This document shows, one piece after another, positions 1-64,000 of a DNA stretch of 64,000 nt. The position numbers were made by a program, and so were the translations under genes. A model generated the notes under the pieces. The model did not search any database, was not told where the DNA came from, and saw only the letters and a program-made list of their open reading frames with translations. Numbering within the stretch: the first letter of the stretch is position 1; each line of letters opens with the position of its first letter. The stretch is taken from UHGV virus genome UHGV-0286546; one strand, written 5' to 3'. This DNA comes from a virus.

Positions 1-390
1 AACCTCCAGAAACCTGATGAATCATTACTCTAGCAGATGGATAAATTCTACGATGACCTTTTTCTCCACTCGCAGCAATAACAATACCCATACTAGCAGA
101 CAAACCAGAAATTACCGTATAAACAGGACAACTGATTGATTCCATAATATCAATAATTGCTAATCCAGCTGTAACTGAACCACCTTGAGAATTAATAACC
201 ATTGTAATAGGCTCATCTGGATTTTCTGACGCCAAATACAAAAGCTGTGCTGTTACCGATTCTGCCAATTCATCTCTAATTTCACCTTGACACAATACAA
301 TTCTATCCTGTAAAAGTCTGGTGGTTAGAGATACAGCACGTTCGTTACCGTTTTGATCTCTATGAATAACTGCAGGCAATTCCAACATTT
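1..390 (-). CDS. clpP: ATP-dependent Clp protease proteolytic subunit (ClpP-like), partial. The C-terminal part lies beyond the window start.
   Basis: Reverse-strand translation from the ATG at 388-390 gives MLELPAVIHRDQNGNERAVSLTTRLLQDRIVLCQGEIRDELAESVTAQLLYLASENPDEPITMVINSQGGSVTAGLAIIDIMESISCPVYTVISGLSASMG. This is the typical ClpP fold, including the catalytic-Ser GxSASMG motif. An AAAGGA SD lies about 12 nt upstream. Confidence 0.85.
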
Positions 391-457
391 TAAAATTTTC
401 CTTTTTATTTGTTAATGATAAATTTATTATATATCAATATCAATTCGTGTAAAACAA

Positions 458-880
458 TTAATTTAATTCTAACTCAGATGATTTTTCTTCCATATCCATT
501 TCTGTTAATACAAAGGCTTCTCCATCTTCTGGGTAAACGCGTATAACAGCTTCACGAATAGCGCATCCTCTTTTTAATCTAAATGGTATAGTTTTCCACC
601 ATTCTTTAATAGATTCTGCTTGTTCTTTGTCAAAATCTCGAAGATCACCAAAGATAGCTACAGTTTTCATATATTCACTGGCGTCATCCTCTTTTCGTTC
701 AATAATTTCTACATCGAGACTACCTTCTGAGCCCTTTGGTAGATTAGTGGTTCCATCTTTACTTGGATTATACCAAGTATCTCTTTTAAATACTGTAGAT
801 AAATCCACGCCTCTACCACCGCCGATTGCATTATAATCATCGATCCGAATTATTCCTGTCACATGTGTCCAAGTGCTCAT
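458..880 (-). CDS. Hypothetical protein, paralog A of a duplicated pair (about 50% identical to 2045..2458).
   Basis: 140 aa. Shares WTHV(T/A)GxIRIDD, GSEGSLDVE(I/F)IER, IFGDLRDFDKE, EWWK and PEDGE(A/S)FVLTE blocks with ORF 2045..2458. No recognisable family. Confidence 0.6.
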   Translation of the reverse strand: MSTWTHVTGIIRIDDYNAIGGGRGVDLSTVFKRDTWYNPSKDGTTNLPKGSEGSLDVEIIERKEDDASEYMKTVAIFGDLRDFDKEQAESIKEWWKTIPFRLKRGCAIREAVIRVYPEDGEAFVLTEMDMEEKSSELELN

Positions 881-891
881 CTTTTTATCCT

Positions 892-1989
892 TTATTCTGC
901 TTTCAGAGTAAACGCTTCATCTTTTTTAAGAAGATTTAAAAGTTGTTCTTCAGTTTTTCTAATTGCAGAAAATACAACCTGCGTAGATAAACCTAAACTC
1001 TGAGCAGCCAAATATGCAGATTTTGTTTTATTATATTCTGCTCTAATTTGCATTACCTCATTAAAAGTAAGAATTTTTCTAGGCTTATTTGCATTCATTT
1101 CCTTATGATACATTGCATGTTCTTCTTTAGTTACATGCTTTAAATTTTCCAAACGATTATCTGAATGATCTCCGTTTAAATGGTGTACTTCTGTAGCAAC
1201 CAATTCACTATCACGCTTTTTATACGGATTATGTAAAAAAGTATCAGCTGCTAATTTATAAATCGCCTTAGAAATACCATTAATAGTAACATATAAGCTA
1301 TTTGTTTTCGTAGATGGTTGTAGTTCTTTTTTACTTATCAATTTTCTAATATGATATGTAGAGCAAGTTACACCATATTCATTTGTATAGTAATAAGGTT
1401 CACTATAAATTTGATAATCAGGAAAATTAGTAATATTAAACCACTGTGGATGATTACGCAAATACTCCAAATATTCTTTTTCTCTTTCTTTTTCAGCATC
1501 TGTCATAACGATAATATTTGATTTCTTAGTATCTTCTTCTTTGTTATCGTTTACCGAAGTTAACACTTCTTCGTTAGATTTAACTTCTTCCTCTTTTACT
1601 GGAGCAGTTAAATTAGATAAAACGCGTGGTTTACCGTAGCGTTGTTTTACATAACTACCATCTAATACAGATTCCATACTAACGCCTGTCTTATCACAAG
1701 CATCTTGTAAAGTAAATTGATTTTCCATGCTAGGATCATATGTACTATTATATTTATCAATATCTACTTGAGTCCAACCCGCATATTGTTTACGATTTTC
1801 AATTACGCGATTCATACCTTCTCTAACTGTTGTAGTTTTAGTTGAATGTCTTTTGCCATCATTTTTGACAAGTGTAATATCATAAATTACTTTTTTACTA
1901 CACAAACTAGATCTCACGTCAAAACAAATATATTTCGGTAAATTATATTTTCTAGTCATGTTTTTTCCTTTCATAAATTTTAAAAACAA
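892..1989 (-). CDS. HNH homing endonuclease (HNH_3/NUMOD4-type with C-terminal helix-turn-helix).
   Basis: Motifs YVTINGISKAIYKLAADTFLHNP and HHLNGDHSDNRLENLKHVTKEEH (HNH). The C-terminal sigma-70 region-4-like HTH is ILTFNEVMQIRAEY...LAAQSLGLSTQVVFSAIRK. The gene is inserted between two paralogous genes. Confidence 0.85.
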   Translation of the reverse strand: MFLKFMKGKNMTRKYNLPKYICFDVRSSLCSKKVIYDITLVKNDGKRHSTKTTTVREGMNRVIENRKQYAGWTQVDIDKYNSTYDPSMENQFTLQDACDKTGVSMESVLDGSYVKQRYGKPRVLSNLTAPVKEEEVKSNEEVLTSVNDNKEEDTKKSNIIVMTDAEKEREKEYLEYLRNHPQWFNITNFPDYQIYSEPYYYTNEYGVTCSTYHIRKLISKKELQPSTKTNSLYVTINGISKAIYKLAADTFLHNPYKKRDSELVATEVHHLNGDHSDNRLENLKHVTKEEHAMYHKEMNANKPRKILTFNEVMQIRAEYNKTKSAYLAAQSLGLSTQVVFSAIRKTEEQLLNLLKKDEAFTLKAE

Positions 1990-2044
1990 AAATACTATAA
2001 ACTATAAAAAGTATATCGTAAAACAGATTTCAATTAATAAATGT

Positions 2045-2458
2045 TTAAGAATTTTTAATTTCCATGTCTTTTTCAGTTAATACAAAAGATTCACCATCTT
2101 CTGGAATTACTTGCAATACAGCTTGACGAATCAAACATGTTTTACCACACCGCTTAGAAATATTCTTCCACCATTCTCTAATCGAATTACATTTTTCTTT
2201 ATCAAAATCTCGCAAATCACCAAAGATAGAAATAGTTTTAAAATAAGCAGCTGAATCTTCTTCATTTCTTTCAATAAATTCTACATCTAAACTTCCTTCT
2301 GATCCGGTTGGCATGTTCCCATTTTTATTAGGATGAGTCCAAGTATCACGAATAAAAACTTTCAAAAAATCTGTAGGCTGTCCAATCAAAACACCAAGAT
2401 CATCAATTCTAATTGTACCTGCGACATGTGTCCATACACTCATTATATTTCCTTTCAT
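2045..2458 (-). CDS. Hypothetical protein, paralog B of the duplicated pair.
   Basis: 137 aa. Clear collinear similarity to ORF 458..880. Confidence 0.6.
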   Translation of the reverse strand: MKGNIMSVWTHVAGTIRIDDLGVLIGQPTDFLKVFIRDTWTHPNKNGNMPTGSEGSLDVEFIERNEEDSAAYFKTISIFGDLRDFDKEKCNSIREWWKNISKRCGKTCLIRQAVLQVIPEDGESFVLTEKDMEIKNS

Positions 2459-2552
2459 AAAATTAAAACAAAATATTATTTACTATATCTTCTCAATAAT
2501 GTAAAACAAAAAAAATAAGGAGCTACTTAATTTCGCTCCTCATTAACATTAT

Positions 2553-3914
2553 TTACGCAATGTCCGAAGGTGTAGGACTATAATTTACTTCTTTATTATA
2601 AAATGGTCCAACCTTATCTAACATCTTAGCAAGTTTAGTTTTGATTGTTACTTTTTCAAGGCTTACTGTACCTTCTTCAGCTTCGTCTTTTTTAAGTAAA
2701 ATCTTTGTAATGATCTTACCTAATTCGAAACACATTTCTTCAGTAAAACCTCTAGTGGTGACTGCTGCTGTACCTAAACGAATACCCGTACAGTCAGAAG
2801 GCTTTTTATCATCTTTAATCATATTTTTATTACAAATGATACTGTAAGAAGTAAGTCTATCTTCTGCTTCCTTACCGTACATGTCAGTCTTAGAAATATC
2901 TACAAGTACTAAATGATTATCAGAACCACCAGATACAAAATCAATCAAATTATTTGTGTCTTCAGCTTTGATTCCTTTAATCATTGCTTGCATATTTAAA
3001 AGAATTTGTTTAGCATATTTTTTAAAGGCCGGAGTTTGTGCTTCTATAAAACATTGAGCCTTTGCTGCAATAGTTGCTTGATTTGAACCACCTTGAGTAC
3101 GAGGAAATACACCAGCATTTAATTTATTACATAAATCTTGATCATTCCAAAGAATCAATCCACCTCTTGGTCCACGTAACGTTTTATGCGTCGTAGAAGT
3201 AACTACATCTGCATAAGGTAACGGAGAAGGATGTAAACCGGCAGCAACCAAACCAGCAATATGTGCCATATCAACCATTAAATAACAAGATTTGATTGGA
3301 GTTTCAGGATTATTAGAGCCTCCACAATCATAATAAACGGATTGATTGTAATCATCAACCATACTTTTAATTCTTTCAAATTCAATGATGCGAGAATAAG
3401 CACTTGCTCCAACAACCAATAATCTAGGTTTACAAGAATAAAGTTTCTCTCTAATTTCTTCATAATTTAAATAACCATTTTCATCGAGGCCATAATATTC
3501 AGCAACATATTCTTTACTTGTATCTGACGCTGGTGAAACGTGAGTCAAGTGTCCACCTGCTGCTAAACTCATTCCAAGAACTTTGTCACCAGGTTTTAAC
3601 AATCCTGCATATACAGCTTGATTTGCTTGAGAACCTGACCAAGGCTGAACGTTAGCATAATTACAATTAAAGAGTTTACATGCCTGCTCAATAGCATAAT
3701 TTTCGAGCTTATCAATAATATGACATCCAGCGTAATGTCTACCTTGTTTAGATACTTCCTTAGAAAAACCCTCAGAATATTTTACAGAAAAATGTGAACC
3801 CATAAGATCTAAAATATCCTGTGAAGGGTAATTTTCAGATGCAATCAATTCAATATCATTATTGAGTCGCCAAGTTTCTTCTTTTTCTAACTCTTGCAAA
3901 TATTTATTAATCAT
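2553..3914 (-). CDS. glyA: Serine hydroxymethyltransferase (SHMT/GlyA).
   Basis: LIASENYPS, GSQANQAVYAGLL..GDKVLGM, GGHLTHVSP, VDMAHIAGLVAAG and the PLP-lysine motif VVTSTTHKTLRGPRGG, all collinear with E. coli GlyA. Carries an insertion of about 15 aa (YNQSVYYDCGGSNNPETPIKSC). Confidence 0.9.
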   Translation of the reverse strand: MINKYLQELEKEETWRLNNDIELIASENYPSQDILDLMGSHFSVKYSEGFSKEVSKQGRHYAGCHIIDKLENYAIEQACKLFNCNYANVQPWSGSQANQAVYAGLLKPGDKVLGMSLAAGGHLTHVSPASDTSKEYVAEYYGLDENGYLNYEEIREKLYSCKPRLLVVGASAYSRIIEFERIKSMVDDYNQSVYYDCGGSNNPETPIKSCYLMVDMAHIAGLVAAGLHPSPLPYADVVTSTTHKTLRGPRGGLILWNDQDLCNKLNAGVFPRTQGGSNQATIAAKAQCFIEAQTPAFKKYAKQILLNMQAMIKGIKAEDTNNLIDFVSGGSDNHLVLVDISKTDMYGKEAEDRLTSYSIICNKNMIKDDKKPSDCTGIRLGTAAVTTRGFTEEMCFELGKIITKILLKKDEAEEGTVSLEKVTIKTKLAKMLDKVGPFYNKEVNYSPTPSDIA

Positions 3915-3929
3915 TGTTCGTTTCTCCTT

Positions 3930-4940
3930 CTATATAAAGTTTTCTTCTAATCTAAATAAACGGGTTAATTCTTGTTTCTTTTTATTTTCATCGAATTTTA
4001 TATCCTCTTCTGTATTATAATAATCTGATGTGTATTTATAAAGCTGATTATAGAATTCTTTTTTGTTTTCTGGTGTTAAATAAAAAATATCTTTTCTAAA
4101 CATAGCTTGTATATCTGCATCAATTACATTATAGTATCCTTTTGGTAACGGTACTTGTCCTAAAAACATATCAAACCAAGTATTTATATAATCTTTATCT
4201 TTTAAATTTTCAAAAACAAGGTTTTTTCCATTCCTTAAAATAAATCTTCCAAAAGTTCCAATAATCATTTGTACATTAGCTTTAAATTCATCTGGATCAT
4301 TTAAATAAGCAATGGAGTCTAGTATGTCATATTTTTTATTAGCTAAACTGTTTGTCATATCATCTACATAATGCTGTAACTCATGTAAATAATTATAATC
4401 TGTATCCAAAAATAATTTTACGATGTCTAGCTTTGTGATGTTTTCGATATTTTCAACAAAGATAATTAAAGTTTTTGTTTCATCGTCATATCCCAGCAAA
4501 ACATCTTCCGGCATTTTATATTCATTGCGCTCAGAAAACTTAACTGTTAACTTTCCAAAGACTGTATCAATTGAAAATGAATGATTATTATCTAAAGAAG
4601 AGTATAGACTTGTTTTTCTAAATTCATCTATATCATATGGAAGTGAAGCCACTGATCCATATGTTTTATATGCACCAATCATATCTTTTTCATTTCTAGA
4701 TAACTTACTATATATATCTTTTAATAAATCTCGATATATATCATTGGCAATTCTTCTTTCTCTAGTTAATTGTAACGGATCAAAAGCTTCTGTCAAATAT
4801 AAGTATTGCTTTACAGGATATTTGGCAGGAATGGAAAAACCCTTTATTTGTTGTAATGATTTTTCTACTAATCTTCCTACTTCTGTTTCAGATGTATGTT
4901 TCATAGCCAATTTATATATATTGTCCAGGTATTCATTCAT
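3930..4940 (-). CDS. Hypothetical protein.
   Basis: 336-aa ORF tightly packed between the CofE-like gene and SHMT in the same operon. Confidence 0.5.
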   Translation of the reverse strand: MNEYLDNIYKLAMKHTSETEVGRLVEKSLQQIKGFSIPAKYPVKQYLYLTEAFDPLQLTRERRIANDIYRDLLKDIYSKLSRNEKDMIGAYKTYGSVASLPYDIDEFRKTSLYSSLDNNHSFSIDTVFGKLTVKFSERNEYKMPEDVLLGYDDETKTLIIFVENIENITKLDIVKLFLDTDYNYLHELQHYVDDMTNSLANKKYDILDSIAYLNDPDEFKANVQMIIGTFGRFILRNGKNLVFENLKDKDYINTWFDMFLGQVPLPKGYYNVIDADIQAMFRKDIFYLTPENKKEFYNQLYKYTSDYYNTEEDIKFDENKKKQELTRLFRLEENFI

Positions 4941-4951
4941 CTATTTTGTCT

Positions 4952-6019
4952 TTAATCAGCGTAATTATCAAAATATCTTTTAACGTAAACAACCGGTGTA
5001 CCTTTGTCACCACTTCCTGATGTTAAATCCATTAAAGATCCAAGTAAATCTGTATATCTTCTGGGTGTAGTTCCTTGTGATGCCATACTACCTTTTAAAT
5101 CATTATTTTTAGTTTTAATTTCTTGTTTAATAGCATTTGTAAGTTCTTCACCAGATAGATTTTTATATTTGTCATCGGCAAAATTTTTAATCTTAATTTC
5201 ATTTGGTGTACCTTCAAGACCAGAAGTATATGCAGGGCTTACAACAGGATCAGCGAATTCCCAAATTCCTCCAATAGGATCTTTAAAACAGCCATCTCCA
5301 TAAACCATTACTTCAACTTTTTTACCAGTTTTTCCGTAAAGATATGCTTGAATCCCTTCTACAACTTGTTGAGCAAATTTACGAGATGGAAATAATTTTA
5401 ATTTTTCTTCTGTAGCTTTATTTGAACCATAAAGTCCATATTCACATTTATCAGCACAAATATCTGCCAGAGTAAATTTACCTAATTTTTCTCCACATTG
5501 AGGATGTAATCTACAATCAATAGCAGAATCAAAATCATAATTTAATGATTCATTCGGTAATTTTATATAAGCGGATTTACCTTCTCCTTCTATAATTGAT
5601 TTATAGTATTCATCATAATTAATACCTGTAAATGGATGACTTCTATACACATTTCCAACTTCATCCACACAGTCTAATCTAAGATAAACCCCCGTTTGTG
5701 CGGCACGAGCAATTGCTTTTAAAATCATTGCAAATCTATTTCTGGAAAAGATAGGACTTACAACAGTGATATAATTATGATTGCCCATTTTATTGCGAAT
5801 ATCCTCTGCAATTTCATCAACAGTAACATAATTTCCTTCTGCTCTTGCTACTATGGATTCTGTGATACCAATAATATCTCTATCTTCAATATTATCAATA
5901 GCATTGAGAACAGTATCACAAACTATTTGACAAATATCATCACCTTCACGAATAATTGGCATAATTAAACCAGTTGAACTAACTCCATATTTTTTCATGT
6001 ATAAGCTTCCTTTTCGCAC
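4952..6019 (-). CDS. CofE/FbiB-like gamma-glutamyl ligase family protein (F420-0:gamma-glutamyl ligase fold) with a C-terminal extension.
   Basis: PIIREGDDICQIV...DRDIIGITESIVARAEG matches the CofE N-terminal PxIkeGDDL...DGDvlvvtskivSKAEG signature. TGKKVEVMVYGDG and C-terminal GSGDKGTPVVYVKR match CofE vTDtnG and GegGdGiPaVvvRG blocks. Confidence 0.6.
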   Translation of the reverse strand: MRKGSLYMKKYGVSSTGLIMPIIREGDDICQIVCDTVLNAIDNIEDRDIIGITESIVARAEGNYVTVDEIAEDIRNKMGNHNYITVVSPIFSRNRFAMILKAIARAAQTGVYLRLDCVDEVGNVYRSHPFTGINYDEYYKSIIEGEGKSAYIKLPNESLNYDFDSAIDCRLHPQCGEKLGKFTLADICADKCEYGLYGSNKATEEKLKLFPSRKFAQQVVEGIQAYLYGKTGKKVEVMVYGDGCFKDPIGGIWEFADPVVSPAYTSGLEGTPNEIKIKNFADDKYKNLSGEELTNAIKQEIKTKNNDLKGSMASQGTTPRRYTDLLGSLMDLTSGSGDKGTPVVYVKRYFDNYAD

Positions 6020-6118
6020 TATAATATTTTTTACGTGTTCTTACAACCATTATTTAGAATATTTTAGTTAATTATTTCTACCGATAAAATTTTTCCTTTT
6101 ATTTACTTATATTACACT

Positions 6119-6140
6119 GTTCTAGAAAAATAGTTATACG
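6119..6140 (+). promoter_or_regulatory. Recurring GTTCTA-box promoter-like element (GTTCTAGAAAAATAGTTATACG).
   Basis: In the divergent intergenic region 61 nt upstream of ORF 6186. Shares GTTCTA plus AAAATAGTTA with the site at 20365. Confidence 0.35.
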
Positions 6141-6185
6141 TTTTGTCTAATATTTTAACCTTTCTAAATAAAATGAAACAAATCA

Positions 6186-6590
6186 ATGGCCATTAAAAGT
6201 AAATTAGATCCAGAAGATAAGATAGAATTACTCATTAAACTTGCTTTTGGAATACCACCGAAAGATTTATCAAAAGAGTATGACTTATCAGAAGAAAAAA
6301 TTATTAATCTTAGAAAAAATAATTACTTAAAATACAATGAATTTTTCGATCATTGGAGAATCGATAAAGAGGTTGCGGTTTTAGATTTAACTCCTAAACA
6401 TGAAAGAGCTTTAAGTATAGTCAAAAAGTTTTATAAATCAAAAATTACAATCATTTCTGCAAATTCTATTTTATATAACGGTAAACCTTGTACAATGTCT
6501 GAAATCTTAGATATGGCAGACTATATTCTTCAAAAAGATAATATAATGTGCTTTAAAGATTTACCGCTTCAAATTAAAAATCATTATTAA
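6186..6590 (+). CDS. Hypothetical protein (early-like small gene).
   Basis: 134-aa ORF with an ATG start, first gene after a divergent intergenic region. A GTTCTA box lies 61 nt upstream. Confidence 0.5.
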   Translation: MAIKSKLDPEDKIELLIKLAFGIPPKDLSKEYDLSEEKIINLRKNNYLKYNEFFDHWRIDKEVAVLDLTPKHERALSIVKKFYKSKITIISANSILYNGKPCTMSEILDMADYILQKDNIMCFKDLPLQIKNHY

Positions 6591-6609
6591 AAAAGGAGAA
6601 TAAATAAAA

Positions 6610-7020
6610 ATGGCGATACAGCAAAAAGTCGTTGATATTTCCAGTAAAGAATTAACAAAACAGCAGTATGCCGAATCAACTAAAGGTATATATATGAATA
6701 TGCTTTGTGGTTGTAGATGGGACCCTGTTGATAATAAATATAAAATGGCACCTATTGTTTATTCTGATGTACCACTCGAAGGCGAAAAAGTTAAATACGG
6801 AAGTGGACAAGAATTCGTTGTAAATTATTCCTGTCTTGCTGAAGAATTTGCACACAAAACCGAAGTAAAAGATATGTGGTGGAAGAAAGCTCAGGAAATT
6901 GTAGATATGTATAAAGAGCAGTGCCAAATCGAAGACCACATCAAATCACACAATACAGATCTTAAAAAGTTACGTAAAGAAGGCGTACTTAAAGATCAAG
7001 AAGATTTAGATAAAGAATAA
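6610..7020 (+). CDS. Hypothetical protein.
   Basis: 136-aa ORF preceded by a strong SD (AAAGGAGAATAAATAAAAATG). Confidence 0.55.
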   Translation: MAIQQKVVDISSKELTKQQYAESTKGIYMNMLCGCRWDPVDNKYKMAPIVYSDVPLEGEKVKYGSGQEFVVNYSCLAEEFAHKTEVKDMWWKKAQEIVDMYKEQCQIEDHIKSHNTDLKKLRKEGVLKDQEDLDKE

Positions 7021-7301
7021 TGTCTACAAACTATTCTAAAATTAAAACTATTTCCGAAGACACCGGTTTAAAAGAATCACAAGTTGCTGAAGTACTTTAT
7101 TCTTACCTATGCTGGTGTCTTCAAGAAGTTTTAATATCCGGAGAATCAAGAACAGTCTTCGGTACTTTGTCTTTAAATGAAAATAATCGCCTAAAACTAG
7201 AAAACGATAAAGAAGGACTAATTTCGCTACTCGGAAAATCAGACATTAAAATGATTAGAAAGATTTGCGAAGAAGGACCAGACTTTAAAATTTTTGGATA
7301 A
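7020..7301 (+). CDS. Hypothetical protein.
   Basis: 93-aa ORF. Its start overlaps the stop of the upstream gene (TAATG). Confidence 0.45.
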   Translation: MSTNYSKIKTISEDTGLKESQVAEVLYSYLCWCLQEVLISGESRTVFGTLSLNENNRLKLENDKEGLISLLGKSDIKMIRKICEEGPDFKIFG

Positions 7302-7306
7302 TATAA

Positions 7307-7552
7307 TTGATAAAAACTACATTCAAAGAAGAAAGAGACCTCGAAGAACTAATAGAAGATACATTCGACCTATGTGTTTCTAATAAAGATGAAATATACT
7401 GGTTAATTTGTCTTTTACGCGGATTTATGAATATTCCGAATAAACGTACTGAATACTGCCAAGAAAACTTCGAAATAAACAGATGGCAATATCAACTACA
7501 CCCAATCATTGAAAAACATAAAAAAAGGTATCATCACAGTTGCTATGAGTAG
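7307..7552 (+). CDS. Hypothetical protein (TTG start, uncertain).
   Basis: 81-aa ORF. Begins with TTG directly after the upstream stop, so the start is uncertain. Confidence 0.3.
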   Translation: MIKTTFKEERDLEELIEDTFDLCVSNKDEIYWLICLLRGFMNIPNKRTEYCQENFEINRWQYQLHPIIEKHKKRYHHSCYE

Positions 7553-8021
7553 TGCAAAAGAATTTACATTATCACACGAAGAATTAAGTAGTAAAGAAAT
7601 GGTATATATTGCATGTACTATTCTTGAATCACGTGGATATCAGGGTTTTACTCAATTATTACAAATAGTAGACGATCCAACCATTATTCTTAAAATTATC
7701 CGCTTTCTTTATGGTATGGAAATTAAAGTACCACCTCTAAAGGAATTCATAAATTGTCTACGTGCTGCTGAATATACCTTCTGTGACATGCATAAAAAAA
7801 TTCACGTGAACTTATGCGCTAAACCAGTCGATATACGTAATTTCATGGGTATTACAGAAGAAGAAGAAAAAGAACTTCTACAAATCTTCGATGAATGGTG
7901 TACTTTTATGCATAAAAACGGTATAGACCTCACAAATATCATGCACATCAACCGAAACAATACCAAAAAACGTATAAAAATGAATGCAATAGGCAAAAAA
8001 TGGACTAAAAAGTTATACTAA
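7545..8021 (+). CDS. Hypothetical protein.
   Basis: The track ORF starts at TTG 7509. An internal ATG at 7545 overlaps the upstream stop (ATGAGTAG) and is the more likely start, giving a 158-aa product. Confidence 0.4.
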   Translation: MSSAKEFTLSHEELSSKEMVYIACTILESRGYQGFTQLLQIVDDPTIILKIIRFLYGMEIKVPPLKEFINCLRAAEYTFCDMHKKIHVNLCAKPVDIRNFMGITEEEEKELLQIFDEWCTFMHKNGIDLTNIMHINRNNTKKRIKMNAIGKKWTKKLY

Positions 8022-8029
8022 AATATACA

Positions 8030-8052
8030 GTTCTAATTATATAGTATAAAAC
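8030..8052 (+). promoter_or_regulatory. GTTCTA-box element (ACAGTTCTAATTATATAGTATAAAAC).
   Basis: 35 nt upstream of ORF 8071. Confidence 0.35.
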
Positions 8053-8070
8053 AAATAAAGAGTTAATATT

Positions 8071-8766
8071 ATGAGTGACGATTTTCCTAAATATTGGACC
8101 GAAGAAGAAGTAAATCCAGAAACAGGCGAAATTTATGATAATTCTACTGCTTTAATGCCCGTTGTAGAAGAAGAAGCTCCTTTACCTACTATAGCGGAGC
8201 AAAGAGAAATTGTAAACGAAGCAACGGATGTATCCAAAGAAAGTAAATCTATGCTCAACAGCCTCATAGAAATGAATACCGTTGCTCAAACTCTTGCTGC
8301 TATCCGTACAAATGAAACTGCTGAACAAAGACGAAACGTAATTACTGCATGGAGCGAAAACTTTATAAACGCCAGAATGCAAAACAACGTATCTGCTGAA
8401 TTACTCAAACAAAAATTACTCGAACGTCTAATTCAAAATCTTCCTAACCTTGACCTAGAAACTACTGCTAGAATCTACAATGATTTAACAGACGTTTCTT
8501 CAGTCGACGCACAACAAGCCTTCTCTGCAATTACCGGTGGTGGCGCGGCTGTTCCTGGAAATTCTGGAGGCATCTCTCTAACGATAAATAATGCAACGAG
8601 TGAAGGAGCTACAATTACAAACAATACTCTAAATGCTAGCCCTCAACAAGTCGGTCAACTAAAAGAAGTCAATACTTTAAACTCTTCAATAAAAGCCTGG
8701 AATAACATGCCCTTACCAAAGAAAAAAGTAATAGATACAGAATACATTGAAAATAAAAAAGATTAA
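8071..8766 (+). CDS. Hypothetical protein, possibly the terminase small subunit by position only.
   Basis: 231-aa ORF immediately upstream of the terminase large subunit gene. Acidic N-terminus, Gly/Ser/Asn-rich C-terminus. A GTTCTA box lies 35 nt upstream. Confidence 0.4.
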   Translation: MSDDFPKYWTEEEVNPETGEIYDNSTALMPVVEEEAPLPTIAEQREIVNEATDVSKESKSMLNSLIEMNTVAQTLAAIRTNETAEQRRNVITAWSENFINARMQNNVSAELLKQKLLERLIQNLPNLDLETTARIYNDLTDVSSVDAQQAFSAITGGGAAVPGNSGGISLTINNATSEGATITNNTLNASPQQVGQLKEVNTLNSSIKAWNNMPLPKKKVIDTEYIENKKD

Positions 8767-8808
8767 TTCAGTAGAAATTCTATATCAAAAATATTAAAAA
8801 GGATTTTC

Positions 8809-10890
8809 ATGGAAGATTTACCATTAGAAATTGAAGAAAAAATAGAACAATTACCGATTTTACCTTTTGAAATAAACGAAGAATTTCAAGAGCTTATGTT
8901 TTCTGACTTGTTTTCTGATATTTTCAATTTTTATAAAGAAAATTATTTACCAGATACACTTAAAACAAAATCAGAAATTTATCAAAGAATAAGTTTGTAC
9001 CTAAATCTTACCGGACAAGGCGATAAATTTACAGAAGAAACTGATAAACTCCTTTGGCGAAGACCTTGCCCTGATATTCATACCTTCTTGGCAGATAAAT
9101 TTTACATGGGATATAACAACAGTACTTTGTATCCATTCTGGCGTGAAAAACTAGAGTACATGTTTAGAGATTCTTCACCTGTTAGAAAAGCTATATTTTC
9201 GGGTTGTATAGGATCTGGTAAGTCGACAGTAGCTCGTAAAGCCTTCGTATACGTTCTATATCGCTTACTTTGTTTACGCTATCCACGCTCTGTACTTAAT
9301 ATTGACCAAGATGCTACAATTGCAAACGTCGTTATTGCTACAACTCTGAAACAAGTGTATGAAGTTAATATTCTTCCATTTATTAAACTTATGGAAACAA
9401 TGCCTTGCTTTCAAAGAGTTATGTCACAGAGGTCCTTTGAAAACTTTAATCTCGAAGATCCTCTTTGCCCTATACCTTTTTATTTTGAAAAAAGCAGTGG
9501 TACAATACATTTTCCTGACAATATTATTTTAACCAGTGGTAGTCAACCGACACACTTTACTGGTATGAATGTCATTAATTCATTCTGCTTCACAGAAACT
9601 ACAAAAGTATATACAAACGTTGGAACAATTACATTTGCTTCATTATTAACGCGTTTTAATCGTAAAGAAAAAATATATACATATACTATAGACAAAAACG
9701 GAAATAAAGAAAAAAGTTTAATTACAGACGTTAAAGTAACCGGGTATAAAACAGATTTAATTAGAATCTATTATGAGGATGATAGATATATCGAATGTAC
9801 TCCAGAACATCCTTTTGTAATATCTAATCCAAAAGAGAACGATAAACATGTAATATATGAAAACGGAATCCCATACAAACAAGCTCAATACTTAACAGAA
9901 GAAGATGAAATAGTATCCGAAAAACATGCCTTTGTTTATGAATTAATTGACAATCGACCAGATTCGGCATATTTCAACAAACCGTTTTATATTGGAATAA
10001 GTACGCATGATAATACGCTTGTAAAGTCACATTCTGTTAAATTTTTAAGACCTTACTCACATTTTACAAACAAATCACTAAAAAATGAAGCGAATTTAAT
10101 AAAAAAGAGTATTATTACAAAGATTTTGACAGCAGGTTTGAAACCAAAAATAAATATCATAAAAGAAAATTTAACTTTACAAGAAGCATATACTTTAGAA
10201 AAAGAATTGATCAATAAATATGGAAAAAGATATGACAATTCCGGAATATTAGCAAATATAAGTTCAGGTGGGGAAGGTATAATACTAACTACTCCGGATA
10301 TAATTAAAAGAAAAAGTGAAAATATAAAGAAAACTAAAGCAAAAATTCGTGCGCAAAAAATCGCCGAAAAACAACAAGAATGGGATACTTTGATAAGTAG
10401 TATATCTGGACGTTTGGCTATAATGATCGTATGCTTGCAATACATTGACGCTGTTCGGAAACGTTACCAACAAGGTGCTAATTCACCGCATAAGAAAGAA
10501 GTATCGAGGCAAAATATGATTAAATATAATAAATCAGAAGAACATAGAAAATTAACAGCGTATTATAATTCCATTCGTCCAAAAGTTTCTTCTAAAGAGA
10601 GTAGAGAAAAATTAAGTAAAAGCCAAAAAGAAGCATGGCGTAGAAAACCAATAGAAGAAAAAAGAGAAGTCAGTATCGGAAGAAGTTTAACAAATGCTTG
10701 GAATGTTTTACAAAAAATAGAAGGAAACAAAATTAACTCAAAGATTTTTAATGCTCATAGAATACCAAAAACTATGCATTCACGTACCGATCCTTGCTGG
10801 GAAACCTTGGTTAAAAAAATAGGAAGTGTTGAAAAGTTTTTAGATATGGTTAATAAAAAATACGGTAAGAGGTTTATATATGAAGATTAA
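8809..10890 (+). CDS. terL: Terminase large subunit N-extein (ATPase, Walker A) fused in frame to the intein N-terminal splicing domain and an I-TevI-like GIY-YIG/NUMOD homing endonuclease domain.
   Basis: Walker A is AIFSGCIGSGKST. The extein ends ...MNVINSF. The intein starts at Cys codon 9586-9588 (CFTETTKVYTNVGTITFASLL, block A) and block B is ECTPEHPFV. The GIY-YIG domain (FVYELIDNRPDSAYFNKPFYIGIS ... R..H ... N ... E) follows. Then NUMOD3-like basic repeats (HKKEVSRQNMIKYN, SKESREKLSKSQKEAWRRK). The ORF stops at 10888-10890. Confidence 0.75.
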   Translation: MEDLPLEIEEKIEQLPILPFEINEEFQELMFSDLFSDIFNFYKENYLPDTLKTKSEIYQRISLYLNLTGQGDKFTEETDKLLWRRPCPDIHTFLADKFYMGYNNSTLYPFWREKLEYMFRDSSPVRKAIFSGCIGSGKSTVARKAFVYVLYRLLCLRYPRSVLNIDQDATIANVVIATTLKQVYEVNILPFIKLMETMPCFQRVMSQRSFENFNLEDPLCPIPFYFEKSSGTIHFPDNIILTSGSQPTHFTGMNVINSFCFTETTKVYTNVGTITFASLLTRFNRKEKIYTYTIDKNGNKEKSLITDVKVTGYKTDLIRIYYEDDRYIECTPEHPFVISNPKENDKHVIYENGIPYKQAQYLTEEDEIVSEKHAFVYELIDNRPDSAYFNKPFYIGISTHDNTLVKSHSVKFLRPYSHFTNKSLKNEANLIKKSIITKILTAGLKPKINIIKENLTLQEAYTLEKELINKYGKRYDNSGILANISSGGEGIILTTPDIIKRKSENIKKTKAKIRAQKIAEKQQEWDTLISSISGRLAIMIVCLQYIDAVRKRYQQGANSPHKKEVSRQNMIKYNKSEEHRKLTAYYNSIRPKVSSKESREKLSKSQKEAWRRKPIEEKREVSIGRSLTNAWNVLQKIEGNKINSKIFNAHRIPKTMHSRTDPCWETLVKKIGSVEKFLDMVNKKYGKRFIYED

Positions 10891-11008
10891 AAAAATAGAA
10901 AAAATACACCTAGATGAACCTGTACCAGTGTATGATTTAACTGTAGAAAATGAAAATCACAACTTCGCATTGAGCCTAGACGATGGTACTATTGCGTTTG
11001 CCCACAAT
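9586..11008 (+). mobile_element. Intein (Hint domain) carrying a GIY-YIG homing endonuclease, inserted in the terminase Walker-B region. Its reading frame is split (+1) at 10880-10890.
   Basis: N-terminal blocks A and B are in ORF 8809..10890. C-terminal blocks F and G (VYDLTVENENHNFAL ... GTIAFAHN followed by +1 Cys at 11009) are in ORF 10880..12253. The predicted spliced junction is ...VINSF/CDEIND..., reconstituting an hhhhDE-like Walker B. Confidence 0.7.
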
Positions 11009-12253
11009 TGTGATGAGATCAATGATTACGGTAGTGTCGAAAGTACAATCGCATTATTAAATACCCTAGATAACAGATTTTCTAGTAGATTTTCTAATGT
11101 GGATTTGGTATTTCAAAGCGTTGTGAGTTCGGCTCGTACAACCAATTCTGCTTTGGGTGAGTATGTTCGTCACTTACCACAAAATGACCCTTCTATTCTA
11201 AAATTAAATCCAATGTTGTGGGAAGTTAAACCAGACCCAGACTTTAAAGGAGACGGTACAACTTTTCCAGTAATGGTAGGCAATGGTAGTATTCCGTCTA
11301 AAATTATTACTGACCCCGGTGAATTAAAAGCTATAGAAGAAAGTAAGTATGAACCACCAGCTGGATGTATTTTAATTAATGTACCAACAATCTTTCGTTC
11401 TAAATTCGAATTACAATTAGATCAATCGATACAAGATATTGCAGGTATAACTACAGATGATGACAACAGTGTATTTCGTGATACTACACAATTAGAAGAT
11501 ACTCGGCTTAATCCTGAATTTGTTTTAGAGGTTAACATAAGAGATAATACAAACATTCTTGACTTATTAAAGCAATACGATTTGTTTGAAATGAACTTGA
11601 ATAATACTTGGCAATTTAAAAGAGCACCGAAAGCAGATCGTTATGGGCATGTAGATTTAGCCGGCGGTGGTTCTGATGGACAATGTGACGCTGCCGTTTG
11701 TATTTTACATAAAGAATATCAGTATAATGAAGTAACTAAGTTGAAAGATATAATTTATGTAGTTGATTTATTATTAGCCATTAATGCAAAGAATAAGGTT
11801 GATATAAAAGCTATTCAAAACTTTTTAATTGATTTAGTAGTAGAAAGAAATATACCTATTCATACTATAACGGCAGATCAATGGCAAAGTTTGATGTTTT
11901 TACAGACTTTAGAGGCATCGGGTTGTTTTAGTAAGGTTGACAAATTATCTGTAGATACCAAGTTAGAGCCTTATACTAATTTAGCTACAATGTTAGAGCA
12001 AGGACAAGTTAAAGTAGGTAGTTGTCCTAAACTTAAAAAAGAATTAGAAGCATTAATATTAGATAAAGGTAAAGTAACACGTACGACAGAACTTAAAGAT
12101 TTAGCAGATGCATTAGTAGGTGCTGTATGGAATGCTCAATTAAATTATACAGATGTACCTATTTATGAATATACTAAACCAGAACTTAAAACAAGAGTAC
12201 TTACGTATACAGATTATATAGATTCCTCCTCCGAATTATTATGTGATTTATAG
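10880..12253 (+). CDS. terL: Intein C-terminal segment (43 aa, own ATG and SD-like AAGAGGT) fused to the terminase large subunit C-extein (nuclease domain).
   Basis: MKIKKIEKIHLDEPVPVYDLTVENENHNFALSLDDGTIAFAHN then CDEINDYGS. The RNaseH-like terminase nuclease motif is GHVDLAGGGSDGQCDAAVCIL (hhGxDxAxxGxDxxA). Confidence 0.75.
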   Translation: MKIKKIEKIHLDEPVPVYDLTVENENHNFALSLDDGTIAFAHNCDEINDYGSVESTIALLNTLDNRFSSRFSNVDLVFQSVVSSARTTNSALGEYVRHLPQNDPSILKLNPMLWEVKPDPDFKGDGTTFPVMVGNGSIPSKIITDPGELKAIEESKYEPPAGCILINVPTIFRSKFELQLDQSIQDIAGITTDDDNSVFRDTTQLEDTRLNPEFVLEVNIRDNTNILDLLKQYDLFEMNLNNTWQFKRAPKADRYGHVDLAGGGSDGQCDAAVCILHKEYQYNEVTKLKDIIYVVDLLLAINAKNKVDIKAIQNFLIDLVVERNIPIHTITADQWQSLMFLQTLEASGCFSKVDKLSVDTKLEPYTNLATMLEQGQVKVGSCPKLKKELEALILDKGKVTRTTELKDLADALVGAVWNAQLNYTDVPIYEYTKPELKTRVLTYTDYIDSSSELLCDL

Positions 12254-12591
12254 AATTTTGTTTCATATGTTAATACAGCCAATCTATAATCATAACGATG
12301 GATTCTACACAGAGTCTGTAATTCTTCAGCTTGTTCTTTAGAATCATTTTCCAAGTACCATTCGTAGAGACTTCTGTATAATTCTTGAGGAGTAGGTTTA
12401 TTATATTTTCTTTCATATAAGGTATCTTCGATCTTATTTAGAATGCTATCACTTGTTTTAGCAACATCACCTAAAGATTCTGAACAGTAATCCAACGAGT
12501 CTAACACTTTGTCCATTTTTTCAAGTAGCTCACTTGGAACTTCAAATATAATCGGGTGACTGTGCATTGCTATATCTTCCTCTTCTGACAT
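12214..12591 (-). CDS. Hypothetical small acidic protein. It is convergent with the terminase gene and overlaps its 3' end by 40 nt.
   Basis: 125-aa ORF on the opposite strand between plus-strand gene blocks. Confidence 0.4.
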   Translation of the reverse strand: MSEEEDIAMHSHPIIFEVPSELLEKMDKVLDSLDYCSESLGDVAKTSDSILNKIEDTLYERKYNKPTPQELYRSLYEWYLENDSKEQAEELQTLCRIHRYDYRLAVLTYETKFYKSHNNSEEESI

Positions 12592-12719
12592 TTCAACCTC
12601 AAAATTTGTTTTACTTTAATTTCAATTTATAATAATGATTTTTGATTGTAAAGCAAATTATTATTCTCTTTTAATCAACTTCTGCTTTTTATCTTTTTTG
12701 ATTATTGGATTTTTTAAAG

Positions 12720-12732
12720 GTTCTATAATCTA
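12720..12732 (+). promoter_or_regulatory. GTTCTA-box element (GTTCTATAATCTA).
   Basis: 72 nt upstream of the preferred start ATG 12798. Confidence 0.3.
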
Positions 12733-13538
12733 TGTCAAAATTTAAAAATACGGTTTTGCATGCAGATAAAGAGGCAGAAAAAACTAGGAAGTATAATATG
12801 TTAAATGAAGACATTTGGTCATTTATACGTGTTGTATTCTTTTCTGGAGTAATCTTGTTAAGTAATATACACGAAGTAAATGCCAAAACTAATTACGAAG
12901 CTTTGCATATTAACCATGATGTCATTGCTAAATATGAAAGTGGTGATAAAGGGTACGAAGCTATAGCAAAAGATAATTATAGTGGACATTCTTATGGTAA
13001 ATGGCAAATCTCAACTTATCGTAAAAATGGTAAATCTTCTACATTTGATTATTTTCTAAAATATGCTAAAGAAAACGATGTAGAATTATATAATATACTA
13101 GAAAAAGCAGGTGGATATAAAGCAGCATATAGAGGTGATAAATTATTTACTAAAGTATGGTTAAATCTTGCTTCTAATAAAAAATTTCAAAACCTCTATG
13201 ATAACTTTATATTAAATACTCAAATTGTTCCAGTATATCGTCGTTTAGATGATACGCATGATGCCAGATTAGATAGAGTAACTACGTGGGGTTCTTCTAA
13301 TGATGCAGTTCAAGCGGCGATTAAATCAATTATTATTCAACATGGATGTGGCGGTGCCTATAAAATGATTAATACAGTTATGGACACACATAATCCAAAA
13401 ACAGAGGAAGACTTTTTAAATAGGTTGTATAACCTTAGAATTAGTAAATTTCCTCTGTATGTCGGTCGTTATAAAGCCGAACACAAAGAATTGAAACAAA
13501 TTCTTATTACCCACAAACAAAACAATAAAATAATCTAA
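12732..13538 (+). CDS. Secreted or membrane-anchored protein with a GH108-like (lysozyme-like) N-terminal motif. The likely true start is ATG 12798.
   Basis: The internal ATG at 12798 is preceded by AGGAAG (9 nt spacing) and yields a signal-peptide-like MLNEDIWSFIRVVFFSGVILLSNIHEVNA. The segment IAKYESGDKGYEAIAKDNYSGHSYGKWQIS resembles the GH108 EGGYvnxxxDxGGxTxyGIT signature. This is a weak call. Confidence 0.45.
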   Translation: MSKFKNTVLHADKEAEKTRKYNMLNEDIWSFIRVVFFSGVILLSNIHEVNAKTNYEALHINHDVIAKYESGDKGYEAIAKDNYSGHSYGKWQISTYRKNGKSSTFDYFLKYAKENDVELYNILEKAGGYKAAYRGDKLFTKVWLNLASNKKFQNLYDNFILNTQIVPVYRRLDDTHDARLDRVTTWGSSNDAVQAAIKSIIIQHGCGGAYKMINTVMDTHNPKTEEDFLNRLYNLRISKFPLYVGRYKAEHKELKQILITHKQNNKII

Positions 13539-13604
13539 TCTTTAATTATATCTGTCTCTTAATTGTAAAAGTCATCTTTAAATAAGGTGGCTTTTTTCTT
13601 ATTC

Positions 13605-13617
13605 GTTCTATATAAGG
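13605..13617 (+). promoter_or_regulatory. GTTCTA-box element (GTTCTATATAAGG).
   Basis: 23 nt upstream of ORF 13634. Nearly identical to the site at 20365 (GTTCTATATAAAG). Confidence 0.35.
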
Positions 13618-13633
13618 TAATCATTTTTTTATT

Positions 13634-14305
13634 ATGGAGTTAACTATGTCAGTCTTATATGGTTTATGGTGGGGTTTTTTACGTAGATGGTTTGGTGGAT
13701 TATTTCCTGATGAACAATATAAAATTCTTGGTAACCGCGGACTACAAACAACAGTAATGATTCTTAGTTTGTTACCAGTTATATTCGTCCATACAAAAGA
13801 AATCTACAGTACCTTAAACATTTACGTTATTCTTGCTATTACTCTATTTATTACGTTATGGATTCAATTTCAGTTTTGGTCAAGAGGTCACGGTGCTACA
13901 TTCTTAGACATGGGACGTACTAAAGATCCTGATTTAAGCCGTTATGACAGATGGTTCAAAAAGCCGTTAGACAAATGCTGGGATAAATTACTACAATTAA
14001 AACAAAATAATAAAATTGCAGCTTTCTTATTACAAAAATGGTCAGGAAGAAAGTACGGTTATACTTATGATATGATTTACCACACTCTTCGTTACACCAT
14101 TTGTATGATTGTTCCTGCCATCTTATTAAAATCTTGGGCATTTATTATAATAGGTCTTATTTCTGCTCCTCTTTATGAATTAGCAATAAGATTCTATGAA
14201 AAAGCTAACTATAAATATGCTTGGATGAAATTACCTTGGTTAAACAGTCCAAATAAGCCTACTGAAATTATTTATGGTTTTATTTTCGGAGTACTGGTAT
14301 ACTAA
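13634..14305 (+). CDS. Multi-pass membrane protein (4-5 predicted TM helices).
   Basis: Hydrophobic stretches include LWWGFLRRWFGGLF, TTVMILSLLPVIFV, IYVILAITLFITLWIQF, ICMIVPAILLKSWAFIIIGLISAPL and IIYGFIFGVLVY. Confidence 0.55.
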   Translation: MELTMSVLYGLWWGFLRRWFGGLFPDEQYKILGNRGLQTTVMILSLLPVIFVHTKEIYSTLNIYVILAITLFITLWIQFQFWSRGHGATFLDMGRTKDPDLSRYDRWFKKPLDKCWDKLLQLKQNNKIAAFLLQKWSGRKYGYTYDMIYHTLRYTICMIVPAILLKSWAFIIIGLISAPLYELAIRFYEKANYKYAWMKLPWLNSPNKPTEIIYGFIFGVLVY

Positions 14306-14392
14306 ATGAAAATACTACAACTACTTATATTGTTCTTTAGTATTTTACTTATTTGTATAATAATGGCTTTTATTGCTTTACAAAGAGTATAG
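14306..14392 (+). CDS. Putative 28-aa single-TM micro-protein (MKILQLLILFFSILLICIIMAFIALQRV). It is not in the ORF track.
   Basis: The ATG sits immediately after the TAA of the upstream membrane-protein gene (TAAATG). The whole product is hydrophobic. Confidence 0.25.
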   Translation: MKILQLLILFFSILLICIIMAFIALQRV

Positions 14393-14429
14393 ATTAAAGC
14401 ATAATAATTAAAAAGGAGAGGTTGTTTTA

Positions 14430-15929
14430 ATGAAATATATTTGTCAGTATTGTGGTAAAGAATATGAAGCTGATGTCAATAATGGACCTTGGCAAAAAGA
14501 TAATACACAAAAAATGGTAAAACAGGGTGTAAATGTTTCCAGATTCTGTTGCTATGAATGTGGTAAAGCTGCACGTAAAGAAAAAATAGCTAAAAACTGG
14601 CAAAATAAAAGCTTAGAAGAAAGAGAAAGCATAAACAAAAAACGTAAATCATCAATTCTTCCTAAAGTTTGTAAAAATTGCGGTAAAACCTTTATACCAA
14701 ATCAAGCCGGAGGATCAAAAAATGGTGTCTATCTTTGTTCTGATCAATGCCGAAAAGAATATTTCCAACAAATTCCAGAATCCGGTATGCGTATTTGTGA
14801 AGAATGTGGTAAAGAATACTATTATGAAAAAAATCAAGGTAATTGGAATAAAGATAACGAATTAATAGATTCTTCTGAAAACAATAAAGAATTTTCAATT
14901 AAAAGTCATAGATTCTGTTGTTATGAATGCGGTGTAAAACATAAAGAAAAATTAAGAAAAATAACTAATCTACAAAAATATGGTTATTTGAGTCCATGGC
15001 AGGATATTGTTATTCGTGAAAAAATGTTTGATAAAATGAAAAAGGATGGTACATTGTTTAGTTCAAAGCCAGAAAAAGAAATTCGTGCATTTATAGAAAG
15101 TCTCGGTTTTAGTACTGACAAATTTATCATTGGTGACGGACGCACTTCTCAGCGCTTTGAAATTGATATATACATTCCAGAAAAAAATATCGGTGTTGAA
15201 TTTAATGGTGCATACTTTCATAGTATTAATGGTAAAAAAATAGGCTTTATATCGCATAATTATCACTATAACAAATCAAAAATTGCTAAAGAAAAAGGTA
15301 TAGAATTAATACACATTTGGGAAGATCAATGGGCAAACCAAAAAGATATTGTAAAAGATATATTAAAAGCTAGATTAGGTGTAATTGATAAAGATAATCG
15401 TATATACGCTAGACAATGTACGATTAAAGAAATATCAACAGAAGAATATAAAACCTTTTGCGAAAAATACCATATGCAAGGATATAGAAGTGCCAAAATA
15501 AAATACGGTTTATTCTATCAAGGTAAACTCGTACAAATATCTTCCTTTAGCCGAACTAGAAATACCGGTAAAGCCATACAGAAAAACCAAGAATATGAAT
15601 ATGAATGGTGTCGTGGCTGTATAGCTTCTAATAACTTTGTAATCGGAGGTACTTCAAAATTATTAAAACATTTTATCAAAGAATACGATCCTGATTCAAT
15701 TCTATGCTATGCAGATTGGAATTTATTTAATGGAAACGGCTATAAAGAAGCAGGTTTTGAATTTGACGGATATACAGGACCAGATAAATTCTATATTCAA
15801 CCAAAACCAATACTTAGAATAAATCGTAATCCTCATAAGTATAAAGAATATAAACGACTCGTAGAAGATCATAAATTATGGTTATGTTATGGAGCCGGAT
15901 CATTACGGTTTAAATGGATTAAAAAATGA
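14430..15929 (+). CDS. Zinc-ribbon-repeat protein with a DUF559/Vsr-like PD-(D/E)xK endonuclease domain (homing-endonuclease-like).
   Basis: Six CxxC pairs occur at the N-terminus (CQYCGK, CCYECGK, CKNCGK, CSDQCRK, CEECGK, CCYECG). EKEIRAFIESLGF...RFEIDIYIPEKNIGVEFNGAYFHS...GIELIHIWEDQW matches the E..DFyiPe..laIE.DG..H core. A strong SD (AAAAAGGAGAGG) is present. Confidence 0.55.
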   Translation: MKYICQYCGKEYEADVNNGPWQKDNTQKMVKQGVNVSRFCCYECGKAARKEKIAKNWQNKSLEERESINKKRKSSILPKVCKNCGKTFIPNQAGGSKNGVYLCSDQCRKEYFQQIPESGMRICEECGKEYYYEKNQGNWNKDNELIDSSENNKEFSIKSHRFCCYECGVKHKEKLRKITNLQKYGYLSPWQDIVIREKMFDKMKKDGTLFSSKPEKEIRAFIESLGFSTDKFIIGDGRTSQRFEIDIYIPEKNIGVEFNGAYFHSINGKKIGFISHNYHYNKSKIAKEKGIELIHIWEDQWANQKDIVKDILKARLGVIDKDNRIYARQCTIKEISTEEYKTFCEKYHMQGYRSAKIKYGLFYQGKLVQISSFSRTRNTGKAIQKNQEYEYEWCRGCIASNNFVIGGTSKLLKHFIKEYDPDSILCYADWNLFNGNGYKEAGFEFDGYTGPDKFYIQPKPILRINRNPHKYKEYKRLVEDHKLWLCYGAGSLRFKWIKK

Positions 15930-16519
15930 ATCAAAGAGAATATAAACGCTTTTTACATCTACCTAAAGAAAAGCGCCCAGAATCCTTTTTTAAATATAGA
16001 AATCTAGCCGAAAAACTACTAGGATATAAAAGAAGACAAAACCTAGTAATACATCATTTACGCGATACAGAAGAACAACGCGAGTTTAACGACAATTACT
16101 ACGAACGCTGGGGAATAGACTTCAATGGTGAAATGAAATACTGTATTCTCGTAACCAAAGAAGAACACACCGCAATTCATAAATTAAGTGAAGAAACAAA
16201 AGCCAAAATTTCAAAATCAGTATCTATTAGCAAAACAAAACTCACCCAAGAACAACGTAAAGAAAATAAAAAATACGCAGACAGTAACTATAGAAAACAA
16301 AATAAAGAAAAAATCAAAAAATACAAAGAAGAATACTATATAAAAAATCAAGAAACGATTAAAGAAAATGTTAAAGAATACAGAAATTCACACAAAGACA
16401 AAATACGCGAATATAATAAAAAATGGAAAGAGAAAAATCGTGATAAAGTCTTAGAAGCTAAACGAAAAGCCTATCAAAAGAAAAAACAACTAAAAAATTC
16501 TAACAACAAAGCCTCCTAA
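15926..16519 (+). CDS. HNH endonuclease with a lysine-rich repeat tail.
   Basis: LVIHHLRD...FNGEMKYCILVTKEEHTAIH (HNH pattern). C-terminal K/E-rich heptad-like repeats. The start overlaps the upstream stop (ATGA). Confidence 0.6.
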   Translation: MNQREYKRFLHLPKEKRPESFFKYRNLAEKLLGYKRRQNLVIHHLRDTEEQREFNDNYYERWGIDFNGEMKYCILVTKEEHTAIHKLSEETKAKISKSVSISKTKLTQEQRKENKKYADSNYRKQNKEKIKKYKEEYYIKNQETIKENVKEYRNSHKDKIREYNKKWKEKNRDKVLEAKRKAYQKKKQLKNSNNKAS

Positions 16520-16530
16520 ATACAGCATTT

Positions 16531-16542
16531 GTTCTATATTAT
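16531..16542 (+). promoter_or_regulatory. GTTCTA-box element (ATACAGCATTTGTTCTATATTAT).
   Basis: 48 nt upstream of the tail tube gene. A TACAG motif precedes it, as at 8025 and 20362. Confidence 0.35.
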
Positions 16543-16584
16543 GAGCAGTCAAATCTACTTTAATAACTATAGGACAAAAATAAC

Positions 16585-17136
16585 ATGTTACATCCATTAA
16601 GTAAAGTTCAAAATCTTAAGGATCCGTTGAAGATGTTTGTGGCGACATTCCAAATCGTCTTCCAACCAAATTCCCCTCTTGTTTCATTAATTAAAACCGA
16701 CAACCTCGAACTACGTTGTCAAACCTTTGGATTACCTAAAATTACAGGTGATAAAACAGTCGTACAATGGGGCGGATTCGAGCGCAGATATGCAGGTAAA
16801 CAAACCAGAGCCGGTGACTGGACTTGTACGTTCACTGAAGTATGGGATTCCTCAATTACAGAAGCCTTTAAGGTATGGAACAATATGTATCATTCATATT
16901 TAAATGGTACAATTTCATTACTCGATGCTTATACTGCCACCGTCAACGTTACACTTGTTAACCCAGATGTTTATGATCCAAAACCAGAAGGATTAACTCG
17001 TTACGATATGCGTTTATTCGACGTATTCCCAACAGAAGTAAGTTACCCAACAATTAACGCCTCAAGTAGTGACCCTATCGAAATTACAGTTACATTGAGT
17101 TATAACTATTTCTTAATGGGCGACGAAAACGACTAA
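16585..17136 (+). CDS. Tail tube protein, T4 gp19 family.
   Basis: MFVATFQIVF...LRCQTFGLPKITGDKTVVQWGGFERRYAGKQTRAGDWTCTFTE...ITVTLSYNYFLMG is collinear with T4 gp19 (NLFQVEIS...FQCKATALP...VAGDRTFDDWTVTV...FEVTLALDYWE). Confidence 0.7.
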   Translation: MLHPLSKVQNLKDPLKMFVATFQIVFQPNSPLVSLIKTDNLELRCQTFGLPKITGDKTVVQWGGFERRYAGKQTRAGDWTCTFTEVWDSSITEAFKVWNNMYHSYLNGTISLLDAYTATVNVTLVNPDVYDPKPEGLTRYDMRLFDVFPTEVSYPTINASSSDPIEITVTLSYNYFLMGDEND

Positions 17137-17165
17137 AATATAATTAAGTATTTGATTTTTAAAGA

Positions 17166-17199
17166 AAATGCCAGGTTTTATTCTACTTGGCATTTTTTA
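17166..17199 (+). terminator. Rho-independent terminator after the tail tube gene.
   Basis: AATGCCAGGT / ACTTGGCATT 10-bp stem (one G-U pair), 8-nt loop, followed by TTTTTTATTTATTTT. Confidence 0.55.
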
Positions 17200-17331
17200 T
17201 TTATTTTCCTCAGAGGGTGTTATAAATTTACCTAGAATAAACAAACTTTGATTTGGGATAAAACCTAATAATAATAAAGTTCTAATAATTAACTTGAAAT
17301 TTTACTTATATTTATTAGGACTTTATTTGTA

Positions 17332-20300
17332 ATGACAAAACATCCCGCAACTAATAAAAAAGATAAACGTACTCTTTTAATTGAAAATTCTGAATTTACT
17401 ACTAAGATTAAATTAGGTACGTCATTAAAAGAATCTCTTGAAATGTCTGCTGGTAAAAATGGTACGATGATAGTTAAAAATGTTCCATGTACTATTTTAA
17501 ATCGTGAGAATCAGAACGGTCGCGTTTATTCTACAGAAATAATGCAAGTTGCTATAAGTGAAGCAAAACAATTACATTTATTTGAACAGAAGCAACTCTT
17601 ATCACAAGCAGACGAACATCCAGAAGGTTCATTTGTTGCTCCTTCACACGCTTCACACGTTGTTATCAATGCCTATATTAAACCAAATGTAAAAATTGTT
17701 GTTGAAGGTGCAGAAGAACAGCATGACGTTTTGTTTATGGATTGGGAAGTTTTAAATACGCAAGAAGGTAAAAATTTAAGAGCCTTATTGGAAGCGGAGT
17801 GTTCAATTGGTACATCTATTCGAGGTGTCGGTGATCTCAAAGGAAAAAGTGTTGAGAATTATTCAATTTTGGGTGTAGACATTGTTGGTAATCCGTCTTC
17901 TAGTACTTATACACGTATGCCAGTATCTGAGTCAGTAAAAGTAGAAGTTAAAGATCCTAGAGATTTGAAAGAAACGTTTACAGTTAGTACTTCTTCTACT
18001 AATGTTGTGCGTGATTTGGAAGCAGCTGCGCGTATTCAAGAGCAGTTAGATTCGATTGGGTATGGTACAGTAACAAAAACTTCTACAAAGGTTGATGAAG
18101 AAACAGATCCTAAAACCGGTGCACAGACATCTATTACTACATTGGAAGCAGAAACGAGTGATGATGTAGCAGATTTGGATCAAGCTTTAATGATGGCTAA
18201 GAATGCGATGCTAAATGGAACAGTTAATGTAGATAGTATTACAATTGAGAATATTAAAGAAGAAGAACCTAAAGAATCTGCTCCAATTAAAGATGAGAAA
18301 GAATTGAAAGAAGAAGATCGTGATAATGACGAAGAGCGTTATGGTAAATGTTCTTGGTGTGGTGAAGAATTTCCGTTATCTGATTTGAAAAAAGAAAAAA
18401 ATTTAGGATACGTATGTAATCATTGTGCGAAAGGAATCGAATCTCGCGAAGGTCCATTATCTTGGGAAAATGAATATGTACCCGAATCTACTATGAATGA
18501 AGGTGTTGATAAGCTGAAAGATGCTATTTCTGCTATTATGTATAATGAAGGATTGACACTTGAACAGGCTTGTCGTAAATTCTGTGAACAGCATGAAAAT
18601 ATTCCATATGAGTACGTATTGGAGTATATGAGACCTACTGTAACAGAAGCTAAAGAAGAAAATAAAGAAAATCCTAATGCAGGTAAAAAGTTTGTATTAA
18701 AGACGCCTGCTGGTTTTGTTGCTATGGATGGTAATGCATTGGTATTTAAGGATGATCCGAAAGAAGCATTACATTTTATAGTAGGTAAAGAAGAATCAGG
18801 TTTAGTCCATTTATCTGGTGTTGAAAAAATCTTAGATACAATGGGTGTATATGATGTTGAAAAATATTATAGAAAAGAAGTAACAGATATTAGTGCCCCT
18901 GAAGAAGAAAATGGCGTAGAACCTGTTGAAGAGGGATTATTAGGTGGTACAGTAGGTGCAGCTGCTGGTGGTGCTATTGGTGGTGCTGTTGCTGGTCCAT
19001 TGGGTGCATTATCTGGTGCTGCTTCTGGATATAGTTTAGGAAGTAATATTGGTGATGATTTGTCTTCCGATGATAAGCAAGAATCGACATTAGAAGAAGG
19101 TGATAGTAAATTCAGTGCTAAAATTAAAATGACAAAAGAAGATGGTACTGAATCTAATGAAGAATTACCGATTACCAGTACAGAAATGAGCTCAGTATTA
19201 AATGAAGTAGCTAATCACTGGAAACAAAAGTCTGAATCTGGTAAAGGAAGAGTAGATATTATGGTTGTTGATAATACTACGGGTCAATCCTTTATGTATA
19301 ACCCGCAATCTAATTCATTGGATCCGATTCAGCAACAAGTTCAGCAAGAAGCCTTCAGTGGTCAGGATGCAGTAGAACAGAATAATAATACTTTATCTGT
19401 TAAAGTCGATGATAACAATACTGTTGCTAAAGAGTTTGATAATCCAGTACAAGCAAGCGTTGCAAAAGCTGGTTTAGAACAAGGTAAGCTCGACGGTAAT
19501 GTAATGATGAGCGAAGCCGGAGATCCAATTGGCGTAGATTTAACTACAGACCAAACCTATAATGGTAAATTAGGACCTGTTCCATATACACTTTGGTTTA
19601 AATGTACTGATAATAACTTTGATTTATTAGATAATGATTTGAAAAAGTTATACGATAAGAGAGTAATTTGGAACTGGAATCAACATAGTAGCATGCCGAA
19701 TGTATTATATGTAACCGGTTTAAATGAACAAGATTGTAATAGACTTTTAAATAATTTGCGTAAAATGGGAAACAAATTAGTCGGTGAAGATTTTATGCAA
19801 GTTAAAGATGAAAGTGTTAAAGAAGCTGATTCAGAAAAAAATATCGATAAAACAAATAACCGTTATGAAGATGTTGTTCCTGGTTGGTATGCTGCAGCAG
19901 AAGGAATCGGTGTTACTGGTCCGTTTGCAAGTGAAGAAGAAGCATGGCGTGGATTAGAAGATGTACGTGATTATGTAACAGTTGAATACATTGATCCTGC
20001 AGAATTAGAAGAGAAATTATATAAAAATCCTTCTGAACCTTCTGATCCTTACGTTGATGCTCCTTTAAATGATAGTACAGAATCAATGAAAGAAGAAAAA
20101 GTTAAAGTTGTACTGTCAGACCTTAACTGGGACGAACAAGGATTAGTAGACAGTTATGATCCAGAAGCAAATGAATTCCATGAATATGTTAATAATTTAC
20201 CTGATACAATTACATTAGACATGGATACTAAAGAATTTGATAATGATGATCCTAATGCTGTTAAACAATCTATTTTAAATGCAGCTAAAAAGCGTGGATA

Positions 20301-20337
20301 TAATGTTGCTGACGCTGTAATTCAAAGTATAGAATAA
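17332..20337 (+). CDS. Large hypothetical protein (1001 aa) with a Gly/Ala-rich linker and a CxxC...CxxC zinc ribbon. Possibly a head or virion protein.
   Basis: GKCSWCGEEF...YVCNHCAKG zinc ribbon. GGTVGAAAGGAIGGAVAGPLGALSGAASGYSLGSNIG low-complexity linker. A TATAAATT element lies about 110 nt upstream. Confidence 0.55.
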   Translation: MTKHPATNKKDKRTLLIENSEFTTKIKLGTSLKESLEMSAGKNGTMIVKNVPCTILNRENQNGRVYSTEIMQVAISEAKQLHLFEQKQLLSQADEHPEGSFVAPSHASHVVINAYIKPNVKIVVEGAEEQHDVLFMDWEVLNTQEGKNLRALLEAECSIGTSIRGVGDLKGKSVENYSILGVDIVGNPSSSTYTRMPVSESVKVEVKDPRDLKETFTVSTSSTNVVRDLEAAARIQEQLDSIGYGTVTKTSTKVDEETDPKTGAQTSITTLEAETSDDVADLDQALMMAKNAMLNGTVNVDSITIENIKEEEPKESAPIKDEKELKEEDRDNDEERYGKCSWCGEEFPLSDLKKEKNLGYVCNHCAKGIESREGPLSWENEYVPESTMNEGVDKLKDAISAIMYNEGLTLEQACRKFCEQHENIPYEYVLEYMRPTVTEAKEENKENPNAGKKFVLKTPAGFVAMDGNALVFKDDPKEALHFIVGKEESGLVHLSGVEKILDTMGVYDVEKYYRKEVTDISAPEEENGVEPVEEGLLGGTVGAAAGGAIGGAVAGPLGALSGAASGYSLGSNIGDDLSSDDKQESTLEEGDSKFSAKIKMTKEDGTESNEELPITSTEMSSVLNEVANHWKQKSESGKGRVDIMVVDNTTGQSFMYNPQSNSLDPIQQQVQQEAFSGQDAVEQNNNTLSVKVDDNNTVAKEFDNPVQASVAKAGLEQGKLDGNVMMSEAGDPIGVDLTTDQTYNGKLGPVPYTLWFKCTDNNFDLLDNDLKKLYDKRVIWNWNQHSSMPNVLYVTGLNEQDCNRLLNNLRKMGNKLVGEDFMQVKDESVKEADSEKNIDKTNNRYEDVVPGWYAAAEGIGVTGPFASEEEAWRGLEDVRDYVTVEYIDPAELEEKLYKNPSEPSDPYVDAPLNDSTESMKEEKVKVVLSDLNWDEQGLVDSYDPEANEFHEYVNNLPDTITLDMDTKEFDNDDPNAVKQSILNAAKKRGYNVADAVIQSIE

Positions 20338-20364
20338 ATAAAGTAATAAATACAAATAATTACA

Positions 20365-20388
20365 GTTCTATATAAAGAAAATAGTTAA
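20365..20388 (+). promoter_or_regulatory. GTTCTA-box element (TACAGTTCTATATAAAGAAAATAGTTAAT).
   Basis: 64 nt upstream of ORF 20435. Confidence 0.35.
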
Positions 20389-20434
20389 TAAATACTAATT
20401 TTAAACGTCTAGATTATAAAATTGAGGTTAGAAC

Positions 20435-21154
20435 ATGATGACAAAAGAACAGATTTTGGCTGCTTTGAAAGAAAGTAATGCCTTAAACGTCAATAAAGCT
20501 GAAGATACAATTCAGAACATTGACAAAAAAGTAGTTGACGATTCTAAAGCCGCTGAAGGTATGGGTGCTGATCCGTTACCGACACAGAAAGAAGTCGAAA
20601 AAGTTGTTAATGCTGCAGAAGGTCCAATGATTCCGGTTGATAAAGACGGAATGTCAAAAGACGGCGGTGATGATAATCGTATGGAAGATGGTAAAGTCGA
20701 AGCTGAAAAGAAAAGAGAAGACAATGGCATGAAAGATGTTATTAATGTTTCTAGCCGTAAAGTTGAAGAAGCTACTGAAGTTAATAACGAATTGTTAGAT
20801 CAGTTGAAAGAAGCTGCTGAACGCGAAGAAAAATATAAAAACAAAATCAATGAAATTACTGCTCTGTGTGAAAAAGCTTTGAAGAATCAGTATGAAGCAT
20901 TGACTAAAGAACATGCAGCTGGTATGAAGACTGTATTTGAATCCGTTATTGCAGAAGGTGAAAAATTAGAGAAAGAGTTATCTGAAGCTGCTGCAAAAAA
21001 TGAAAAAATGTACAAAACAGCTAAAAAATTACATGAAAATTCTGCTAAATTGAGCAAAATTTTGTTAGAAGCTGTTAAGAAAGCTCAGCCAGAAAAACAA
21101 ATGACTCGTTACATGACAGCAAAAGCACGCGCTGTAGCTTCTCTGCGTAAATAG
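20435..21154 (+). CDS. Acidic alpha-helical or coiled-coil protein (scaffold-like).
   Basis: 239 aa, rich in E/K/A with a heptad-like composition. A GTTCTATATAAAG box lies 64 nt upstream. Confidence 0.45.
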   Translation: MMTKEQILAALKESNALNVNKAEDTIQNIDKKVVDDSKAAEGMGADPLPTQKEVEKVVNAAEGPMIPVDKDGMSKDGGDDNRMEDGKVEAEKKREDNGMKDVINVSSRKVEEATEVNNELLDQLKEAAEREEKYKNKINEITALCEKALKNQYEALTKEHAAGMKTVFESVIAEGEKLEKELSEAAAKNEKMYKTAKKLHENSAKLSKILLEAVKKAQPEKQMTRYMTAKARAVASLRK

Positions 21155-21188
21155 GTCATCGTTATTTCTCCTAACGTTGCAAAGTAGA

Positions 21189-21232
21189 AGGATCAGACTG
21201 AAAGGTTTGGTCCTCTTCTTTTGTTCTAAGTA
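21189..21232 (+). terminator. Weak candidate rho-independent terminator.
   Basis: AGGATC / GGTCCT 6-bp stem with one wobble pair, followed by CTTCTTTTGTT. It overlaps the GTTCTA box at 21223. Confidence 0.25.
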
Positions 21233-21238
21233 ATAAAG
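21223..21238 (+). promoter_or_regulatory. GTTCTA-box element (TGTTCTAAGTAATAAAGG).
   Basis: 21 nt upstream of the endolysin gene, immediately before its SD. Confidence 0.3.
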
Positions 21239-21249
21239 GAGGATAAATT

Positions 21250-21927
21250 ATGCTTGAATATATTATGTCTATTATTTTAAAACTATTTCACAAAGAAGAT
21301 AAGAAAATGTTAACTATAGAACAATTACATGAAATTAACGGTAAATTGAATAAAGCAGAATGTGAATATTATTTAAACGCATTAAATGAAGTATTACCCA
21401 AATATGAGATTAATACTAAATTACGGTTATGTCATTTCTTATCGCAAGTTATACATGAAAGTGGACATTTAAAATATAAAGTAGAAAATCTTAATTATTC
21501 AAGTAAAGCCTTAAGAAGTGTATTCTGTAAATATTTTAAGACAGATGCAGTAGCAAACGAATATGCGCGTAAACCAGAAAAAATTGCCAATAGAGTATAT
21601 GCTGACAGAATGGGTAATGGTAACGAAGCAAGTGGTGAAGGTTGGAAATATCGTGGACGTGGATTATTACAACTCACTGGTAAATGTAATTATAAAGAAT
21701 GTGGTGAGTATTTAGGACTCGATTTGGTAAATAATCCTGATTTAATTTGTGATGATCCTAAAGTAAATATAATGAGTGCTTGCTGGTATTGGCAGAAAAA
21801 CAAATTAAACGAGTTAGCCGATAAAGATGATTGTAAAAGCTGTACTAAAAAGATAAACGGTGGCTTAAACGGATATGATGACAGAGCTAAAATATTATGT
21901 ACAGCAAAAAGTATTTTAAAGGATTAA
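21250..21927 (+). CDS. Endolysin, glycoside hydrolase family 19 (chitinase-like lysozyme).
   Basis: LCHFLSQVIHESGHL, YADRMGNGNEASGEGWKYRGRGLLQLTGKCNY and SACWYWQ match GH19 phage endolysin signatures. A strong SD (AAAGGAGGA) is present. Confidence 0.85.
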   Translation: MLEYIMSIILKLFHKEDKKMLTIEQLHEINGKLNKAECEYYLNALNEVLPKYEINTKLRLCHFLSQVIHESGHLKYKVENLNYSSKALRSVFCKYFKTDAVANEYARKPEKIANRVYADRMGNGNEASGEGWKYRGRGLLQLTGKCNYKECGEYLGLDLVNNPDLICDDPKVNIMSACWYWQKNKLNELADKDDCKSCTKKINGGLNGYDDRAKILCTAKSILKD

Positions 21928-22014
21928 TATATTAGAAATTTTTATGATACTTTTTAGATAATAGTTAGTATTCTATATAGTATAAGTTATGTTTTTATCA
22001 TAGGATTATAAAAA

Positions 22015-22470
22015 TTGAATAATATTAAACCAGATTTTTTAGATGAGATATTTACAGAAGAATGGTATAATGATGTTTCAAAAGCAGCAGATTTAGCATT
22101 AGAGCATTCTGAAAAATTAAATATGTCTGAAGATGAAGTAATAAGATATATCATTGATTATAACATCACTAAAAGATTACAAGAACAAGTTTTAGATACC
22201 CTAGTTAGTAAACTGCCAAAAGTAATTGATTGGAGAGGTATGAGTATTACAGAGGCATTTTTAGAATTTAAAGATATCATTGACAGTTGTAATATTTGTG
22301 ATAAATTTAAAACGTATAAAGCTCGTATAAATCTTAATTCAAATCAGCTGTTAAACGAGTTTTATATTTGGAAAGAATTAGTAAACAGTGATTATCCTAG
22401 ATTATTTGTGAGCATAACACCAACAAAAACAAAAAATACATATAAACTAGAAGTTAAGAAAATTAAATAA
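22015..22470 (+). CDS. Hypothetical protein (TTG start per the track; the start is uncertain).
   Basis: 151-aa ORF. A TATTCTATATAG element lies upstream. Confidence 0.4.
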   Translation: MNNIKPDFLDEIFTEEWYNDVSKAADLALEHSEKLNMSEDEVIRYIIDYNITKRLQEQVLDTLVSKLPKVIDWRGMSITEAFLEFKDIIDSCNICDKFKTYKARINLNSNQLLNEFYIWKELVNSDYPRLFVSITPTKTKNTYKLEVKKIK

Positions 22471-22672
22471 AGTAACTATTCTGTAATGGAATAAACAACT
22501 GATTAATAGATTCTGGGTTAAGTACAGTACGAATTACACCGCCTGGGATTCTTGTATACAACACATTAAATCCAAGTTCATTAAAATTACCATCGACTGA
22601 CTCAAACAGTTTTAATTTTTTGAGTTTGTCTTCGTCGATCTCAGTATAAATCTTCGTTTTCTTCTTAAACAT
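22463..22672 (-). CDS. Hypothetical small protein.
   Basis: 69-aa ORF convergent with the upstream plus gene, overlapping its end by 8 nt. Confidence 0.35.
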   Translation of the reverse strand: MFKKKTKIYTEIDEDKLKKLKLFESVDGNFNELGFNVLYTRIPGGVIRTVLNPESINQLFIPLQNSYFI

Positions 22673-22675
22673 AAC

Positions 22676-22933
22676 TTAATAAAATTTACTATTAAACGTA
22701 CTTGTAATATAATCAACAATATTCGGAAATTCTAATACATCTTTATCCGACAGAATTAATTTTTTCTTATCAAAAGTGAGAATATTGTTATCAAGAGTAT
22801 ACTTTTTAGCAATAAACTCTTTAATTTCATTTAGAGAAAGATACATTTGCTTTTTATTTGAAGTAATAATTTTAATACCGGTTTCATCTAAATTAATTAT
22901 GCGCATTATTGCTTTCTCCTTTTGTTTTTCCAA
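22676..22933 (-). CDS. Hypothetical small protein.
   Basis: 85-aa ORF. An SD-like GGAGAAAGCAATAATG lies upstream on the minus strand. Confidence 0.4.
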   Translation of the reverse strand: MEKQKEKAIMRIINLDETGIKIITSNKKQMYLSLNEIKEFIAKKYTLDNNILTFDKKKLILSDKDVLEFPNIVDYITSTFNSKFY

Positions 22934-23075
22934 TGAAAGTATGCTATTATATTAGAATTCAAAAGTAAAGCCTCAAACTTCCATTATTGGAAAATATTTT
23001 TCAGTAGAAAAGAAAAATATGAAAATTCTTTAATACATGTTTATAAAAAAGTAAAAAGTATTGAGGTAAATAAAA

Positions 23076-25433
23076 ATGGTATTGAGACCTTTGAAAGTTC
23101 GTATTAGAAAAGATAAAATTACATCTCTTGATGATATTAATGAAAAAGTAAAAGAAGAAGTAAAAACTGAAGAACTTGCCCCTTTCAAAAATTTAACTTT
23201 CAGATTTGATATGCTTTGCAGTGAGACCACCCACGCTCAGTTATCAGAAGAAGAATGTGTAAAAGCAGGTAGTATCGATTTTAATCTGTGTGAATATGAA
23301 AGATTAAAATTGTTAATGTACAACTATAATTATAAGAAAAACTTAATTAAAAATGCAAAAGAAAAGAATGCTTGGTCATATATAGATGATATAATTTCGT
23401 ATTTAAGTATGTTTGATTCAGCATATTTTACTGAGCTTAAATTCTTAAAAAAATATAGAATTTATTATGTTGAAAAGGAAATCAATAAATTACCTTCAAT
23501 TAAAGCATACTTAAAAAAATTTGAAAACGGTTATACGTATCCTCAATTAAATATAAAACTATTGAGACGTGACAAAGACTTTATGGGGATTATAGAAAAA
23601 GCAGTTAAAGAATCAAGTAAAGAATTAACTAAATACTTTAAACAAAAATTAGCTGAAAATCCAAAAAAATCAATCTGTACTCAAAATGTTCATTGGTATT
23701 TAGATCTTGTCTGCAAAGATAATAAAAAAATAAAAGATCTTGCAGAATTACATTTTTTACTCAGCAATTCTTCTTTTTATAACAGGCTTTACGGAGGAAG
23801 AAATCTATCTGATTGTCTTAAAAGATTAGATTATAAAGATATGCCTTTGTCAGAAATCGTTAAATATTCAAATACTATTTTTTTAATACAGTCAGATAAA
23901 GCAGATTTATCAGAAGCAACGTTATTTTTAATACGTGTTATTTTAATTTCTTGCTCGAGGGGGTATAAAACTAAAGAAGAATTAATTAATAGTTTTATCC
24001 CAAAAGGTAAGAAAACGGATTTGACCTCGAAAGACTTCTATTATGTTAAACAATATGAGTATATAAAATCAATCCTGAATAACGCAATTAAGAAAAACAG
24101 TAAAGGTATAAATATTTTAATTTATGGTGCTCCGGGAGGCGGAAAAACAGCCTTATCTCGCGTGTTAATTGATGACTTGAAGGTTGAACGCTATGAAATA
24201 CCAAATGATGCCGAAATTGATAATGATGTAGATGCTGTTCAAAAAGAAACAGTACTAGGTAATGAAGGTAGGATTGTTAGATTCAAACTTATTTCAGATA
24301 TGTTAAAAGAAAACAAGAATTGTGCACTGTTATACGATGAAGCAGAAGACTTTTTCAGAAAAAACGATAATAAGAGTCAATCTAAAGCAGCAGTAAACAA
24401 ATTCTTAGAAGATAATCCAAATCCTGTTATCTGGACTACAAACTCACTTGGTTGTATGGAAGAATCATATCTTAGACGCTTTACTTATGTCTTAAATATT
24501 GATAATCTCCCAAAAGATGTATATAATAATGTCTTAATTAAACTCTGTAATAAATATAAACTAGAGCTTCCTGAAGATATTAAAAACTTATACCTCGAAT
24601 ATAGACCTAATTTCGGTATTGTTGAAAAAACTTTCAATAATTTTAATCTGTCAGAAAGTAAAGACATTAATTTACTTAAACAAGATTTAATGGATTCTCT
24701 CCAGGGCTTTAATTTTGGATATAGTGTTAAAAAATTACCTGTAAATAACTTTAAATTTAATCCAGAATTAATTAATGCGAGTGAAAATTTAATAGATCTT
24801 ACAAAAAATATTAAACAAGCAGGCAGATTGGATTTTTCTATGCTATTATGGGGTGTACCTGGCTCAAGTAAAACTTCATATGCTCGCTACCTTGCTGAAG
24901 AATTAGGATTAACAGTAATAAATAAAAATTATACTGAACTGTCTTCTATGTGGGTAGGTGAAACTGAAAAAAATATCGCAAATCTATTCGCACAAGCAGA
25001 ACAGGAAAAAGCTATGATTATACTTGATGAAGCAGATGTATTACTCCAGGATCGAAAAAAGTCCTTTAGAAGCTGGGAAATAACACAAACTGAAGCATTA
25101 TTAACAGCAATGGAATTTCATCCTTATCCATTTATTATGACAACTAATCTATACGAAAATTTAGATGCAGCTGTTATGAGAAGAATACTTTATAAAGTAA
25201 AACATGACTATTTAACTAAGGATCAAATCAAACTCGCATTTAAACATTTCTTCGATTTAGATATAACAGAAAACTTATATTTATCTAGACTTACTTCTGG
25301 TGATTTTGCTGTAATTAAAAAACAAGCAGAATATCAAGGTAAAATGAAAGATAAAGAATGGTTAATACAAAAACTAACTGAAGAAATGAATCAAAAGAAA
25401 ATGACAAATGTGAGTAAAACTATTGTAATGTAA
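23076..25433 (+). CDS. Tandem (type II) AAA+ ATPase with an N-terminal domain of about 330 aa. The second module is classic-clade AAA.
   Basis: D1 has Walker A LIYGAPGGGKTALS and Walker B ALLYDEAEDF. D2 has Walker A LLWGVPGSSKTSYARYLAEELGL, the classic-AAA signature SSMWVGETEKNIANLF, Walker B AMIILDEADVLL, sensor-1 MTTN and an arginine finger AAVMRR. Confidence 0.8.
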   Translation: MVLRPLKVRIRKDKITSLDDINEKVKEEVKTEELAPFKNLTFRFDMLCSETTHAQLSEEECVKAGSIDFNLCEYERLKLLMYNYNYKKNLIKNAKEKNAWSYIDDIISYLSMFDSAYFTELKFLKKYRIYYVEKEINKLPSIKAYLKKFENGYTYPQLNIKLLRRDKDFMGIIEKAVKESSKELTKYFKQKLAENPKKSICTQNVHWYLDLVCKDNKKIKDLAELHFLLSNSSFYNRLYGGRNLSDCLKRLDYKDMPLSEIVKYSNTIFLIQSDKADLSEATLFLIRVILISCSRGYKTKEELINSFIPKGKKTDLTSKDFYYVKQYEYIKSILNNAIKKNSKGINILIYGAPGGGKTALSRVLIDDLKVERYEIPNDAEIDNDVDAVQKETVLGNEGRIVRFKLISDMLKENKNCALLYDEAEDFFRKNDNKSQSKAAVNKFLEDNPNPVIWTTNSLGCMEESYLRRFTYVLNIDNLPKDVYNNVLIKLCNKYKLELPEDIKNLYLEYRPNFGIVEKTFNNFNLSESKDINLLKQDLMDSLQGFNFGYSVKKLPVNNFKFNPELINASENLIDLTKNIKQAGRLDFSMLLWGVPGSSKTSYARYLAEELGLTVINKNYTELSSMWVGETEKNIANLFAQAEQEKAMIILDEADVLLQDRKKSFRSWEITQTEALLTAMEFHPYPFIMTTNLYENLDAAVMRRILYKVKHDYLTKDQIKLAFKHFFDLDITENLYLSRLTSGDFAVIKKQAEYQGKMKDKEWLIQKLTEEMNQKKMTNVSKTIVM

Positions 25434-25438
25434 TTAAG

Positions 25439-25469
25439 AAAAGCTCCCGTAAAAAGGAGCTTTCTTTTT
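25439..25469. terminator. Bidirectional rho-independent terminator between convergent genes.
   Basis: GAAAGCTCC / GGAGCTTTC perfect 9-bp stem, loop CGTAAAAA, then TTTTT on the plus strand. It lies 6 nt after the AAA+ gene stop and 26 nt after the minus-strand gene end. Confidence 0.7.
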
Positions 25470-25494
25470 AATATTTTTATATCCAACTAAAAAC

Positions 25495-25869
25495 CTAAAC
25501 TTCAGCTGATACTTCCTCAACAATATATGGATTCTCGGCTCTAATCTTGTCCTTACTCTCTAACCAAGCTACTTTAAGCTCCTCAACATTATCTGCATCT
25601 CTTGCAACAGCTTCGAGATAGTCATTACGAAGCTTATCAGAGGTTTGAATATAGAGCTGTTCACGGGTTGCACGGATAGCTTCATTCTGCTCGGCAATAG
25701 TCGGCTCAGGTTTTTCAGGAGCATAGCCAGATAAGTACCAAGAACCGTCATAAGCCTGTTCAACTTCCATTTTAACCATTCCGATAGATTGATAATAAGC
25801 AGAATTTGTGCCAGTACCAACTTCACAAAGCTTGGTTTCTTCATTTATTACTTTTGCATATTTTTTCAT
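25495..25869 (-). CDS. Putative tail fiber assembly chaperone-like protein (paralog of 27423..27809).
   Basis: 124 aa. Shares an EKPxPTxxE...ENPY(I/P) core with 27423..27809. Both sit immediately downstream of a fiber gene. Confidence 0.45.
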   Translation of the reverse strand: MKKYAKVINEETKLCEVGTGTNSAYYQSIGMVKMEVEQAYDGSWYLSGYAPEKPEPTIAEQNEAIRATREQLYIQTSDKLRNDYLEAVARDADNVEELKVAWLESKDKIRAENPYIVEEVSAEV

Positions 25870-25879
25870 TTTAGTTTAC

Positions 25880-27376
25880 TCATTTACAAGGATAGAAAGT
25901 CATTTTGTTAAAATTAGTCCAAGAAATTACATCGCCTTTAGCAACAGCATACTCAAATCCAGCTGACTGGCCGCTTAGATACTTTGCTCCGGTTGAATTG
26001 TTATAAATCACAATACCATTAATTGTTAGGCTTCGTACTCCGTTATCTGAAAGATTATGAATACCAATTATAAAACCAGATTTTGTGGCTGTATAAGGCG
26101 AAGCCATTGAAACCCCTGCTGTATAATCAGGCATACCCCAACCAACAATGTTTGCTTTTCCCGCTGCGCTTACATTATCCAGAGCAACATTAGCTTTACT
26201 TGTTAAATCAACAGTTCCCCAACTCGCCGTTGTTCCGTTTGTTGTTAGGAATTTACCGCTCTGCCCTGACTGACTCGGTAGGCTGTCTTTAGCATCAATA
26301 GCAGTTTTAACAGCCTTGTTGCTAGGGTACTTTGTTGTGCTATCATCAAGAGTCTGTGAGAGGTTTGAGATGTCCTGTTTGCCGTTTAATTCACGAGCAT
26401 AGTCATTCCAATCCACAGCGTGAAACGGAAGCCCGATTGTTAATTTGGTAATAGGATATGGAGATGTTGCACTTGTAAACCATTGACCGATGTAACAAGG
26501 GAAATTGTCTTTCCAAAAAAGATTACCATTTGAGTCTAAATCACACCGATAAACCTTGTTTTCTGAAGGTTTATACCATATATTATAACGAACCAAAGAA
26601 GGTTCATTTTCTTGTTGATAGATTTGACCTAGACTACCAGTGCTTATAAATTGAATGCTACCATTTTGTGTATATTTTCCAATAAACAACTCTTGACCGC
26701 CAGAATTGTTCCAAGTAATTGTTCGAGTTACAACTTTATCAAGTGTAAGTTCAATATTCTTCAAACTACCGTCAGCATTTCTACCATTCGGAATAAGTCC
26801 TTTAACCCCTGGCAAAGAAAACGCGGTCGAACCGATATAACCAAAGCCGTTAAATACTTGGTCGATGGAGGTAACACCTGTTCCATTTGTTATCATAACA
26901 ATAGCTAAAGGCAAACACCATCCTGATTGCCAAGTAGAACCACTATCAGTTGTATATTTAACATAGTTGTTAGCCGTATCATACCAGAACATATACGGCT
27001 GTCCACTAGGAGCTGTACTTCCACTATATTGCTGTGTATCTAATGAAAGTAATTGTATTGTGTTATTCGGTAATACACAAAGAATATGTTTTGAAGAAGC
27101 ATAACTTGATGGAGAAATTTGCATATCACTTGTAATTGTAGCAGTATCAAATACCCCACTTCCATTCGGCACATAAACCTTACTACCGGCTTTTAACGTC
27201 AGAGTACCATTATTCAACTCAAGTTTAATGTCCTGTGGAATTTCCGTAATGCAGTTGGTGATTTGAGAAGTATTAAGAGTGTTATCCCATACATTAGGTA
27301 CAGTATTCCACAGATCTCTATCAGCTTTATCGTTTATTTGTTCAGCCAATTTTCCTAAATCTATATCTTGAGTCAT
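25880..27376 (-). CDS. Tail fiber / receptor-binding protein.
   Basis: 498 aa, Ser/Thr/Asn/Gly-rich and beta-type in composition. The C-terminal block ANVALDNVSAAGKANI is shared with ORF 27809..29146. An AAAGGGA SD is present. Confidence 0.55.
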   Translation of the reverse strand: MTQDIDLGKLAEQINDKADRDLWNTVPNVWDNTLNTSQITNCITEIPQDIKLELNNGTLTLKAGSKVYVPNGSGVFDTATITSDMQISPSSYASSKHILCVLPNNTIQLLSLDTQQYSGSTAPSGQPYMFWYDTANNYVKYTTDSGSTWQSGWCLPLAIVMITNGTGVTSIDQVFNGFGYIGSTAFSLPGVKGLIPNGRNADGSLKNIELTLDKVVTRTITWNNSGGQELFIGKYTQNGSIQFISTGSLGQIYQQENEPSLVRYNIWYKPSENKVYRCDLDSNGNLFWKDNFPCYIGQWFTSATSPYPITKLTIGLPFHAVDWNDYARELNGKQDISNLSQTLDDSTTKYPSNKAVKTAIDAKDSLPSQSGQSGKFLTTNGTTASWGTVDLTSKANVALDNVSAAGKANIVGWGMPDYTAGVSMASPYTATKSGFIIGIHNLSDNGVRSLTINGIVIYNNSTGAKYLSGQSAGFEYAVAKGDVISWTNFNKMTFYPCK

Positions 27377-27422
27377 TTTATTTAGACTATCCCTTTAAAA
27401 ATTATTGATTTAATTGATGTGC

Positions 27423-27809
27423 TTAGTAACTTTCTTCTGTTGGATATGGATTTTCTTCTTTAATTTTAGCAACTATTTCTGCTCTCTTAACTTTAAGAGC
27501 TTCAATCTCTGCTAGAATCTCTTCAGTCTCTTCTTCATCTCTTAAAGATTGTATTTGACAAGTGATTGGGTCTTTTTGGTCTCGATAAAGAGCTTCACGA
27601 GTCTGACGAACTTCTTCGTAGGTTGGAGTAGGTTTCTCAGGCTCTTCACCTGCAAAATACATTTTGCCGTCCCATGCTGTAACGATCTCTTTGTTAGTAG
27701 CTTCGATAGAGTCTAATGATATACCTAATGCAAACGCACCATCTTTTACAGCCTCGGCATCACTTCCTGAAAGTTTTATTTCATTATTTAGTAATCCAAT
27801 ATAAATCAT
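27423..27809 (-). CDS. Putative tail fiber assembly chaperone-like protein (paralog of 25495..25869).
   Basis: 128 aa. The start overlaps the stop of the upstream fiber gene (ATGA). Confidence 0.45.
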   Translation of the reverse strand: MIYIGLLNNEIKLSGSDAEAVKDGAFALGISLDSIEATNKEIVTAWDGKMYFAGEEPEKPTPTYEEVRQTREALYRDQKDPITCQIQSLRDEEETEEILAEIEALKVKRAEIVAKIKEENPYPTEESY

Positions 27810-29146
27810 TATTTTTCTCCTAAAGCGTATCTAAAAATTACGGCATCTGCTGTTACAGTACTATTATACACAAAAATCTGTCCTTTACCGATGTAGAACA
27901 TCCCACGGGCAGCATTCGCTACTGTTTTTGGTATTCCGCTGTTGAAAATAGGAGTTGTTCGGTTCTCATCTCCCTCAGCATATATTAAAGCCTGCCCATA
28001 AACATCTGTGCCATTTATTCTAATTTCTATATACCCATTTGCAGGAGCCTGAAAATAAGCCTGAGGTGCAAGAGATACAGATATTACTCTAGCACTTGAA
28101 GCAACACCAGATAGAAGTGTATTTCTTCCTGCAGCACTAAGATTGTCCATATCAACATTAGCTTTATTCGCTAGTTGCTCTAAAGCCCTTCCAGCATTAA
28201 TTAAATTGGCATCTTGTGCTGTTTCACCAACATAGAAGTACAGATACATTTCTGTTGCTCTTTGTTGTACCGGCGCTCCATTTTGGTAGGTTGATGATGA
28301 GAGAGAAGCATCAAATCCAAGTGAAAAGTTGACAGAATCGCTATTATTATTAGCTGGTTTAGAATACCACCCAATTGCGCCTAAGTTTTTTATGCCATAA
28401 AAACTTCCTGTCTTCTTAGGGTAATATGATGTAATAGCATTTCCGTCATTATTATATGCACTACCAGTAATATTCGGCAGGGTTTCTAGCACATAATTTC
28501 CGACATTGTTACGGCAGCCGACAAATCCCCATTTAGATTGAGGCAGCTTAAATTGTGTATTGGCTGTATCTAAGACATAATACCAAGCAACACCTTGAGA
28601 TGCGTATAGAGCGGAAACATCTGTATCCTCAGCGACATCTGCAATTCTGTAACCTTTCGGAGTAAGCTTATAGGTGATGTTTCCATCTGTCTGCTCTGTT
28701 CCTAAATTGTACTCTGACAACAGTTCTTCATAAGCCGATACATACACTGTTCCGGAAGCCCAATTCCCATTAGAAAGAAGCCAAGATGAATTATTTAAGG
28801 TATGGTCTACAAACTTAGCATCAAATAAGGAATAGGGATTATTAAGCTCAATCTCACGAGTTACATCTACACTTTCCTCAACACCAGTTGCTACTTGGAT
28901 AAAATATGGGTATTGAATAGCTTCTTGTTGAACTGGAGCATTATCTTGGTAGGTTGATGAACTGCGGGAAGCGTTGAAATTCATTTGATTATTATTAGAA
29001 CCGGAGCCCATGCCACCATAGGGATTATTACCATCATAAAAAGCACCTGAACCACCAGTTAGCCCATTTTGTCTCCCATAGAAAGTTCCTTTAATATTCG
29101 GCAAGCTCTCAGCCTTAATACTTCCCATCAAAGCTAAATCTTGCAA
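27809..29146 (-). CDS. Tail fiber / receptor-binding protein, paralog of 29216..30448. It has no ATG/SD start and is in frame with the upstream ORF across a single TAG.
   Basis: Shares SAYEELL, GVAWYYVLDT.N.QFKLP..KWGF, F(N/D)AS.SSSTYQ..APVQQ and ATEMYLYFYVG blocks with 29216..30448. The track start is a TTG with no SD. The 69-nt gap to the upstream stop is open in the same frame. Confidence 0.5.
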   Translation of the reverse strand: MQDLALMGSIKAESLPNIKGTFYGRQNGLTGGSGAFYDGNNPYGGMGSGSNNNQMNFNASRSSSTYQDNAPVQQEAIQYPYFIQVATGVEESVDVTREIELNNPYSLFDAKFVDHTLNNSSWLLSNGNWASGTVYVSAYEELLSEYNLGTEQTDGNITYKLTPKGYRIADVAEDTDVSALYASQGVAWYYVLDTANTQFKLPQSKWGFVGCRNNVGNYVLETLPNITGSAYNNDGNAITSYYPKKTGSFYGIKNLGAIGWYSKPANNNSDSVNFSLGFDASLSSSTYQNGAPVQQRATEMYLYFYVGETAQDANLINAGRALEQLANKANVDMDNLSAAGRNTLLSGVASSARVISVSLAPQAYFQAPANGYIEIRINGTDVYGQALIYAEGDENRTTPIFNSGIPKTVANAARGMFYIGKGQIFVYNSTVTADAVIFRYALGEK

Positions 29147-29215
29147 GCCATTGATATTAACAACCTTAGGCAGTCTGATTGTACCGGCTGTATCATCAAT
29201 AACAAACTTACCACA

Positions 29216-30448
29216 CTAACCAAGTTTAGAATTAGTGACTTCTGCCTGCCAGTTTGTTTCAGTTGCTGCAAGGTTAGGATTTAATTGGATAATAGTCTTA
29301 ATCTTGTTTGTAAAAGACACAAACTGAGATTGACTGATAACTTGTCCATTCAAGTACCTGCGTTTATTTTGTGTTTCATCAATACCAAGTGGCGCAATAC
29401 CGATGTCACCTATTTCTAAACTACCACCTGAATCTTTTTTAAGCTTTTCTACATCTGTAACAAGGGTATCTAAATTTACTTCACTCTCTACTATTACTGT
29501 ATTACCTACATAGAAGTATAAGTACATTTCAGTTGCGCGCTCTTGTACTGGAGCATTGTCTTTGTAGGTTGATGAACTGCGGGAAGCGTTGAAACTTGTT
29601 GTCCTTCCGCCACTATCTGTAGTTATCCAACTAGATGGTCCTGCTACATATTGCGGAGTTTCCAATTTAAAAGCTCCAGTCGGTGTAGAGGAATAAGCAG
29701 TATACTGAATAGCACCGGTAATATTCGGCACACTCTCTGATACGTAGTCACCAGCTTTATTTCTGAGTCCTGTGAATCCCCATTTAGTTCTTGGAAGTTT
29801 AAATTGTTTATTTTCAGTATCAATAACGTAATACCAAGCTACTCCTGTTTTTTCATAGAGAGAGGTGAGGTTAGCTAATTGATCTGGTAAACAAATTTTA
29901 TAATTATTTTCTGAACGATAGAAAGAAATAGTAATATCGTCTATTGTTTCGGTTTCAAGGACCGTAGAAGCACGTTCTTTTTCTTTTAATAATTTGTTAT
30001 AGGCAGATACATAAACAGCCGCAGAATGCCAAGAAAAGTTATCTGCGCGTGTCCAAGAGATATTATTAATGATATGATCTGACCATTTAAAGTCGAACAG
30101 ATTAAAGCCACTTATTTTAGAAGAATCTGCAGTAACTTCATCTGTAACATTATAAACGGTATTAAGATCTTTTTCTGCTAATGCAAGGTATTCAGCTGTA
30201 GTACCGTTCCAAATTTTAAGCATAGTATCGTTTGGATTAGCGTTTTCTATAGCTTTTACGGTAACTGCACCGTTTGTTCCTGTGTCTCCGTTAACAGAAG
30301 TAATACCAACATTGATATTGAGATCTTCTGTAGTTTTATTACCGTCTAATTCTACCCCATTAATTTTGGGTTTATTTATGAGGTCTTGGTAATCTGTAGT
30401 AGAAGAAACAGAATCTGCGATTATAATTTTACCTTGTCTAATACTCAT
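29216..30448 (-). CDS. Tail fiber / receptor-binding protein with an N-terminal DYxxLxNKPxINGxxL fiber motif.
   Basis: TDYQDLINKPKINGVELDGNKTTEDLNI is a common phage fiber motif. ATG start with an AAAGAGAGA SD. Ends with TAG and is in frame with the downstream 445-aa ORF. Confidence 0.55.
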   Translation of the reverse strand: MSIRQGKIIIADSVSSTTDYQDLINKPKINGVELDGNKTTEDLNINVGITSVNGDTGTNGAVTVKAIENANPNDTMLKIWNGTTAEYLALAEKDLNTVYNVTDEVTADSSKISGFNLFDFKWSDHIINNISWTRADNFSWHSAAVYVSAYNKLLKEKERASTVLETETIDDITISFYRSENNYKICLPDQLANLTSLYEKTGVAWYYVIDTENKQFKLPRTKWGFTGLRNKAGDYVSESVPNITGAIQYTAYSSTPTGAFKLETPQYVAGPSSWITTDSGGRTTSFNASRSSSTYKDNAPVQERATEMYLYFYVGNTVIVESEVNLDTLVTDVEKLKKDSGGSLEIGDIGIAPLGIDETQNKRRYLNGQVISQSQFVSFTNKIKTIIQLNPNLAATETNWQAEVTNSKLG

Positions 30449-30469
30449 TCTTATTATCTCTCTTTATAT

Positions 30470-31987
30470 TTAAGAATTTAGTTGTGCTTCTAAAGCGGCA
30501 ATTCTAGCTTCTAATGCATTAATTTTATTTGCCAGTGTTGTATTCTGAGTTTGCGCGTTATCATCTGTAATAAAGTACGTAACAGCATCATCATAAGTAG
30601 CTAATGCATCATATTCAGCAAGTGTACCTTTCCACAATCTACTATTTACATAATTATCTGATGTAACTACATTTTCAGGTACTTCGTAGGTATTCGTAAT
30701 TGTGTTATTTTCAATTTTAATACCATTACCTGCTGTTAAAGTATCTTGTTTAGTGTCTAATTTTTGGTCTGTTTCTGTTTTTGTATAGTAGTCACTTAAA
30801 TCAACGGTAGTTGAACCAATAAGCTCAAAAGATGAAGTACTCTCAAGCCAAATATATTCGTCGTAAATATTATCACCACTTACAGATGTTTTAGGCAGTA
30901 AGTATAATACCATTTTTTGACCAGTTGCAGGTAACGCATCAACAATTTTTATTTCAAATTGTGAAATACTTGCAATCGCACTAGCAACATCAGAGGCTGT
31001 TTGATACCCTGCATCATTAGTAAGAGAACTAACATTAGTAGGAATTTCAGATTTTAAAGCAATGTTAGGTTTATCAGCAGTATAAATAGGATCTGTTTCT
31101 GTTTGTAAAGCTGTAGCGCCCTTGCTTGCACCTTGCCTTATTACATCTAAATCAGAAATAACATCTTGCTTTTTAGCTAATTCTTCATTTACATAAGATG
31201 TGTCTGCTTTTCCAGAAATATCTTGATGTTCAGTCAAATATCCCGAATCATTCTCTAACTGAGATACTTTTGTCGGAATATCAACGCTTTTAGCATACGT
31301 ATTTTCTATTTCTTCTTTTGTATAAACATCTGTAATACCATACCCAGCAAGAGTAGTTGCTTTATCAGCTTTTTTATTTTCTAATGTATTTTCGACGGTA
31401 TTAACTCTTGTATTAGTAGCATAATCTCCGGCAGGTTGAATTCCTAACTCTCCCAAAGATCTATTACCAACTAAAGTAATGCCATTAACCATCGGTTTAT
31501 TAGTAAGTAATTCGTAATCTCTACTATCTGGTTGGTAGTCGCCTAAGAAGATAACTACTTCTGTTCTTACACCTGCCTCAAATGGTTTAGATAATACAAT
31601 CGTATCTTTGGCATCGTTTAAGTTAAATTCAGTAGAAAGAATCTGAGTATTTTCAATATTAACGTAGAAGATGTTTGCTTTACTTAATACTGTCATACCG
31701 AGTGGAATTTCATTACTATAACTCTCAAATGTATAACTAACTTTATATTGAGTCATAGAACCACCACCGACAGAAATCCATCTCGAAGTACCACCATCTG
31801 AGGTTGGTAATACGTTAATACTATCTATTGGAGCATTACTGGTTGCATCATATAAGTAGATTCTAGTATTTTCACGGATAACAATATATTCACCGCCTGT
31901 TTCATTATTATAGTTGGCGGCATCTGCGACGTGTTCTAACTGTCTAAAACCTAATTTTGTTAAATAAGAGGATACTTTGGTTGCCAT
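30470..31987 (-). CDS. Tail fiber protein with a C-terminal coiled coil.
   Basis: DYELLTNKPMVNGITLVGNRSLGELGI fiber motif. Repeats such as VSQLENDSGYLTEHQ. C-terminal LANKINALEARIAALEAQLNS. Confidence 0.6.
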   Translation of the reverse strand: MATKVSSYLTKLGFRQLEHVADAANYNNETGGEYIVIRENTRIYLYDATSNAPIDSINVLPTSDGGTSRWISVGGGSMTQYKVSYTFESYSNEIPLGMTVLSKANIFYVNIENTQILSTEFNLNDAKDTIVLSKPFEAGVRTEVVIFLGDYQPDSRDYELLTNKPMVNGITLVGNRSLGELGIQPAGDYATNTRVNTVENTLENKKADKATTLAGYGITDVYTKEEIENTYAKSVDIPTKVSQLENDSGYLTEHQDISGKADTSYVNEELAKKQDVISDLDVIRQGASKGATALQTETDPIYTADKPNIALKSEIPTNVSSLTNDAGYQTASDVASAIASISQFEIKIVDALPATGQKMVLYLLPKTSVSGDNIYDEYIWLESTSSFELIGSTTVDLSDYYTKTETDQKLDTKQDTLTAGNGIKIENNTITNTYEVPENVVTSDNYVNSRLWKGTLAEYDALATYDDAVTYFITDDNAQTQNTTLANKINALEARIAALEAQLNS

Positions 31988-31999
31988 CTTTTCTTCCTA

Positions 32000-34627
32000 T
32001 TATTTTAAAGTACGGAATCCACGATAAATTACAGCTATACCATTTTCTTGTACGTCTTCGGCTGCAAAGTTTAAGGTAATAGTCTTTGTCGCACTATCAT
32101 ATGTATATTGATTTGGATATTGGAATACACCATTTACATACAAGTCAAATGCAACATCGTCCGTTAACACTAATTGCTGTCCTACTGTATTATTAGCTGT
32201 AAAGAATTGTGGTGCAGGAATAACCATAGCCCCCATTTCTTGATTTAATCTTGCAATTTTAGCATATAAATCATCTACGGTATTTTGTAATGAACTACTA
32301 ACATCTAAATAGCTCAGTTGTGTTTGTAAACGTGGTACAATTTGAATAGCACCAGTAGAAGAGTTTAAATCCAGTGAAATACCATCAGGAACTTGGAACT
32401 TATCTGGTGAAATATCAAAAGATCCTGTAGTAGCATTCCAAGTAGCGTTACCTGGTCCATCATAGTATGTTTTACCCAGATTTAAGACGTATACATAAAC
32501 ACCATTCTGTAATACTAATTCTTCATATTTCCAAGCACCGGCTGTATATGTCGCAATTACAGGAGAGTTTGTAACACTATACTTAGCTACTAACGCTGTT
32601 AAACCTTCACGCGGTTCAATTTCGTATTCAGCATAAGCTCCATTTCCAGGTAATTCATTTTCAGTAGGTACCATAATATCAACTTGACCGTGATAGTGAC
32701 CTGGAATATGTACTGCATCAATTTGTTCTTTTACGTAATCTACAACTGCTTTATTTGTTGGGAATTTAACTGTGTTATCAGGATATAAAGAAATGTTCTG
32801 ATTTTTATTTTTAGTGTATTCATAAGTGTTATTAAATACTCTTTCCCATTTACTATTATCGAATGTATTACCTGATGTATGAGCTTCTTTACACCAATAA
32901 ACATCACCATTATATAAGACTTTAGAATGATATGGAGATACAATGTAAGCGGTATTTGCTTTCCAATCCGGTATACCTCCGAGTCGTTCAATATACTGTT
33001 CTGTTTCTTTTACTAAGTCCCATACTAAACCGTTTGTTGCAATGGTAAAATACTGATCTTCTGCAATTTTATTATTAGAAACATGTTGAATTGCTTCTTT
33101 TGATCTAATTCTCCATTTGCTGTCTTGTTCTGCATTTATATCAGTATCAGACATTCTTGTGAGGTTAGTTAAATCAGTTTTTGCTAATCCGGCTGTAGGT
33201 AAACCACTTTTAACAGCATATTCACAACCAATCTTTACAGAAGCAGAAGTCATACCTAAGATAAACAAGTTAGTTTCTAATTCAACTTCACCATATTGAG
33301 GTACACATTCAAATTCTGTTATCTGACCTGCTTCGTTTGTACCCGTAATTTTAACCAATAACAATTTCTGCATTGGAATACGAACAGTCGGATAATACTT
33401 ATCAACTGGTTCGTCTACCACATCATTATCTACTAAAGTTGTACAAGTATAGTGATATAAATTATCAGCCTCTAAGAAAGCATTAATCCTAATAACAAAT
33501 CTCTTACCACCAGCAATAATATCAATTTCTTTACCGTCTAAGTTTTCTTTACCAAACGGAATTACTGGTTCAAAAACTGTATCATCTGTACTTTCATCCG
33601 AATCTGTTGCAAATCGAACAGCAAAATCATAAAATTCACCGGTTAAATCTATTCCGGTATAGTAATATTGTCCAATTTCAAAAACATGTGAGCCTGAAAC
33701 AGCTTCGCCTGGAACATACTTAAATAATTTTTCAGAAGTTTTATACAGTAATTCGTAAGATGAAGAGTTCGAGTAATCTGTTTTTAAATATTGTCTTGCT
33801 GTCAATTCTTCATCCACATATTTAATTACTGCTTGAGAATTTGGATATTGTTCTGCAGAGCTAGCATTTGGATCTAATGGAATATACGTTACTTTATTTG
33901 TTGTTCTTTCAAGGTTTAATTCATTTTCAGGATTAAATAAGTTACCTTGCCAAACGTCTTTAGTTATATTAGAAAACGTATTAGTTGCTAAAACAGGACC
34001 GCTCATTGTTGCTGGTCTGTCTTCAATTTCTAATGTCAAGTTTGTAGTATTAACATTTGAAGCATTTGCATAAGCTAAAGGCCAATCACCAACTTCTTTT
34101 CCATAGTGAAGTGCTGGATCAACCAAATCTGCTGTATTTACATTAGAAGTATCAGCATAAGCAAGATTACCGTTTTCACCTCTTCCACGACCAGTTGTCA
34201 ACGTGCTTGTTATAACATTAGACATATCTTTCAATGCTAATTTACTTACTTCTTCTGCTAATTGGTCAGTATTAACAATTCCGTAATTGCCAAGTGTAGT
34301 TACAATATCATTTATAGCTTCTGCATCTTCAGTTTTTTCAATGTTAGATAAATCTGCATAAGCTAAGTTTTTATCATCAATTAAACCACGATTTTCTGCG
34401 AGAGCTTTTGTAGTAATATTTCTAGTATCTGCACGACAAAGAGGAATACCACCTTTAGTAATACCATTGTGAACACGTAAAGTAACGTTTCCGTCTACGC
34501 CCAATGTACCAGCTTCTTCATATCCTAAATCTGCAGTAACCTCAGCTAATACGCCAGTAAAATTCATATTAGAAACAGTATCACCTTTACGAATTGCTAC
34601 TGCGGTAGTGGTAATATAACTAGCCAT
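32000..34627 (-). CDS. Large tail fiber / baseplate-associated structural protein.
   Basis: 875 aa. Thr/Asn/Gly-rich with repeated NLAYAD(T/L)SN(V/I) motifs. Confidence 0.5.
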   Translation of the reverse strand: MASYITTTAVAIRKGDTVSNMNFTGVLAEVTADLGYEEAGTLGVDGNVTLRVHNGITKGGIPLCRADTRNITTKALAENRGLIDDKNLAYADLSNIEKTEDAEAINDIVTTLGNYGIVNTDQLAEEVSKLALKDMSNVITSTLTTGRGRGENGNLAYADTSNVNTADLVDPALHYGKEVGDWPLAYANASNVNTTNLTLEIEDRPATMSGPVLATNTFSNITKDVWQGNLFNPENELNLERTTNKVTYIPLDPNASSAEQYPNSQAVIKYVDEELTARQYLKTDYSNSSSYELLYKTSEKLFKYVPGEAVSGSHVFEIGQYYYTGIDLTGEFYDFAVRFATDSDESTDDTVFEPVIPFGKENLDGKEIDIIAGGKRFVIRINAFLEADNLYHYTCTTLVDNDVVDEPVDKYYPTVRIPMQKLLLVKITGTNEAGQITEFECVPQYGEVELETNLFILGMTSASVKIGCEYAVKSGLPTAGLAKTDLTNLTRMSDTDINAEQDSKWRIRSKEAIQHVSNNKIAEDQYFTIATNGLVWDLVKETEQYIERLGGIPDWKANTAYIVSPYHSKVLYNGDVYWCKEAHTSGNTFDNSKWERVFNNTYEYTKNKNQNISLYPDNTVKFPTNKAVVDYVKEQIDAVHIPGHYHGQVDIMVPTENELPGNGAYAEYEIEPREGLTALVAKYSVTNSPVIATYTAGAWKYEELVLQNGVYVYVLNLGKTYYDGPGNATWNATTGSFDISPDKFQVPDGISLDLNSSTGAIQIVPRLQTQLSYLDVSSSLQNTVDDLYAKIARLNQEMGAMVIPAPQFFTANNTVGQQLVLTDDVAFDLYVNGVFQYPNQYTYDSATKTITLNFAAEDVQENGIAVIYRGFRTLK

Positions 34628-34697
34628 ATTAAAGTAAATTCCTATTTTTGATTTTTTATAATTTTCACTTAATGTTTAGAACTTAATAAATGTAAAT

Positions 34698-36983
34698 TTA
34701 GAAGTCTATTCTTACGGAACATTCAACAAGTTTCTTAGTACCTGGATTTTTATCAATGACTTTACCTAAACATCTTCCATATTCTACTGTAGATGCATGT
34801 CCTTTTTTAATTCTTGACAAGTAAATTTTATCACCGAACTTAGGCATGCAGTTTCCATCCATTAATACAGGAACACGTCCAACCAAAGCAACAGGTAAAT
34901 GTAAATCTGTTTTTCTTTCACCTAACTGATATCCAGGTTTCGTAGAGATAACTCCATTACAATCATCGATAGCGATTGAAATTTCAGCACTACCTTTACC
35001 AACTGTAATTAATGTACCGGGCTCATAGAATTTATCAGCTTCGTAGTATTCTCCCAAGTCAGCCCACCAAGCTCTAAAAGATGTACCATAGAAAGATATA
35101 CCTGAGTCAGTGATATATGGGTTAGCTGTCGTACTATCAAACGGAGCTTTTGTACCTTTACCTAATACAATTTTATCAAAACGTACATAAGATTCTACAT
35201 TGATCGGATTACCTAATCTACTACCTGTTTGATTTGGGTTTGTAGGGATTGTTGTTTGTAAATAATTATCTTTAAGTACTTTAGGAGTAACAGCAGACTG
35301 ATCAGCGGAATTTGCATTAGTTAATACTTCTTTTACTTCAAAATCGGTTGCATATCTAGTTGTGCCGAAAACAGCTGTACTCGCTTCGTTTCTTAAATCT
35401 AATGCCAATCGAATTGAGTTAGTACTTGTACACCATCCTAAAAATGAATCAGTTTTAGTTAAAGTAGGTTTACCAGCATTTTCATCTTTATCACAATACA
35501 GAGGTTTATTTAACCATTCTGCAGGAAAATTCCATTGAAAAGCAGGTTGTTCTACAGCAGTAATAATAAATCTAGCACCAGAACCATATCTAGGCAATTG
35601 TGAACGAGGATCGTAAACTGCAGGTAAAACTAATGGATTTGCTTCTAACTTAATATTACCTACACTTGGACCTACAAAAGCAAAACTCGTAATACCACCA
35701 ATTTCATTTACACCGGTAATTTTTACTTTAAGATTTAATCCTTCTGCTGCCAAAATCAACAATTCATCGTATAATTCATAATCAGCACCAACAGCAGCAA
35801 GCTCAACAGAATATTGAATAGGTACACTCTTATTTACAATTTCACCTGAATAAACAATACTGTTACCTACACGTAAACCAATTGGCATTTTCTCATTTGG
35901 AGCAGCCGGATCATTAAAATATCTACCTTGTGCCAATTCATATTTGAGGCTTGTAGTATTCCAATAAACAAACGTATAATTATTTACATCACTTGCAAAC
36001 TGCTCTGTACGTACATTAACGAAATTATCTGCAGGTTGGAAATATGCCCAGTCAGGATCATTTGGATTTTCAGATGTGAGCGTTCTAGGAACAGCCAACG
36101 CAGGAATACCAGAACCATATAAGCTATCTACTACATAACAGTTATATGGACGCATCTTAGGATCATTTGGATAAATCAACATAGATTCGTTCGGTACTTC
36201 TGGAATACTCGATACTGCTTCATTAATAACATCCAGATTTGAAACAACACCTAAGTTACTTAAAATTGCATTAAAGTATAATCTAATTGCATTACCAACA
36301 CGAGATACTGAAGTTGCATATTTAGTAATCGTATTAGGTAACGTAGCAACACCAAACAATACGTCTGAAGTATTATTAGTCGGATCTTTTACATATAAAC
36401 CGATTGCACCAATATTCCATTGTTCTTTACCGTCATCGGCAATAGCACCTAAGCCTTCAGGAGGTAAACTAATAATATATTGTAAACCACCAGAAGCAGT
36501 ATTGAAACGCCATTTTAAAATCTGATTGATATATGGATTACCATCTGCATCAACTGTCCATTTAGCGCCTTTTGTACCTACTGAAAATACAACTTCACCT
36601 GCCTGTAAGAAATCATTATCTGTCCAGTTTACAACAGGTGTAGAAGGGTCAGTAATTGTATGATTAATGATTTTAATACCAGTGAAATATAATTTAATAC
36701 CACCTCTTGTTACATCAGTCAATGCAGCAAGACCAGCAGTTGTAATGACTAAGCTGTAATTAGGATCAGGATCGATAGTTTTCCAGTTTACACCGTTATA
36801 TTGTTCGAGTTCCCATCCATTTGAGTCACTACCTATTGCACAGAATAAACCTGGTTTTAAGCGAGCCACGTTCATTACAAAGAAATTATCTCTACTTACT
36901 GGTTCACCATCACCAGTTCTTCTCGAGAAAAATAAATCTGCTGAAATGTCATATTGTACAAGTTGTGCGCGTGTTACTAACAT
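34698..36983 (-). CDS. Tail fiber or baseplate structural protein.
   Basis: 761 aa. Gly/Asn/Thr/Val-rich beta-type composition within the late structural operon. Confidence 0.45.
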   Translation of the reverse strand: MLVTRAQLVQYDISADLFFSRRTGDGEPVSRDNFFVMNVARLKPGLFCAIGSDSNGWELEQYNGVNWKTIDPDPNYSLVITTAGLAALTDVTRGGIKLYFTGIKIINHTITDPSTPVVNWTDNDFLQAGEVVFSVGTKGAKWTVDADGNPYINQILKWRFNTASGGLQYIISLPPEGLGAIADDGKEQWNIGAIGLYVKDPTNNTSDVLFGVATLPNTITKYATSVSRVGNAIRLYFNAILSNLGVVSNLDVINEAVSSIPEVPNESMLIYPNDPKMRPYNCYVVDSLYGSGIPALAVPRTLTSENPNDPDWAYFQPADNFVNVRTEQFASDVNNYTFVYWNTTSLKYELAQGRYFNDPAAPNEKMPIGLRVGNSIVYSGEIVNKSVPIQYSVELAAVGADYELYDELLILAAEGLNLKVKITGVNEIGGITSFAFVGPSVGNIKLEANPLVLPAVYDPRSQLPRYGSGARFIITAVEQPAFQWNFPAEWLNKPLYCDKDENAGKPTLTKTDSFLGWCTSTNSIRLALDLRNEASTAVFGTTRYATDFEVKEVLTNANSADQSAVTPKVLKDNYLQTTIPTNPNQTGSRLGNPINVESYVRFDKIVLGKGTKAPFDSTTANPYITDSGISFYGTSFRAWWADLGEYYEADKFYEPGTLITVGKGSAEISIAIDDCNGVISTKPGYQLGERKTDLHLPVALVGRVPVLMDGNCMPKFGDKIYLSRIKKGHASTVEYGRCLGKVIDKNPGTKKLVECSVRIDF

Positions 36984-36997
36984 ATTTTATAAAATCC

Positions 36998-39040
36998 TTA
37001 ATTCGGAATAGGAACAAATGGTTTAATTGTTGGATTGTTTGTAAATGTATAATCAATATCGTGATAAATAGGAGCGGTCATAATACCAAATGTAGGTTTC
37101 TGATTTTCGTCCCATTGTTTATCGTCACCAAAGACATACACATCAATAATATTATGTATATATAGAACTGTAGAGGCAATATTATAAAATGTTGTTCTAA
37201 ACTCTGTCATAAAAGTATCGTAATCAATTTCTGGCGGAATTTCAACTGCAACATTTACATGGTTTGTAGGATACCAATTTGATGGTCTATCCCATTCGAA
37301 CCATTCTATCCATTTACCTTTAATATCTTCCCAAACATAACCATAATCATAAAAATCTTTTGGTTTATCATCATTTACGGAACCATAATCAACTGTTGGT
37401 TTATTTGGGCCAGCTACAGGTTTAACAATATATTTATTAGTACGAGTAGGTTGCATTAAAAGCTCAGATTCGCCCTTATCATTTATAATCATGACAGGTC
37501 TATATTCTTTAAATGTAGGTACTAAATAAGTTTGTTCTCCTACTGTTACTGTACCTCTAGGCATATCTTCTAAAACACCTTCAGATCTTGGCATATTTGT
37601 AAGTGAATCTTCTTGATTAGCAAGCGTACCCACATCACCATAATCTTCATGAGGAAATACATATTCTCTATGATATTTTGCACCTAATTCTTCTGCAGTC
37701 CTAAATGTTACATATCGCTGTATCGGATCTTTACCTGAAGAAATGTCTCTAATAGGAGTAAATAATTGTTCAATATCAAGTATTCGTGAGTTTTTAGAAG
37801 ATACATTATAAAATCTATATGAATTTTCAGTACCAACTATCTTATAAAAGTTTGTTAATTCTTCAAGTAATGCATGTTTTTCTTCAAGGGTCATATTTTT
37901 AATGTTTACGCGTATACCCATGAATTCTATTAAATTATTTATCTGACTGCTATCTACTTTATTGATACTTCTAATATTTCTTAATCTTTGAATACTATCG
38001 TATGTTTCATTTAATAACAATTTTTGAAAAGTACCAAGTAATTCAGGAAACAATTTACCTTTTAAATCAAATTCAGATACATACTTAAGAATAGACTTTG
38101 TTTCTGGTACTTGTAAATAGTATTCGTTATTTTCAAAGGTTCCTTCTCTAGAAAACGGTACAACTTCAAGACATTTTACTGAATAAGTCTCAAAGTTATC
38201 ATCAATAATCATTAAGCAACCGTCCGTACCTTCTTCTCTAATGAAAAATCCTGGACGAACATCATCAATACTTAATCTTACGATATGTTGATTTACTTTT
38301 GCTATTACATCGTATAATAAAGGTACACTTTCACCATACTTATCTTTAGGACCATAGGAGAAATAACCAGGCTCTTCATCGAACAAGCAGTTTACAGTAT
38401 CATTAGGCAATCTATAATAATCAATTTTATCGACGCCCGGTCTATAATCTACGTTTATTGTTAATTTTTGGTTATTGTAAGTAAATTTATCATGAGTAAT
38501 CAATTGACCATTCTTAAAAAACATATATCTCTTGATTGTAAAATCATTTAGAGAAAATGTTCTAGTAGTCTGATTCCAAGTATCTACATTTTCAACATCA
38601 CCAAAATAAGCTAATTTCTGAATAACTGCAATTACAACTTTACTAGTCAATACATTTGCATATTTAGTTATAATAGTAAGACTTGTATCGTCGTTAATTG
38701 TATATTCATTAGGTGTCAGTTTATATCCATTAACAAATACTAAAATGTTATTATTCAGTAAGCCTTGTAAATCTCCGCCGTTTTTATCTCGACCTGAAAT
38801 TTTAACATTACCTTGCGTTAAATTTACAGAATATTCATAAGAAGTTGAATTACTTTCATATTGAAATAAGTTTAAGTTATTAACGACTTCTTCTTTAATA
38901 TTAACATACCCATCGACAACAGAATACATAGATTTAGGTACAACCAAACCGTTATTAAACAATAAAGTTGTCATACCTACTTTTGTAATTGATAACTGAT
39001 CTTTTATATATATCTTATTTATTTTATTTGGTTCAGTCAT
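36998..39040 (-). CDS. Baseplate wedge / fiber-network protein (by position after the J-like gene).
   Basis: 680 aa, immediately downstream of the 1079-aa gp6/J-like gene. Confidence 0.4.
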   Translation of the reverse strand: MTEPNKINKIYIKDQLSITKVGMTTLLFNNGLVVPKSMYSVVDGYVNIKEEVVNNLNLFQYESNSTSYEYSVNLTQGNVKISGRDKNGGDLQGLLNNNILVFVNGYKLTPNEYTINDDTSLTIITKYANVLTSKVVIAVIQKLAYFGDVENVDTWNQTTRTFSLNDFTIKRYMFFKNGQLITHDKFTYNNQKLTINVDYRPGVDKIDYYRLPNDTVNCLFDEEPGYFSYGPKDKYGESVPLLYDVIAKVNQHIVRLSIDDVRPGFFIREEGTDGCLMIIDDNFETYSVKCLEVVPFSREGTFENNEYYLQVPETKSILKYVSEFDLKGKLFPELLGTFQKLLLNETYDSIQRLRNIRSINKVDSSQINNLIEFMGIRVNIKNMTLEEKHALLEELTNFYKIVGTENSYRFYNVSSKNSRILDIEQLFTPIRDISSGKDPIQRYVTFRTAEELGAKYHREYVFPHEDYGDVGTLANQEDSLTNMPRSEGVLEDMPRGTVTVGEQTYLVPTFKEYRPVMIINDKGESELLMQPTRTNKYIVKPVAGPNKPTVDYGSVNDDKPKDFYDYGYVWEDIKGKWIEWFEWDRPSNWYPTNHVNVAVEIPPEIDYDTFMTEFRTTFYNIASTVLYIHNIIDVYVFGDDKQWDENQKPTFGIMTAPIYHDIDYTFTNNPTIKPFVPIPN

Positions 39041-39048
39041 TTCACATA

Positions 39049-42000
39049 CTATTTAAAGTTTTGGATTACTTCTATTACTTCTATATTTGATAAGATAAGT
39101 AAACCGTTTTTATTAACATCAATATTATCTAAAGGTGACAATACTCTACACCATGTCACATTTGGAGTTTTCATTACAGCAGTATAAATATCAGATAATT
39201 TCAAAGATTTACCAATATAATCAGGTGTAACCTCAAACAATTTGCTAATATTATTCTTAATGTTTTGTAAAATAATACCACTTGTCAACGTTGCTGTTTG
39301 AGATAATTCTGCTTCTACTTTAATTCTAACTTGAGTAATTTCTGGTTGTTTAAATTCCAAGAAAGTAGTAAAGTGATTATACTGATTAAGAATAGGCTGG
39401 TCTAAGTTATTAATACTTCTTGTATCGATTCTGTTACCTGTGAAACTAGCTTGGACTTGTAAGTTATTATAAGAAGTAATTTCAATCGTACCACCTACAC
39501 CAGCTTCTTGTCCATTACCAGAACTCAGTGTAGAAGTAATATTAACTACAAAACCAGAACCGGTAGAACCTTCTTGTGGAACAGTCAAGGTAGTTGCAAA
39601 TTCACCATTATAAGGAGTACCATAACTAATATTCTTTAACCAAACAGCATTTAAAACAGCGCCTGAATTATCAACGGTAGAAACACGTAATTGTAAATCT
39701 CCATTTGTTCCGTTTACTGTTACAATGTCATTCGGTCTATATCCTGTACCACCTTTACCTAATTCAACACGTCCTTGATCTAAATTTAGCTTCGCTGTAT
39801 ATACTAAGGTTTTATCTAAGGAAGCTGGAGTATCCATAGAAATAAATTCAGTACCGGCTAATGTTGTATTTCCATCTATTCTAACTGTATAAACAGCATT
39901 ATCGATATTTACAATTTCAACAGTAAATGGAATTGAAACTTTATCGTTTTTGAAGATGTATGCTAAAAGGTTTCCATCTCTATATCCATTTGCAGAGGTT
40001 AATCCGTTTAAAGCAACATTATAACCATACATCGGAAAAGAAGCAGTATTTAAAAGATCGTGAGTCAAGTAACCTTCTGCATTACCTCCTGGACCCGGAT
40101 CACCTGCTTTTGGGAATCTAACCTCAAAATAACCATTCTGATCGTAGTATAAAACAGATGCATCTTCTTCATATAACATTTTCATTTTACTAAATGTAAT
40201 GAATGGATCGCCAACTGTATTATCAGTATCTACAGAATAAAATTCAATTACGTAGTGCTTATATCTATTATAAATAGGACGTCCAGAAGAATCATATTTA
40301 CCCTGGAAACATGCAGTAGGAATCCAATCAGTCCAATTATCGTTTTCATTATTATACGGATTGTTCAAAAACGTTCTGTCAATTAATCTATCCCAGTTTT
40401 CACTATTACGAATGTTATTCAAACTAGGCATTGGATCCATATTAGTACCAAACATAGCAATAGTACCAATAAATGTACCATGCTCTAAACTAGTTGCTTG
40501 GAATTTAATACCTGCAATAGCTTTTTCTTCTGAGAAAGTTGTTATAATTTGTACAGGTTGTAATAAGCTAGGCTCCCAAACACTTTGATAATATAAATCT
40601 GGACTTTGATCAGATCTAGCATTAATCAGTGGATTATTCTGAACAGGAGCAGGTATAATTCCTCTATCGTCATTTGTATAAATTAATGTGGAACTAGGAG
40701 TACTTTCAATCTTTAAATTAACTTGTAAACCTGTACCATTTCCTGGAACACTTGGATAAATGGTTGTAAACGGATTTGGATGTTTTTGTACCCAGTTATC
40801 GGTAACTTTATATGTAATTAAACCGACTTTAGTAACACCACCACTGCTATTAATTGCTTCAACACGTACTTTTAATTCATTGTTTGTATTTTGGATAAGT
40901 AATTCTTCATTAATTTTATAATTTGCACCACTACTAGCAATCGCAATATCAGCAAGAGAAGCTGTATATTCGGTTGTCATCGTATTTTTCCAATCTGGTA
41001 ATAAGCTATCTCTTGGATCTTTGGTGTTATCATTAATAAAGAGTTGTCCTTTTGCTCCTGTATCTTGAACCAAAATAGTATTTTCAGAATTACTCATATT
41101 CTCAATCTTAAAAGAGAAAGAACCCCAAAAACCTCGAACAGAGTTAAGCATACCAGCAAATACAGTTTTGTCACTAATTGAGCCGACAATAAAATATGGA
41201 TAAGTTTGGAATGATTTAATACCAGTATAATAAACCATATTCATCATCAAAGAATCATATGCACCTACTTTATTGGCTTCTTCATATTCACCCCAAACAG
41301 CAGCAGTCAAATATCCGCATTTATTCTGTAAGAGTGCTTCATAATCTTGTCTACGTACAGCACGATGACCAGAAGCAAATACCATAGGAGAAGTATACCG
41401 TAATGTTTCAACTGATTGTTTAGAAAATCCACCGTAAGCAGTCGTGGTAGTATTAACAGTAACATCTAAAGTTTCTACATTACCTAAACTATTCATATAA
41501 GTTAAAACAGTAAGTAATGAACCTTGTTTTCCAGTTTCCGAAATATTACCTTCTTCACCTTCGTTGGAAACATATGTAATTTGAATATTACTTCCAGACA
41601 TAGGCATATTACCAAGCTGATTATTACCAACTTTAATATACGACCTACCGTCTGGATCTGTTTTCAGTACACATACATTCATCTGACTTGGATCATAAAC
41701 TGCACTTTTATCATATGCCAAGAAAGATTCGTCAACAATCCATTCTTCACCATTTACTTTAACAGATACGTAATTATGATTACATTTAAAATCTGAAGAA
41801 AAGTAGAATTTTTCGTTTTCAATACCATTAGAGGTTTTATTTACTTCTACAATTTCACCTTGTACTAATATAACTTCGGTTACAGTTTCAACGTTTGCCG
41901 GACATATAATAGCAGAAGGGTTAAAAAATTTCTTACCGTCAATCAAAAATTGTGTATTGGCTGGAATAGTAATAGTCATACCAACAAAGTTATTTTTTGT

Positions 42001-42288
42001 AATATTGGCTTGACATTGTGATGAAACGTTACCGTGTAAAGTATTACCAAGAGTATTAGCTAATTGATAAACACCAGCTTCTGAAAATGCACTATCCGTA
42101 TAACAGTTTGCAAGAGCTGTACATAAACAATATTGAAGCATTGCACCGTATGCTGAAAATACGTTAACCAGTGCTTCAGAAGTATCGGATGGGTACATTG
42201 CTCTAAAGGTTTCACTTTCTGTACTCCACTGTTGTGTAATTGCAGTAGCTAAAGATTCAACATCATAAATAATATTATCGAGTTTCAT
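39049..42288 (-). CDS. Baseplate wedge protein (gp6 / P2 gpJ-like, by position after gp25/W).
   Basis: 1079 aa. Directly follows the gp25/W homolog, as in the P2 V-W-J and T4 gp25-gp6 order. Confidence 0.45.
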   Translation of the reverse strand: MKLDNIIYDVESLATAITQQWSTESETFRAMYPSDTSEALVNVFSAYGAMLQYCLCTALANCYTDSAFSEAGVYQLANTLGNTLHGNVSSQCQANITKNNFVGMTITIPANTQFLIDGKKFFNPSAIICPANVETVTEVILVQGEIVEVNKTSNGIENEKFYFSSDFKCNHNYVSVKVNGEEWIVDESFLAYDKSAVYDPSQMNVCVLKTDPDGRSYIKVGNNQLGNMPMSGSNIQITYVSNEGEEGNISETGKQGSLLTVLTYMNSLGNVETLDVTVNTTTTAYGGFSKQSVETLRYTSPMVFASGHRAVRRQDYEALLQNKCGYLTAAVWGEYEEANKVGAYDSLMMNMVYYTGIKSFQTYPYFIVGSISDKTVFAGMLNSVRGFWGSFSFKIENMSNSENTILVQDTGAKGQLFINDNTKDPRDSLLPDWKNTMTTEYTASLADIAIASSGANYKINEELLIQNTNNELKVRVEAINSSGGVTKVGLITYKVTDNWVQKHPNPFTTIYPSVPGNGTGLQVNLKIESTPSSTLIYTNDDRGIIPAPVQNNPLINARSDQSPDLYYQSVWEPSLLQPVQIITTFSEEKAIAGIKFQATSLEHGTFIGTIAMFGTNMDPMPSLNNIRNSENWDRLIDRTFLNNPYNNENDNWTDWIPTACFQGKYDSSGRPIYNRYKHYVIEFYSVDTDNTVGDPFITFSKMKMLYEEDASVLYYDQNGYFEVRFPKAGDPGPGGNAEGYLTHDLLNTASFPMYGYNVALNGLTSANGYRDGNLLAYIFKNDKVSIPFTVEIVNIDNAVYTVRIDGNTTLAGTEFISMDTPASLDKTLVYTAKLNLDQGRVELGKGGTGYRPNDIVTVNGTNGDLQLRVSTVDNSGAVLNAVWLKNISYGTPYNGEFATTLTVPQEGSTGSGFVVNITSTLSSGNGQEAGVGGTIEITSYNNLQVQASFTGNRIDTRSINNLDQPILNQYNHFTTFLEFKQPEITQVRIKVEAELSQTATLTSGIILQNIKNNISKLFEVTPDYIGKSLKLSDIYTAVMKTPNVTWCRVLSPLDNIDVNKNGLLILSNIEVIEVIQNFK

Positions 42289-42295
42289 ATTTTAC

Positions 42296-42667
42296 TTACT
42301 CACTTGTAATAGTAGCATTTACTGTACCCTCTGTTTCTCCTAATGCTGGAACAGTAAAAGTACAACTTACAATATATTGATTACCTTTTTTTTCGATTGC
42401 GATATTTGCCGGATTTAAACTTACTCTAGGCTCAAATCTACTAATATCCATGTATAAAAACATTTCAACATCAGAGGGATCGACGTTGTTTTCAAATAAT
42501 AAAGTTTTTAAAGAAGTACCGTACTCTCTATTAAATGGAACATCGCCTTTTCCTGTACTAAAAAGACGCTCTAAACTTTTTTTGATATTTGCAAGATCTG
42601 TTAAAACCGCAACGTTATTTTTCGGGCTGGTCCTAAAAGATACATTTAAATCACTAAACTTTGCCAT
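42296..42667 (-). CDS. Baseplate wedge protein gp25/W (lysozyme-like fold).
   Basis: IKKSLERLFSTGKGDVPFNREYGTSLKTLLFENNVDPSDVEMFLYMDISRFEPRV is collinear with T4 gp25 IKNSLLGIITTRKGSRPFDPEFGCDLSDQLFENMTPLTADTVERNIESAVRNYEPRI. Confidence 0.9.
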   Translation of the reverse strand: MAKFSDLNVSFRTSPKNNVAVLTDLANIKKSLERLFSTGKGDVPFNREYGTSLKTLLFENNVDPSDVEMFLYMDISRFEPRVSLNPANIAIEKKGNQYIVSCTFTVPALGETEGTVNATITSE

Positions 42668-42749
42668 GTATAAAATATTTGAATGGAGAATGTATATTTT
42701 ACTTTTTAATTAGAACTTATTTAGTGATATATTGTTAAGAAATAATAAA

Positions 42750-43454
42750 TTAACCTTGACCCGGCTGAGTAGGTGTTGGACCACCAGGGCCTGGATTATA
42801 TTGGTGTGTATGCGTGGATAAATTAACAGCACCACTTTTAGCACTAACTTCGCCATCCGCTGTCACATTTCCACCTACTTTTAAATTTCCTGTTATTTCG
42901 TTATTTGGACATTCTACTCTTGTTGAATTAGCCTTTACATTGGCATTTGTACATTCAACGGATATATTAGTACATTTTATAGTGATATTCGTAGCAATAT
43001 TGGCATTTATATTTTTCACTTTATCAATATTTATGTCACCATCGAATAACATTTGGAATAATTTTTGGACTTTATCTATACCTATAAATTGCCCGTCTGT
43101 TCGATATACTCCATAAGTATTCAAATAAGACTCTCCGGAAGGCGTCTGGTTAGTCTTTTTATAAATACAACCTAGATATAGTAAAGAATTAAAATCGTCT
43201 CCTACGGCCAAAATAAGTACCTTAGAACCAACCTCCGGAATCTTATGTGATAAATCAGCAGAATCACTCATTCCCATGAAGGCGGTATCTACTCTTGCTG
43301 CCCACGGTAATTGTTCAGTTGTAATAGAAGAAGGGTGTAACTCATTAATACGTACTTTTACTCTATAATTGAAGGTAGGATCATTGTTATCTTCAACAGT
43401 CCCAATAAAGAGAGGATTTGATATTTTTTTATTTATAGTAGAGTAACCTTGCAT
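42750..43454 (-). CDS. Baseplate central spike protein (gp5 / P2 gpV-like: N-terminal OB domain plus C-terminal beta-helix needle).
   Basis: The N-terminus PLFIGTVEDNNDPTFNYRVKVRI...QLPWAARV fits the Phage_base_V OB fold. The C-terminus carries repetitive VxxNxTxV beta-helix repeats and ends STHTHQYNPGPGGPT. Confidence 0.7.
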   Translation of the reverse strand: MQGYSTINKKISNPLFIGTVEDNNDPTFNYRVKVRINELHPSSITTEQLPWAARVDTAFMGMSDSADLSHKIPEVGSKVLILAVGDDFNSLLYLGCIYKKTNQTPSGESYLNTYGVYRTDGQFIGIDKVQKLFQMLFDGDINIDKVKNINANIATNITIKCTNISVECTNANVKANSTRVECPNNEITGNLKVGGNVTADGEVSAKSGAVNLSTHTHQYNPGPGGPTPTQPGQG

Positions 43455-44603
43455 TTAGTATGTATCTCTCGTTTTACCTTTACTATTTAATCCTTGCATA
43501 ACCATCTCAACATTAGCAGTGATTGCGCCTGGATTCATCGTAATATGTATAGCATCAATTATATATGTACCTGATAACGCCATAAGTTTATTTGTTTTAT
43601 CTTGTGCATCTAAATATTCAAAGTTTACAATCTGTCCTAATCTATATGGCTGGAAAAATTGACTCTGGACTGTTACATAAGATGAATAAGTTGCTAATAC
43701 ACGTTTGTTTTGTTTATAGGCATTATAATAATTAGAATGAAAATTACCAACATCAAAAGGATACCAATCTTGACTTAATCCTTGTGATAATTCTTTTGAT
43801 ATATTAATAAGATTACTTTCTGCAACTACTTTTCTTGATGCAGGCTCTTTCCAAGAATAAGTCAATACATCAAAATATAAATCTGTACCGCCATAACCTT
43901 CGTTTTTAAGATTATTTGTACCAGATTGAATAGAAGCAGCCGTCGATGTATATCCAAATTGTTTTGTTTTTAAATTTGGTGTCGGAGACTGTACAAAAGT
44001 ATAAACATTCGAGTGTCTGTCTCTAAATAATGAAGTAAGATTTTTATAGAGAAGAGTTTTATATCTATCTATACACCAAAACATACCAGAAGTTTCATTT
44101 ACATATCCATATTGAGTCATATAATTGAAAAATTGATATGTATTTCTATTTCCAGCTACCCACAATTGTAAATCATTAGTTTGATCGATTTCTGCTTTCA
44201 AATTACTATTTGCTGCAATTGTCTTAAACACTTCACTTGATAATGCATATCGATTAAAATTATTTACTTGTCTATAACCTTGAAAATAATCTAATACTCC
44301 TTCAATATGTAGCATTACAAATTTTTGACTTAATTCTAAACGTCTTACATTATAGATACGGAAAGGATATGTATCGTTAATACCCCAAAGCTTAGCGATT
44401 ATTTGGAATTTAATTTGTGTACCATCAACAATCGTTTTATAGTCAAAAGCATTAATAGGTATAGATATTTCTAATTCACAGGTAGGAATAGATCGCATTA
44501 TAGATTCGTAAATGTCAGCTTTAGCCAGTACTACGCCTTTGCTTTTTAAAATATCTGTTCCTTCAATGAGGATTTTTAAATCGTATGTACTTTGAATTTC
44601 CAT
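43455..44603 (-). CDS. Baseplate hub protein (gp27-like, by position and size).
   Basis: 382 aa (T4 gp27 is about 391 aa). It immediately precedes the spike gene, with an adjacent stop/start. Confidence 0.35.
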   Translation of the reverse strand: MEIQSTYDLKILIEGTDILKSKGVVLAKADIYESIMRSIPTCELEISIPINAFDYKTIVDGTQIKFQIIAKLWGINDTYPFRIYNVRRLELSQKFVMLHIEGVLDYFQGYRQVNNFNRYALSSEVFKTIAANSNLKAEIDQTNDLQLWVAGNRNTYQFFNYMTQYGYVNETSGMFWCIDRYKTLLYKNLTSLFRDRHSNVYTFVQSPTPNLKTKQFGYTSTAASIQSGTNNLKNEGYGGTDLYFDVLTYSWKEPASRKVVAESNLINISKELSQGLSQDWYPFDVGNFHSNYYNAYKQNKRVLATYSSYVTVQSQFFQPYRLGQIVNFEYLDAQDKTNKLMALSGTYIIDAIHITMNPGAITANVEMVMQGLNSKGKTRDTY

Positions 44604-45004
44604 TAGTTTAATTCTATTACTGAACCTATACGAGTTTCGTCTTGCGCACCTTGATTGTTATTGTTATTAGAATCTTCAATAAATCCATCAATACTATCTT
44701 GTTGTGCAATTTGATATACCCAATTCTCTTTGAACTGAGTAAAAGGATCTTCAATTCCATTAAGAAAAAGTATCCACCACCAATATTCTGTACTTCCTAA
44801 TCTACTATTTTTTGCTACTAATTCTGGATAGTCTTGTTCGTGATTAGAAACTAAATAATTCTGGTCATAGTTTATTTTAATTGTACTTTCATTAAAGCCA
44901 GTAAATAAGTTCATTAACCCTTTATTTAAATCTGTTACCGCTATACCATTATTATCAATACAAGTAGCTGAAAAAAACGAATCAAATTTTGTTGTATTAG
45001 CCAT
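44603..45004 (-). CDS. Hypothetical baseplate-module protein.
   Basis: 133 aa, overlaps the downstream start (ATGA). Confidence 0.5.
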   Translation of the reverse strand: MANTTKFDSFFSATCIDNNGIAVTDLNKGLMNLFTGFNESTIKINYDQNYLVSNHEQDYPELVAKNSRLGSTEYWWWILFLNGIEDPFTQFKENWVYQIAQQDSIDGFIEDSNNNNNQGAQDETRIGSVIELN

Positions 45005-45013
45005 TATTCACCT

Positions 45014-46024
45014 CTATTCTTTTTTCTCAGTTTTATCAACAGGAAGGAAATCAGCAACATCTATTTCACCATATCCCATATTAGATTGTCGCTTATTCCA
45101 TAACATATTTGAATAAGTATCTGCAGTCATTGCTTCGATTGTTGATATGTTTATTGTAACATTAGCTAATAAAGGAACCAAATATGAATTTCCAGAATCA
45201 CCAGGACGGATATGATTAGGATAGGTATGTCTAATCATTGTTTTTGTATTAGGATATTCTACACTTATGCTTTCAACAATACAGTTATCTACAATTAATA
45301 TACCTCCTAACTGTAAAAGAATATGAGCATAGTTCGTACGTAAATTTAATTTTTCTTGGCCATCATATTTAATAGAAACATTTAGCGGAGAAGGAGGAGG
45401 ACTATAAAAACCTAATGCGCCAACTTGTTTAGGCAAACACAAACTACCGAGAAATTCTAATGCTTCAACAAAGTTAGTGTTTTTACCGGTAGCATCTTTT
45501 TGTAATTCATAACCGTCGTCGATAACAGGAATACGTAAAGATAAACGTAAAGGCTCTGTTCCTGCCCATACTTTTAATGTGGTTGCTCGGTTAACGGAAC
45601 CAATAGCATCTGTACCACCGGTGTATGTGCCGCTTACCATCTGCATAACACCATTTACTAGGTTACCACCACTAAATGAGCTTAAAGGCATTTCCCATTT
45701 TGAACCGATATTATATGAAAATTGTTCTGGGAGATTTGCTGAAATAAGATAAGTGTCAAAATTCTTAATATCAGTATGCCCATACATATTTGAAAAATCA
45801 GAAATATACAAGCGGGTCTGATGAAACTTTCTTAAATGCTTATTTGTAACTTGATCATTATCAGCCAAACCGATATCAGAGAAATCTAAAGATTTATGTC
45901 TAGCAGCATTACGACTAACATTAGAATAAACCTCTTTTGAGCTTATATTATTTATAATATTATCTACAGTATTTTTTATACTAGCTTTTGTTTCTGCGAT
46001 AGTTGATATAGCATAATTGGCCAT
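45014..46024 (-). CDS. Hypothetical baseplate/tail protein.
   Basis: 336-aa ORF in the late operon. Confidence 0.5.
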   Translation of the reverse strand: MANYAISTIAETKASIKNTVDNIINNISSKEVYSNVSRNAARHKSLDFSDIGLADNDQVTNKHLRKFHQTRLYISDFSNMYGHTDIKNFDTYLISANLPEQFSYNIGSKWEMPLSSFSGGNLVNGVMQMVSGTYTGGTDAIGSVNRATTLKVWAGTEPLRLSLRIPVIDDGYELQKDATGKNTNFVEALEFLGSLCLPKQVGALGFYSPPPSPLNVSIKYDGQEKLNLRTNYAHILLQLGGILIVDNCIVESISVEYPNTKTMIRHTYPNHIRPGDSGNSYLVPLLANVTINISTIEAMTADTYSNMLWNKRQSNMGYGEIDVADFLPVDKTEKKE

Positions 46025-46029
46025 TTGTT

Positions 46030-46599
46030 CTAATACATCCGTTTAATTTTAATTCTTTTTATGATACGTGGAATATAGACATCATCAAAATCTGTAATAT
46101 CCACGGTTTCTCGTTTAAAGGTTTCAAAGGCTGATCTAGAAGTAAACATTGGTACAAAGCCTTCTTCTTCAATATACGGTGTAACCAATTCATGTTTATT
46201 TCTATCTACTGCAATCGAATATCCTGTTTGTAATTTATAATAAAAATCTCCGTCTTTAACACCATCCGAATAAATATAATAATTATACACACTCGGAGCT
46301 GACCCGGTACTTCCATCTACACCACAGTTTCTAATATATCCGGTATCAGAACTATCAAGCAACTCTCTGTTTTTCTTATCTTTTACAAACTTTTTACAAT
46401 CCGAATGAGACTCGAACCAAATTTTTGTATGATCTGCTTCAAACGTTTGACCACCTGAATCCTGCATCTGCCAAACTTGTTCCCTAGTACAGCTCAAACC
46501 ATCAATATTATACTTACATTTAGAACTTGTATCAATATCTTGATGTAAACTTGCACAACCTGATAACAATAACATACAAGCAATAACTAACTTTTTCAT
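46030..46599 (-). CDS. Predicted lipoprotein (signal peptide with lipobox).
   Basis: MKKLVIACMLLLSGCASL gives the lipobox LSGC. The mature protein is Cys-rich (8 Cys). An SD (AGGAGG) is present. Confidence 0.6.
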   Translation of the reverse strand: MKKLVIACMLLLSGCASLHQDIDTSSKCKYNIDGLSCTREQVWQMQDSGGQTFEADHTKIWFESHSDCKKFVKDKKNRELLDSSDTGYIRNCGVDGSTGSAPSVYNYYIYSDGVKDGDFYYKLQTGYSIAVDRNKHELVTPYIEEEGFVPMFTSRSAFETFKRETVDITDFDDVYIPRIIKRIKIKRMY

Positions 46600-46664
46600 G
46601 ACAAACCTCCTATTTAATCTTTATAATTATATTGTGTCATGTTTAGCTATGTATGTAAAACAGT

Positions 46665-49022
46665 TTATGAATACATTAAAGTTTGAGCAAAATCACCAAC
46701 AGGATAAATATCTTTTTCGTTACCAGAAGTAGTAATGTTATTAATAATCGTCGGTGCAGCATTTCCAGAGAATCCACCAGAACTACCTATAGAAGCTGTA
46801 ACTTGTGCATTCTGATTATCCATTCCACTTAATTCTATAGCTTTCATACTATTTAGTTGAGCCATTTGATCACTGCTTCTTTCTTCATTTGATGCTACTT
46901 TAGTAGTTTTAATCGATTCTTGTGGATTTTCTGCATATTTACCGTTAATCATAGTAGCAACTCTTCCTTGTTTTGGCGCATTTTCATCATATTCTACATG
47001 CAACCATTGTGTACTACCAGATCTTTCTGCGATTGCTCTACTAAAAGGAATACCGTTATTCTGCATAATTTGGATTAAACCGTTCGGAGAAATACCATTA
47101 GCCTGAATATCCATAGCTTTACCGGTCAAGTGTCTAGATCGTTTTGCACCACCTACAGCTCTATTATAATCAGGGTCACGATAAGAACTTGTAATTCTCA
47201 ATCCTTTATCGTCACCATACTCTTGTTTAATAGCGGTTTGTAAAGGATTAATTACATTAGATTTAACGGCGTCTATATTATTTTGAATTTGTCCTGGAAT
47301 ACGTTTATTTCTACTAATTGAGGCATTTAAAGGTACATCGCCTTCTGCAACATTTGTATTAGGACCAACGGGCTGTCCTTGTATAACTTCACCACCACGA
47401 GCTTCTTCTTTTGTCCAAGCAGGAAATTCTCTTTTCTTTGGTCTAACTTTACCCTTTCTATATTGAGGTTCTGTATTTTCTTGTGTTATTGGTAATGGTT
47501 TTGCTAATGCTGCAGATTTAGCCATCGTTTCTTTGCGTTCGGCTTCAGTCATTCCACCAGATAAAACATATGCCAAATCACCTACTTTGTCTCCAATCCA
47601 ATCTCCAGCGACAGCAGCCATTTTAGAAGGATTAAGCCAATCCCAACCTCCCCAATTCTTTTTATAACCTTCTACAGTATTAGATACACCGTCCGTTATA
47701 AAATCTTTAAGAACTGAACCGGTTTGTATTAATGATCCAAGCGCTCCGGCAGCTTTGGCAGCAACTTTAGCAACATTTCCAACCCCAGTACCTAAAAAAT
47801 TTTTAATACCAGAAAACAGTCCTTTACTTAAATTTGTAATACTTGGAACAAAGCCTTTAAATACTTGTAATATTTTTAATGGTAATCCTTTAAATATATT
47901 TAAAATCTGAGTTGGTAACTTAATAAAAGATTTTAATGCAGTTGAACCCATATTCCATAATTTTTTACCGAATACTTTTATCAAAGCTAATGTGGACAAC
48001 AATTTAGTCAAAAAGCTTTCTTCATCCTTTTTTTCTTCAGGTAAGCCTTGCTTTATATCTTTTTTATTTTTTATAGCATCTGCAATTATTTTTACATTAG
48101 CAACGAGTTCTTTTAATTCTGTATTTTCAGTTGCAGAAGAGGTTTTACCAGCTGTTTTTTTATTTATACCAAAGGCCTTATCTAAAAGTTTATTCTTAAT
48201 ACCACCAAAAACACCACCTAATAAACCTGTAAATAATTTATCTAAACCTAAAGCATTAATAACAGCAGGATTTAAAATACCACCTGTAGCTAAAGATAAT
48301 GCAGTACTAGCAACAAACCCACCTTTAGCTTCTTTTATACCTCTAACTGTACTACCAAGCGTACTATTTTCCCATTCAGCTTTTCTTAATTCTTTATTTA
48401 TTCTAATCTCTTTTAATCTTGTTTCTTTATCATAATTTTGTAGATCTTTGCTGCTTTTATATAGATTTAATTGACTTCTAATAAGACTTATTTCTTTTGC
48501 TTGTCTAGATAATTGTTTATCAGACATTTTAGAAACGCCTCGATAATTAACAAATAAATCTTTTGATACCATCTGTGAAAATTCTTTGATGGTTTTATCA
48601 TTTTTATTGTTTTTTAAGCGTTTAACAAGTTCACTTATCGATTTTATAGAAGTTTCTTGAGCTTTTGCCAGTGCTTCTATAGATTTTTGTAGTTTTACGT
48701 CTACTTTTGCGCGTTCTGTTACTTCGACTTTGGTTTCTGAACCTGCAACTGGCTTAAAATCGAGACTATTTAATTTTTTTGTTAAATCATTGATACCAGA
48801 GGTAAGTTTTTTTAAATCACTGCTACTACTTTTTGTATCTTTGAGTGATTTATCTAGCTTTTCAATAACAGAAGTTTGTTTTTTAGTAGCTTTTTTTTGT
48901 TCCTGAGTCTGTTTTGTAAGCTCAGTAATAGCAGAAGACAAGGAGCCTAACTGTTCCTTTAAGTCAGGCTCTTTATCTGGTACATTAATCTCAGTTTTAT
49001 CCGAATTTATTGTATTTTTCAT
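46665..49022 (-). CDS. Tape measure-like protein with a C-terminal M15-family peptidoglycan peptidase domain.
   Basis: N-terminal coiled coil. Central Gly-rich membrane-like repeats (GGILNPAVINALGL, LLGGVFGGIKNK, VGNVAKVAAKAAGALGSL). The C-terminal M15 signature is SRHLTGKAMDI (SxHxxGxAxD) plus WLHVEYDE. Confidence 0.6.
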   Translation of the reverse strand: MKNTINSDKTEINVPDKEPDLKEQLGSLSSAITELTKQTQEQKKATKKQTSVIEKLDKSLKDTKSSSSDLKKLTSGINDLTKKLNSLDFKPVAGSETKVEVTERAKVDVKLQKSIEALAKAQETSIKSISELVKRLKNNKNDKTIKEFSQMVSKDLFVNYRGVSKMSDKQLSRQAKEISLIRSQLNLYKSSKDLQNYDKETRLKEIRINKELRKAEWENSTLGSTVRGIKEAKGGFVASTALSLATGGILNPAVINALGLDKLFTGLLGGVFGGIKNKLLDKAFGINKKTAGKTSSATENTELKELVANVKIIADAIKNKKDIKQGLPEEKKDEESFLTKLLSTLALIKVFGKKLWNMGSTALKSFIKLPTQILNIFKGLPLKILQVFKGFVPSITNLSKGLFSGIKNFLGTGVGNVAKVAAKAAGALGSLIQTGSVLKDFITDGVSNTVEGYKKNWGGWDWLNPSKMAAVAGDWIGDKVGDLAYVLSGGMTEAERKETMAKSAALAKPLPITQENTEPQYRKGKVRPKKREFPAWTKEEARGGEVIQGQPVGPNTNVAEGDVPLNASISRNKRIPGQIQNNIDAVKSNVINPLQTAIKQEYGDDKGLRITSSYRDPDYNRAVGGAKRSRHLTGKAMDIQANGISPNGLIQIMQNNGIPFSRAIAERSGSTQWLHVEYDENAPKQGRVATMINGKYAENPQESIKTTKVASNEERSSDQMAQLNSMKAIELSGMDNQNAQVTASIGSSGGFSGNAAPTIINNITTSGNEKDIYPVGDFAQTLMYS

Positions 49023-49168
49023 TCTGTTCTTGCTCTATATCAATTAAATGTTGCGTATGCCTATTATAAAACCACTCTACATATTCCCAAGGCATGTTTG
49101 CAACATCCTGATATCCTAGCTTCAAGTGATACATTAACCACCACTCTCGTTCTAGAATATCATTTATA

Positions 49169-49900
49169 TCAAATCGCGGAAAAAAAGTCTTCTAGGGTCA
49201 AATAATAGCCTCTAGATTCCTCCTTTCCACACTTAGGACATGTAATTTTGATTTCCTCTTTAACACCCCAAACAGCTTTAGTAAACCATTCTTCGATTGC
49301 AGTAATATCCGCAGCAGTAATTTCATCCTCTTCTGCTAATTTATACATTTCTTCCAAAGATTTACCATTAGAGACAATGCACAAATCTAATAACAACAAT
49401 CTAAGCTGAAGATCTGTCTTATCCATACCATGTTTAGCCATAAAATTATCAATGACTAAATCGTCTCCGACTGTTTTATTACGAATTTCTGTTGTACCTA
49501 ATTTTTCTAATTCAATTTCAGTGATTAAACCTTCAATATCATCTGGTGTATAAATTGCTAAGTCACCCATATTTAAAGCAAACTTAACTTCTTCGCCACA
49601 TTCTTCATTTGTACACTTAAATCTCAATCTAATCGGATATTTAGAATATGTAACAAATCTAATACGATATAAGATATACTGTAAATCAAACCAGAATAAC
49701 TCTTCGAATGTCATCTCTGGATTATCAAATGTAACCAACTTCTTAATAAAGTTCAGATAATCTCGACTCGAATCCTGTTCTTTCTGTGCAAGTGAAATAA
49801 TATACTTCTGTTCAATTGGAGTAATCTTTCTAATACTTACACTGAAAGGTTTTTTATATAAAATTTTTCCTGGTAAATCAATAGCTATATATTCTGCCAT
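49169..49900 (-). CDS. Hypothetical tail-module protein with zinc-ribbon Cys pairs.
   Basis: CTNEECGEE...CPKCGKEE. Confidence 0.5.
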   Translation of the reverse strand: MAEYIAIDLPGKILYKKPFSVSIRKITPIEQKYIISLAQKEQDSSRDYLNFIKKLVTFDNPEMTFEELFWFDLQYILYRIRFVTYSKYPIRLRFKCTNEECGEEVKFALNMGDLAIYTPDDIEGLITEIELEKLGTTEIRNKTVGDDLVIDNFMAKHGMDKTDLQLRLLLLDLCIVSNGKSLEEMYKLAEEDEITAADITAIEEWFTKAVWGVKEEIKITCPKCGKEESRGYYLTLEDFFSAI

Positions 49901-49920
49901 TTTTCTTTTCTCCTTTTTTA

Positions 49921-50649
49921 TTAACCGTAAACATCAGTTGAATCATAGCCATTGTCACCTTTTCCGGTAAAGCCTGTTATGATTCTATCTCCAACACTCA
50001 TCGGAGATCCAACAAGCTCCATAGCAATAGCTTTATTCTTCATTGCCGAATCGAATATAACTTTATCCATTTTAAACTTTGCTGTTAAAGTTAATCTTTT
50101 TGGATCCATTGTATATTCTAATTTATAACTATCCTGTAAATATGGAAAACATCCTTTTAATGTATAATGCGCAGTACTTGTCCACGGAGTATTAACACCA
50201 CCAGGACCTGTAAAGTAAATCTCAATATCCTTTTTATAAAACTTCATCGGATAATAATATTCACCTTCATCATTAAAAATCAACTTTTTCCATGATTCAA
50301 GATAATACTGTGTCAACATACCGGATGAACAGAAAAAAGTAATAGAAACATCTTGATAATTCTGTATATCATCTGGAATATTACACCAACCGGTACGTAC
50401 TCGTCTTGTACTAGTTCCAAAGTTTCTAACTCCAAAAACTATATTTTCAACAATAGGAGTATATGCACTAAATGCATTAGATATACCACCAGATATATTA
50501 TTCCATGCTCCTTTTAAACTTGTCCAATCATTATCGGTATTTTGATAGGTATTGTTTAAGTATAAAGTAGGCATAACAACTTCAAAATTATTATTAAGCT
50601 GTTCGTCCGGAATACTATCTACTTGTAACTGACTTTGAAAACGAAGCAT
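49921..50649 (-). CDS. Hypothetical tail/baseplate protein.
   Basis: 242-aa ORF between the gp19-family gene and the tape measure gene. Confidence 0.5.
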   Translation of the reverse strand: MLRFQSQLQVDSIPDEQLNNNFEVVMPTLYLNNTYQNTDNDWTSLKGAWNNISGGISNAFSAYTPIVENIVFGVRNFGTSTRRVRTGWCNIPDDIQNYQDVSITFFCSSGMLTQYYLESWKKLIFNDEGEYYYPMKFYKKDIEIYFTGPGGVNTPWTSTAHYTLKGCFPYLQDSYKLEYTMDPKRLTLTAKFKMDKVIFDSAMKNKAIAMELVGSPMSVGDRIITGFTGKGDNGYDSTDVYG

Positions 50650-50660
50650 ATTATTACCTT

Positions 50661-51272
50661 CTAACTGAATAACCTAAAAATTGAATACGAATTATCAGCA
50701 AAGTAATCATAATTAAAATCTATATCTACTGATACTGGTTCAGAGCTACTAGGATTAATTGTACTTACTTTATACCCAATCGGATAGAACCCTTTTAACC
50801 AAATAGTACGTTTATCTAATTCTTTTCCTGTATATGGATCTCTTACACCTCCGCCCATAATAACTTGAGCATCTGTAACATAGGCAGTTCTTGGTACACG
50901 TGTTCCTAAAATTGGACTATGAATTAAATCACACCACGCACAAATAATATTCAATACACTACCTTCAAAATCTTCTGTAACTTGACAATGCCATGTACCA
51001 GATTTGTCTTGTATTGTACCGCTTGTTCTTTTATGTGTACCTAAAACCAATTCACTTTTTTTTATTTGAGAACCAGGATAAGAAAAGGATGTACAGCGTA
51101 AACGTAAAGTCAACGCATCTGCCACTTTTTCATTACCAGATATTTTACCCGCTACTTTCTGTGTTAATTTAGCTAACAATAAACCTGGGGTATCTGATAT
51201 TATAAATTCAACTTGAGATTGCTTTAAAGGATCTTGTAATCCACGTATCTCGCTTAACTGTCGTAATGCCAT
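50661..51272 (-). CDS. gp19-family protein (tail tube or tube-initiator gp48/gp54-like), paralog of 16585..17136.
   Basis: LRLRCTSFSYPGSQIKKSELVLGTHKRTSGTIQDKSGTWHCQVTEDF...NIICAW is collinear with LRCQTFGLPKITGDKTVVQWGGFERRYAGKQTRAGDWTCTFTEVW...FKVW of the plus-strand tube gene. Confidence 0.55.
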   Translation of the reverse strand: MALRQLSEIRGLQDPLKQSQVEFIISDTPGLLLAKLTQKVAGKISGNEKVADALTLRLRCTSFSYPGSQIKKSELVLGTHKRTSGTIQDKSGTWHCQVTEDFEGSVLNIICAWCDLIHSPILGTRVPRTAYVTDAQVIMGGGVRDPYTGKELDKRTIWLKGFYPIGYKVSTINPSSSEPVSVDIDFNYDYFADNSYSIFRLFS

Positions 51273-51308
51273 ATTATATATAAATAAAAAGGGAAAGATT
51301 ACTAAATA

Positions 51309-51327
51309 TATACTTACTATTTAGAAC
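51309..51327 (-). promoter_or_regulatory. GTTCTA-box element on the minus strand (AGTTCTAAATAGTAAGTAT).
   Basis: 50 nt upstream of ORF 50661..51272. Confidence 0.35.
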
Positions 51328-51360
51328 TAATTCCCTCTATAACAAGCAAAATAAATAAAA

Positions 51361-51726
51361 TTAAATTATATAAGGCAAATACCAATCATACTTAGAATAA
51401 AGTTTTGCTAATTGCTTTATATTTGTACATTTTCGATAGTCATTAAAAATTTTTTTGTTTATTATATCTACATCAGCATAAGCGTATTGACCTGTTATAC
51501 GAATTAATGCATAACGCTTTTCTTTTATAAACAATTTAAATTCTGGATCTTTTTCATACTCGATGTCTATAAATTGCTCATCACTAGAAAAAATGGTGTA
51601 CTTAGGAAAACCATACATTTTCGATATATCACTCACTTCTTCTAATTCTTCACCGTCTTCAAAAAATACTTTAACATAAAAACACTTGTGATATTGATAT
51701 ATTGCAGATTTATTAACTTTGGCCAC
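51361..51726 (-). CDS. Hypothetical protein.
   Basis: 121-aa ORF. Confidence 0.5.
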   Translation of the reverse strand: MAKVNKSAIYQYHKCFYVKVFFEDGEELEEVSDISKMYGFPKYTIFSSDEQFIDIEYEKDPEFKLFIKEKRYALIRITGQYAYADVDIINKKIFNDYRKCTNIKQLAKLYSKYDWYLPYII

Positions 51727-51744
51727 GCTCTGCTCCTTTTCTCT

Positions 51745-51783
51745 ACGTAATAAAAAATCCTACACTTTATTATGCAGGATTTT
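51745..51783 (-). terminator. Rho-independent terminator (minus strand) after ORF 51811..52617.
   Basis: Minus-strand reading AAAATCCTGC-ATAATAAA-GTAGGATTTT followed by TTATTACG (T-rich). Confidence 0.5.
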
Positions 51784-51810
51784 AATTTATTGTAAAGACA
51801 TTATTTTCAA

Positions 51811-52617
51811 TTATGACCACTGAGCTTGATGTAATATACTGTGATTCTGTATACTTTCAACCTGTTCAGTTAATTTTTCAAGTCTACGCTGTAAAGCCTC
51901 AGTATGAATTTTGAAATCACCATCAAATTCTACACCATCACGAGCTTGAATAATGGACTCGATAAATCTCTTAGAAATAAACTTACATAAAAAGTCTACT
52001 TTACTCATTTCGACATATTCTGGTGATGTAAATCCGATTGCGCCTTCTAACTCAATCTGACCAAAACCAAATGGCGCCAATATTTCTAATCTATTCTGCG
52101 ATCTATTTACCCAACATCTAGGCTGACCTGTAGAAAGATCGTCCATCGTATTACTTAAAATCGTATCCATAATGTTGTAATTACTAAATCCTGCAGAACC
52201 AGTAATCTGAAAACCAAACATCTGTTTCTCGAATAATGATGGATTAGAGTAATTCGACCAGTATGGACGCTCTGCTCTAATGATACCAAGGAAGTAGGCG
52301 TTTTTTAGTTGATCTTCTGGTATTTTTGGAGAGCCACCTGTGAGGAAGGTATCGAAGGGAATATACATACCTCCGTTATCGAGCATTGGAGGAGTAAGAC
52401 CTGCCCAGTCGAAGCTTGTTTTACCACCGCCGGAAGAGTTATAGGTAGTGCAATAGACGACTCTGAGAGGGAAGGACCTAAAGTAATCGAGGGTACCGAG
52501 TGCAATGGCATCTTCTTTGAGTAAGCCTTCTTTATCGGAAATAGACAGGTTAGGATTAGCAAGGTCTAAATTGATTGCTCTGTCTATGATTTCTCGGATT
52601 GGAGTGAAGTTTGCCAT
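51811..52617 (-). CDS. Hypothetical structural-module protein.
   Basis: 268-aa ORF. Confidence 0.5.
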   Translation of the reverse strand: MANFTPIREIIDRAINLDLANPNLSISDKEGLLKEDAIALGTLDYFRSFPLRVVYCTTYNSSGGGKTSFDWAGLTPPMLDNGGMYIPFDTFLTGGSPKIPEDQLKNAYFLGIIRAERPYWSNYSNPSLFEKQMFGFQITGSAGFSNYNIMDTILSNTMDDLSTGQPRCWVNRSQNRLEILAPFGFGQIELEGAIGFTSPEYVEMSKVDFLCKFISKRFIESIIQARDGVEFDGDFKIHTEALQRRLEKLTEQVESIQNHSILHQAQWS

Positions 52618-52636
52618 ATCATGTTTTCCTTAATTA

Positions 52637-53062
52637 TTAGAGAACACTGTTATAATAGTCACTACGTAATTCAGCTTCCCAGTCAGCAGAAGATAAATCG
52701 AGAGGGTTTGACGAAGCATTTGATAAAGAAGTGATAAGATTTGTTTTATCAGCTTCTGTCATATAAGGTAAGATGTCAAATTTAGCTTCATTATAATTTT
52801 CGAGTTGTACTAAATCTAAACTATCAATTTCTTCATCACCGTAATCATCAATTGTAGTTACTTCAACATAAACATCGGATTCGAATCTTTGGATACCATC
52901 TTTAACATAAAAGTCATCTTCACTATATCCGTTGTCAAGTAAAAAGGTGCGTAATTGAACATGTTCTTCATCCATAGGAATATTTACAGTCCAAGTGCCA
53001 CTTTTATGATCGTAGGTGTATTCTTTTAATGCTTTTTCAACCAGTGCTCTAAACTTACTCAT
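52637..53062 (-). CDS. Hypothetical acidic protein.
   Basis: 141 aa, D/E-rich. Confidence 0.5.
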   Translation of the reverse strand: MSKFRALVEKALKEYTYDHKSGTWTVNIPMDEEHVQLRTFLLDNGYSEDDFYVKDGIQRFESDVYVEVTTIDDYGDEEIDSLDLVQLENYNEAKFDILPYMTEADKTNLITSLSNASSNPLDLSSADWEAELRSDYYNSVL

Positions 53063-53080
53063 TATATATGTACCTTGTTT

Positions 53081-54664
53081 TTAATTGTTAAACCAGTCGC
53101 GTGTAATTTGTTTATATGGATTTGAGAAGCGTAATCCTGTTGTACCAGGTTTTGTTCTTGGATTATCTTCAAATGGAATAAAGATTTGATAAGAGATACC
53201 GTTAAATCCATTGCTTGTTCTAATGGCCTTTACTTGATATCTGGGGTCTACTGCCTTCAATGCCTTATCGACTAATAGATTTCTCTTTTCGAATGACTGT
53301 GGGGCCAAAAAAAGTGCCTTTAAATCGATTCCTTCAAAGTCAGCAGAGTTAGTTCCTTCAATATAGCTCAAAGCGGCCAGAATTTCATCTTTTGTCAATG
53401 GATGGAATTTACCTGCACCACCAAGATTTGAACCCATATTTTGTTTACGAATTGAAGAGGCTTTATCCCATAAATCTAACTTAGGACTTTCGTTTTCTGG
53501 ACGCATTAAAATATCAATTAAATGTTGTGTAGGAATTTGAATTACACGTCCACCTTCATCATAATCTCTTATAAAGAAGTACTCAGGATTATCTAAGTTA
53601 CCGTCTTGAACACCAACGATTAAGAATTTACGTGTTGGTTCTTTATCTTCTTCTGGTAAATCACTGTTATCTTGAACGATGAAAGGAAGACTCATAAACT
53701 CAGGATTCAAACCTAATTTAATAAGAGTTTCTCTAACATCTCTTGCATCCTTATTTATATCTAACTTTTCAGCTTCATCTAATTCCTCAATAGCTTCTTT
53801 TGCAGTTAAAGGTACTCTTTTCATTGCTTGAGGAATAGTATAACCTTTTTTAGTTAATTTATATACATCTTGAATCTTAAATTTATCATAAGAATCAAAA
53901 TCATATAAATCTTTGTTTTCTTCATACCACTGAGCAAAGGCGGTTCTCATATTAGTTTTAGCAACGCCGTATTTGAATGCCCAGTCTGCAGGGTCTTCCG
54001 ATTCACCTTTTAATAAATGATCGTAAATGTTTCTGTTTAAAGGTGATTTAATAATTTCAAGAAAACGTTTGGCAGGCATTTCCATAATTTCGCCGTCTTT
54101 AATAAACTGTCTACCATCTTCTGTTTCATCTACTAATTTTGTAACTACTTTTACTTTACCACTATCTAAATTCTTTTTATCGATACCTTGCAGTTGGAAA
54201 ACAATTTTATCACCGGCTTTTGTTTCATAACGCCAAAGTCTCTTGCTGTATAAAATGTTTGGATGAATACCATATTTAATCAGTTGAGTTAATTCTTCAT
54301 CACTGATTGCATTTTTATATCCATAATAAATAGAAGGGTCTGCAATATCTTGATGTCTTGGTAATTTGACATTAGCTTCTATAATTTTATTACATTTTTC
54401 TCTAAAGCTCGTGTTTTTCTTAGATTCAATCATTTTTTCTAATCTATCCTTTGCAGAAGCTAAATATTCATGTGGTTTTTCATTATAACCATCTTTAGGC
54501 TTCATATAATTGTTTAAAGTACGTAAAGCCAATTCTTCGTCACCTTTACAATCTTTAACTAATCCATCAACAAAGCCTTCAACAGGAAGCTTAAATAAAT
54601 CTCTAGAAATACCAAGAAATGCGTCTTTTCTTGTTTCTAATTCAGATTCTTTAGTTGTTTGCAT
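53081..54664 (-). CDS. Hypothetical protein (527 aa), translationally coupled to the upstream nucleotidyltransferase-domain gene.
   Basis: Its start overlaps the stop of the 844-aa gene (ATGA at 54664). Mixed alpha/beta, enzyme-like composition. No confident family. Confidence 0.55.
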   Translation of the reverse strand: MQTTKESELETRKDAFLGISRDLFKLPVEGFVDGLVKDCKGDEELALRTLNNYMKPKDGYNEKPHEYLASAKDRLEKMIESKKNTSFREKCNKIIEANVKLPRHQDIADPSIYYGYKNAISDEELTQLIKYGIHPNILYSKRLWRYETKAGDKIVFQLQGIDKKNLDSGKVKVVTKLVDETEDGRQFIKDGEIMEMPAKRFLEIIKSPLNRNIYDHLLKGESEDPADWAFKYGVAKTNMRTAFAQWYEENKDLYDFDSYDKFKIQDVYKLTKKGYTIPQAMKRVPLTAKEAIEELDEAEKLDINKDARDVRETLIKLGLNPEFMSLPFIVQDNSDLPEEDKEPTRKFLIVGVQDGNLDNPEYFFIRDYDEGGRVIQIPTQHLIDILMRPENESPKLDLWDKASSIRKQNMGSNLGGAGKFHPLTKDEILAALSYIEGTNSADFEGIDLKALFLAPQSFEKRNLLVDKALKAVDPRYQVKAIRTSNGFNGISYQIFIPFEDNPRTKPGTTGLRFSNPYKQITRDWFNN

Positions 54665-57198
54665 TAGTCAATATCCTCCAGAGATTCTAATGATAATTCT
54701 TTACTTGCACTGTTATAATAAGCATCTTTTAATCTTGTAAGAAAACCCATATTACGTAATTTTTTAAATAAGGCATTACCTGCACCAAATTCGCCTTCTT
54801 TGGCAAGACTATCTTTACGTAATTGACCTAAAAATTTCCATAATTCACCAATTACAGAAGAGTCTTTACTTTGAATAGCATTTTCAATTTTACTTGTTAT
54901 ACTATTGAAAACAGGCATGTCAGGATCAGCTATTTCAATTTCTGCATTATTCGGTTGTTTTACCCATTGATCTTTTAATACAGAATAAATACCAGATGTA
55001 ACAAGTGGTTTATCTTTATTTTCTGCGCCTACTTCTACAGGAATACCTTTAATAGTAATCTTATAGTTGCTATTAAATACTTTTTTCGCTGCCTGCAAAT
55101 ATTTTTCTACAATTTCAGCATGTATACCAACGTTTTCAAAATCATAAACTAAATGTAAATCAATATCGCTTTGATCATTGTAGTTATAATTAGCGCAACT
55201 ACCTGTAAAATAAATATCAACAGGAGCAATAGGTAAATCTAAACTTTCTTCAAATTTATTAGCGACTTCGAGTAATGCAGCTTTAACGTCTTTTTTTAAT
55301 TTATCGTTTTCGAATAAATTTGGGTTTAATTCAGAATGTGTATAAGCTTCTTCCATACTATCTTCTGTTATTTTACCACCAACAGACATAATTCCACCTC
55401 GAACCATAGTATCTTGATTTTGTGGAGTAGTAATGGCAGCACTTACAACATCGTTTACAGCCGCTTCAGTTTTTGTAGGTTTTTCATTTAGCTTTTCTTT
55501 TGCTGCGGCATCTAACTTTCTGTAATATTCACTAGGACGTGCATTATAATAAGCTCTTACATCAACAATACTTTCTAATTCAGGTTTCTCTTTCATTGTA
55601 TTTTTGAAAATGTCAATATTCATTTTATTAACATCTTCTTCTGAAAAACCTTTATCCATATTTACAAGAAGTTGATTCATTGTACTTACAGCATCAGATT
55701 GTTTTATTGGATCGCTATGCCTACTGTTTACCTGTAAGTTATGTGTATCTAAATTATTTTTGCTTATATTTGCGTAGTTAGTACTTCTAGTAGGATTCAA
55801 TCTGACTTGTTTTTGAGGATTAATTACTTTTACAGGCTCTTGTTTATTCATTTTTTGATAAAGTCTTTGTAATTTAGCTTGATCTACATGTTTTTTATCC
55901 AATCTAGCTAAGAAAGAATCTTCAGAAGAACCACCGTGAATTGGATTACCTGGTACAGGAGTTCTGTTGTTTGAAATATCATTAAGTAATTTATCTTCGT
56001 AATTTTTCTGACCAAGAGGAGTATCTACATTATTTGTTTTAATGAGTTTACGTTCTTTTGCAGTCGCTTTAATTTGATTTAACTCTTGGTTTAATTCTCT
56101 TTGCATGGATCTCTGTTCATCTGGAGTCCATCTATTAACATGTGCGTATGCTTCTAAGTCCCAAAGTTGCTGCTTGATTTCTTTCATTCTAACTTGTTCT
56201 TCGGGAGTATATTTTATTGTATTATCATCAACAACAACTTTTAATTGTTTTCTGAGTGTAGCAATTTTTTGGTTAAGTGCCGCAATCTGTGTATGAATAC
56301 CGCGAATTTCTTCTGGACTTGCGCCTTGTTCTTTCTTTTCTTTGGCGAGGGCTAATAATTCTTTTACTTTATCACCTGACGCACGAACTTGTGTTGCTAA
56401 ACTATGTTGTAAATCACCACTATTAACAGTATCAACAAAATCAACATTTTTTACAACGTTTCTATAAATTGTACCTAATTGTTCAGTTGTCATAATATCA
56501 GGATTATGCCTGTCATCATCCAAGAACAAAGCGAGAGCTGGATATTTATCACCAAAACCATTTGTTTTATAATGATACCACAATTCACGAATAAATTTAG
56601 GATCGTTGAATTTTTTTAAACCTGTTGCACTATCTCTTGTTAAAATACTAGTAACAAATGGCTTATTTTTTCTTTTTTCTGGAATATTACCATTATAACC
56701 AACTGGGTAAACCTTTACTGTATGTTCTGTCGTATAATCTTCTTTACGAGCATTGTGTCTTCTTTCTAATTCTTCGTAATTAAAAGCTTCAATAAGTTTT
56801 TCGTTAGTCATAACAGATTCAAACCACCCATTAGTAGGCTTTCCTTTACTTTGCGGATCACCTTTTCTTGTTTCACGGTTGATACTAGGAATATCATTTA
56901 ATAATTTTACATAATAGTCAGATAATACATTATTACCACGCCATTTTGAAAAAGCAGTACTGAACATTAAATATGTAGTAATATCATCTGGAGCATTGTC
57001 TTCAATCCACTCAAAGATAGAAGATTCAAAACATTTACGAAGAATCAAACCGCGCTTTTTAGCTTTTTCATAGAAATCTTTTTTATCTCGAAACATACCT
57101 TTAATAATTTTAAAAGCATTATTTTCTTTATCGAGAACTATACCTGTATAAGATTCAAAATTGGATTTATCTGAATATTCTAAAAGATTATTATTCAT
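54664..57198 (-). CDS. Large protein (844 aa) with a central coiled coil and a C-terminal minimal nucleotidyltransferase (Pol-beta superfamily) domain.
   Basis: PVDIYFTGSCANYNYNDQSDIDLHLVYD matches the MNT hG[GS]x9-13Dh[DE]h motif. The coiled-coil region is GIHTQIAALNQKIATLRKQLK...QRELNQELNQIKATAKERK. Confidence 0.6.
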   Translation of the reverse strand: MNNNLLEYSDKSNFESYTGIVLDKENNAFKIIKGMFRDKKDFYEKAKKRGLILRKCFESSIFEWIEDNAPDDITTYLMFSTAFSKWRGNNVLSDYYVKLLNDIPSINRETRKGDPQSKGKPTNGWFESVMTNEKLIEAFNYEELERRHNARKEDYTTEHTVKVYPVGYNGNIPEKRKNKPFVTSILTRDSATGLKKFNDPKFIRELWYHYKTNGFGDKYPALALFLDDDRHNPDIMTTEQLGTIYRNVVKNVDFVDTVNSGDLQHSLATQVRASGDKVKELLALAKEKKEQGASPEEIRGIHTQIAALNQKIATLRKQLKVVVDDNTIKYTPEEQVRMKEIKQQLWDLEAYAHVNRWTPDEQRSMQRELNQELNQIKATAKERKLIKTNNVDTPLGQKNYEDKLLNDISNNRTPVPGNPIHGGSSEDSFLARLDKKHVDQAKLQRLYQKMNKQEPVKVINPQKQVRLNPTRSTNYANISKNNLDTHNLQVNSRHSDPIKQSDAVSTMNQLLVNMDKGFSEEDVNKMNIDIFKNTMKEKPELESIVDVRAYYNARPSEYYRKLDAAAKEKLNEKPTKTEAAVNDVVSAAITTPQNQDTMVRGGIMSVGGKITEDSMEEAYTHSELNPNLFENDKLKKDVKAALLEVANKFEESLDLPIAPVDIYFTGSCANYNYNDQSDIDLHLVYDFENVGIHAEIVEKYLQAAKKVFNSNYKITIKGIPVEVGAENKDKPLVTSGIYSVLKDQWVKQPNNAEIEIADPDMPVFNSITSKIENAIQSKDSSVIGELWKFLGQLRKDSLAKEGEFGAGNALFKKLRNMGFLTRLKDAYYNSASKELSLESLEDID

Positions 57199-57220
57199 TG
57201 TAATATCGTTTCCTAGTATG

Positions 57221-57236
57221 CTTTTATAACTAGAAC
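57221..57236 (-). promoter_or_regulatory. GTTCTA-box element on the minus strand (AGTTCTAGTTATAAAAG).
   Basis: 32 nt upstream of the 844-aa NTase-domain gene start at 57198. Confidence 0.35.
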
Positions 57237-57274
57237 TTTATATTAATTTTTAGACTGATTTTTTAATATTTATA

Positions 57275-57634
57275 TTATTCTTGAGTTAGTTTTTCAAGAG
57301 TAAGTACCGGAATTTTTAAGACAGAAAGAATAAAAGCCTTAACATCATCAGTTAAATTATTGTCAAAAATACTTTCTACAGTCGATAAATAATTATAATC
57401 TTCTTCTGAAATATAGCCTTTTATTTTAGACAATGTAATTCTATCTAGTTTTAATCCACGAATAGTATTTGTCATTAAAAACTCTAACTTGGTTCTCGGT
57501 TTTTTCATAATATAACCGAAGGCTCTATTCCATGCTTTGCCTTCTTCTGCAGACTTTGTCTTTACTTTTACTTTTACGTTAATAGATACCTTTGGAATTT
57601 TTCTATCATCACCGAAAATATTTAAATGTCTCAT
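57275..57634 (-). CDS. Hypothetical protein.
   Basis: 119-aa ORF, overlaps the upstream gene's stop by 4 nt. Confidence 0.5.
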   Translation of the reverse strand: MRHLNIFGDDRKIPKVSINVKVKVKTKSAEEGKAWNRAFGYIMKKPRTKLEFLMTNTIRGLKLDRITLSKIKGYISEEDYNYLSTVESIFDNNLTDDVKAFILSVLKIPVLTLEKLTQE

Positions 57635-57990
57635 ATAAAATAGTCTCCTTTATCAATACCATATAATTTATTTTCAAAATCTATTTCTGTGTCTAACCAA
57701 CCTTGAGCAGCTGCGGCACTAAAATATTTTGAAAAGTTATCTTCAAATTTTGGCTCTTTATCTACAATTTGTTTAACGATGTCTTTATCAAAATCAATTA
57801 AAAGCTTTTTTTCACTATTTAAAGCATTCAATATTTTTTTAATATAGTCTTCGTTAAAGCTTTGAAATAATAAATTGTGAAACTTAAAATAATCCATATA
57901 CGTTTGTTTTTCTTCAAGTTTATTAGTCAAACGTATCTTTTCATATTTCTTTTCAACAATATATATGCCACGAATTACTTTATCAGTCAT
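57631..57990 (-). CDS. Hypothetical protein.
   Basis: 119-aa ORF, overlaps the upstream gene's stop by 8 nt. Confidence 0.5.
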   Translation of the reverse strand: MTDKVIRGIYIVEKKYEKIRLTNKLEEKQTYMDYFKFHNLLFQSFNEDYIKKILNALNSEKKLLIDFDKDIVKQIVDKEPKFEDNFSKYFSAAAAQGWLDTEIDFENKLYGIDKGDYFI

Positions 57991-59773
57991 TTTCTTTCAG
58001 ATACTTCTTTTCACTTTTTAATACTGCTTCTTTTAATGACCTGTCTAAAGAAGTTGTCATTGTATTAAACATTATCTGTAATCCTTTAGCATCAGCATAA
58101 TTTTCTTTCAAGTATTGTTTAGAGGTAACAGAATATGCAACAGTCTCTTCTAATTCTGGTGCAGGTAGTGCAGTTTTAGATTTTAGTTTTTGACCTGTTA
58201 AGAATTTACCTAACTCTTCTGGTGAATCTAAGGTATTAATAGAAACTTTGCTAATAATGAGAGAAGCAATATCTACTGGCATACCCATCTTAATTAAAAA
58301 CTGGAATTTATTTATGTCAGTCATTTCATTGTTCAAATCACTCAAAGACTTAAGTAATTCACAAATATCATTATACTTTGCAATAACATCAGCAGGAATT
58401 TGAATTGGTTCATTTAAGCTTACTTCTACATCCAATTTTGAAACATCATAACCCGCGTGTGTCAATACCTTTTCAACAAGATTCATAATACCATTGACTA
58501 AACCTTTTTTCAACGGAATCAAAGCACGACGTAATTTAAGATCTTGTGCATCTAAGGTCTGAGCTGTAGTAATTACGTCTTCACCTACCAAATAACCTTT
58601 CGGTAAGTTAGAATTACGTAAGATTTTATCTAAGAAATACTGAACGTCTTCGACAGAGCTCAAATCAATGTTAGATTCAATGTGATCAACTTCAACTTTT
58701 TTACCATCGTGAGACATAGGTAAAGTAAGAATAGACATTGCACCCGGAACTTTACGCCCTGCTTTGTTACTATTCATGTCTGTAAAGATAGAGTTTAAAT
58801 ATTGACCTCTAAATTCTTGTAAATAACTATAAGAATCTACAAGATTAATTCCATTTGGCATAGGAACATAAAATACTAAACGCTGAATCTTACTTGCTCG
58901 AGAAATACCTAATAAAGCTTCAAGAGTTGTCAACTGATCAAAAGCAGAACGCATAGACCATAACATAGACTTTCCATAAGGTTCAGTAATTTCATCTGGC
59001 AATAACATGTGTACAAACTGCCAATTCTGCCAAATCTTATACTGTTCACGCGAACTCTTTCTAGTATTTACGTATGCACGTTTTTCAGTTGTTTTATAAT
59101 TAATAGGATTTAAATATTCATCACAATTGACTTCAAAGTTTTTAGGATTAATAAAACTAATAACTAAGTCTTCTAATATATCTAAACGTGAAATATCAAC
59201 TTCTTCATCATCCGTCATCCAATTTTCTAAATAAGGATAAGATAAGGTAAATCCATAATTACCATATTTAGCTAAGGATTTGGTAATATTCGGTAATTTC
59301 TGGTAAATTTTATTCTTATAAAAGACTTTTTCGATTAAAGTTTGTGCTTTTTGATTAGAAATACGAATATTTAACGGATTTTCTACGAATCCTTGTCCTA
59401 ATACTTCTGCAACATATGTATCAAGAATAAGATCGATTTCTGATAAATTCTCTGCCATCAAATCAAATGTCTGATAAGCAGAAAGCATTGTATTATAATT
59501 ACCATCATAGTAAGTATAGGTTGACATAAAATCGTCATAAATACTAAAATCTTCATTATTCAGATTATTATATTTATAAGACAACGGAATACTAACATAC
59601 TCGCCGTTTGCTGTACTACCTACACAGAAGTTATGTTTTTTAGCTAATCCTTTTAATACATCAAAGCTAATACCGGGATTGGTTACAAACAAAATATCAT
59701 TTTCTTTATCATGATAACTGTTCTCAACAATCCGTTTGGCTAAACTTTTAAACATTCTAGAGTCTCTATCCAT
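57983..59773 (-). CDS. Hypothetical large protein (596 aa). Possibly a virion structural protein (portal or sheath not established).
   Basis: Long ORF within the late operon. No confident motif. Confidence 0.5.
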   Translation of the reverse strand: MDRDSRMFKSLAKRIVENSYHDKENDILFVTNPGISFDVLKGLAKKHNFCVGSTANGEYVSIPLSYKYNNLNNEDFSIYDDFMSTYTYYDGNYNTMLSAYQTFDLMAENLSEIDLILDTYVAEVLGQGFVENPLNIRISNQKAQTLIEKVFYKNKIYQKLPNITKSLAKYGNYGFTLSYPYLENWMTDDEEVDISRLDILEDLVISFINPKNFEVNCDEYLNPINYKTTEKRAYVNTRKSSREQYKIWQNWQFVHMLLPDEITEPYGKSMLWSMRSAFDQLTTLEALLGISRASKIQRLVFYVPMPNGINLVDSYSYLQEFRGQYLNSIFTDMNSNKAGRKVPGAMSILTLPMSHDGKKVEVDHIESNIDLSSVEDVQYFLDKILRNSNLPKGYLVGEDVITTAQTLDAQDLKLRRALIPLKKGLVNGIMNLVEKVLTHAGYDVSKLDVEVSLNEPIQIPADVIAKYNDICELLKSLSDLNNEMTDINKFQFLIKMGMPVDIASLIISKVSINTLDSPEELGKFLTGQKLKSKTALPAPELEETVAYSVTSKQYLKENYADAKGLQIMFNTMTTSLDRSLKEAVLKSEKKYLKEND

Positions 59774-59780
59774 TGTCTTT

Positions 59781-60251
59781 TTATTCCCAATCTAAATGAA
59801 TATGTACATCAAATACATTACCGGTTACTTTATCTACACAAGTAATCTTACCGGATTTATAAGCTAATACAACAAAACCTATTGAATAATTTTCAGAAAG
59901 TATTTGTTCGATTTGTTTAATGATTTGTATACCTTCTGTTGCAGTACACTCAAAATTTGCCCATTTACTATAAATAAGTCTACCACTAATAAAATTTAAT
60001 ACCGGATAGCCTTCTTGCCATTCATCAATAAGAGTGGTTTCAATAAGTATGCCAGAAGCCGTCTCTTTTATAGCATCTATTTGTAAAGTATCTCCTCTTC
60101 CAAAAGGTTTATTACAAACGAGACGTGTTAGTTTACTTCTAGTCCAAAATTCATAACTATGTTTATTATCTAATGCTGATTTATCACTGGCATAGTATGA
60201 AATACAACGAGTACCAATAATATTTTCTAAAGGTTCAAGATTAGTCGACAT
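59781..60251 (-). CDS. Hypothetical protein.
   Basis: 156-aa ORF. Confidence 0.5.
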   Translation of the reverse strand: MSTNLEPLENIIGTRCISYYASDKSALDNKHSYEFWTRSKLTRLVCNKPFGRGDTLQIDAIKETASGILIETTLIDEWQEGYPVLNFISGRLIYSKWANFECTATEGIQIIKQIEQILSENYSIGFVVLAYKSGKITCVDKVTGNVFDVHIHLDWE

Positions 60252-60258
60252 ATTTTAT

Positions 60259-60435
60259 TTACCCATTCAATGATCTACGGATTTTAACATCACCCTCTTT
60301 AGTAACAGTTGCTACACCTAATTTAGAGGCATTGACTTTTTCTAAGAGTTCTTCTTTTGTCATTTCTTCTAATTCTTCATCTAATTTTTCTTCAATGAAT
60401 TCTTTAGTCGATTCAGTAATTATAGTTTTCGTCAT
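60259..60435 (-). CDS. Putative small acidic protein (58 aa), not in the ORF track.
   Basis: Reverse-strand ORF MTKTIITESTKEFIEEKLDEELEEMTKEELLEKVNASKLGVATVTKEGDVKIRRSLNG with a good SD (AAAGGAGTAATAATAATG). It fills an otherwise empty 197-nt gap. Confidence 0.35.
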   Translation of the reverse strand: MTKTIITESTKEFIEEKLDEELEEMTKEELLEKVNASKLGVATVTKEGDVKIRRSLNG

Positions 60436-60448
60436 TATTATTACTCCT

Positions 60449-60979
60449 TTATCTATTATTTAATCTCAATTGAATTGCATTAGCATTTAATACCATTTTC
60501 TCATTCATCAAAACTGTTTCAGCAGGAGCTAATGGTAATACTGCAATTAATTCGTAATTATACTTTGGTTCTTGGTCTTCATTAGATACGTCAGATTGAA
60601 CTCTTGATTCAGATTCACTACCGGATTCCTCATCATAGAATCTATAATATAACCCAATGTATTTAATTTGGTCTGTACCGGTTGTCCAATCTTCAGTGGC
60701 TTTACTCCAAGAGATAGCATTTTTGTTTCTGATAATTCCGTTAATTGGTTCACTAAACTCTACAGGCTCTTCTAAAATTGTAAATCCTGTTGCTACAGGT
60801 TCTTTAGAAAATACAAAATTCTCGCGATCAAATTCAATACCTAAACCGACATAAATTTCTGAAGACTTATAATTATCGTTAGGCATACCAAAACTATTAT
60901 CTAAAATAGTATCAATAAGCTTAGGAGATAATTCAAAACGTACTACATTTGACATTATTTTTATTTCCTTAAATATCAC
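60449..60979 (-). CDS. Hypothetical protein, tandem paralog of 60969..61424.
   Basis: Shares EIYVGLG(I/L) and ATEDWT blocks with the adjacent ORF. Confidence 0.5.
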   Translation of the reverse strand: MIFKEIKIMSNVVRFELSPKLIDTILDNSFGMPNDNYKSSEIYVGLGIEFDRENFVFSKEPVATGFTILEEPVEFSEPINGIIRNKNAISWSKATEDWTTGTDQIKYIGLYYRFYDEESGSESESRVQSDVSNEDQEPKYNYELIAVLPLAPAETVLMNEKMVLNANAIQLRLNNR

Positions 60980-61424
60980 TTAAACTCAATTCAATAGCGC
61001 CAGGAGATAAAATAATAGTCTCTCCTTTCAAAGCTGTTTCAAATCTAGGTAATTTTAATACAACCAAAGGCTTAACTAATTCACCTTCCTCAGTTTCATA
61101 ATCTAATGTATCAAAAATTCCTAACATTTCGATTTTATGAGAAGCATCTGTCCAATCTTCAGTTGCAGTAGTAAATACGACTTCATTCTCATTTGAAATT
61201 ACATTACCATCTGCTCTTCCAAAAATAACACGTGCTCTTTTATAATTACCTAAAGGTCTACCATTAAAAACTTCACTAAAATCTTCGCTGTTTACTAATA
61301 CAGGAGTTTGTGTTAAACCTAATCCAACATATATTTCTTTAGCTTCAGTATTTGACATTTCAAAACCAAAGTACTGTTTTAAAAGGCTATTCATAAAATC
61401 AATTTGCAATCCATATTTTGCCAT
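60969..61424 (-). CDS. Hypothetical protein, tandem paralog of 60449..60979.
   Basis: Shares EIYVGLG and ATEDWTD blocks. The genes overlap by 11 nt. Confidence 0.5.
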   Translation of the reverse strand: MAKYGLQIDFMNSLLKQYFGFEMSNTEAKEIYVGLGLTQTPVLVNSEDFSEVFNGRPLGNYKRARVIFGRADGNVISNENEVVFTTATEDWTDASHKIEMLGIFDTLDYETEEGELVKPLVVLKLPRFETALKGETIILSPGAIELSLSDI

Positions 61425-61476
61425 TATCTAATTCCTAATCTTTATTTTAAATTCATATAGTAATTTTAACCACTTA

Positions 61477-62610
61477 TTAATTTAGAACAGATACAGTAAC
61501 CTTCTTAGAGGTAAATACTGTTTCCATTCTATAAGCATTAATATATTTTGGCTTAGAAATAACAGGAGTTTCAATCGTTTCTTGATATAAGTCTTCGGTC
61601 CAAGTTGTATATATTAATTTAATTGAAGCATCTCTTATATTTACAACTAATCCTTCGTCCTGATCACCCAATTCAGTATAACCTTTATTTGTATTTAATT
61701 TATATTTAGTTATACTTCCATTCTTATCTACTTCTAATACAGTCATAGAAAGAATTACACTTTGGTCACCGTCTATGTCTGTTAAAATTTCAATAGGTTG
61801 ATCATAATCATCTAATAATTCAAAGCTATCTCCAACCTTAAATCCAGATCCGCCATTTATAATATTCTTTGCTCTATCGTCATAATACAATAATGTAAAG
61901 ATTTGTTCATCATAGCCAATCTGATCAAGCATTTGCTCTTGAACAACATCTTGATAAACTTTAGATACTTTAGACATATTAACACCAGAACGCAAAAACC
62001 AAAGTATACCTTGTGCTCTAATGTCATTGTGATTTATATAATTGTCTACATTGTAATCAAACCAAATCGTACCAATACTAGGATTAGACGAATCAAATAA
62101 TGATTGACGAGCAGGTACACAATTTGCAATACGAGTATATGTCTTACTTCCACTTAATTGTTTTTGTACTGTACCTAAAACAACCCATTCTCTTGCAATT
62201 CTTTCTTCTCTTGCATTATATTCGCTTAAAATAATTCTACTGTTTCTAGGAAGATGTAATTTAGAAGGTATAAGAATCTCTAATGGATAAAGTCCGTCTG
62301 TTCCATCTGCACTCATTCCTTCTTCTGATACATTTTGACGATATTCATTAAATTTAGGTATTACAGTTTCCGTTGTATCTAACCATTCTGTATCCACAAA
62401 GTTTGAATATTCATCTACATTATTTTCTAATAAATCACCAAATTCAGTAACAGGAATTTTAATAAGAACTTTTATACCCCAATTACTAAATAATGCTTCA
62501 TCACGCAAAGCTGCTACATACTCTGCCTGTGAACCAATATAAGCATCTCTCAGGTTAAAACTAGAAAAAGAAGTTTCTTTGAGTCTTGAATTATTTTTAA
62601 TGTTTTTCAT
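61477..62610 (-). CDS. Hypothetical protein (377 aa), first gene of the long minus-strand late operon after the GroEL terminator.
   Basis: A GTTCTA box lies 32 nt upstream on the minus strand. Confidence 0.5.
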   Translation of the reverse strand: MKNIKNNSRLKETSFSSFNLRDAYIGSQAEYVAALRDEALFSNWGIKVLIKIPVTEFGDLLENNVDEYSNFVDTEWLDTTETVIPKFNEYRQNVSEEGMSADGTDGLYPLEILIPSKLHLPRNSRIILSEYNAREERIAREWVVLGTVQKQLSGSKTYTRIANCVPARQSLFDSSNPSIGTIWFDYNVDNYINHNDIRAQGILWFLRSGVNMSKVSKVYQDVVQEQMLDQIGYDEQIFTLLYYDDRAKNIINGGSGFKVGDSFELLDDYDQPIEILTDIDGDQSVILSMTVLEVDKNGSITKYKLNTNKGYTELGDQDEGLVVNIRDASIKLIYTTWTEDLYQETIETPVISKPKYINAYRMETVFTSKKVTVSVLN

Positions 62611-62627
62611 ATTAATTTTTCTTATAA

Positions 62628-62648
62628 AATGCTAATAGTCTTTAGAAC
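62628..62648 (-). promoter_or_regulatory. GTTCTA-box element on the minus strand (AAGTTCTAAAGACTATTAGCA).
   Basis: 32 nt upstream of ORF 61477..62610, just downstream of the GroEL terminator. Confidence 0.3.
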
Positions 62649-62680
62649 TTAAATAATTAACCTTAAATTTTATTAGCTTA

Positions 62681-62712
62681 ATAAAAAACCCCCGACAATT
62701 GCTCATCGGGGG
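62681..62712 (-). terminator. Rho-independent terminator downstream of the GroEL-like gene (minus strand).
   Basis: Minus-strand reading CCCCCGATGAGCAATTGTCGGGGG followed by TTTTTTATTAAGC. It starts 28 nt after the stop. Confidence 0.6.
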
Positions 62713-62739
62713 AAAATACTTTTCAACAAATAAAATAAT

Positions 62740-64000
62740 TTACATCATGCCGGGCATCATATTAAGGCTTACACCTTTACTCTCGACAGGATCAGTGCAA
62801 ATCATAACACTAGAAGTTAAAATGACAGAAGCAATTGAAGAAGCAGCATAAACTGTACCTTTTACTACTTTAACCGGATCAATAATTCCATCTTCTAATA
62901 AATTTACAACTTGCATTGTTTTTGCGTTGTATCCGATTTCAATATCATTTTTAGATACAACTTCTTTTACTACATCATTGACATTTACACCAGCATTACT
63001 CAAGAGCGTTTTGAATGGAGCTTTCAATGATTTAGCAAAAATATCAATACCTACTTTTTCATCTGGATCAGCAGCTTCAACTTTATCTAAAATTCTATCA
63101 GACAAATAAAGCAATGTATTACCAGCACCTGGCAAATAACCTTCTTCAAGTGCAGCTTTTACAGCATACTGAGCATCATCTAATCTATCACGTAATTCTT
63201 TGATTTCCTCTTCAGAAGAACCACCAACTTGAATTACAGCAACACCAGTAGTCAAAGAAGCAAGACGTTTACCAAGTTGTTCTCTTTCGTATGTATCATT
63301 TTCTTTAAGAGCACCAATTAAACCTTCGATTGCTTCTACACGAGCTGCAATACGTGCCGAATCACCTTTACCACCACGAATAATTGTTTCATCTTTCTTA
63401 ATGATAATTTTTTCGCAAGAACCAAAGGAAGCAGCAGACATTACTTCAAATTTAATTCCCATCGGATCATCACCGACATCTGCACCGACATAAATACCCA
63501 AGTCACGCAAAATATCTAAACGACGGTCACCATAACCAGGAGCTTCAATACATGCCAACTTAATTTGACCGCCAGAACGAATAATGTTCATAGCCAAACC
63601 TTGTGTTACGCTGGTATCAAAAGACTCAGCAATAATAACTACTGGTTCACCCTTAGAAACAGGAGTCTGGATAACATCAATTAAAGCAGACAAATTTGAA
63701 ATTTTACCGTTACTCAAGATGATATGCGGATTATCAAATTCAGCTGTCTGATCTTCGTGATTATTAACAAAAAACTGAGAGGTCCAACCTTTATTAAGTG
63801 TCATACCTTCTTTGAAATCAAGACGAATTGTACGATCTTTTGTTTCTTCAACCAATACAACACCGGCTTTACCAACCTTGCGATAGGCTTCTGCAACAAT
63901 TTCACCAAGTTTTCTATCACCGTTAGCAGAAACAGTAGCAATGTTAACTAAATCTTCATCACTCTTGATTTCTTTAGCATAACTATCCAAAGCACCGATA
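62740..64000 (-). CDS. groEL: GroEL-like chaperonin (Cpn60), partial. The N-terminal part lies beyond the window end.
   Basis: EEGYLPGAGNTLLYL matches GroEL EEGIVAGGGVAL. LGEIVAEAYRKVGKAGVVLVEE matches GroEL IAEAMDKVGKEGVITVE. The Met/Gly-rich C-terminal tail is LNMMPGMM. The ORF continues past position 64000. Confidence 0.85.
   Translation of the reverse strand, partial: IGALDSYAKEIKSDEDLVNIATVSANGDRKLGEIVAEAYRKVGKAGVVLVEETKDRTIRLDFKEGMTLNKGWTSQFFVNNHEDQTAEFDNPHIILSNGKISNLSALIDVIQTPVSKGEPVVIIAESFDTSVTQGLAMNIIRSGGQIKLACIEAPGYGDRRLDILRDLGIYVGADVGDDPMGIKFEVMSAASFGSCEKIIIKKDETIIRGGKGDSARIAARVEAIEGLIGALKENDTYEREQLGKRLASLTTGVAVIQVGGSSEEEIKELRDRLDDAQYAVKAALEEGYLPGAGNTLLYLSDRILDKVEAADPDEKVGIDIFAKSLKAPFKTLLSNAGVNVNDVVKEVVSKNDIEIGYNAKTMQVVNLLEDGIIDPVKVVKGTVYAASSIASVILTSSVMICTDPVESKGVSLNMMPGMM

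Follow-up and report, generated by a model that had tools for sequence, protein, structure and literature searches.

In bacteriophage T4, late promoters consist of TATAAATA at about -10 and are read by the host core polymerase together with gp55, gp33 and the gp45 clamp, with transcription starting 6-7 nt downstream of the element, while middle promoters carry a MotA box (consensus (a/t)(a/t)TGCTT(t/c)A) at about -30, which acts with AsiA and is followed 11-13 bp downstream by a sigma-70 -10 hexamer. In the Bacillus phage SPO1, sigma-like gp28 and gp33/gp34 re-target the host core polymerase stepwise to phage-specific hexamers, and the promoters are bipartite (AGGAGA-N17-TTTNTTT and CGTTAGA-N18-GATATT). 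Promoters of phage RNA polymerases are conserved over 18-23 bp in the T7-like type, and read AACA-N6-TW for the AR9 nvRNAP and TATG for phiKZ. Canonical sigma-70/sigma-A promoters possess a -35 element TTGACA, a spacer of 16-18 bp and a -10 element TATAAT whose second base is A and whose sixth is T.

The DNA analysed here, referred to as the window, is a stretch of 64,000 nucleotides from an uncultured jumbo myophage of ~240 kb with many gut and rumen relatives. A recurring box with the core GTTCTA was found in its intergenic regions, and, judged from the sequence, it almost certainly serves as a middle/late promoter belonging to the phage itself. Like the T4 late promoter, the box appears as a single short element near -10, without a -35 and upstream of structural genes; it also coexists with canonical host-type promoters, and the myophage shares a T4-like portal, prohead protease and baseplate. 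When TCTAWWta is aligned to TATAAATA (positions are numbered with the G of GTTCTA as 0), the weak preferences for T/A at +8/+9 agree, as would a start at ~+15. The box differs from the T4 late element in that its specific bases are AGTTCTA, with the downstream A/T positions only loosely constrained, and in that it precedes some non-structural genes too. The dUTPase, thymidylate-synthase homologue and dNMP kinase genes beside the window recall a modified-base phage such as SPO1, from whose promoters the box differs by having no -35 element.

Core sequence, strand and conservation of the box

Of all 6-mers in sense-oriented intergenic DNA, GTTCTA was the most enriched in the window and outranked the Shine-Dalgarno word AAGGAG; it has 13 copies against 0.8 expected (p~4e-12), intergenic DNA making up 4.9% of the sequence. 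Pooling the window with 17 related jumbo-phage loci (~230-255 kb) gave 98 sense-intergenic copies against 5.9 expected (p~1e-81), while only five antisense copies lay in co-directional gaps of the same set, revealing that the box is strand-specific. The sequence-only reading had named equal frequency in coding regions as the outcome that would speak against a promoter; the densities in the pooled set are clearly otherwise, at 4.5 per kb in sense intergenic DNA and 0.15 per kb in coding DNA, a difference of ~30-fold. Relative to synonymous-codon shuffles, GTTCTA was also depleted ~2-fold in coding DNA on both strands (z -4.8 and -7.6), and the control words GTTCTT and GTTATA were not; single-mismatch variants of GTTCTA were not enriched in the window and the 17 loci. 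Among 21 loci tested, GTTCTA ranked outright first in seven and within the top three in 15, and its place at or near the top extends to relatives with 54% portal identity. Orthologous box positions were retained although the flanking sequence had diverged.

The consensus of the box reads a-A-GTTCTA, then six bases that are A/T only, then a purine. Only ~7 bases are specific in the logo, besides the A/T spacer, and C at core position 3 is invariant in all sites, which were themselves collected by the GTTCTA core. The real core is therefore GTTCTA rather than the (A/C)AGTTCTA originally proposed; the (A/C)A prefix occurs at only 4 of the 10 sites first listed (8030, 20365, 57231 and 62643), and MAGTTCTA is not enriched across the window (9 copies against 7.4 in shuffles). 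All ten of those sites do contain GTTCTA on the strand given, and the list had missed three intergenic sites (17279 on the plus strand, 34677 and 42711 on the minus strand) as well as 61483 on the minus strand, which lies within the final codons of a gene. That box is written by the codons GTT-CTA in the window and in eight relatives, although CTA accounts for only 5.6% of Leu codons. Two other details of the sequence-only reading were not borne out: in place of a discrete second element there is an A/T-rich stretch from +6 to +11, with AATAGTTA accompanying just three sites and showing no overall enrichment (5 against 9 expected), and the TACAG prefix is not general, the true upstream preference being A at -1 (78-86%). 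All boxes, promoters and terminators located in the window are listed in Table 1.

Table 1. Promoter boxes, canonical promoters and intrinsic terminators in the window. G-type intervals cover A-1, GTTCTA, the A/T spacer and +12.
Feature	Position	Strand	Context
Canonical promoter, TTTACA-16-TATAAT, TTGT before	426..453	-	upstream of ClpP gene running off the left end of the window
A-type variant ATTCTAAATAAT	6048..6061	-	upstream of CofE-like/SHMT-like operon 2553-6019
G-type box	6118..6131	+	upstream of small-gene operon 6186-8021; divergent intergenic region 6020-6185
G-type box	8029..8042	+	upstream of 8071-8766
A-type variant ATTCTATATC	8776..8789	+	upstream of 8809-10890
Promoter, TTTACA-17-TAAATT	12624..12652	-	upstream of 125-aa gene 12214-12591
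G-type box	12719..12732	+	ORF 12732-13538, first ATG exactly at +12
Intrinsic terminator	13567..13595	+	immediately upstream of box at 13605
G-type box	13604..13617	+	upstream of 13634-14305; 10 nt past terminator
G-type box	16530..16543	+	upstream of tail-tube gene 16585-17136
Intrinsic terminator	17163..17198	+	upstream of box at 17279
G-type box	17278..17291	+	upstream of prohead-protease fusion gene 17332-20337; 80 nt past terminator
G-type box	20364..20377	+	upstream of 20435-21154; orthologous site L027 21297
Intrinsic terminator	21189..21214	+	immediately upstream of box at 21223
G-type box	21222..21235	+	upstream of endolysin gene 21250-21927; AAGGAGG Shine-Dalgarno from +13; 9 nt past terminator
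A-type variant ATTCTATATAG	21969..21982	+	upstream of 22015-22470
A-type variant ATTCTAATATAAT	22946..22959	-	upstream of 22676-22933
G-type box	34670..34683	-	upstream of 875-aa tail gene 32000-34627
G-type box	42704..42717	-	upstream of 42296-42667 and baseplate wedge gene
G-type box	51315..51328	-	upstream of 50661-51272 and tail-tube/baseplate-hub operon
G-type box	57224..57237	-	upstream of 844-aa gene 54664-57198; orthologous box in relatives
G-type box	61476..61489	-	inside last codons (Val-Leu-Asn-stop) of 61477-62610; 52 nt upstream of operon leading to portal gene
G-type box	62636..62649	-	upstream of 61477-62610; ~40 nt past terminator; orthologous box in relatives
Intrinsic terminator	62689..62712	-	10-bp G+C-rich stem, then T run; upstream of box at 62643-62648

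Position of the box relative to start codons and terminators

Logos built from 84-101 sites revealed that information is confined to -1 to +13, with no -35-like element upstream and no positional signal from +17 to +30. The G+C content falls to 6-12% at +6 to +11 against a background of 22%, a purine occupies +12 in 81% of the sites, and G+C climbs to 34% at +14. In the window, 6-64 nt separate the core end from the start codon, and across the family this distance is bimodal, with 6-11 nt and 21-47 nt common and 12-20 nt rare, a second population of sites having the start codon at +12 to +15. The Shine-Dalgarno sequence begins at +13/+14, only 7-8 nt past the box, at the endolysin gene (21223) and at the MSKFR tail-tube-like gene of relatives (L003, L006 and L029), and four strong terminators each lie 9-80 nt upstream of a box. 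Because the first ATG behind the box at 12719..12732 falls exactly at +12, its transcript may be leaderless.

With Shine-Dalgarno sequences or start codons already present from +12 to +15, the hexamer would occupy roughly -12 to -7, with transcription starting at a purine at ~+12 to +15, and the signals from which such a start is placed are the purine at +12, the Shine-Dalgarno from +13 and the start codons at +12 to +15. Together with the missing -35, the A/T-only spacer and the terminators close upstream, this geometry argues for a single-element promoter of the -10 type, and GTTCTA is very probably its core. The sequence-only reading had likened the box to the T4 MotA element, in which a phage-specific box replaces the -35 element at about -30 and the host sigma-70/sigma-A recognizes a downstream -10 hexamer. 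The downstream sequence is indeed AT-rich and often holds TATAAT-like words, but no positional signal is found 11-13 bp downstream or anywhere from +17 to +30, the start codons and Shine-Dalgarno sequences leave no room for a -10 element plus a start, and the core GTTCTA is unlike the MotA-box consensus. With the box at ~-10 instead of -30 and no fixed -10 hexamer behind it, the MotA reading is contradicted by the geometry and has almost no likelihood left.

Strand specificity and a distance of 20-50 nt to the start codons would also fit a signal acting in the 5' UTR of the RNA, such as a nuclease processing site or the binding site of a translational regulator, yet several observations make this highly improbable. 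The boxes at 13605 and 21223 start 9-10 nt past a terminator stem, in or right after the T tract, so that RNA would contain them only by read-through; in divergent intergenic regions no other element is conserved for the strand of the box; an A/T-only spacer with a composition step at +12/+14 suits DNA melting and a start site; and no Rfam family was matched.

Canonical promoters and the A-type variant

A separate promoter class, TGTTTTACA-N17-TATAAT, marks other genes (TGTTTTAC: 16 copies against 0.7 expected), which are probably early. This class agrees with the canonical sigma-70/sigma-A definition and looks like host sigma-A promoters. Its coexistence with the box indicates that the host RNA polymerase is used and that the host primary sigma has ordinary specificity. 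The GTTCTA box itself was rejected as a canonical sigma-70/sigma-A promoter, for it has no -35, A is present in 54% and T in 36% of G-type sites at +9, where a -10 hexamer in the +4 register would have its last T, and sigma-70-type matches are not enriched in the window; the earlier statement that the box suits neither the sigma-70 -35/-10 layout nor the T4 TATAAATA is borne out, its core being GTTCTA.

A host sigma might nevertheless read the box directly and without any phage factor, either as an alternative sigma or as the primary sigma acting on -10-only promoters. A TATAAT-like hexamer follows 44-66% of the boxes at +4 or +6, and two MAG bins made of these contigs carry the label 'Bacilli'. 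The register of that hexamer, however, shifts by 2 nt while RTTCTA stays fixed, the preference for A at +9 and the separate -35/-10 class in the same genomes both run against direct reading, and a literature search gave no sigma factor with a GTTCTA -10 element, which leaves this explanation very unlikely.

A one-base variant (ATTCTATA / ATTCTATAWWAT), here called A-type, has been kept ahead of replication and chaperonin genes. The portal loci contain 14 copies of ATTCTATW against 5.7 expected and the replication loci five against 0.8, and orthologous positions retain the variant, upholding as a minority class the ATTCTA variant noticed earlier at 21969/21970. Genes behind the G-type boxes include those for tail tube, prohead protease, endolysin, baseplate and the portal operon, and nrdG and a membrane-protein gene are also preceded by them, so they do not mark structural genes alone. 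The G-type box would drive most structural and lysis operons plus some metabolic genes, and ATTCTATAWWAT would serve the replication and chaperonin genes. The GroES operon carries an A-type box in most relatives and a G-type box in the most distant subclade, so that A or G at the first base does not mark a class without exception.

Recognition of the box and its meaning for the clade

We infer that the box is recognized by a phage-encoded factor. A sigma-like specificity factor that redirects the host core RNA polymerase to it, in the manner of T4 gp55 at late promoters or SPO1 gp28/gp33-34, is by analogy an evenly balanced prospect, and a compact single-element GTTCTA promoter read by host core RNA polymerase plus a phage sigma-like factor is, as a whole, the best explanation and a reasonably probable one. 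Sampling covered ~120 kb of the ~240 kb genome space of this phage and its relatives, and no gene for sigma, gp55, gp33 or RNA polymerase was detected there; phmmer searches with T4 gp55, gp33 and DsbA gave no match among all ORFs of the fetched loci, no gp45 homologue was found in the sampled loci, and PHROG and Pfam scans of the sampled half yielded no sigma and no polymerase. A GapR/DsbA-like gene adjoins the DNA polymerase gene. Iyer et al. 2021 (PMC7824862) described jumbo phages with T4-type structural genes as having no RNA polymerase but encoding minimal sigma factors together with gp33 and a DsbA/GapR-like protein. This 'group 2' rule transfers only weakly to the present phage, since its DNA polymerase is of a non-T4 type and its portal shares no more than 25% identity with any from a cultured phage.

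It is unlikely that the box is recognized by an RNA polymerase of the phage itself, be it single-subunit (T7/N4-like) or multisubunit (phiKZ/AR9-like). A short, single, AT-flanked element with a purine start and no -35 is typical of such promoters, which are likewise compact, strand-specific, near the start and present in close variants for different gene sets, and the box serves structural and some metabolic genes. Against this, no protein with a conserved DFDGD, DxDGD or T7 motif-C catalytic motif and no Pfam or PHROG polymerase match appeared in the ~120 kb, about half of the genome; the ~7 specific bp are far fewer than the 18-23 bp of T7-type promoters; the AR9 and phiKZ consensus sequences show no relation to the box; and canonical host-type promoters exist in the same genomes.

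The same GTTCTA box is in use across a large clade of jumbo-phage relatives from rumen and gut. Metagenomes from these habitats contain >230 portal homologues, all of them at most 25% identical to cultured phages. As it stands, the box is a well-supported example of a familiar phenomenon. With it, operons and promoters can be mapped precisely in a very abundant uncultured clade, in which the three signal types (G-type, A-type and canonical) probably sort the genes into timing classes, and it offers a sharp search tool for the specificity factor and an aid to annotating and binning related contigs. It is doubtful that the first base (G or A) is a conserved switch between two expression classes, read by a factor without detectable similarity to gp55, sigma-70 or the known phage polymerases; if true, this would mean a new transcription-factor family in globally distributed uncultured gut and rumen phages of ~240 kb, and a factor without kinship to the known sigma factors or polymerases would lend the system a wider interest.

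GTTCTA upstream of genes in the window and its relatives

The hexamer GTTCTA was present at all ten coordinates at which a sequence-only reading had placed an (A/C)AGTTCTA box. The core of that pattern stood while its full form did not, being found at only 4 of the 10 sites and showing no enrichment as an exact pattern over the whole window (9 copies vs 7.4 in shuffles), so that the signal is visible only with gene context. By a simple gene map, intergenic DNA makes up 4.9% of the window, and it holds 13 copies of GTTCTA that read in the same direction as the gene they precede, compared with 0.8 expected. GTTCTA was the top enriched hexamer of the sense-intergenic DNA in the window, exceeding the ribosome-binding word AAGGAG. 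Additional intergenic sites were detected at 17279, 34677 and 42711, and a fourth unlisted site, at 61483, lies inside the last codons of a gene. Only two copies of AGTTCTA occur inside genes: the one at 37163-37169 (minus), a possible internal promoter, lies 174 nt ahead of the tail-fibre gene 34698-36983, and the other, at 46521-46527 (minus), lies 78 nt into the ORF 46030-46599. A 15-mer promoter pattern was also run over IMG/VR and was dropped as a search tool, its matches being mostly chance ones in unrelated contigs.

With a G+C content of 32%, the window encodes the structural module of a large and very divergent myophage, with homing endonuclease genes among those identified. A megablast comparison of 8 kb of the window with cultured phages gave zero matches, and the best tblastn matches of the portal and baseplate proteins were 24–28% identical, with no close cultured phage. 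An IMG/VR portal search from the single protein returned nothing, and one from an alignment of portal homologues was successful. In metagenome assemblies the portal homologues number more than 230, on contigs of ~230–255 kb mostly from rumen and gut samples. Among these contigs, two were deposited under the MAG label 'Bacilli bacterium' and one under 'Succinivibrionaceae', labels that do not identify the host.

Relatives were compared over 20-kb loci around the portal, at portal identities of 54–82%. GTTCTA ranked at or close to the head of the enriched sense-intergenic hexamers in nearly all loci, first in 7 of 21 and within the top three in 15, and the pooled sense-intergenic count for the window and 17 related loci was 98 vs 5.9 expected, with only five antisense copies in the co-directional gaps of the pooled loci. 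The density of 4.5 per kb in sense-intergenic DNA vs 0.15 per kb in coding DNA is promoter-like by the comparison with coding regions that the sequence-only reading had proposed. One-mismatch variants were not enriched in the pooled loci. Inside genes, GTTCTA was about two-fold rarer on both strands than in synonymous-codon shuffles, whereas control hexamers were not depleted. Boxes were observed at matching positions in relatives, upstream of the gene after GroEL, of the 844-aa gene and of nrdG, within intergenic sequence that is not alignable. At the 3′ end of the 377-aa gene (61477-62610, minus), Val-Leu is written GTT-CTA in the window and in eight relatives despite a CTA share of only 5.6% of leucine codons, which suggests that the DNA word itself is under selection. 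The GTTCTA box is strongly supported as a real and conserved feature.

Coordinates of identified genes, promoter boxes and closely spaced start codons in the window and in related loci (L numbers)
Feature	Locus	Position	Strand	Remark
Portal, T4-like	window	57983-59773	minus	
Prohead-protease fusion	window	17332-20337		
Tail tube	window	16585-17136		
Baseplate wedge and hub	window	39049-42288, 42750-43454, 49169-49900		
Endolysin	window	21250-21927		
GroEL	window	62740 onward		
CofE-like/SHMT-like operon	window	2553-6019	minus	left end of window
A-type box	window	6055	minus	upstream of CofE/SHMT operon
A-type boxes	window			upstream of 8809, 22015 and 22933
Canonical-class promoters	window	426-453, 1994-2022, 12624-12652	minus	also in relatives L154-L162
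Canonical-class promoter	window	14377-14405	plus	
Start codon 12-15 nt after box G	window	12720-12734		
Start codon 12-15 nt after box G	L003	7983		
Start codon 12-15 nt after box G	L006	7993		
Start codon 12-15 nt after box G	L016	8126		
Start codons 12-15 nt after box G	L017	8092, 3695		
Start codons 12-15 nt after box G	L018	6521, 596		

Anatomy and geometry of the box

An alignment of 84–101 sites, with the G of GTTCTA set to position 0, revealed A at -1 in 78–86% of sites as the sole upstream signal, and no signal at -35-like distances or from +17 to +30. Positions +6 to +11 are nearly all A/T (6–12% G+C vs a background of 22%), a purine occupies +12 in 81% of sites, and the G+C content climbs to 34% at +14. 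The TATA/AATAGTTA element that had been described as a second box proved instead to be this A/T-only spacer, with AATAGTTA near just three sites. AATAGTTA occurs at 6129, 20380 and 21960 (plus), three of its five copies being at promoters, and shows no window-wide enrichment; it lies 10–15 nt downstream of two boxes with the G core and 10 nt upstream of one with the A-type core, and a further regulator may bind there.

The spacing between the end of the core and the start codon is bimodal, with a small group at 6–11 nt, a main group at 21–47 nt and only three sites at 12–20 nt. The small group, which includes the window site at 12720, has its start codons at about +12 to +15, suggesting leaderless mRNAs for a subset of genes. 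At the tightest leadered sites (the endolysin, at 21223, and a conserved MSKFR gene in the related loci L003, L006 and L029) the Shine-Dalgarno sequence begins at +13/+14. Among the strong intrinsic terminators of the window, four have a box 9–80 nt downstream, two of these within 9–10 nt. The A/T spacer, the purine, the spacing and the terminators fit a core promoter, in which the hexamer would lie at about -12 to -7, ahead of a spacer that melts and a start on a purine at +12 to +15. The likening to a MotA box, which would put the box at -30 with a -10 hexamer after it, is excluded by this geometry, since the ribosome-binding site or start codon follows too closely for a -10 element and a start site to fit in between. 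It is also unlikely that the box acts as a signal in RNA instead of as a DNA promoter, because two boxes begin inside the tail of the terminator that ends the preceding gene, nothing but the box is conserved for its strand in divergent regions, and no Rfam family matches the window.

As a core promoter, the box is functionally like the T4 late promoter and other phage-specific -10-only promoters, but it belongs to neither the TATAAATA family of T4 late promoters nor the MotA or canonical sigma-70 families, as a defining feature of each was tested and found absent; the earlier statement that it has neither the sigma-70 layout nor the T4 late box is borne out. Streptococcus phage vB_SagM-GXN1, a distant cultured relative with a portal 23% identical, harbors no intergenic GTTCTA in the 100–150 kb segment compared (L159); its own enriched intergenic word is AACGGTTAT, with 8 of 13 copies intergenic, which fits lineage-specific promoter words.

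A variant box and a canonical promoter class

Leftward extension and four relatives led to a replication and nucleotide-metabolism module comprising ClpP, RecA, a GapR/DsbA-like protein, a family-B DNA polymerase, dUTPase, dNMP kinase, thymidylate synthase, NrdDG and ligase, in which the flanking 1223-aa protein was assigned as a DNA polymerase by PDB sequence search. A one-base variant of the box, ATTCTATAWWAT, was found in this module, upstream of dUTPase in 5/5 genomes, RecA in 2/2 and the polymerase in 2/4, while nrdG retains GTTCTATA in 5/5 genomes. About 9 of 13 closer relatives also have ATTCTATAWWAT ahead of the GroES/GroEL operon, where the most distant subclade carries the G form. 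As a plain degenerate word ATTCTA was not enriched (20 vs 19.9 expected); it was reinstated on orthologous conservation as ATTCTATW, which is modestly enriched in the portal loci (14 vs 5.7 expected) and the replication loci (5 vs 0.8), and it too has a purine at +12, as in the G-type boxes. The ATTCTA variant first noticed at 21969 is credible, the variant class being conserved and the site preceding 22015.

A third class, unrelated to the boxes, has the canonical -35/-10 layout and an extended -35 element, TGTTTTAC(A/T)-N17-TATAAT; TGTTTTAC occurs 16 times in the intergenic DNA of the family vs 0.7 expected. These promoters precede ClpP (window 453-426) as well as small ORFs and homing-endonuclease genes, and are probably host sigma-A early promoters. 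Their presence argues that host RNA polymerase with its ordinary primary sigma serves part of the programme, so the RTTCTA boxes need a different specificity determinant; that a host sigma alone reads them is very improbable.

Other features of these loci were recorded. In the related locus L151, at 11096-11200 (~215–320 nt past the left window end), ClpP and RecA are separated by a GTTCTA box with two hairpins after it, of which the second is an intrinsic terminator (fold z-score -3.1). A transcript from this box to that terminator would measure ~70 nt and is a candidate small RNA. The left-end operon of the window, with L151 and L154 past it, forms a gene cluster suggestive of DNA-base modification or unusual nucleotide metabolism (SHMT-like, CofE/F420-ligase-like, dUTPase, dNMP kinase, DNA methyltransferase, thymidylate-synthase homologue and anaerobic NrdDG), and from this gene content the phage DNA may be modified. 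Selfish elements are numerous (window 892-1989, minus; 14430-15929, plus; 8809-10890, plus), and comprise HNH and homing endonuclease genes and a weak intein-domain match in a 693-aa protein. RecA measures 709 aa vs 365 aa between the near-identical contigs L150 and L151, and NrdD in one relative (L156) is interrupted by a NUMOD3 endonuclease ORF. A Pol-beta-type nucleotidyltransferase domain (PHROG 36119) matches weakly in the 844-aa protein (54664-57198, minus), whose gene adjoins the portal operon; in one relative this protein is fused within a 1549-aa protein (L002 12598-17247). Relatives encode ribosomal protein S21 (L155 8151-8357, L158 4550-4756), and the protein-quality-control set of the clade is unusually full, with two ClpP, a 785-aa double-AAA+ ATPase, GroES/GroEL and HSP20 (window 23076-25433; L001-L003).

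Candidate readers of the box and its significance

For large myophages with T4-type structural genes, the paradigm is host core polymerase with a phage sigma-like factor, and we infer, at about even chances, that such a pair would read the box. Iyer et al. (PMC7824862) report that jumbo phages of this kind, their 'group 2', are without a polymerase and carry genes for minimal sigma factors, gp33 and a DsbA/GapR-like protein. A GapR-like gene is present in the phage studied here, and the analogy is loose because its DNA polymerase is not T4-like. Sigma, gp55, gp33 and RNA polymerase were not found in ~120 kb of the clade's genome space, about half of it; phmmer with T4 gp55, gp33 and DsbA against the ORFs of the fetched loci gave nothing. 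No specificity factor was detected when ~75 proteins encoded in the window and in flanking loci were scanned against PHROG and Pfam, or by PDB sequence searches with five small window proteins and the flanking 1223-aa protein. Reading by a phage polymerase is doubtful, a catalytic-motif scan for such an enzyme in the ~120 kb sampled being negative.

The 107-aa gene adjoining the GapR-like gene was not gp33-like by phmmer, and the 331-aa gene upstream of nrdG, also considered as the factor, encodes a membrane protein. Two small proteins are encoded in the first G-type operon, at 6186-6590 and 7020-7301 (both plus); their single-sequence structure models have pLDDT values of 51–52, and fold searches with them gave no significant match. 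The 134-aa protein (6186-6590; pLDDT 52) has an N-terminal three-helix segment with weak, non-significant LuxR/GerE-type fold matches, and this weakly HTH-like protein might be called a candidate specificity factor only in the loosest sense; the 93-aa protein (7020-7301) shows a helix-helix-strand pattern in a low-confidence model.

Literature searches turned up no paper that describes GTTCTA as a promoter element or treats the promoters of this clade. The box is useful for annotating a widespread clade of uncultured phages, and it would be surprising only if the factor reading it proves novel.

What the first reader, a model, noticed from the sequence alone, without database searches (positions are those of the whole stretch)
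8809..12253. Terminase large subunit interrupted by an intein that carries a GIY-YIG (I-TevI-like) endonuclease and is split over two frames
The N-terminal ORF has a terminase Walker A (GCIGSGKST). At Cys 9586 it continues into Hint blocks A and B (CFTETTKVYT...ECTPEHPFV). It then runs in frame into a GIY-YIG domain (VYELID...YIGIS...R..H...N...E) with NUMOD3-like basic repeats. Intein endonuclease domains are normally LAGLIDADG or HNH, so a GIY-YIG one would be rare.

The ORF stops at 10890. The next ORF, in the +1 frame, starts with its own ATG at 10880 preceded by AAGAGGT. It encodes a 43-aa intein C-terminal segment (VYDLTVENENHNFAL...AFAHN) followed by Cys+1 and the terminase nuclease motif (VDLAGGGSDGQCDAAVCIL). 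The insertion is exactly in the Walker-B region (...VINSF / CDEIND...), a classic intein site.

There are two readings. (a) It is a naturally fractured, trans-splicing intein in which the endonuclease ORF breaks the intein, as described for metagenomic 'fractured genes'. (b) It is a contiguous intein whose frame is broken by a 1-nt indel in the A6 run at 10855-10860. Removing one A joins the frames cleanly. Either way this is an unusual intein architecture in an essential packaging gene.
Basis: partly seen in the sequence, partly recalled or inferred. Interest (0 to 1): 0.85.

Follow-up and report, generated by a model that had tools for sequence, protein, structure and literature searches.

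The report
Split terminase intein fused to GIY-YIG endonuclease
A jumbo gut phage's DNA-packaging enzyme gene is broken into two overlapping genes by a mobile protein-splicing element whose first half is fused to a homing nuclease; the layout is real and conserved, a new twist on the known "fractured gene" arrangement, and the two products are predicted to be rejoined after translation.

Summary
ORF1 (8809-10890) encodes TerL N-extein (259 aa), the intein N-half and an in-frame GIY-YIG nuclease. ORF2 (10880-12253) has its own SD and ATG and encodes a 43-aa intein C-half plus the TerL C-extein.

The frame break is not an error. At least six diverged lineages (L003, L013, L014, L034, L035/36, window) keep the same two-ORF layout, without the window's A6 run.

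Near-identical strains (~98.5% nt) carry an uninterrupted 673-aa TerL. It differs by one residue from the predicted spliced product, so the insert is exactly 9586-11008.

This is a "fractured gene" in the sense of Dassa et al. 2009. The difference is that the endonuclease has lost its own start and 5' UTR and is translationally fused to IntN, a half-integrated stage that their model predicts. Trans-splicing and homing are inferred, not shown.

The parts
8809..9585 (+). TerL N-extein (259 aa), with Walker A GCIGSGKST at 9202-9228. It ends ...VINSF immediately before the Walker-B DE.
   Evidence: ORF list and sequence. The uninterrupted homologue P0124 is identical over this part. An AF2 model of P0124 matches HK97 TerL (E = 6.9e-12) and T4 gp17 (E = 1.7e-11).
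9586..9915 (+). Intein N-half (IntN, ORF1 residues 260-369). Cys1 is C260 and block B T331-x-x-H334 lies in ECTPEHPF. The half ends in the acidic stretch LTEEDEIV.
   Evidence: TIGR01445 scores 32 bits against a cutoff of 24.5. It aligns with the contiguous mini-intein of L006. dN/dS is 0.094 against L034.
9916..10890 (+). GIY-YIG homing-endonuclease-like module fused in frame to IntN (ORF1 residues 370-693 plus TAA). The catalytic domain is about 9928-10290, with Y377, Y394, G396, R414, E464 and N483. The basic C-terminal region, presumed to bind DNA, is 10291-10887. There is no in-frame ATG, GTG or TTG between Cys1 and the YIG motif.
10867..10873 (+). Shine-Dalgarno-like AAGAGGT inside the end of the HE coding sequence, 6 nt upstream of the IntC ATG (7 nt from the AAGAGG core).
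   Evidence: Sequence. A purine-rich SD sits at the same place in all split alleles: GGAAGGA, AAAGGAG, GGGAGGAAG, TAGGAGG.
10880..10890 (+). 11-nt overlap of the ORF1 end (..Y E D TAA) with the ORF2 start (ATG AAG ATT AA). It is a candidate site of translational coupling.
   Evidence: The motif TATGAAGATTAA is conserved in L003, L014 and L009, and L013 and L035 carry variants. Dassa et al. 2009 report 6-69 bp overlaps in 15 loci.
10880..11008 (+). Intein C-half (IntC, 43 aa). It has a basic N-terminal strand MKIKKIEK, block F VYDLTVENENHNF and block G AFAH42-N43.
   Evidence: TIGR01443 scores 20.1 bits against a cutoff of 15.6. Alignment A8. dN/dS is 0.019. 34 of 120 homologue clusters are ORFs that start with this segment.
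11009..12253 (+). TerL C-extein (414 aa plus stop). It starts with Cys+1, then the Walker-B DE (CDEIND), and contains the RNase-H-like nuclease domain.
   Evidence: tblastn matches annotated terminase large subunits. P0124 differs in one residue, T654A. Foldseek matches the G20c and P74-26 TerL nuclease domains.
9586..11008 (+). The whole mobile insertion (1423 nt: IntN, HE and IntC). It is absent from strains whose flanks are about 98.5% identical.
   Evidence: blastn of the window against L029, L030 and L031 breaks cleanly at window 9585|11009.

Best explanation
The terL gene of a jumbo phage of about 240 kb is a 'fractured gene'. A class-1 intein sits just before the Walker-B Asp-Glu. A GIY-YIG homing-endonuclease gene is lodged at the canonical endonuclease-insertion and split site of that intein.

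In this lineage the endonuclease has no start codon or 5' UTR of its own. It is read in frame from IntN. Its 3' end carries the SD and the ATG of the downstream half and overlaps it by 11 nt.

Two polypeptides are therefore made from one transcript:
- TerL-N(259)-IntN(110)-HE(324);
- IntC(43)-TerL-C(414), probably started by translational coupling or re-initiation.

The acidic end of IntN and the basic start of IntC would then associate. The reconstituted Hint domain would trans-splice the exteins into a 673-aa TerL. This would release an IntN-HE/IntC complex, in effect a nicked bifunctional intein.

The nuclease presumably cuts endonuclease-free or intein-free terL alleles of co-infecting relatives, and so spreads the element by homing.

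Shown here: the gene anatomy, its conservation, the exact insertion boundaries, the intein and GIY-YIG identities, and purifying selection. Inferred: trans-splicing, translational coupling, nuclease activity and its target.
For: 1. Anatomy is as described.

2. The two-ORF layout is conserved in L003, L013, L014, L034 and L035/36. HE identity to the window is 47-88%. The junction is ungapped and the window's A-run is absent.

3. Upstream of the ATG, substitutions are synonymous in the HE frame (ATA, ATC and ATT all encode Ile) but non-synonymous in frame 2. Downstream of the ATG, frame 2 is the conserved one.

4. An allelic series exists at the same site:
- no intein (L001, L005, L002/7, L004);
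- contiguous mini-intein (L006);
- three ORFs with a free-standing HE (L009/10);
- fused two-ORF layout.

5. P0124 is an uninterrupted 673-aa TerL with 1 mismatch to the predicted spliced product. Genomic flanks are 98-98.8% identical, with a clean break at 9585|11009.

6. Intein HMMs score above their curated cutoffs. All splicing residues are invariant across six alleles. The nearest solved relative by sequence is the NrdJ-1 split intein.

7. The GIY-YIG fold and catalytic residues are supported.

8. dN/dS against L034 is 0.094 for IntN, 0.083 for HE and 0.019 for IntC.

9. There is no terminator between the ORFs and no Rfam intron.

10. L033 is 94-100% identical to the window over the HE tail, IntC and about 245 nt of C-extein, then 54-81% identical. 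This looks like a co-conversion tract.

11. The published fractured-gene model fits, including the HE/IntC overlap.
Against: - No expression, protein or splicing data exist. Everything downstream of the DNA is inference.
- A 324-aa extension on the C-terminus of IntN might slow association. This is untested, although contiguous inteins carry endonuclease domains in this same loop.
- Sequence HMMs for GIY-YIG and NUMOD3 do not reach threshold on the window protein, so the nuclease call rests on a predicted structure and on family invariants.
- The nuclease target is unknown.
- The mosaic contig L033 is short (3.2 kb) and could be an assembly chimera.
- Only 64 kb of the genome was seen, so a second intact terL elsewhere cannot be excluded.
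Confidence: 0.85

Rival explanations
1. The element is a contiguous GIY-YIG intein, and its frame is broken only by a sequencing or assembly error, a 1-nt indel in the A6 run at 10855-10860.
For: Frame 2 is open from 10844, so removing one A would join the frames. Homopolymer runs are error-prone.
Against: - Five other diverged lineages from different samples and assemblers have the same frame break, and the junction aligns without gaps.
- None of them has the A6 run: GAAAAGCAATTT, AAGAACGATATGG and others.
- The ATG and SD are conserved.
- The contiguous allele L006 has ATA instead of ATG.
- ORF2's exact protein is on 5 contigs.
Confidence: 0.02
2. A programmed +1 ribosomal frameshift near the end of ORF1 produces a single contiguous precursor that splices in cis.
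For: The frames overlap and an SD-like element lies upstream, which is superficially like prfB.
Against: - No conserved shift-prone codon was seen by eye in the short window where frame 2 is open. That window is about 30-47 nt, and its sequence differs between lineages apart from the SD, ATG and stop.
- The SD lies 7 nt before an ATG, which is standard initiation geometry.
- The ATG sits at the position where, from my own knowledge, natural DnaE split inteins begin their C-half. This was not tested here.
- A different endonuclease family in L037 uses the same ATG...TAG geometry.
Confidence: 0.03
3. This terL copy is a decaying, non-functional gene disrupted by a selfish endonuclease, and packaging relies on another terminase.
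For: Only 64 kb of the genome was examined. Jumbo phages sometimes carry fragmented genes.
Against: - Purifying selection is strong on both exteins and both intein halves, with dN/dS of 0.02-0.14.
- All splicing residues are kept.
- The exteins are essentially identical to the intact TerL of sister strains.
- The layout persists across deep divergence.
- No second copy was found in the window.
Confidence: 0.03
4. The split intein is functional, but the fused GIY-YIG module is no longer a homing nuclease. It would be either an inert passenger or have been co-opted, for example as a DNA-binding or solubility module or for exclusion of competing phages.
For: - The module has lost its own expression signals.
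- The element co-diverges with its host gene in most comparisons, with intein/HE identity 42-63% against extein identity 57-85%.
- NUMOD3 motifs are not detectable.
Against: - The catalytic Y, Y, R, E and N are invariant.
- dN/dS of the catalytic domain is 0.048.
- Presence/absence polymorphism at about 98.5% genome identity, and a co-conversion-like mosaic, argue for current mobility.
Confidence: 0.1
5. The interruption is an RNA-level element, a group I intron carrying a GIY-YIG ORF as in T4 td/I-TevI, rather than an intein.
For: GIY-YIG endonucleases are typical of phage group I introns, and terL of other gut jumbo phages is split by group I introns.
Against: - No Rfam family matches at gathering threshold in the window, and none is relevant at E <= 1 in 9500-11200.
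- The flanks of the endonuclease encode a complete Hint domain in frame with the exteins.
- The insertion boundaries coincide with Cys1 and Asn|Cys+1.
Confidence: 0.01

Closest known systems
Fractured genes: split inteins with an intervening homing-endonuclease gene (Dassa, London, Stoddard, Schueler-Furman & Pietrokovski 2009, NAR; PMC2677866)
   Same: - The host gene's N-part is fused to IntN and its C-part to IntC, on one strand.
- The endonuclease ORF sits between them, at the canonical break between the N- and C-terminal splicing blocks.
- GIY-YIG is one of the two endonuclease families reported.
- The endonuclease 3' end overlaps the IntC start (6-69 bp there, 11 nt here).
- The origin is phage, and one gp17-like terminase locus was listed.
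   Different: - There the endonuclease is free-standing, behind a 27-51 nt non-coding spacer with a hairpin or late promoter. Here it is read in frame from IntN, with no start codon or spacer.
- Their terminase locus is split at an atypical point (122-aa IntC). This one is split at the canonical point (43-aa IntC) and lies in a different TerL lineage.
- Their paper states that GIY-YIG is not known to be part of an intein. Its model step IIIa, in which loss of the endonuclease flanks fuses it in frame, is represented here by a half-completed stage.
NrdJ-1 split intein (PDB 8ubs), from the same fractured-gene set
   Same: It is the best solved-structure match by sequence to the joined IntN and IntC profile (E = 6e-6). 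It is a class-1 intein with the canonical split site.
   Different: The similarity is remote, and the host gene, insertion site and extein junction differ. Relatedness beyond a shared Hint fold was not tested.
I-TevI / Seg-type GIY-YIG homing endonucleases of T4-like phages
   Same: - The Y..Y-x-G..R..E..N residues are invariant.
- A basic C-terminal region follows the catalytic domain.
- Free-standing relatives carry NUMOD3 and NUMOD1 modules.
   Different: - The module is not free-standing or intron-encoded. Its N-terminus is covalently joined to an intein half and, before splicing, to half a terminase.
- Pfam GIY-YIG and NUMOD3 models do not reach threshold on it.
Non-canonical intein endonuclease architectures in actinobacteriophages (Gosselin, Arsenault & Gogarten preprint, 10.1101/2025.01.02.630785)
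   Same: Free-standing endonucleases have invaded intein coding sequences in phage terminases. The authors propose that 1-2 bp indels later bring the endonuclease into frame.
   Different: Those cases are contiguous inteins with out-of-frame or antisense endonuclease ORFs (EndoVII-like, Vsr-like, LAGLIDADG). This case is a split intein with the endonuclease in frame on one side only.
Split TerL of cultured Thornevirus phages (Bacillus phage SP-15 KT624200; Listeria phage LIS04 OQ999172)
   Same: TerL is broken in the Walker-B region into an N-part ending in an intein N-half (..DIF|CLTGESKIY..) and a C-part starting with an intein C-half (MKVTYVKK...VVVHN|CGLLDEVEF), with an ORF in between.
   Different: - The TerL is only distantly related (26-29% identity).
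- The intervening ORF is not GIY-YIG and is not fused to IntN.
- The records annotate the pieces separately, as hypothetical, Hint-domain or endonuclease proteins.

Membership tests
Intein (Hint domain, class 1) | N-terminal splicing region with Cys/Ser1 (block A) and TxxH (block B) | tested here: met
   C260 and T331-P-E-H334 are present. TIGR01445 scores 32.0 bits against a cutoff of 24.5, covering the full profile 1-82/83. These residues are invariant in 6 alleles.
Intein (Hint domain, class 1) | C-terminal splicing region (blocks F and G) ending His-Asn, followed by a Cys/Ser/Thr +1 nucleophile | tested here: met
   The segment is VYDLTVENENHNF...AFAH42-N43|C44. TIGR01443 scores 20.1 bits against a cutoff of 15.6. 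In 34 split alleles the +1 residue is Cys (27) or Thr (7).
Intein (Hint domain, class 1) | The complete splicing domain is recognised once the two halves are joined | tested here: met
   Pfam Intein_splicing scores 38.4 bits against a cutoff of 35.8, and 6 of 6 alleles match.
Intein (Hint domain, class 1) | Precise in-frame insertion relative to an uninterrupted homologue | tested here: met
   P0124 (673 aa) has 1 mismatch to N-extein plus C-extein. The DNA alignment breaks at 9585|11009.
Intein (Hint domain, class 1) | Protein splicing activity | not testable with these tools
   This needs co-expression and western blot or mass spectrometry.
Fractured gene / naturally split intein (Dassa et al. 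2009) | Host N-part-IntN and IntC-host C-part are separate ORFs on one strand, with an endonuclease ORF between the intein halves | tested here: met
   The layout is conserved in L003, L013, L014, L034, L035 and L009.
Fractured gene / naturally split intein (Dassa et al. 2009) | The endonuclease is free-standing: it has its own start codon behind a 27-51 nt non-coding spacer, often with a hairpin | tested here: not met
   The HE is in frame with IntN, and there is no in-frame ATG, GTG or TTG between Cys1 and the YIG motif. Only the L009/L010 allele has its own ATG, and even there it overlaps the IntN stop, with no spacer.
Fractured gene / naturally split intein (Dassa et al. 2009) | The endonuclease 3' end overlaps the start of the IntC ORF (6-69 bp) | tested here: met
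   The overlap is 11 nt, at 10880-10890. The same feature is seen in all the split alleles examined. Literature value.
Fractured gene / naturally split intein (Dassa et al. 2009) | The break lies at the canonical endonuclease-insertion site between the N- and C-terminal splicing blocks | tested here: met
   Alignment with the contiguous mini-intein L006 places the insert between ...TEEDEI and KIKKIEK....
GIY-YIG nuclease superfamily | GIY-YIG alpha/beta fold | tested here: met
   [not shown]
GIY-YIG nuclease superfamily | Conserved catalytic residues: Tyr of GIY, Tyr-x-Gly of YIG, Arg, Glu, Asn | tested here: met
   Y377, Y394, G396, R414, E464 and N483 are invariant in 61-62 aligned family members.
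GIY-YIG nuclease superfamily | Match to the curated sequence model (Pfam PF01541) above threshold | tested here: not met
   The window protein gives no hit. It has only a weak LEM-3_GIY-YIG match at E = 0.01. 10 of 61 relatives hit PF01541 weakly, the best at E = 0.0075.
GIY-YIG nuclease superfamily | NUMOD-type DNA-binding modules in the C-terminal half (I-TevI-like homing endonucleases) | tested here: inconclusive
   41 of 61 relatives have NUMOD3, up to 77 bits. The window's C-terminal region gives no Pfam hit and only a weak hhalign match, probability 6%.
GIY-YIG nuclease superfamily | Site-specific DNA cleavage and homing | not testable with these tools
   Only indirect evidence exists: presence/absence polymorphism and the L033 mosaic.
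Phage terminase large subunit | N-terminal ASCE ATPase (Walker A and B) plus C-terminal RNase-H-like nuclease fold | tested here: met
   The motifs GSGKST and NSFCDE are present. Foldseek on the P0124 model gives HK97 TerL 6.9e-12, T4 gp17 1.7e-11 and the G20c/P74-26 nuclease domains. tblastn matches annotated TerLs. Profile libraries are weak: PHROG 2 at E = 0.008, and nothing in Pfam or PDB by sequence.

The most novel reading that the evidence does not exclude
The IntN-GIY-YIG fusion is a functional two-piece bifunctional intein.

- The homing nuclease is made only as part of the TerL-N precursor.
- It is freed from half a terminase only by successful trans-splicing.
- It then acts as an IntN-HE/IntC complex.

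This would be the first natural case of a GIY-YIG nuclease covalently built into an intein. It would be a living intermediate of the route by which free-standing endonucleases become intein domains. It would also tie nuclease activity to late expression and to repair of the host gene.
Probability: 0.45. Interest if true: 0.7.

Novelty: new variant of a known kind. Interest (0 to 1): 0.55.

Why it matters
Evolution of intein endonuclease domains. It documents, in natural and conserved form, a stage that the fractured-gene model only postulated: an invading free-standing endonuclease that is fused to the intein on one side and still separate on the other. One phage clade holds the whole series:
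- empty site;
- mini-intein;
- three-ORF fractured gene;
- fused two-ORF gene;
- a second intein subtype with a different endonuclease.

This makes the origin of intein endonuclease domains, and the turnover of these elements, directly testable.

A new question. It asks whether a GIY-YIG nuclease can work while tethered by its N-terminus to an intein half.

Practical uses.
- The clade offers a family of canonical-split class-1 split inteins, with Cys+1 and Thr+1 variants and a Lys-Asn C-terminal subtype, that could be screened as protein-ligation tools.
- The case warns annotators that 'two terminase fragments plus a long hypothetical' in jumbo phages can be one functional gene.

Tried and rejected
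- Pfam, NCBIfam and PHROGs on the endonuclease part gave no GIY-YIG or NUMOD hit at threshold. The call had to be made from a family profile and a predicted structure.
- A single-protein scan of viral contigs with IntN plus HE found nothing. The alignment-based scan recovered only L003 again. The metagenome scan added L013 and L014.
- megablast against GenBank phages found no match.
- The exact-protein look-up of ORF1 was not on record.
- The TerL profile against PDB sequences gave no hit.
- Group I intron was considered and rejected.
- Homopolymer error and programmed frameshift were considered and rejected on comparative grounds.
- hhalign of the HE C-terminal region against NUMOD3-bearing relatives was too weak to use.
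- The promoter and terminator scan shows nothing between the ORFs, and promoter-like sites are not enriched.
- I could not fold IntN with IntC, because chimeric sequences are not accepted by the structure tool. I relied on HMMs and the natural contiguous allele L006 instead.

Full report
**1. The observation**

The window carries ORF1 at 8809-10890 (693 aa) and ORF2 at 10880-12253 (457 aa). ORF2 is in the +1 frame and overlaps ORF1 by 11 nt. ORF1 reads as follows:
- Walker A GCIGSGKST;
- ...VINSF, then Cys260 (9586);
- Hint blocks A and B (CFTETTKV..., ECTPEHPF);
- without a stop or any in-frame start-like codon, a domain with VYELID...PFYIGIS motifs and a basic tail;
- TAA at 10888-10890.

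ORF2 starts at an ATG 6 nt after AAGAGGT (10867-10873). It encodes MKIKKIEKIHLDEPVPVYDLTVENENHNFALSLDDGTIAFAHN, then Cys+1 and DEIND....

**2. The intein is real**

- NCBIfam intein_Nterm scores 32.0 bits (cutoff 24.5) on ORF1 residues 260-337.
- intein_Cterm scores 20.1 bits (cutoff 15.6) on ORF2 residues 16-44.
- The two halves joined in silico score 38.4 bits on Pfam Intein_splicing (cutoff 35.8). The five homologous alleles that I assembled also match.
- Cys1, T-x-x-H, the block-F Asp and His, and the terminal His-Asn are invariant across the six alleles.
- The nearest solved structure by sequence is the NrdJ-1 split intein (E = 6e-6).
- No group I intron or other Rfam family is present.

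**3. The host gene is a terminase large subunit**

Sequence profiles are weak: PHROG 2 at E = 0.008, and nothing in Pfam or PDB by sequence. Other evidence is stronger.
- ORF2 matches genes annotated as terminase large subunit in several phages.
- An AlphaFold model of the uninterrupted homologue P0124 (pLDDT 78) matches HK97 TerL (E = 6.9e-12), T4 gp17 (E = 1.7e-11) and the G20c and P74-26 TerL nuclease domains.

The intein sits between ...INSF and C-D-E, just before the Walker-B acidic pair.

**4. The frame break is genuine**

IMG/VR, JGI metagenomes and Logan/ENA assemblies yielded five further lineages with the same two-ORF layout.

| Locus | ORF1 | Source calls |
|---|---|---|
| L003 | truncated by the contig end | 13 |
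| L013 | 692 aa | 64 |
| L014 | 689 aa, on a 241-kb contig | 65 |
| L034 | 694 aa | 92, 93 |
| L035/L036 | 628 aa | 96, 98 |

Their endonuclease parts are 47-88% identical to the window's.

The DNA across the junction aligns without a gap. The A6 run is specific to the window; the others read GAAAAGCAATTT, AAGAACGATATGG and so on. All keep a purine-rich SD 6-9 nt before the ATG. All end the endonuclease frame 8-20 nt after the ATG.

Upstream of the ATG, the variation ATA/ATC/ATT is synonymous in the endonuclease frame and non-synonymous in frame 2. Downstream of the ATG, frame 2 is the conserved one.

This excludes a homopolymer error. It also leaves no conserved slippery site for a programmed frameshift.

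ORF2's exact sequence occurs on five contigs. The window is 100% identical to ENA scaffold ZELL14-1_SAMEA2467045 scaffold_5.

**5. Exact boundaries and an allelic series**

Among the 120 best homologue clusters of the C-extein:
- 75 are full-length TerLs uninterrupted at this site;
- 34 are ORFs that begin with an IntC.

P0124 (673 aa) differs from the predicted spliced product (259 + 414 = 673 aa) by a single residue, T654A. P0125 differs by three.

Their genomes (L029-L031) align to the window at 98-98.8% nucleotide identity on both sides. The break is clean at window 9585|11009, so the mobile insert is 9586-11008, or 1423 nt.

The same site shows a series of states:
- no intein (L001, L005, L002/7);
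- a contiguous mini-intein (L006, 827-aa TerL);
- a three-ORF version in which the endonuclease has its own ATG overlapping the IntN stop (L009/L010);
- the fused two-ORF version.

The fused and unfused 5' junctions differ by one nucleotide in length.

The linker of the L006 mini-intein (GAAGAAGGAAATTCATCTATAAAAATTAA) is homologous to the endonuclease tail, SD and ATG region of the split alleles. It has ATA in place of ATG and still reads RKFIYKN* in the unused frame. This suggests that it arose by deletion of the endonuclease.

**6. The endonuclease is GIY-YIG**

Pfam and NCBIfam do not call it. The call rests on other evidence.
- A profile of its first 125 residues finds 1945 relatives. These are free-standing proteins of about 200 aa, of which 41 of 61 sampled carry NUMOD3 (up to 77 bits) and others carry NUMOD1 or I-HmuI-type modules.
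- Y377, Y394, G396, R414, E464 and N483 are invariant.

NUMOD3 repeats in the window's own C-terminal region remain unconfirmed.

**7. Selection and mobility**

dN/dS against L034, where dS is about 0.75 for the intein and endonuclease segments:

| Segment | dN/dS |
|---|---|
| N-extein | 0.038 |
| IntN | 0.094 |
| Endonuclease, whole | 0.083 |
| Endonuclease, catalytic domain | 0.048 |
| Endonuclease, C-terminal part | 0.115 |
| IntC | 0.019 |
| C-extein | 0.14 |

The element is therefore maintained by selection.

Two observations point to current mobility.
- Presence and absence of the insert are both found at about 98.5% genome identity.
- L033 is 94-100% identical to the window over the endonuclease tail, IntC and about 245 nt of C-extein, and 54-81% identical beyond that. 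This is the pattern expected from homing with co-conversion. L033 is a short contig, however, and could be chimeric.

**8. Mechanism**

No terminator lies between the ORFs, so they are probably co-transcribed.

ORF1 would give TerL-N-IntN-HE. ORF2, started at the SD and ATG embedded in the end of ORF1, would give IntC-TerL-C. Initiation is probably by translational coupling, which would help 1:1 stoichiometry.

The acidic end of IntN (LTEEDEI) and the basic start of IntC (MKIKKIEK) resemble the charge complementarity described for natural split inteins. Their association would rebuild the Hint domain, ligate the exteins into the 673-aa TerL and release IntN-HE with IntC.

Only the genetic anatomy, conservation and selection are shown. 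Splicing, coupling and nuclease activity are inferred.

**9. Comparison with what is known**

Dassa et al. 2009 (PMC2677866) described 26 'fractured' loci. They include GIY-YIG endonucleases, one gp17-like terminase, and the overlap of the endonuclease 3' end with IntC. The kind of element is therefore known.

In those loci the endonuclease is free-standing, behind a 27-51 nt spacer with a hairpin or promoter. The authors state that GIY-YIG is not known within inteins. Their model step IIIa, in which loss of the endonuclease flanks fuses it in frame, had no example.

Here the 5' flank is gone and the 3' flank remains, in at least six lineages. The Gosselin et al. preprint proposes the same indel route for actinophage inteins, but it shows only out-of-frame or antisense endonucleases in contiguous inteins.

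Cultured phages SP-15 and LIS04 also have a TerL split by an intein in the Walker-B region, with unrelated intervening ORFs.

The papers I read did not describe an IntN-endonuclease translational fusion.

**10. Verdict**

The feature is real and well supported. It is a new variant of a known kind. It is of moderate interest for intein and homing-endonuclease evolution and as a source of split inteins.

Noticed in passing
L004 4108-7245 (IMGVR_UViG_3300028888_000051, 227 kb): A TerL homologue (1045 aa) has a different, contiguous intein inside the Walker-A P-loop (GGSIG|C...HN|CGKST). That intein carries an HNH-like motif (HHKNFNKLDDRPQNL...H). The gene has no intein at the Walker-B site (IVNSFMDEINEKG). 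The same TerL family is therefore invaded at two ATPase motifs.
   Followed up: no
L006 5926-6060 (IMGVR_UViG_3300032030_000070): The linker of the contiguous mini-intein allele (E-E-G-N-S-S-I) is encoded by DNA homologous to the endonuclease 3' tail, SD and ATG of the split alleles. It has ATA in place of ATG, and the unused frame still reads RKFIYKN*. It looks like a scar of endonuclease deletion that re-fused the intein.
   Followed up: partly
L037 931-4874 (ENA ERZ28436044 NODE_166): A second intein subtype sits at the same TerL site (CLTGETKV...IIITKN|CDELNEKG, with penultimate Lys instead of His). It has a different free-standing endonuclease of 487 aa (Pfam DUF7487 at 98 bits, plus HTH motifs). 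That endonuclease starts 1 nt after the IntN stop and ends 8 nt after the IntC ATG, the same 3' geometry as the GIY-YIG alleles. 7 of the 34 IntC-starting clusters have this Lys-Asn ending.
   Followed up: partly
Homologue set P0123-P0242: In uninterrupted alleles the residue at the +1 position is Cys (44), Leu (14), Met (10), Thr (5) or Val (2). Alleles with Leu, Met or Val could not support splicing if invaded. They may be refractory or immune variants of the homing site.
   Followed up: no
L008 5287-6726 (IMGVR_UViG_3300037067_027643, 286 kb): An AAA+ clamp-loader-like gene of another jumbo phage carries a mini-intein right after its Walker-B (..VVFLDE|CLEETT...LTSN|CDGITF). Its C-half resembles the window's IntC (45% identity over 51 aa).
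   Followed up: no
L027 (Listeria phage LIS04) 784-4458; L028 (Bacillus phage SP-15) 1723-4467: Cultured Thornevirus phages have a TerL split by an intein in the Walker-B region. SP-15 has a 230-aa ORF of no recognisable family between the halves. LIS04 has an 'endonuclease' ORF (weak Phage_endo_I match) and an isolated 56-aa Hint fragment, so its N-half seems further broken. GenBank annotates the pieces separately.
   Followed up: partly
Whole window / source scaffold: The window is identical to a 480,241-bp ENA scaffold. Related genomes carrying the same gene neighbourhood are 238-257 kb. The scaffold may therefore be a head-to-tail dimer of a genome of about 240 kb. GC is 32%, and standard-code ORFs are dense.
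   Followed up: no
window 14373-16570: Near-identical strains differ here. L030 and L031 lack about 2.1 kb that in the window includes the 499-aa ORF at 14430-15929 (no Pfam hit). L029 has a copy with only 74% identity. L030 and L031 instead carry a 686-aa DUF7487 gene a little further downstream. This is another variable, possibly endonuclease-associated, locus.
   Followed up: partly
window 12214-12591 (- strand): A 125-aa ORF on the opposite strand overlaps the last 40 nt of terL. It is called as a gene at the same place in the sister strains L029-L032. Its function is unknown.
   Followed up: no
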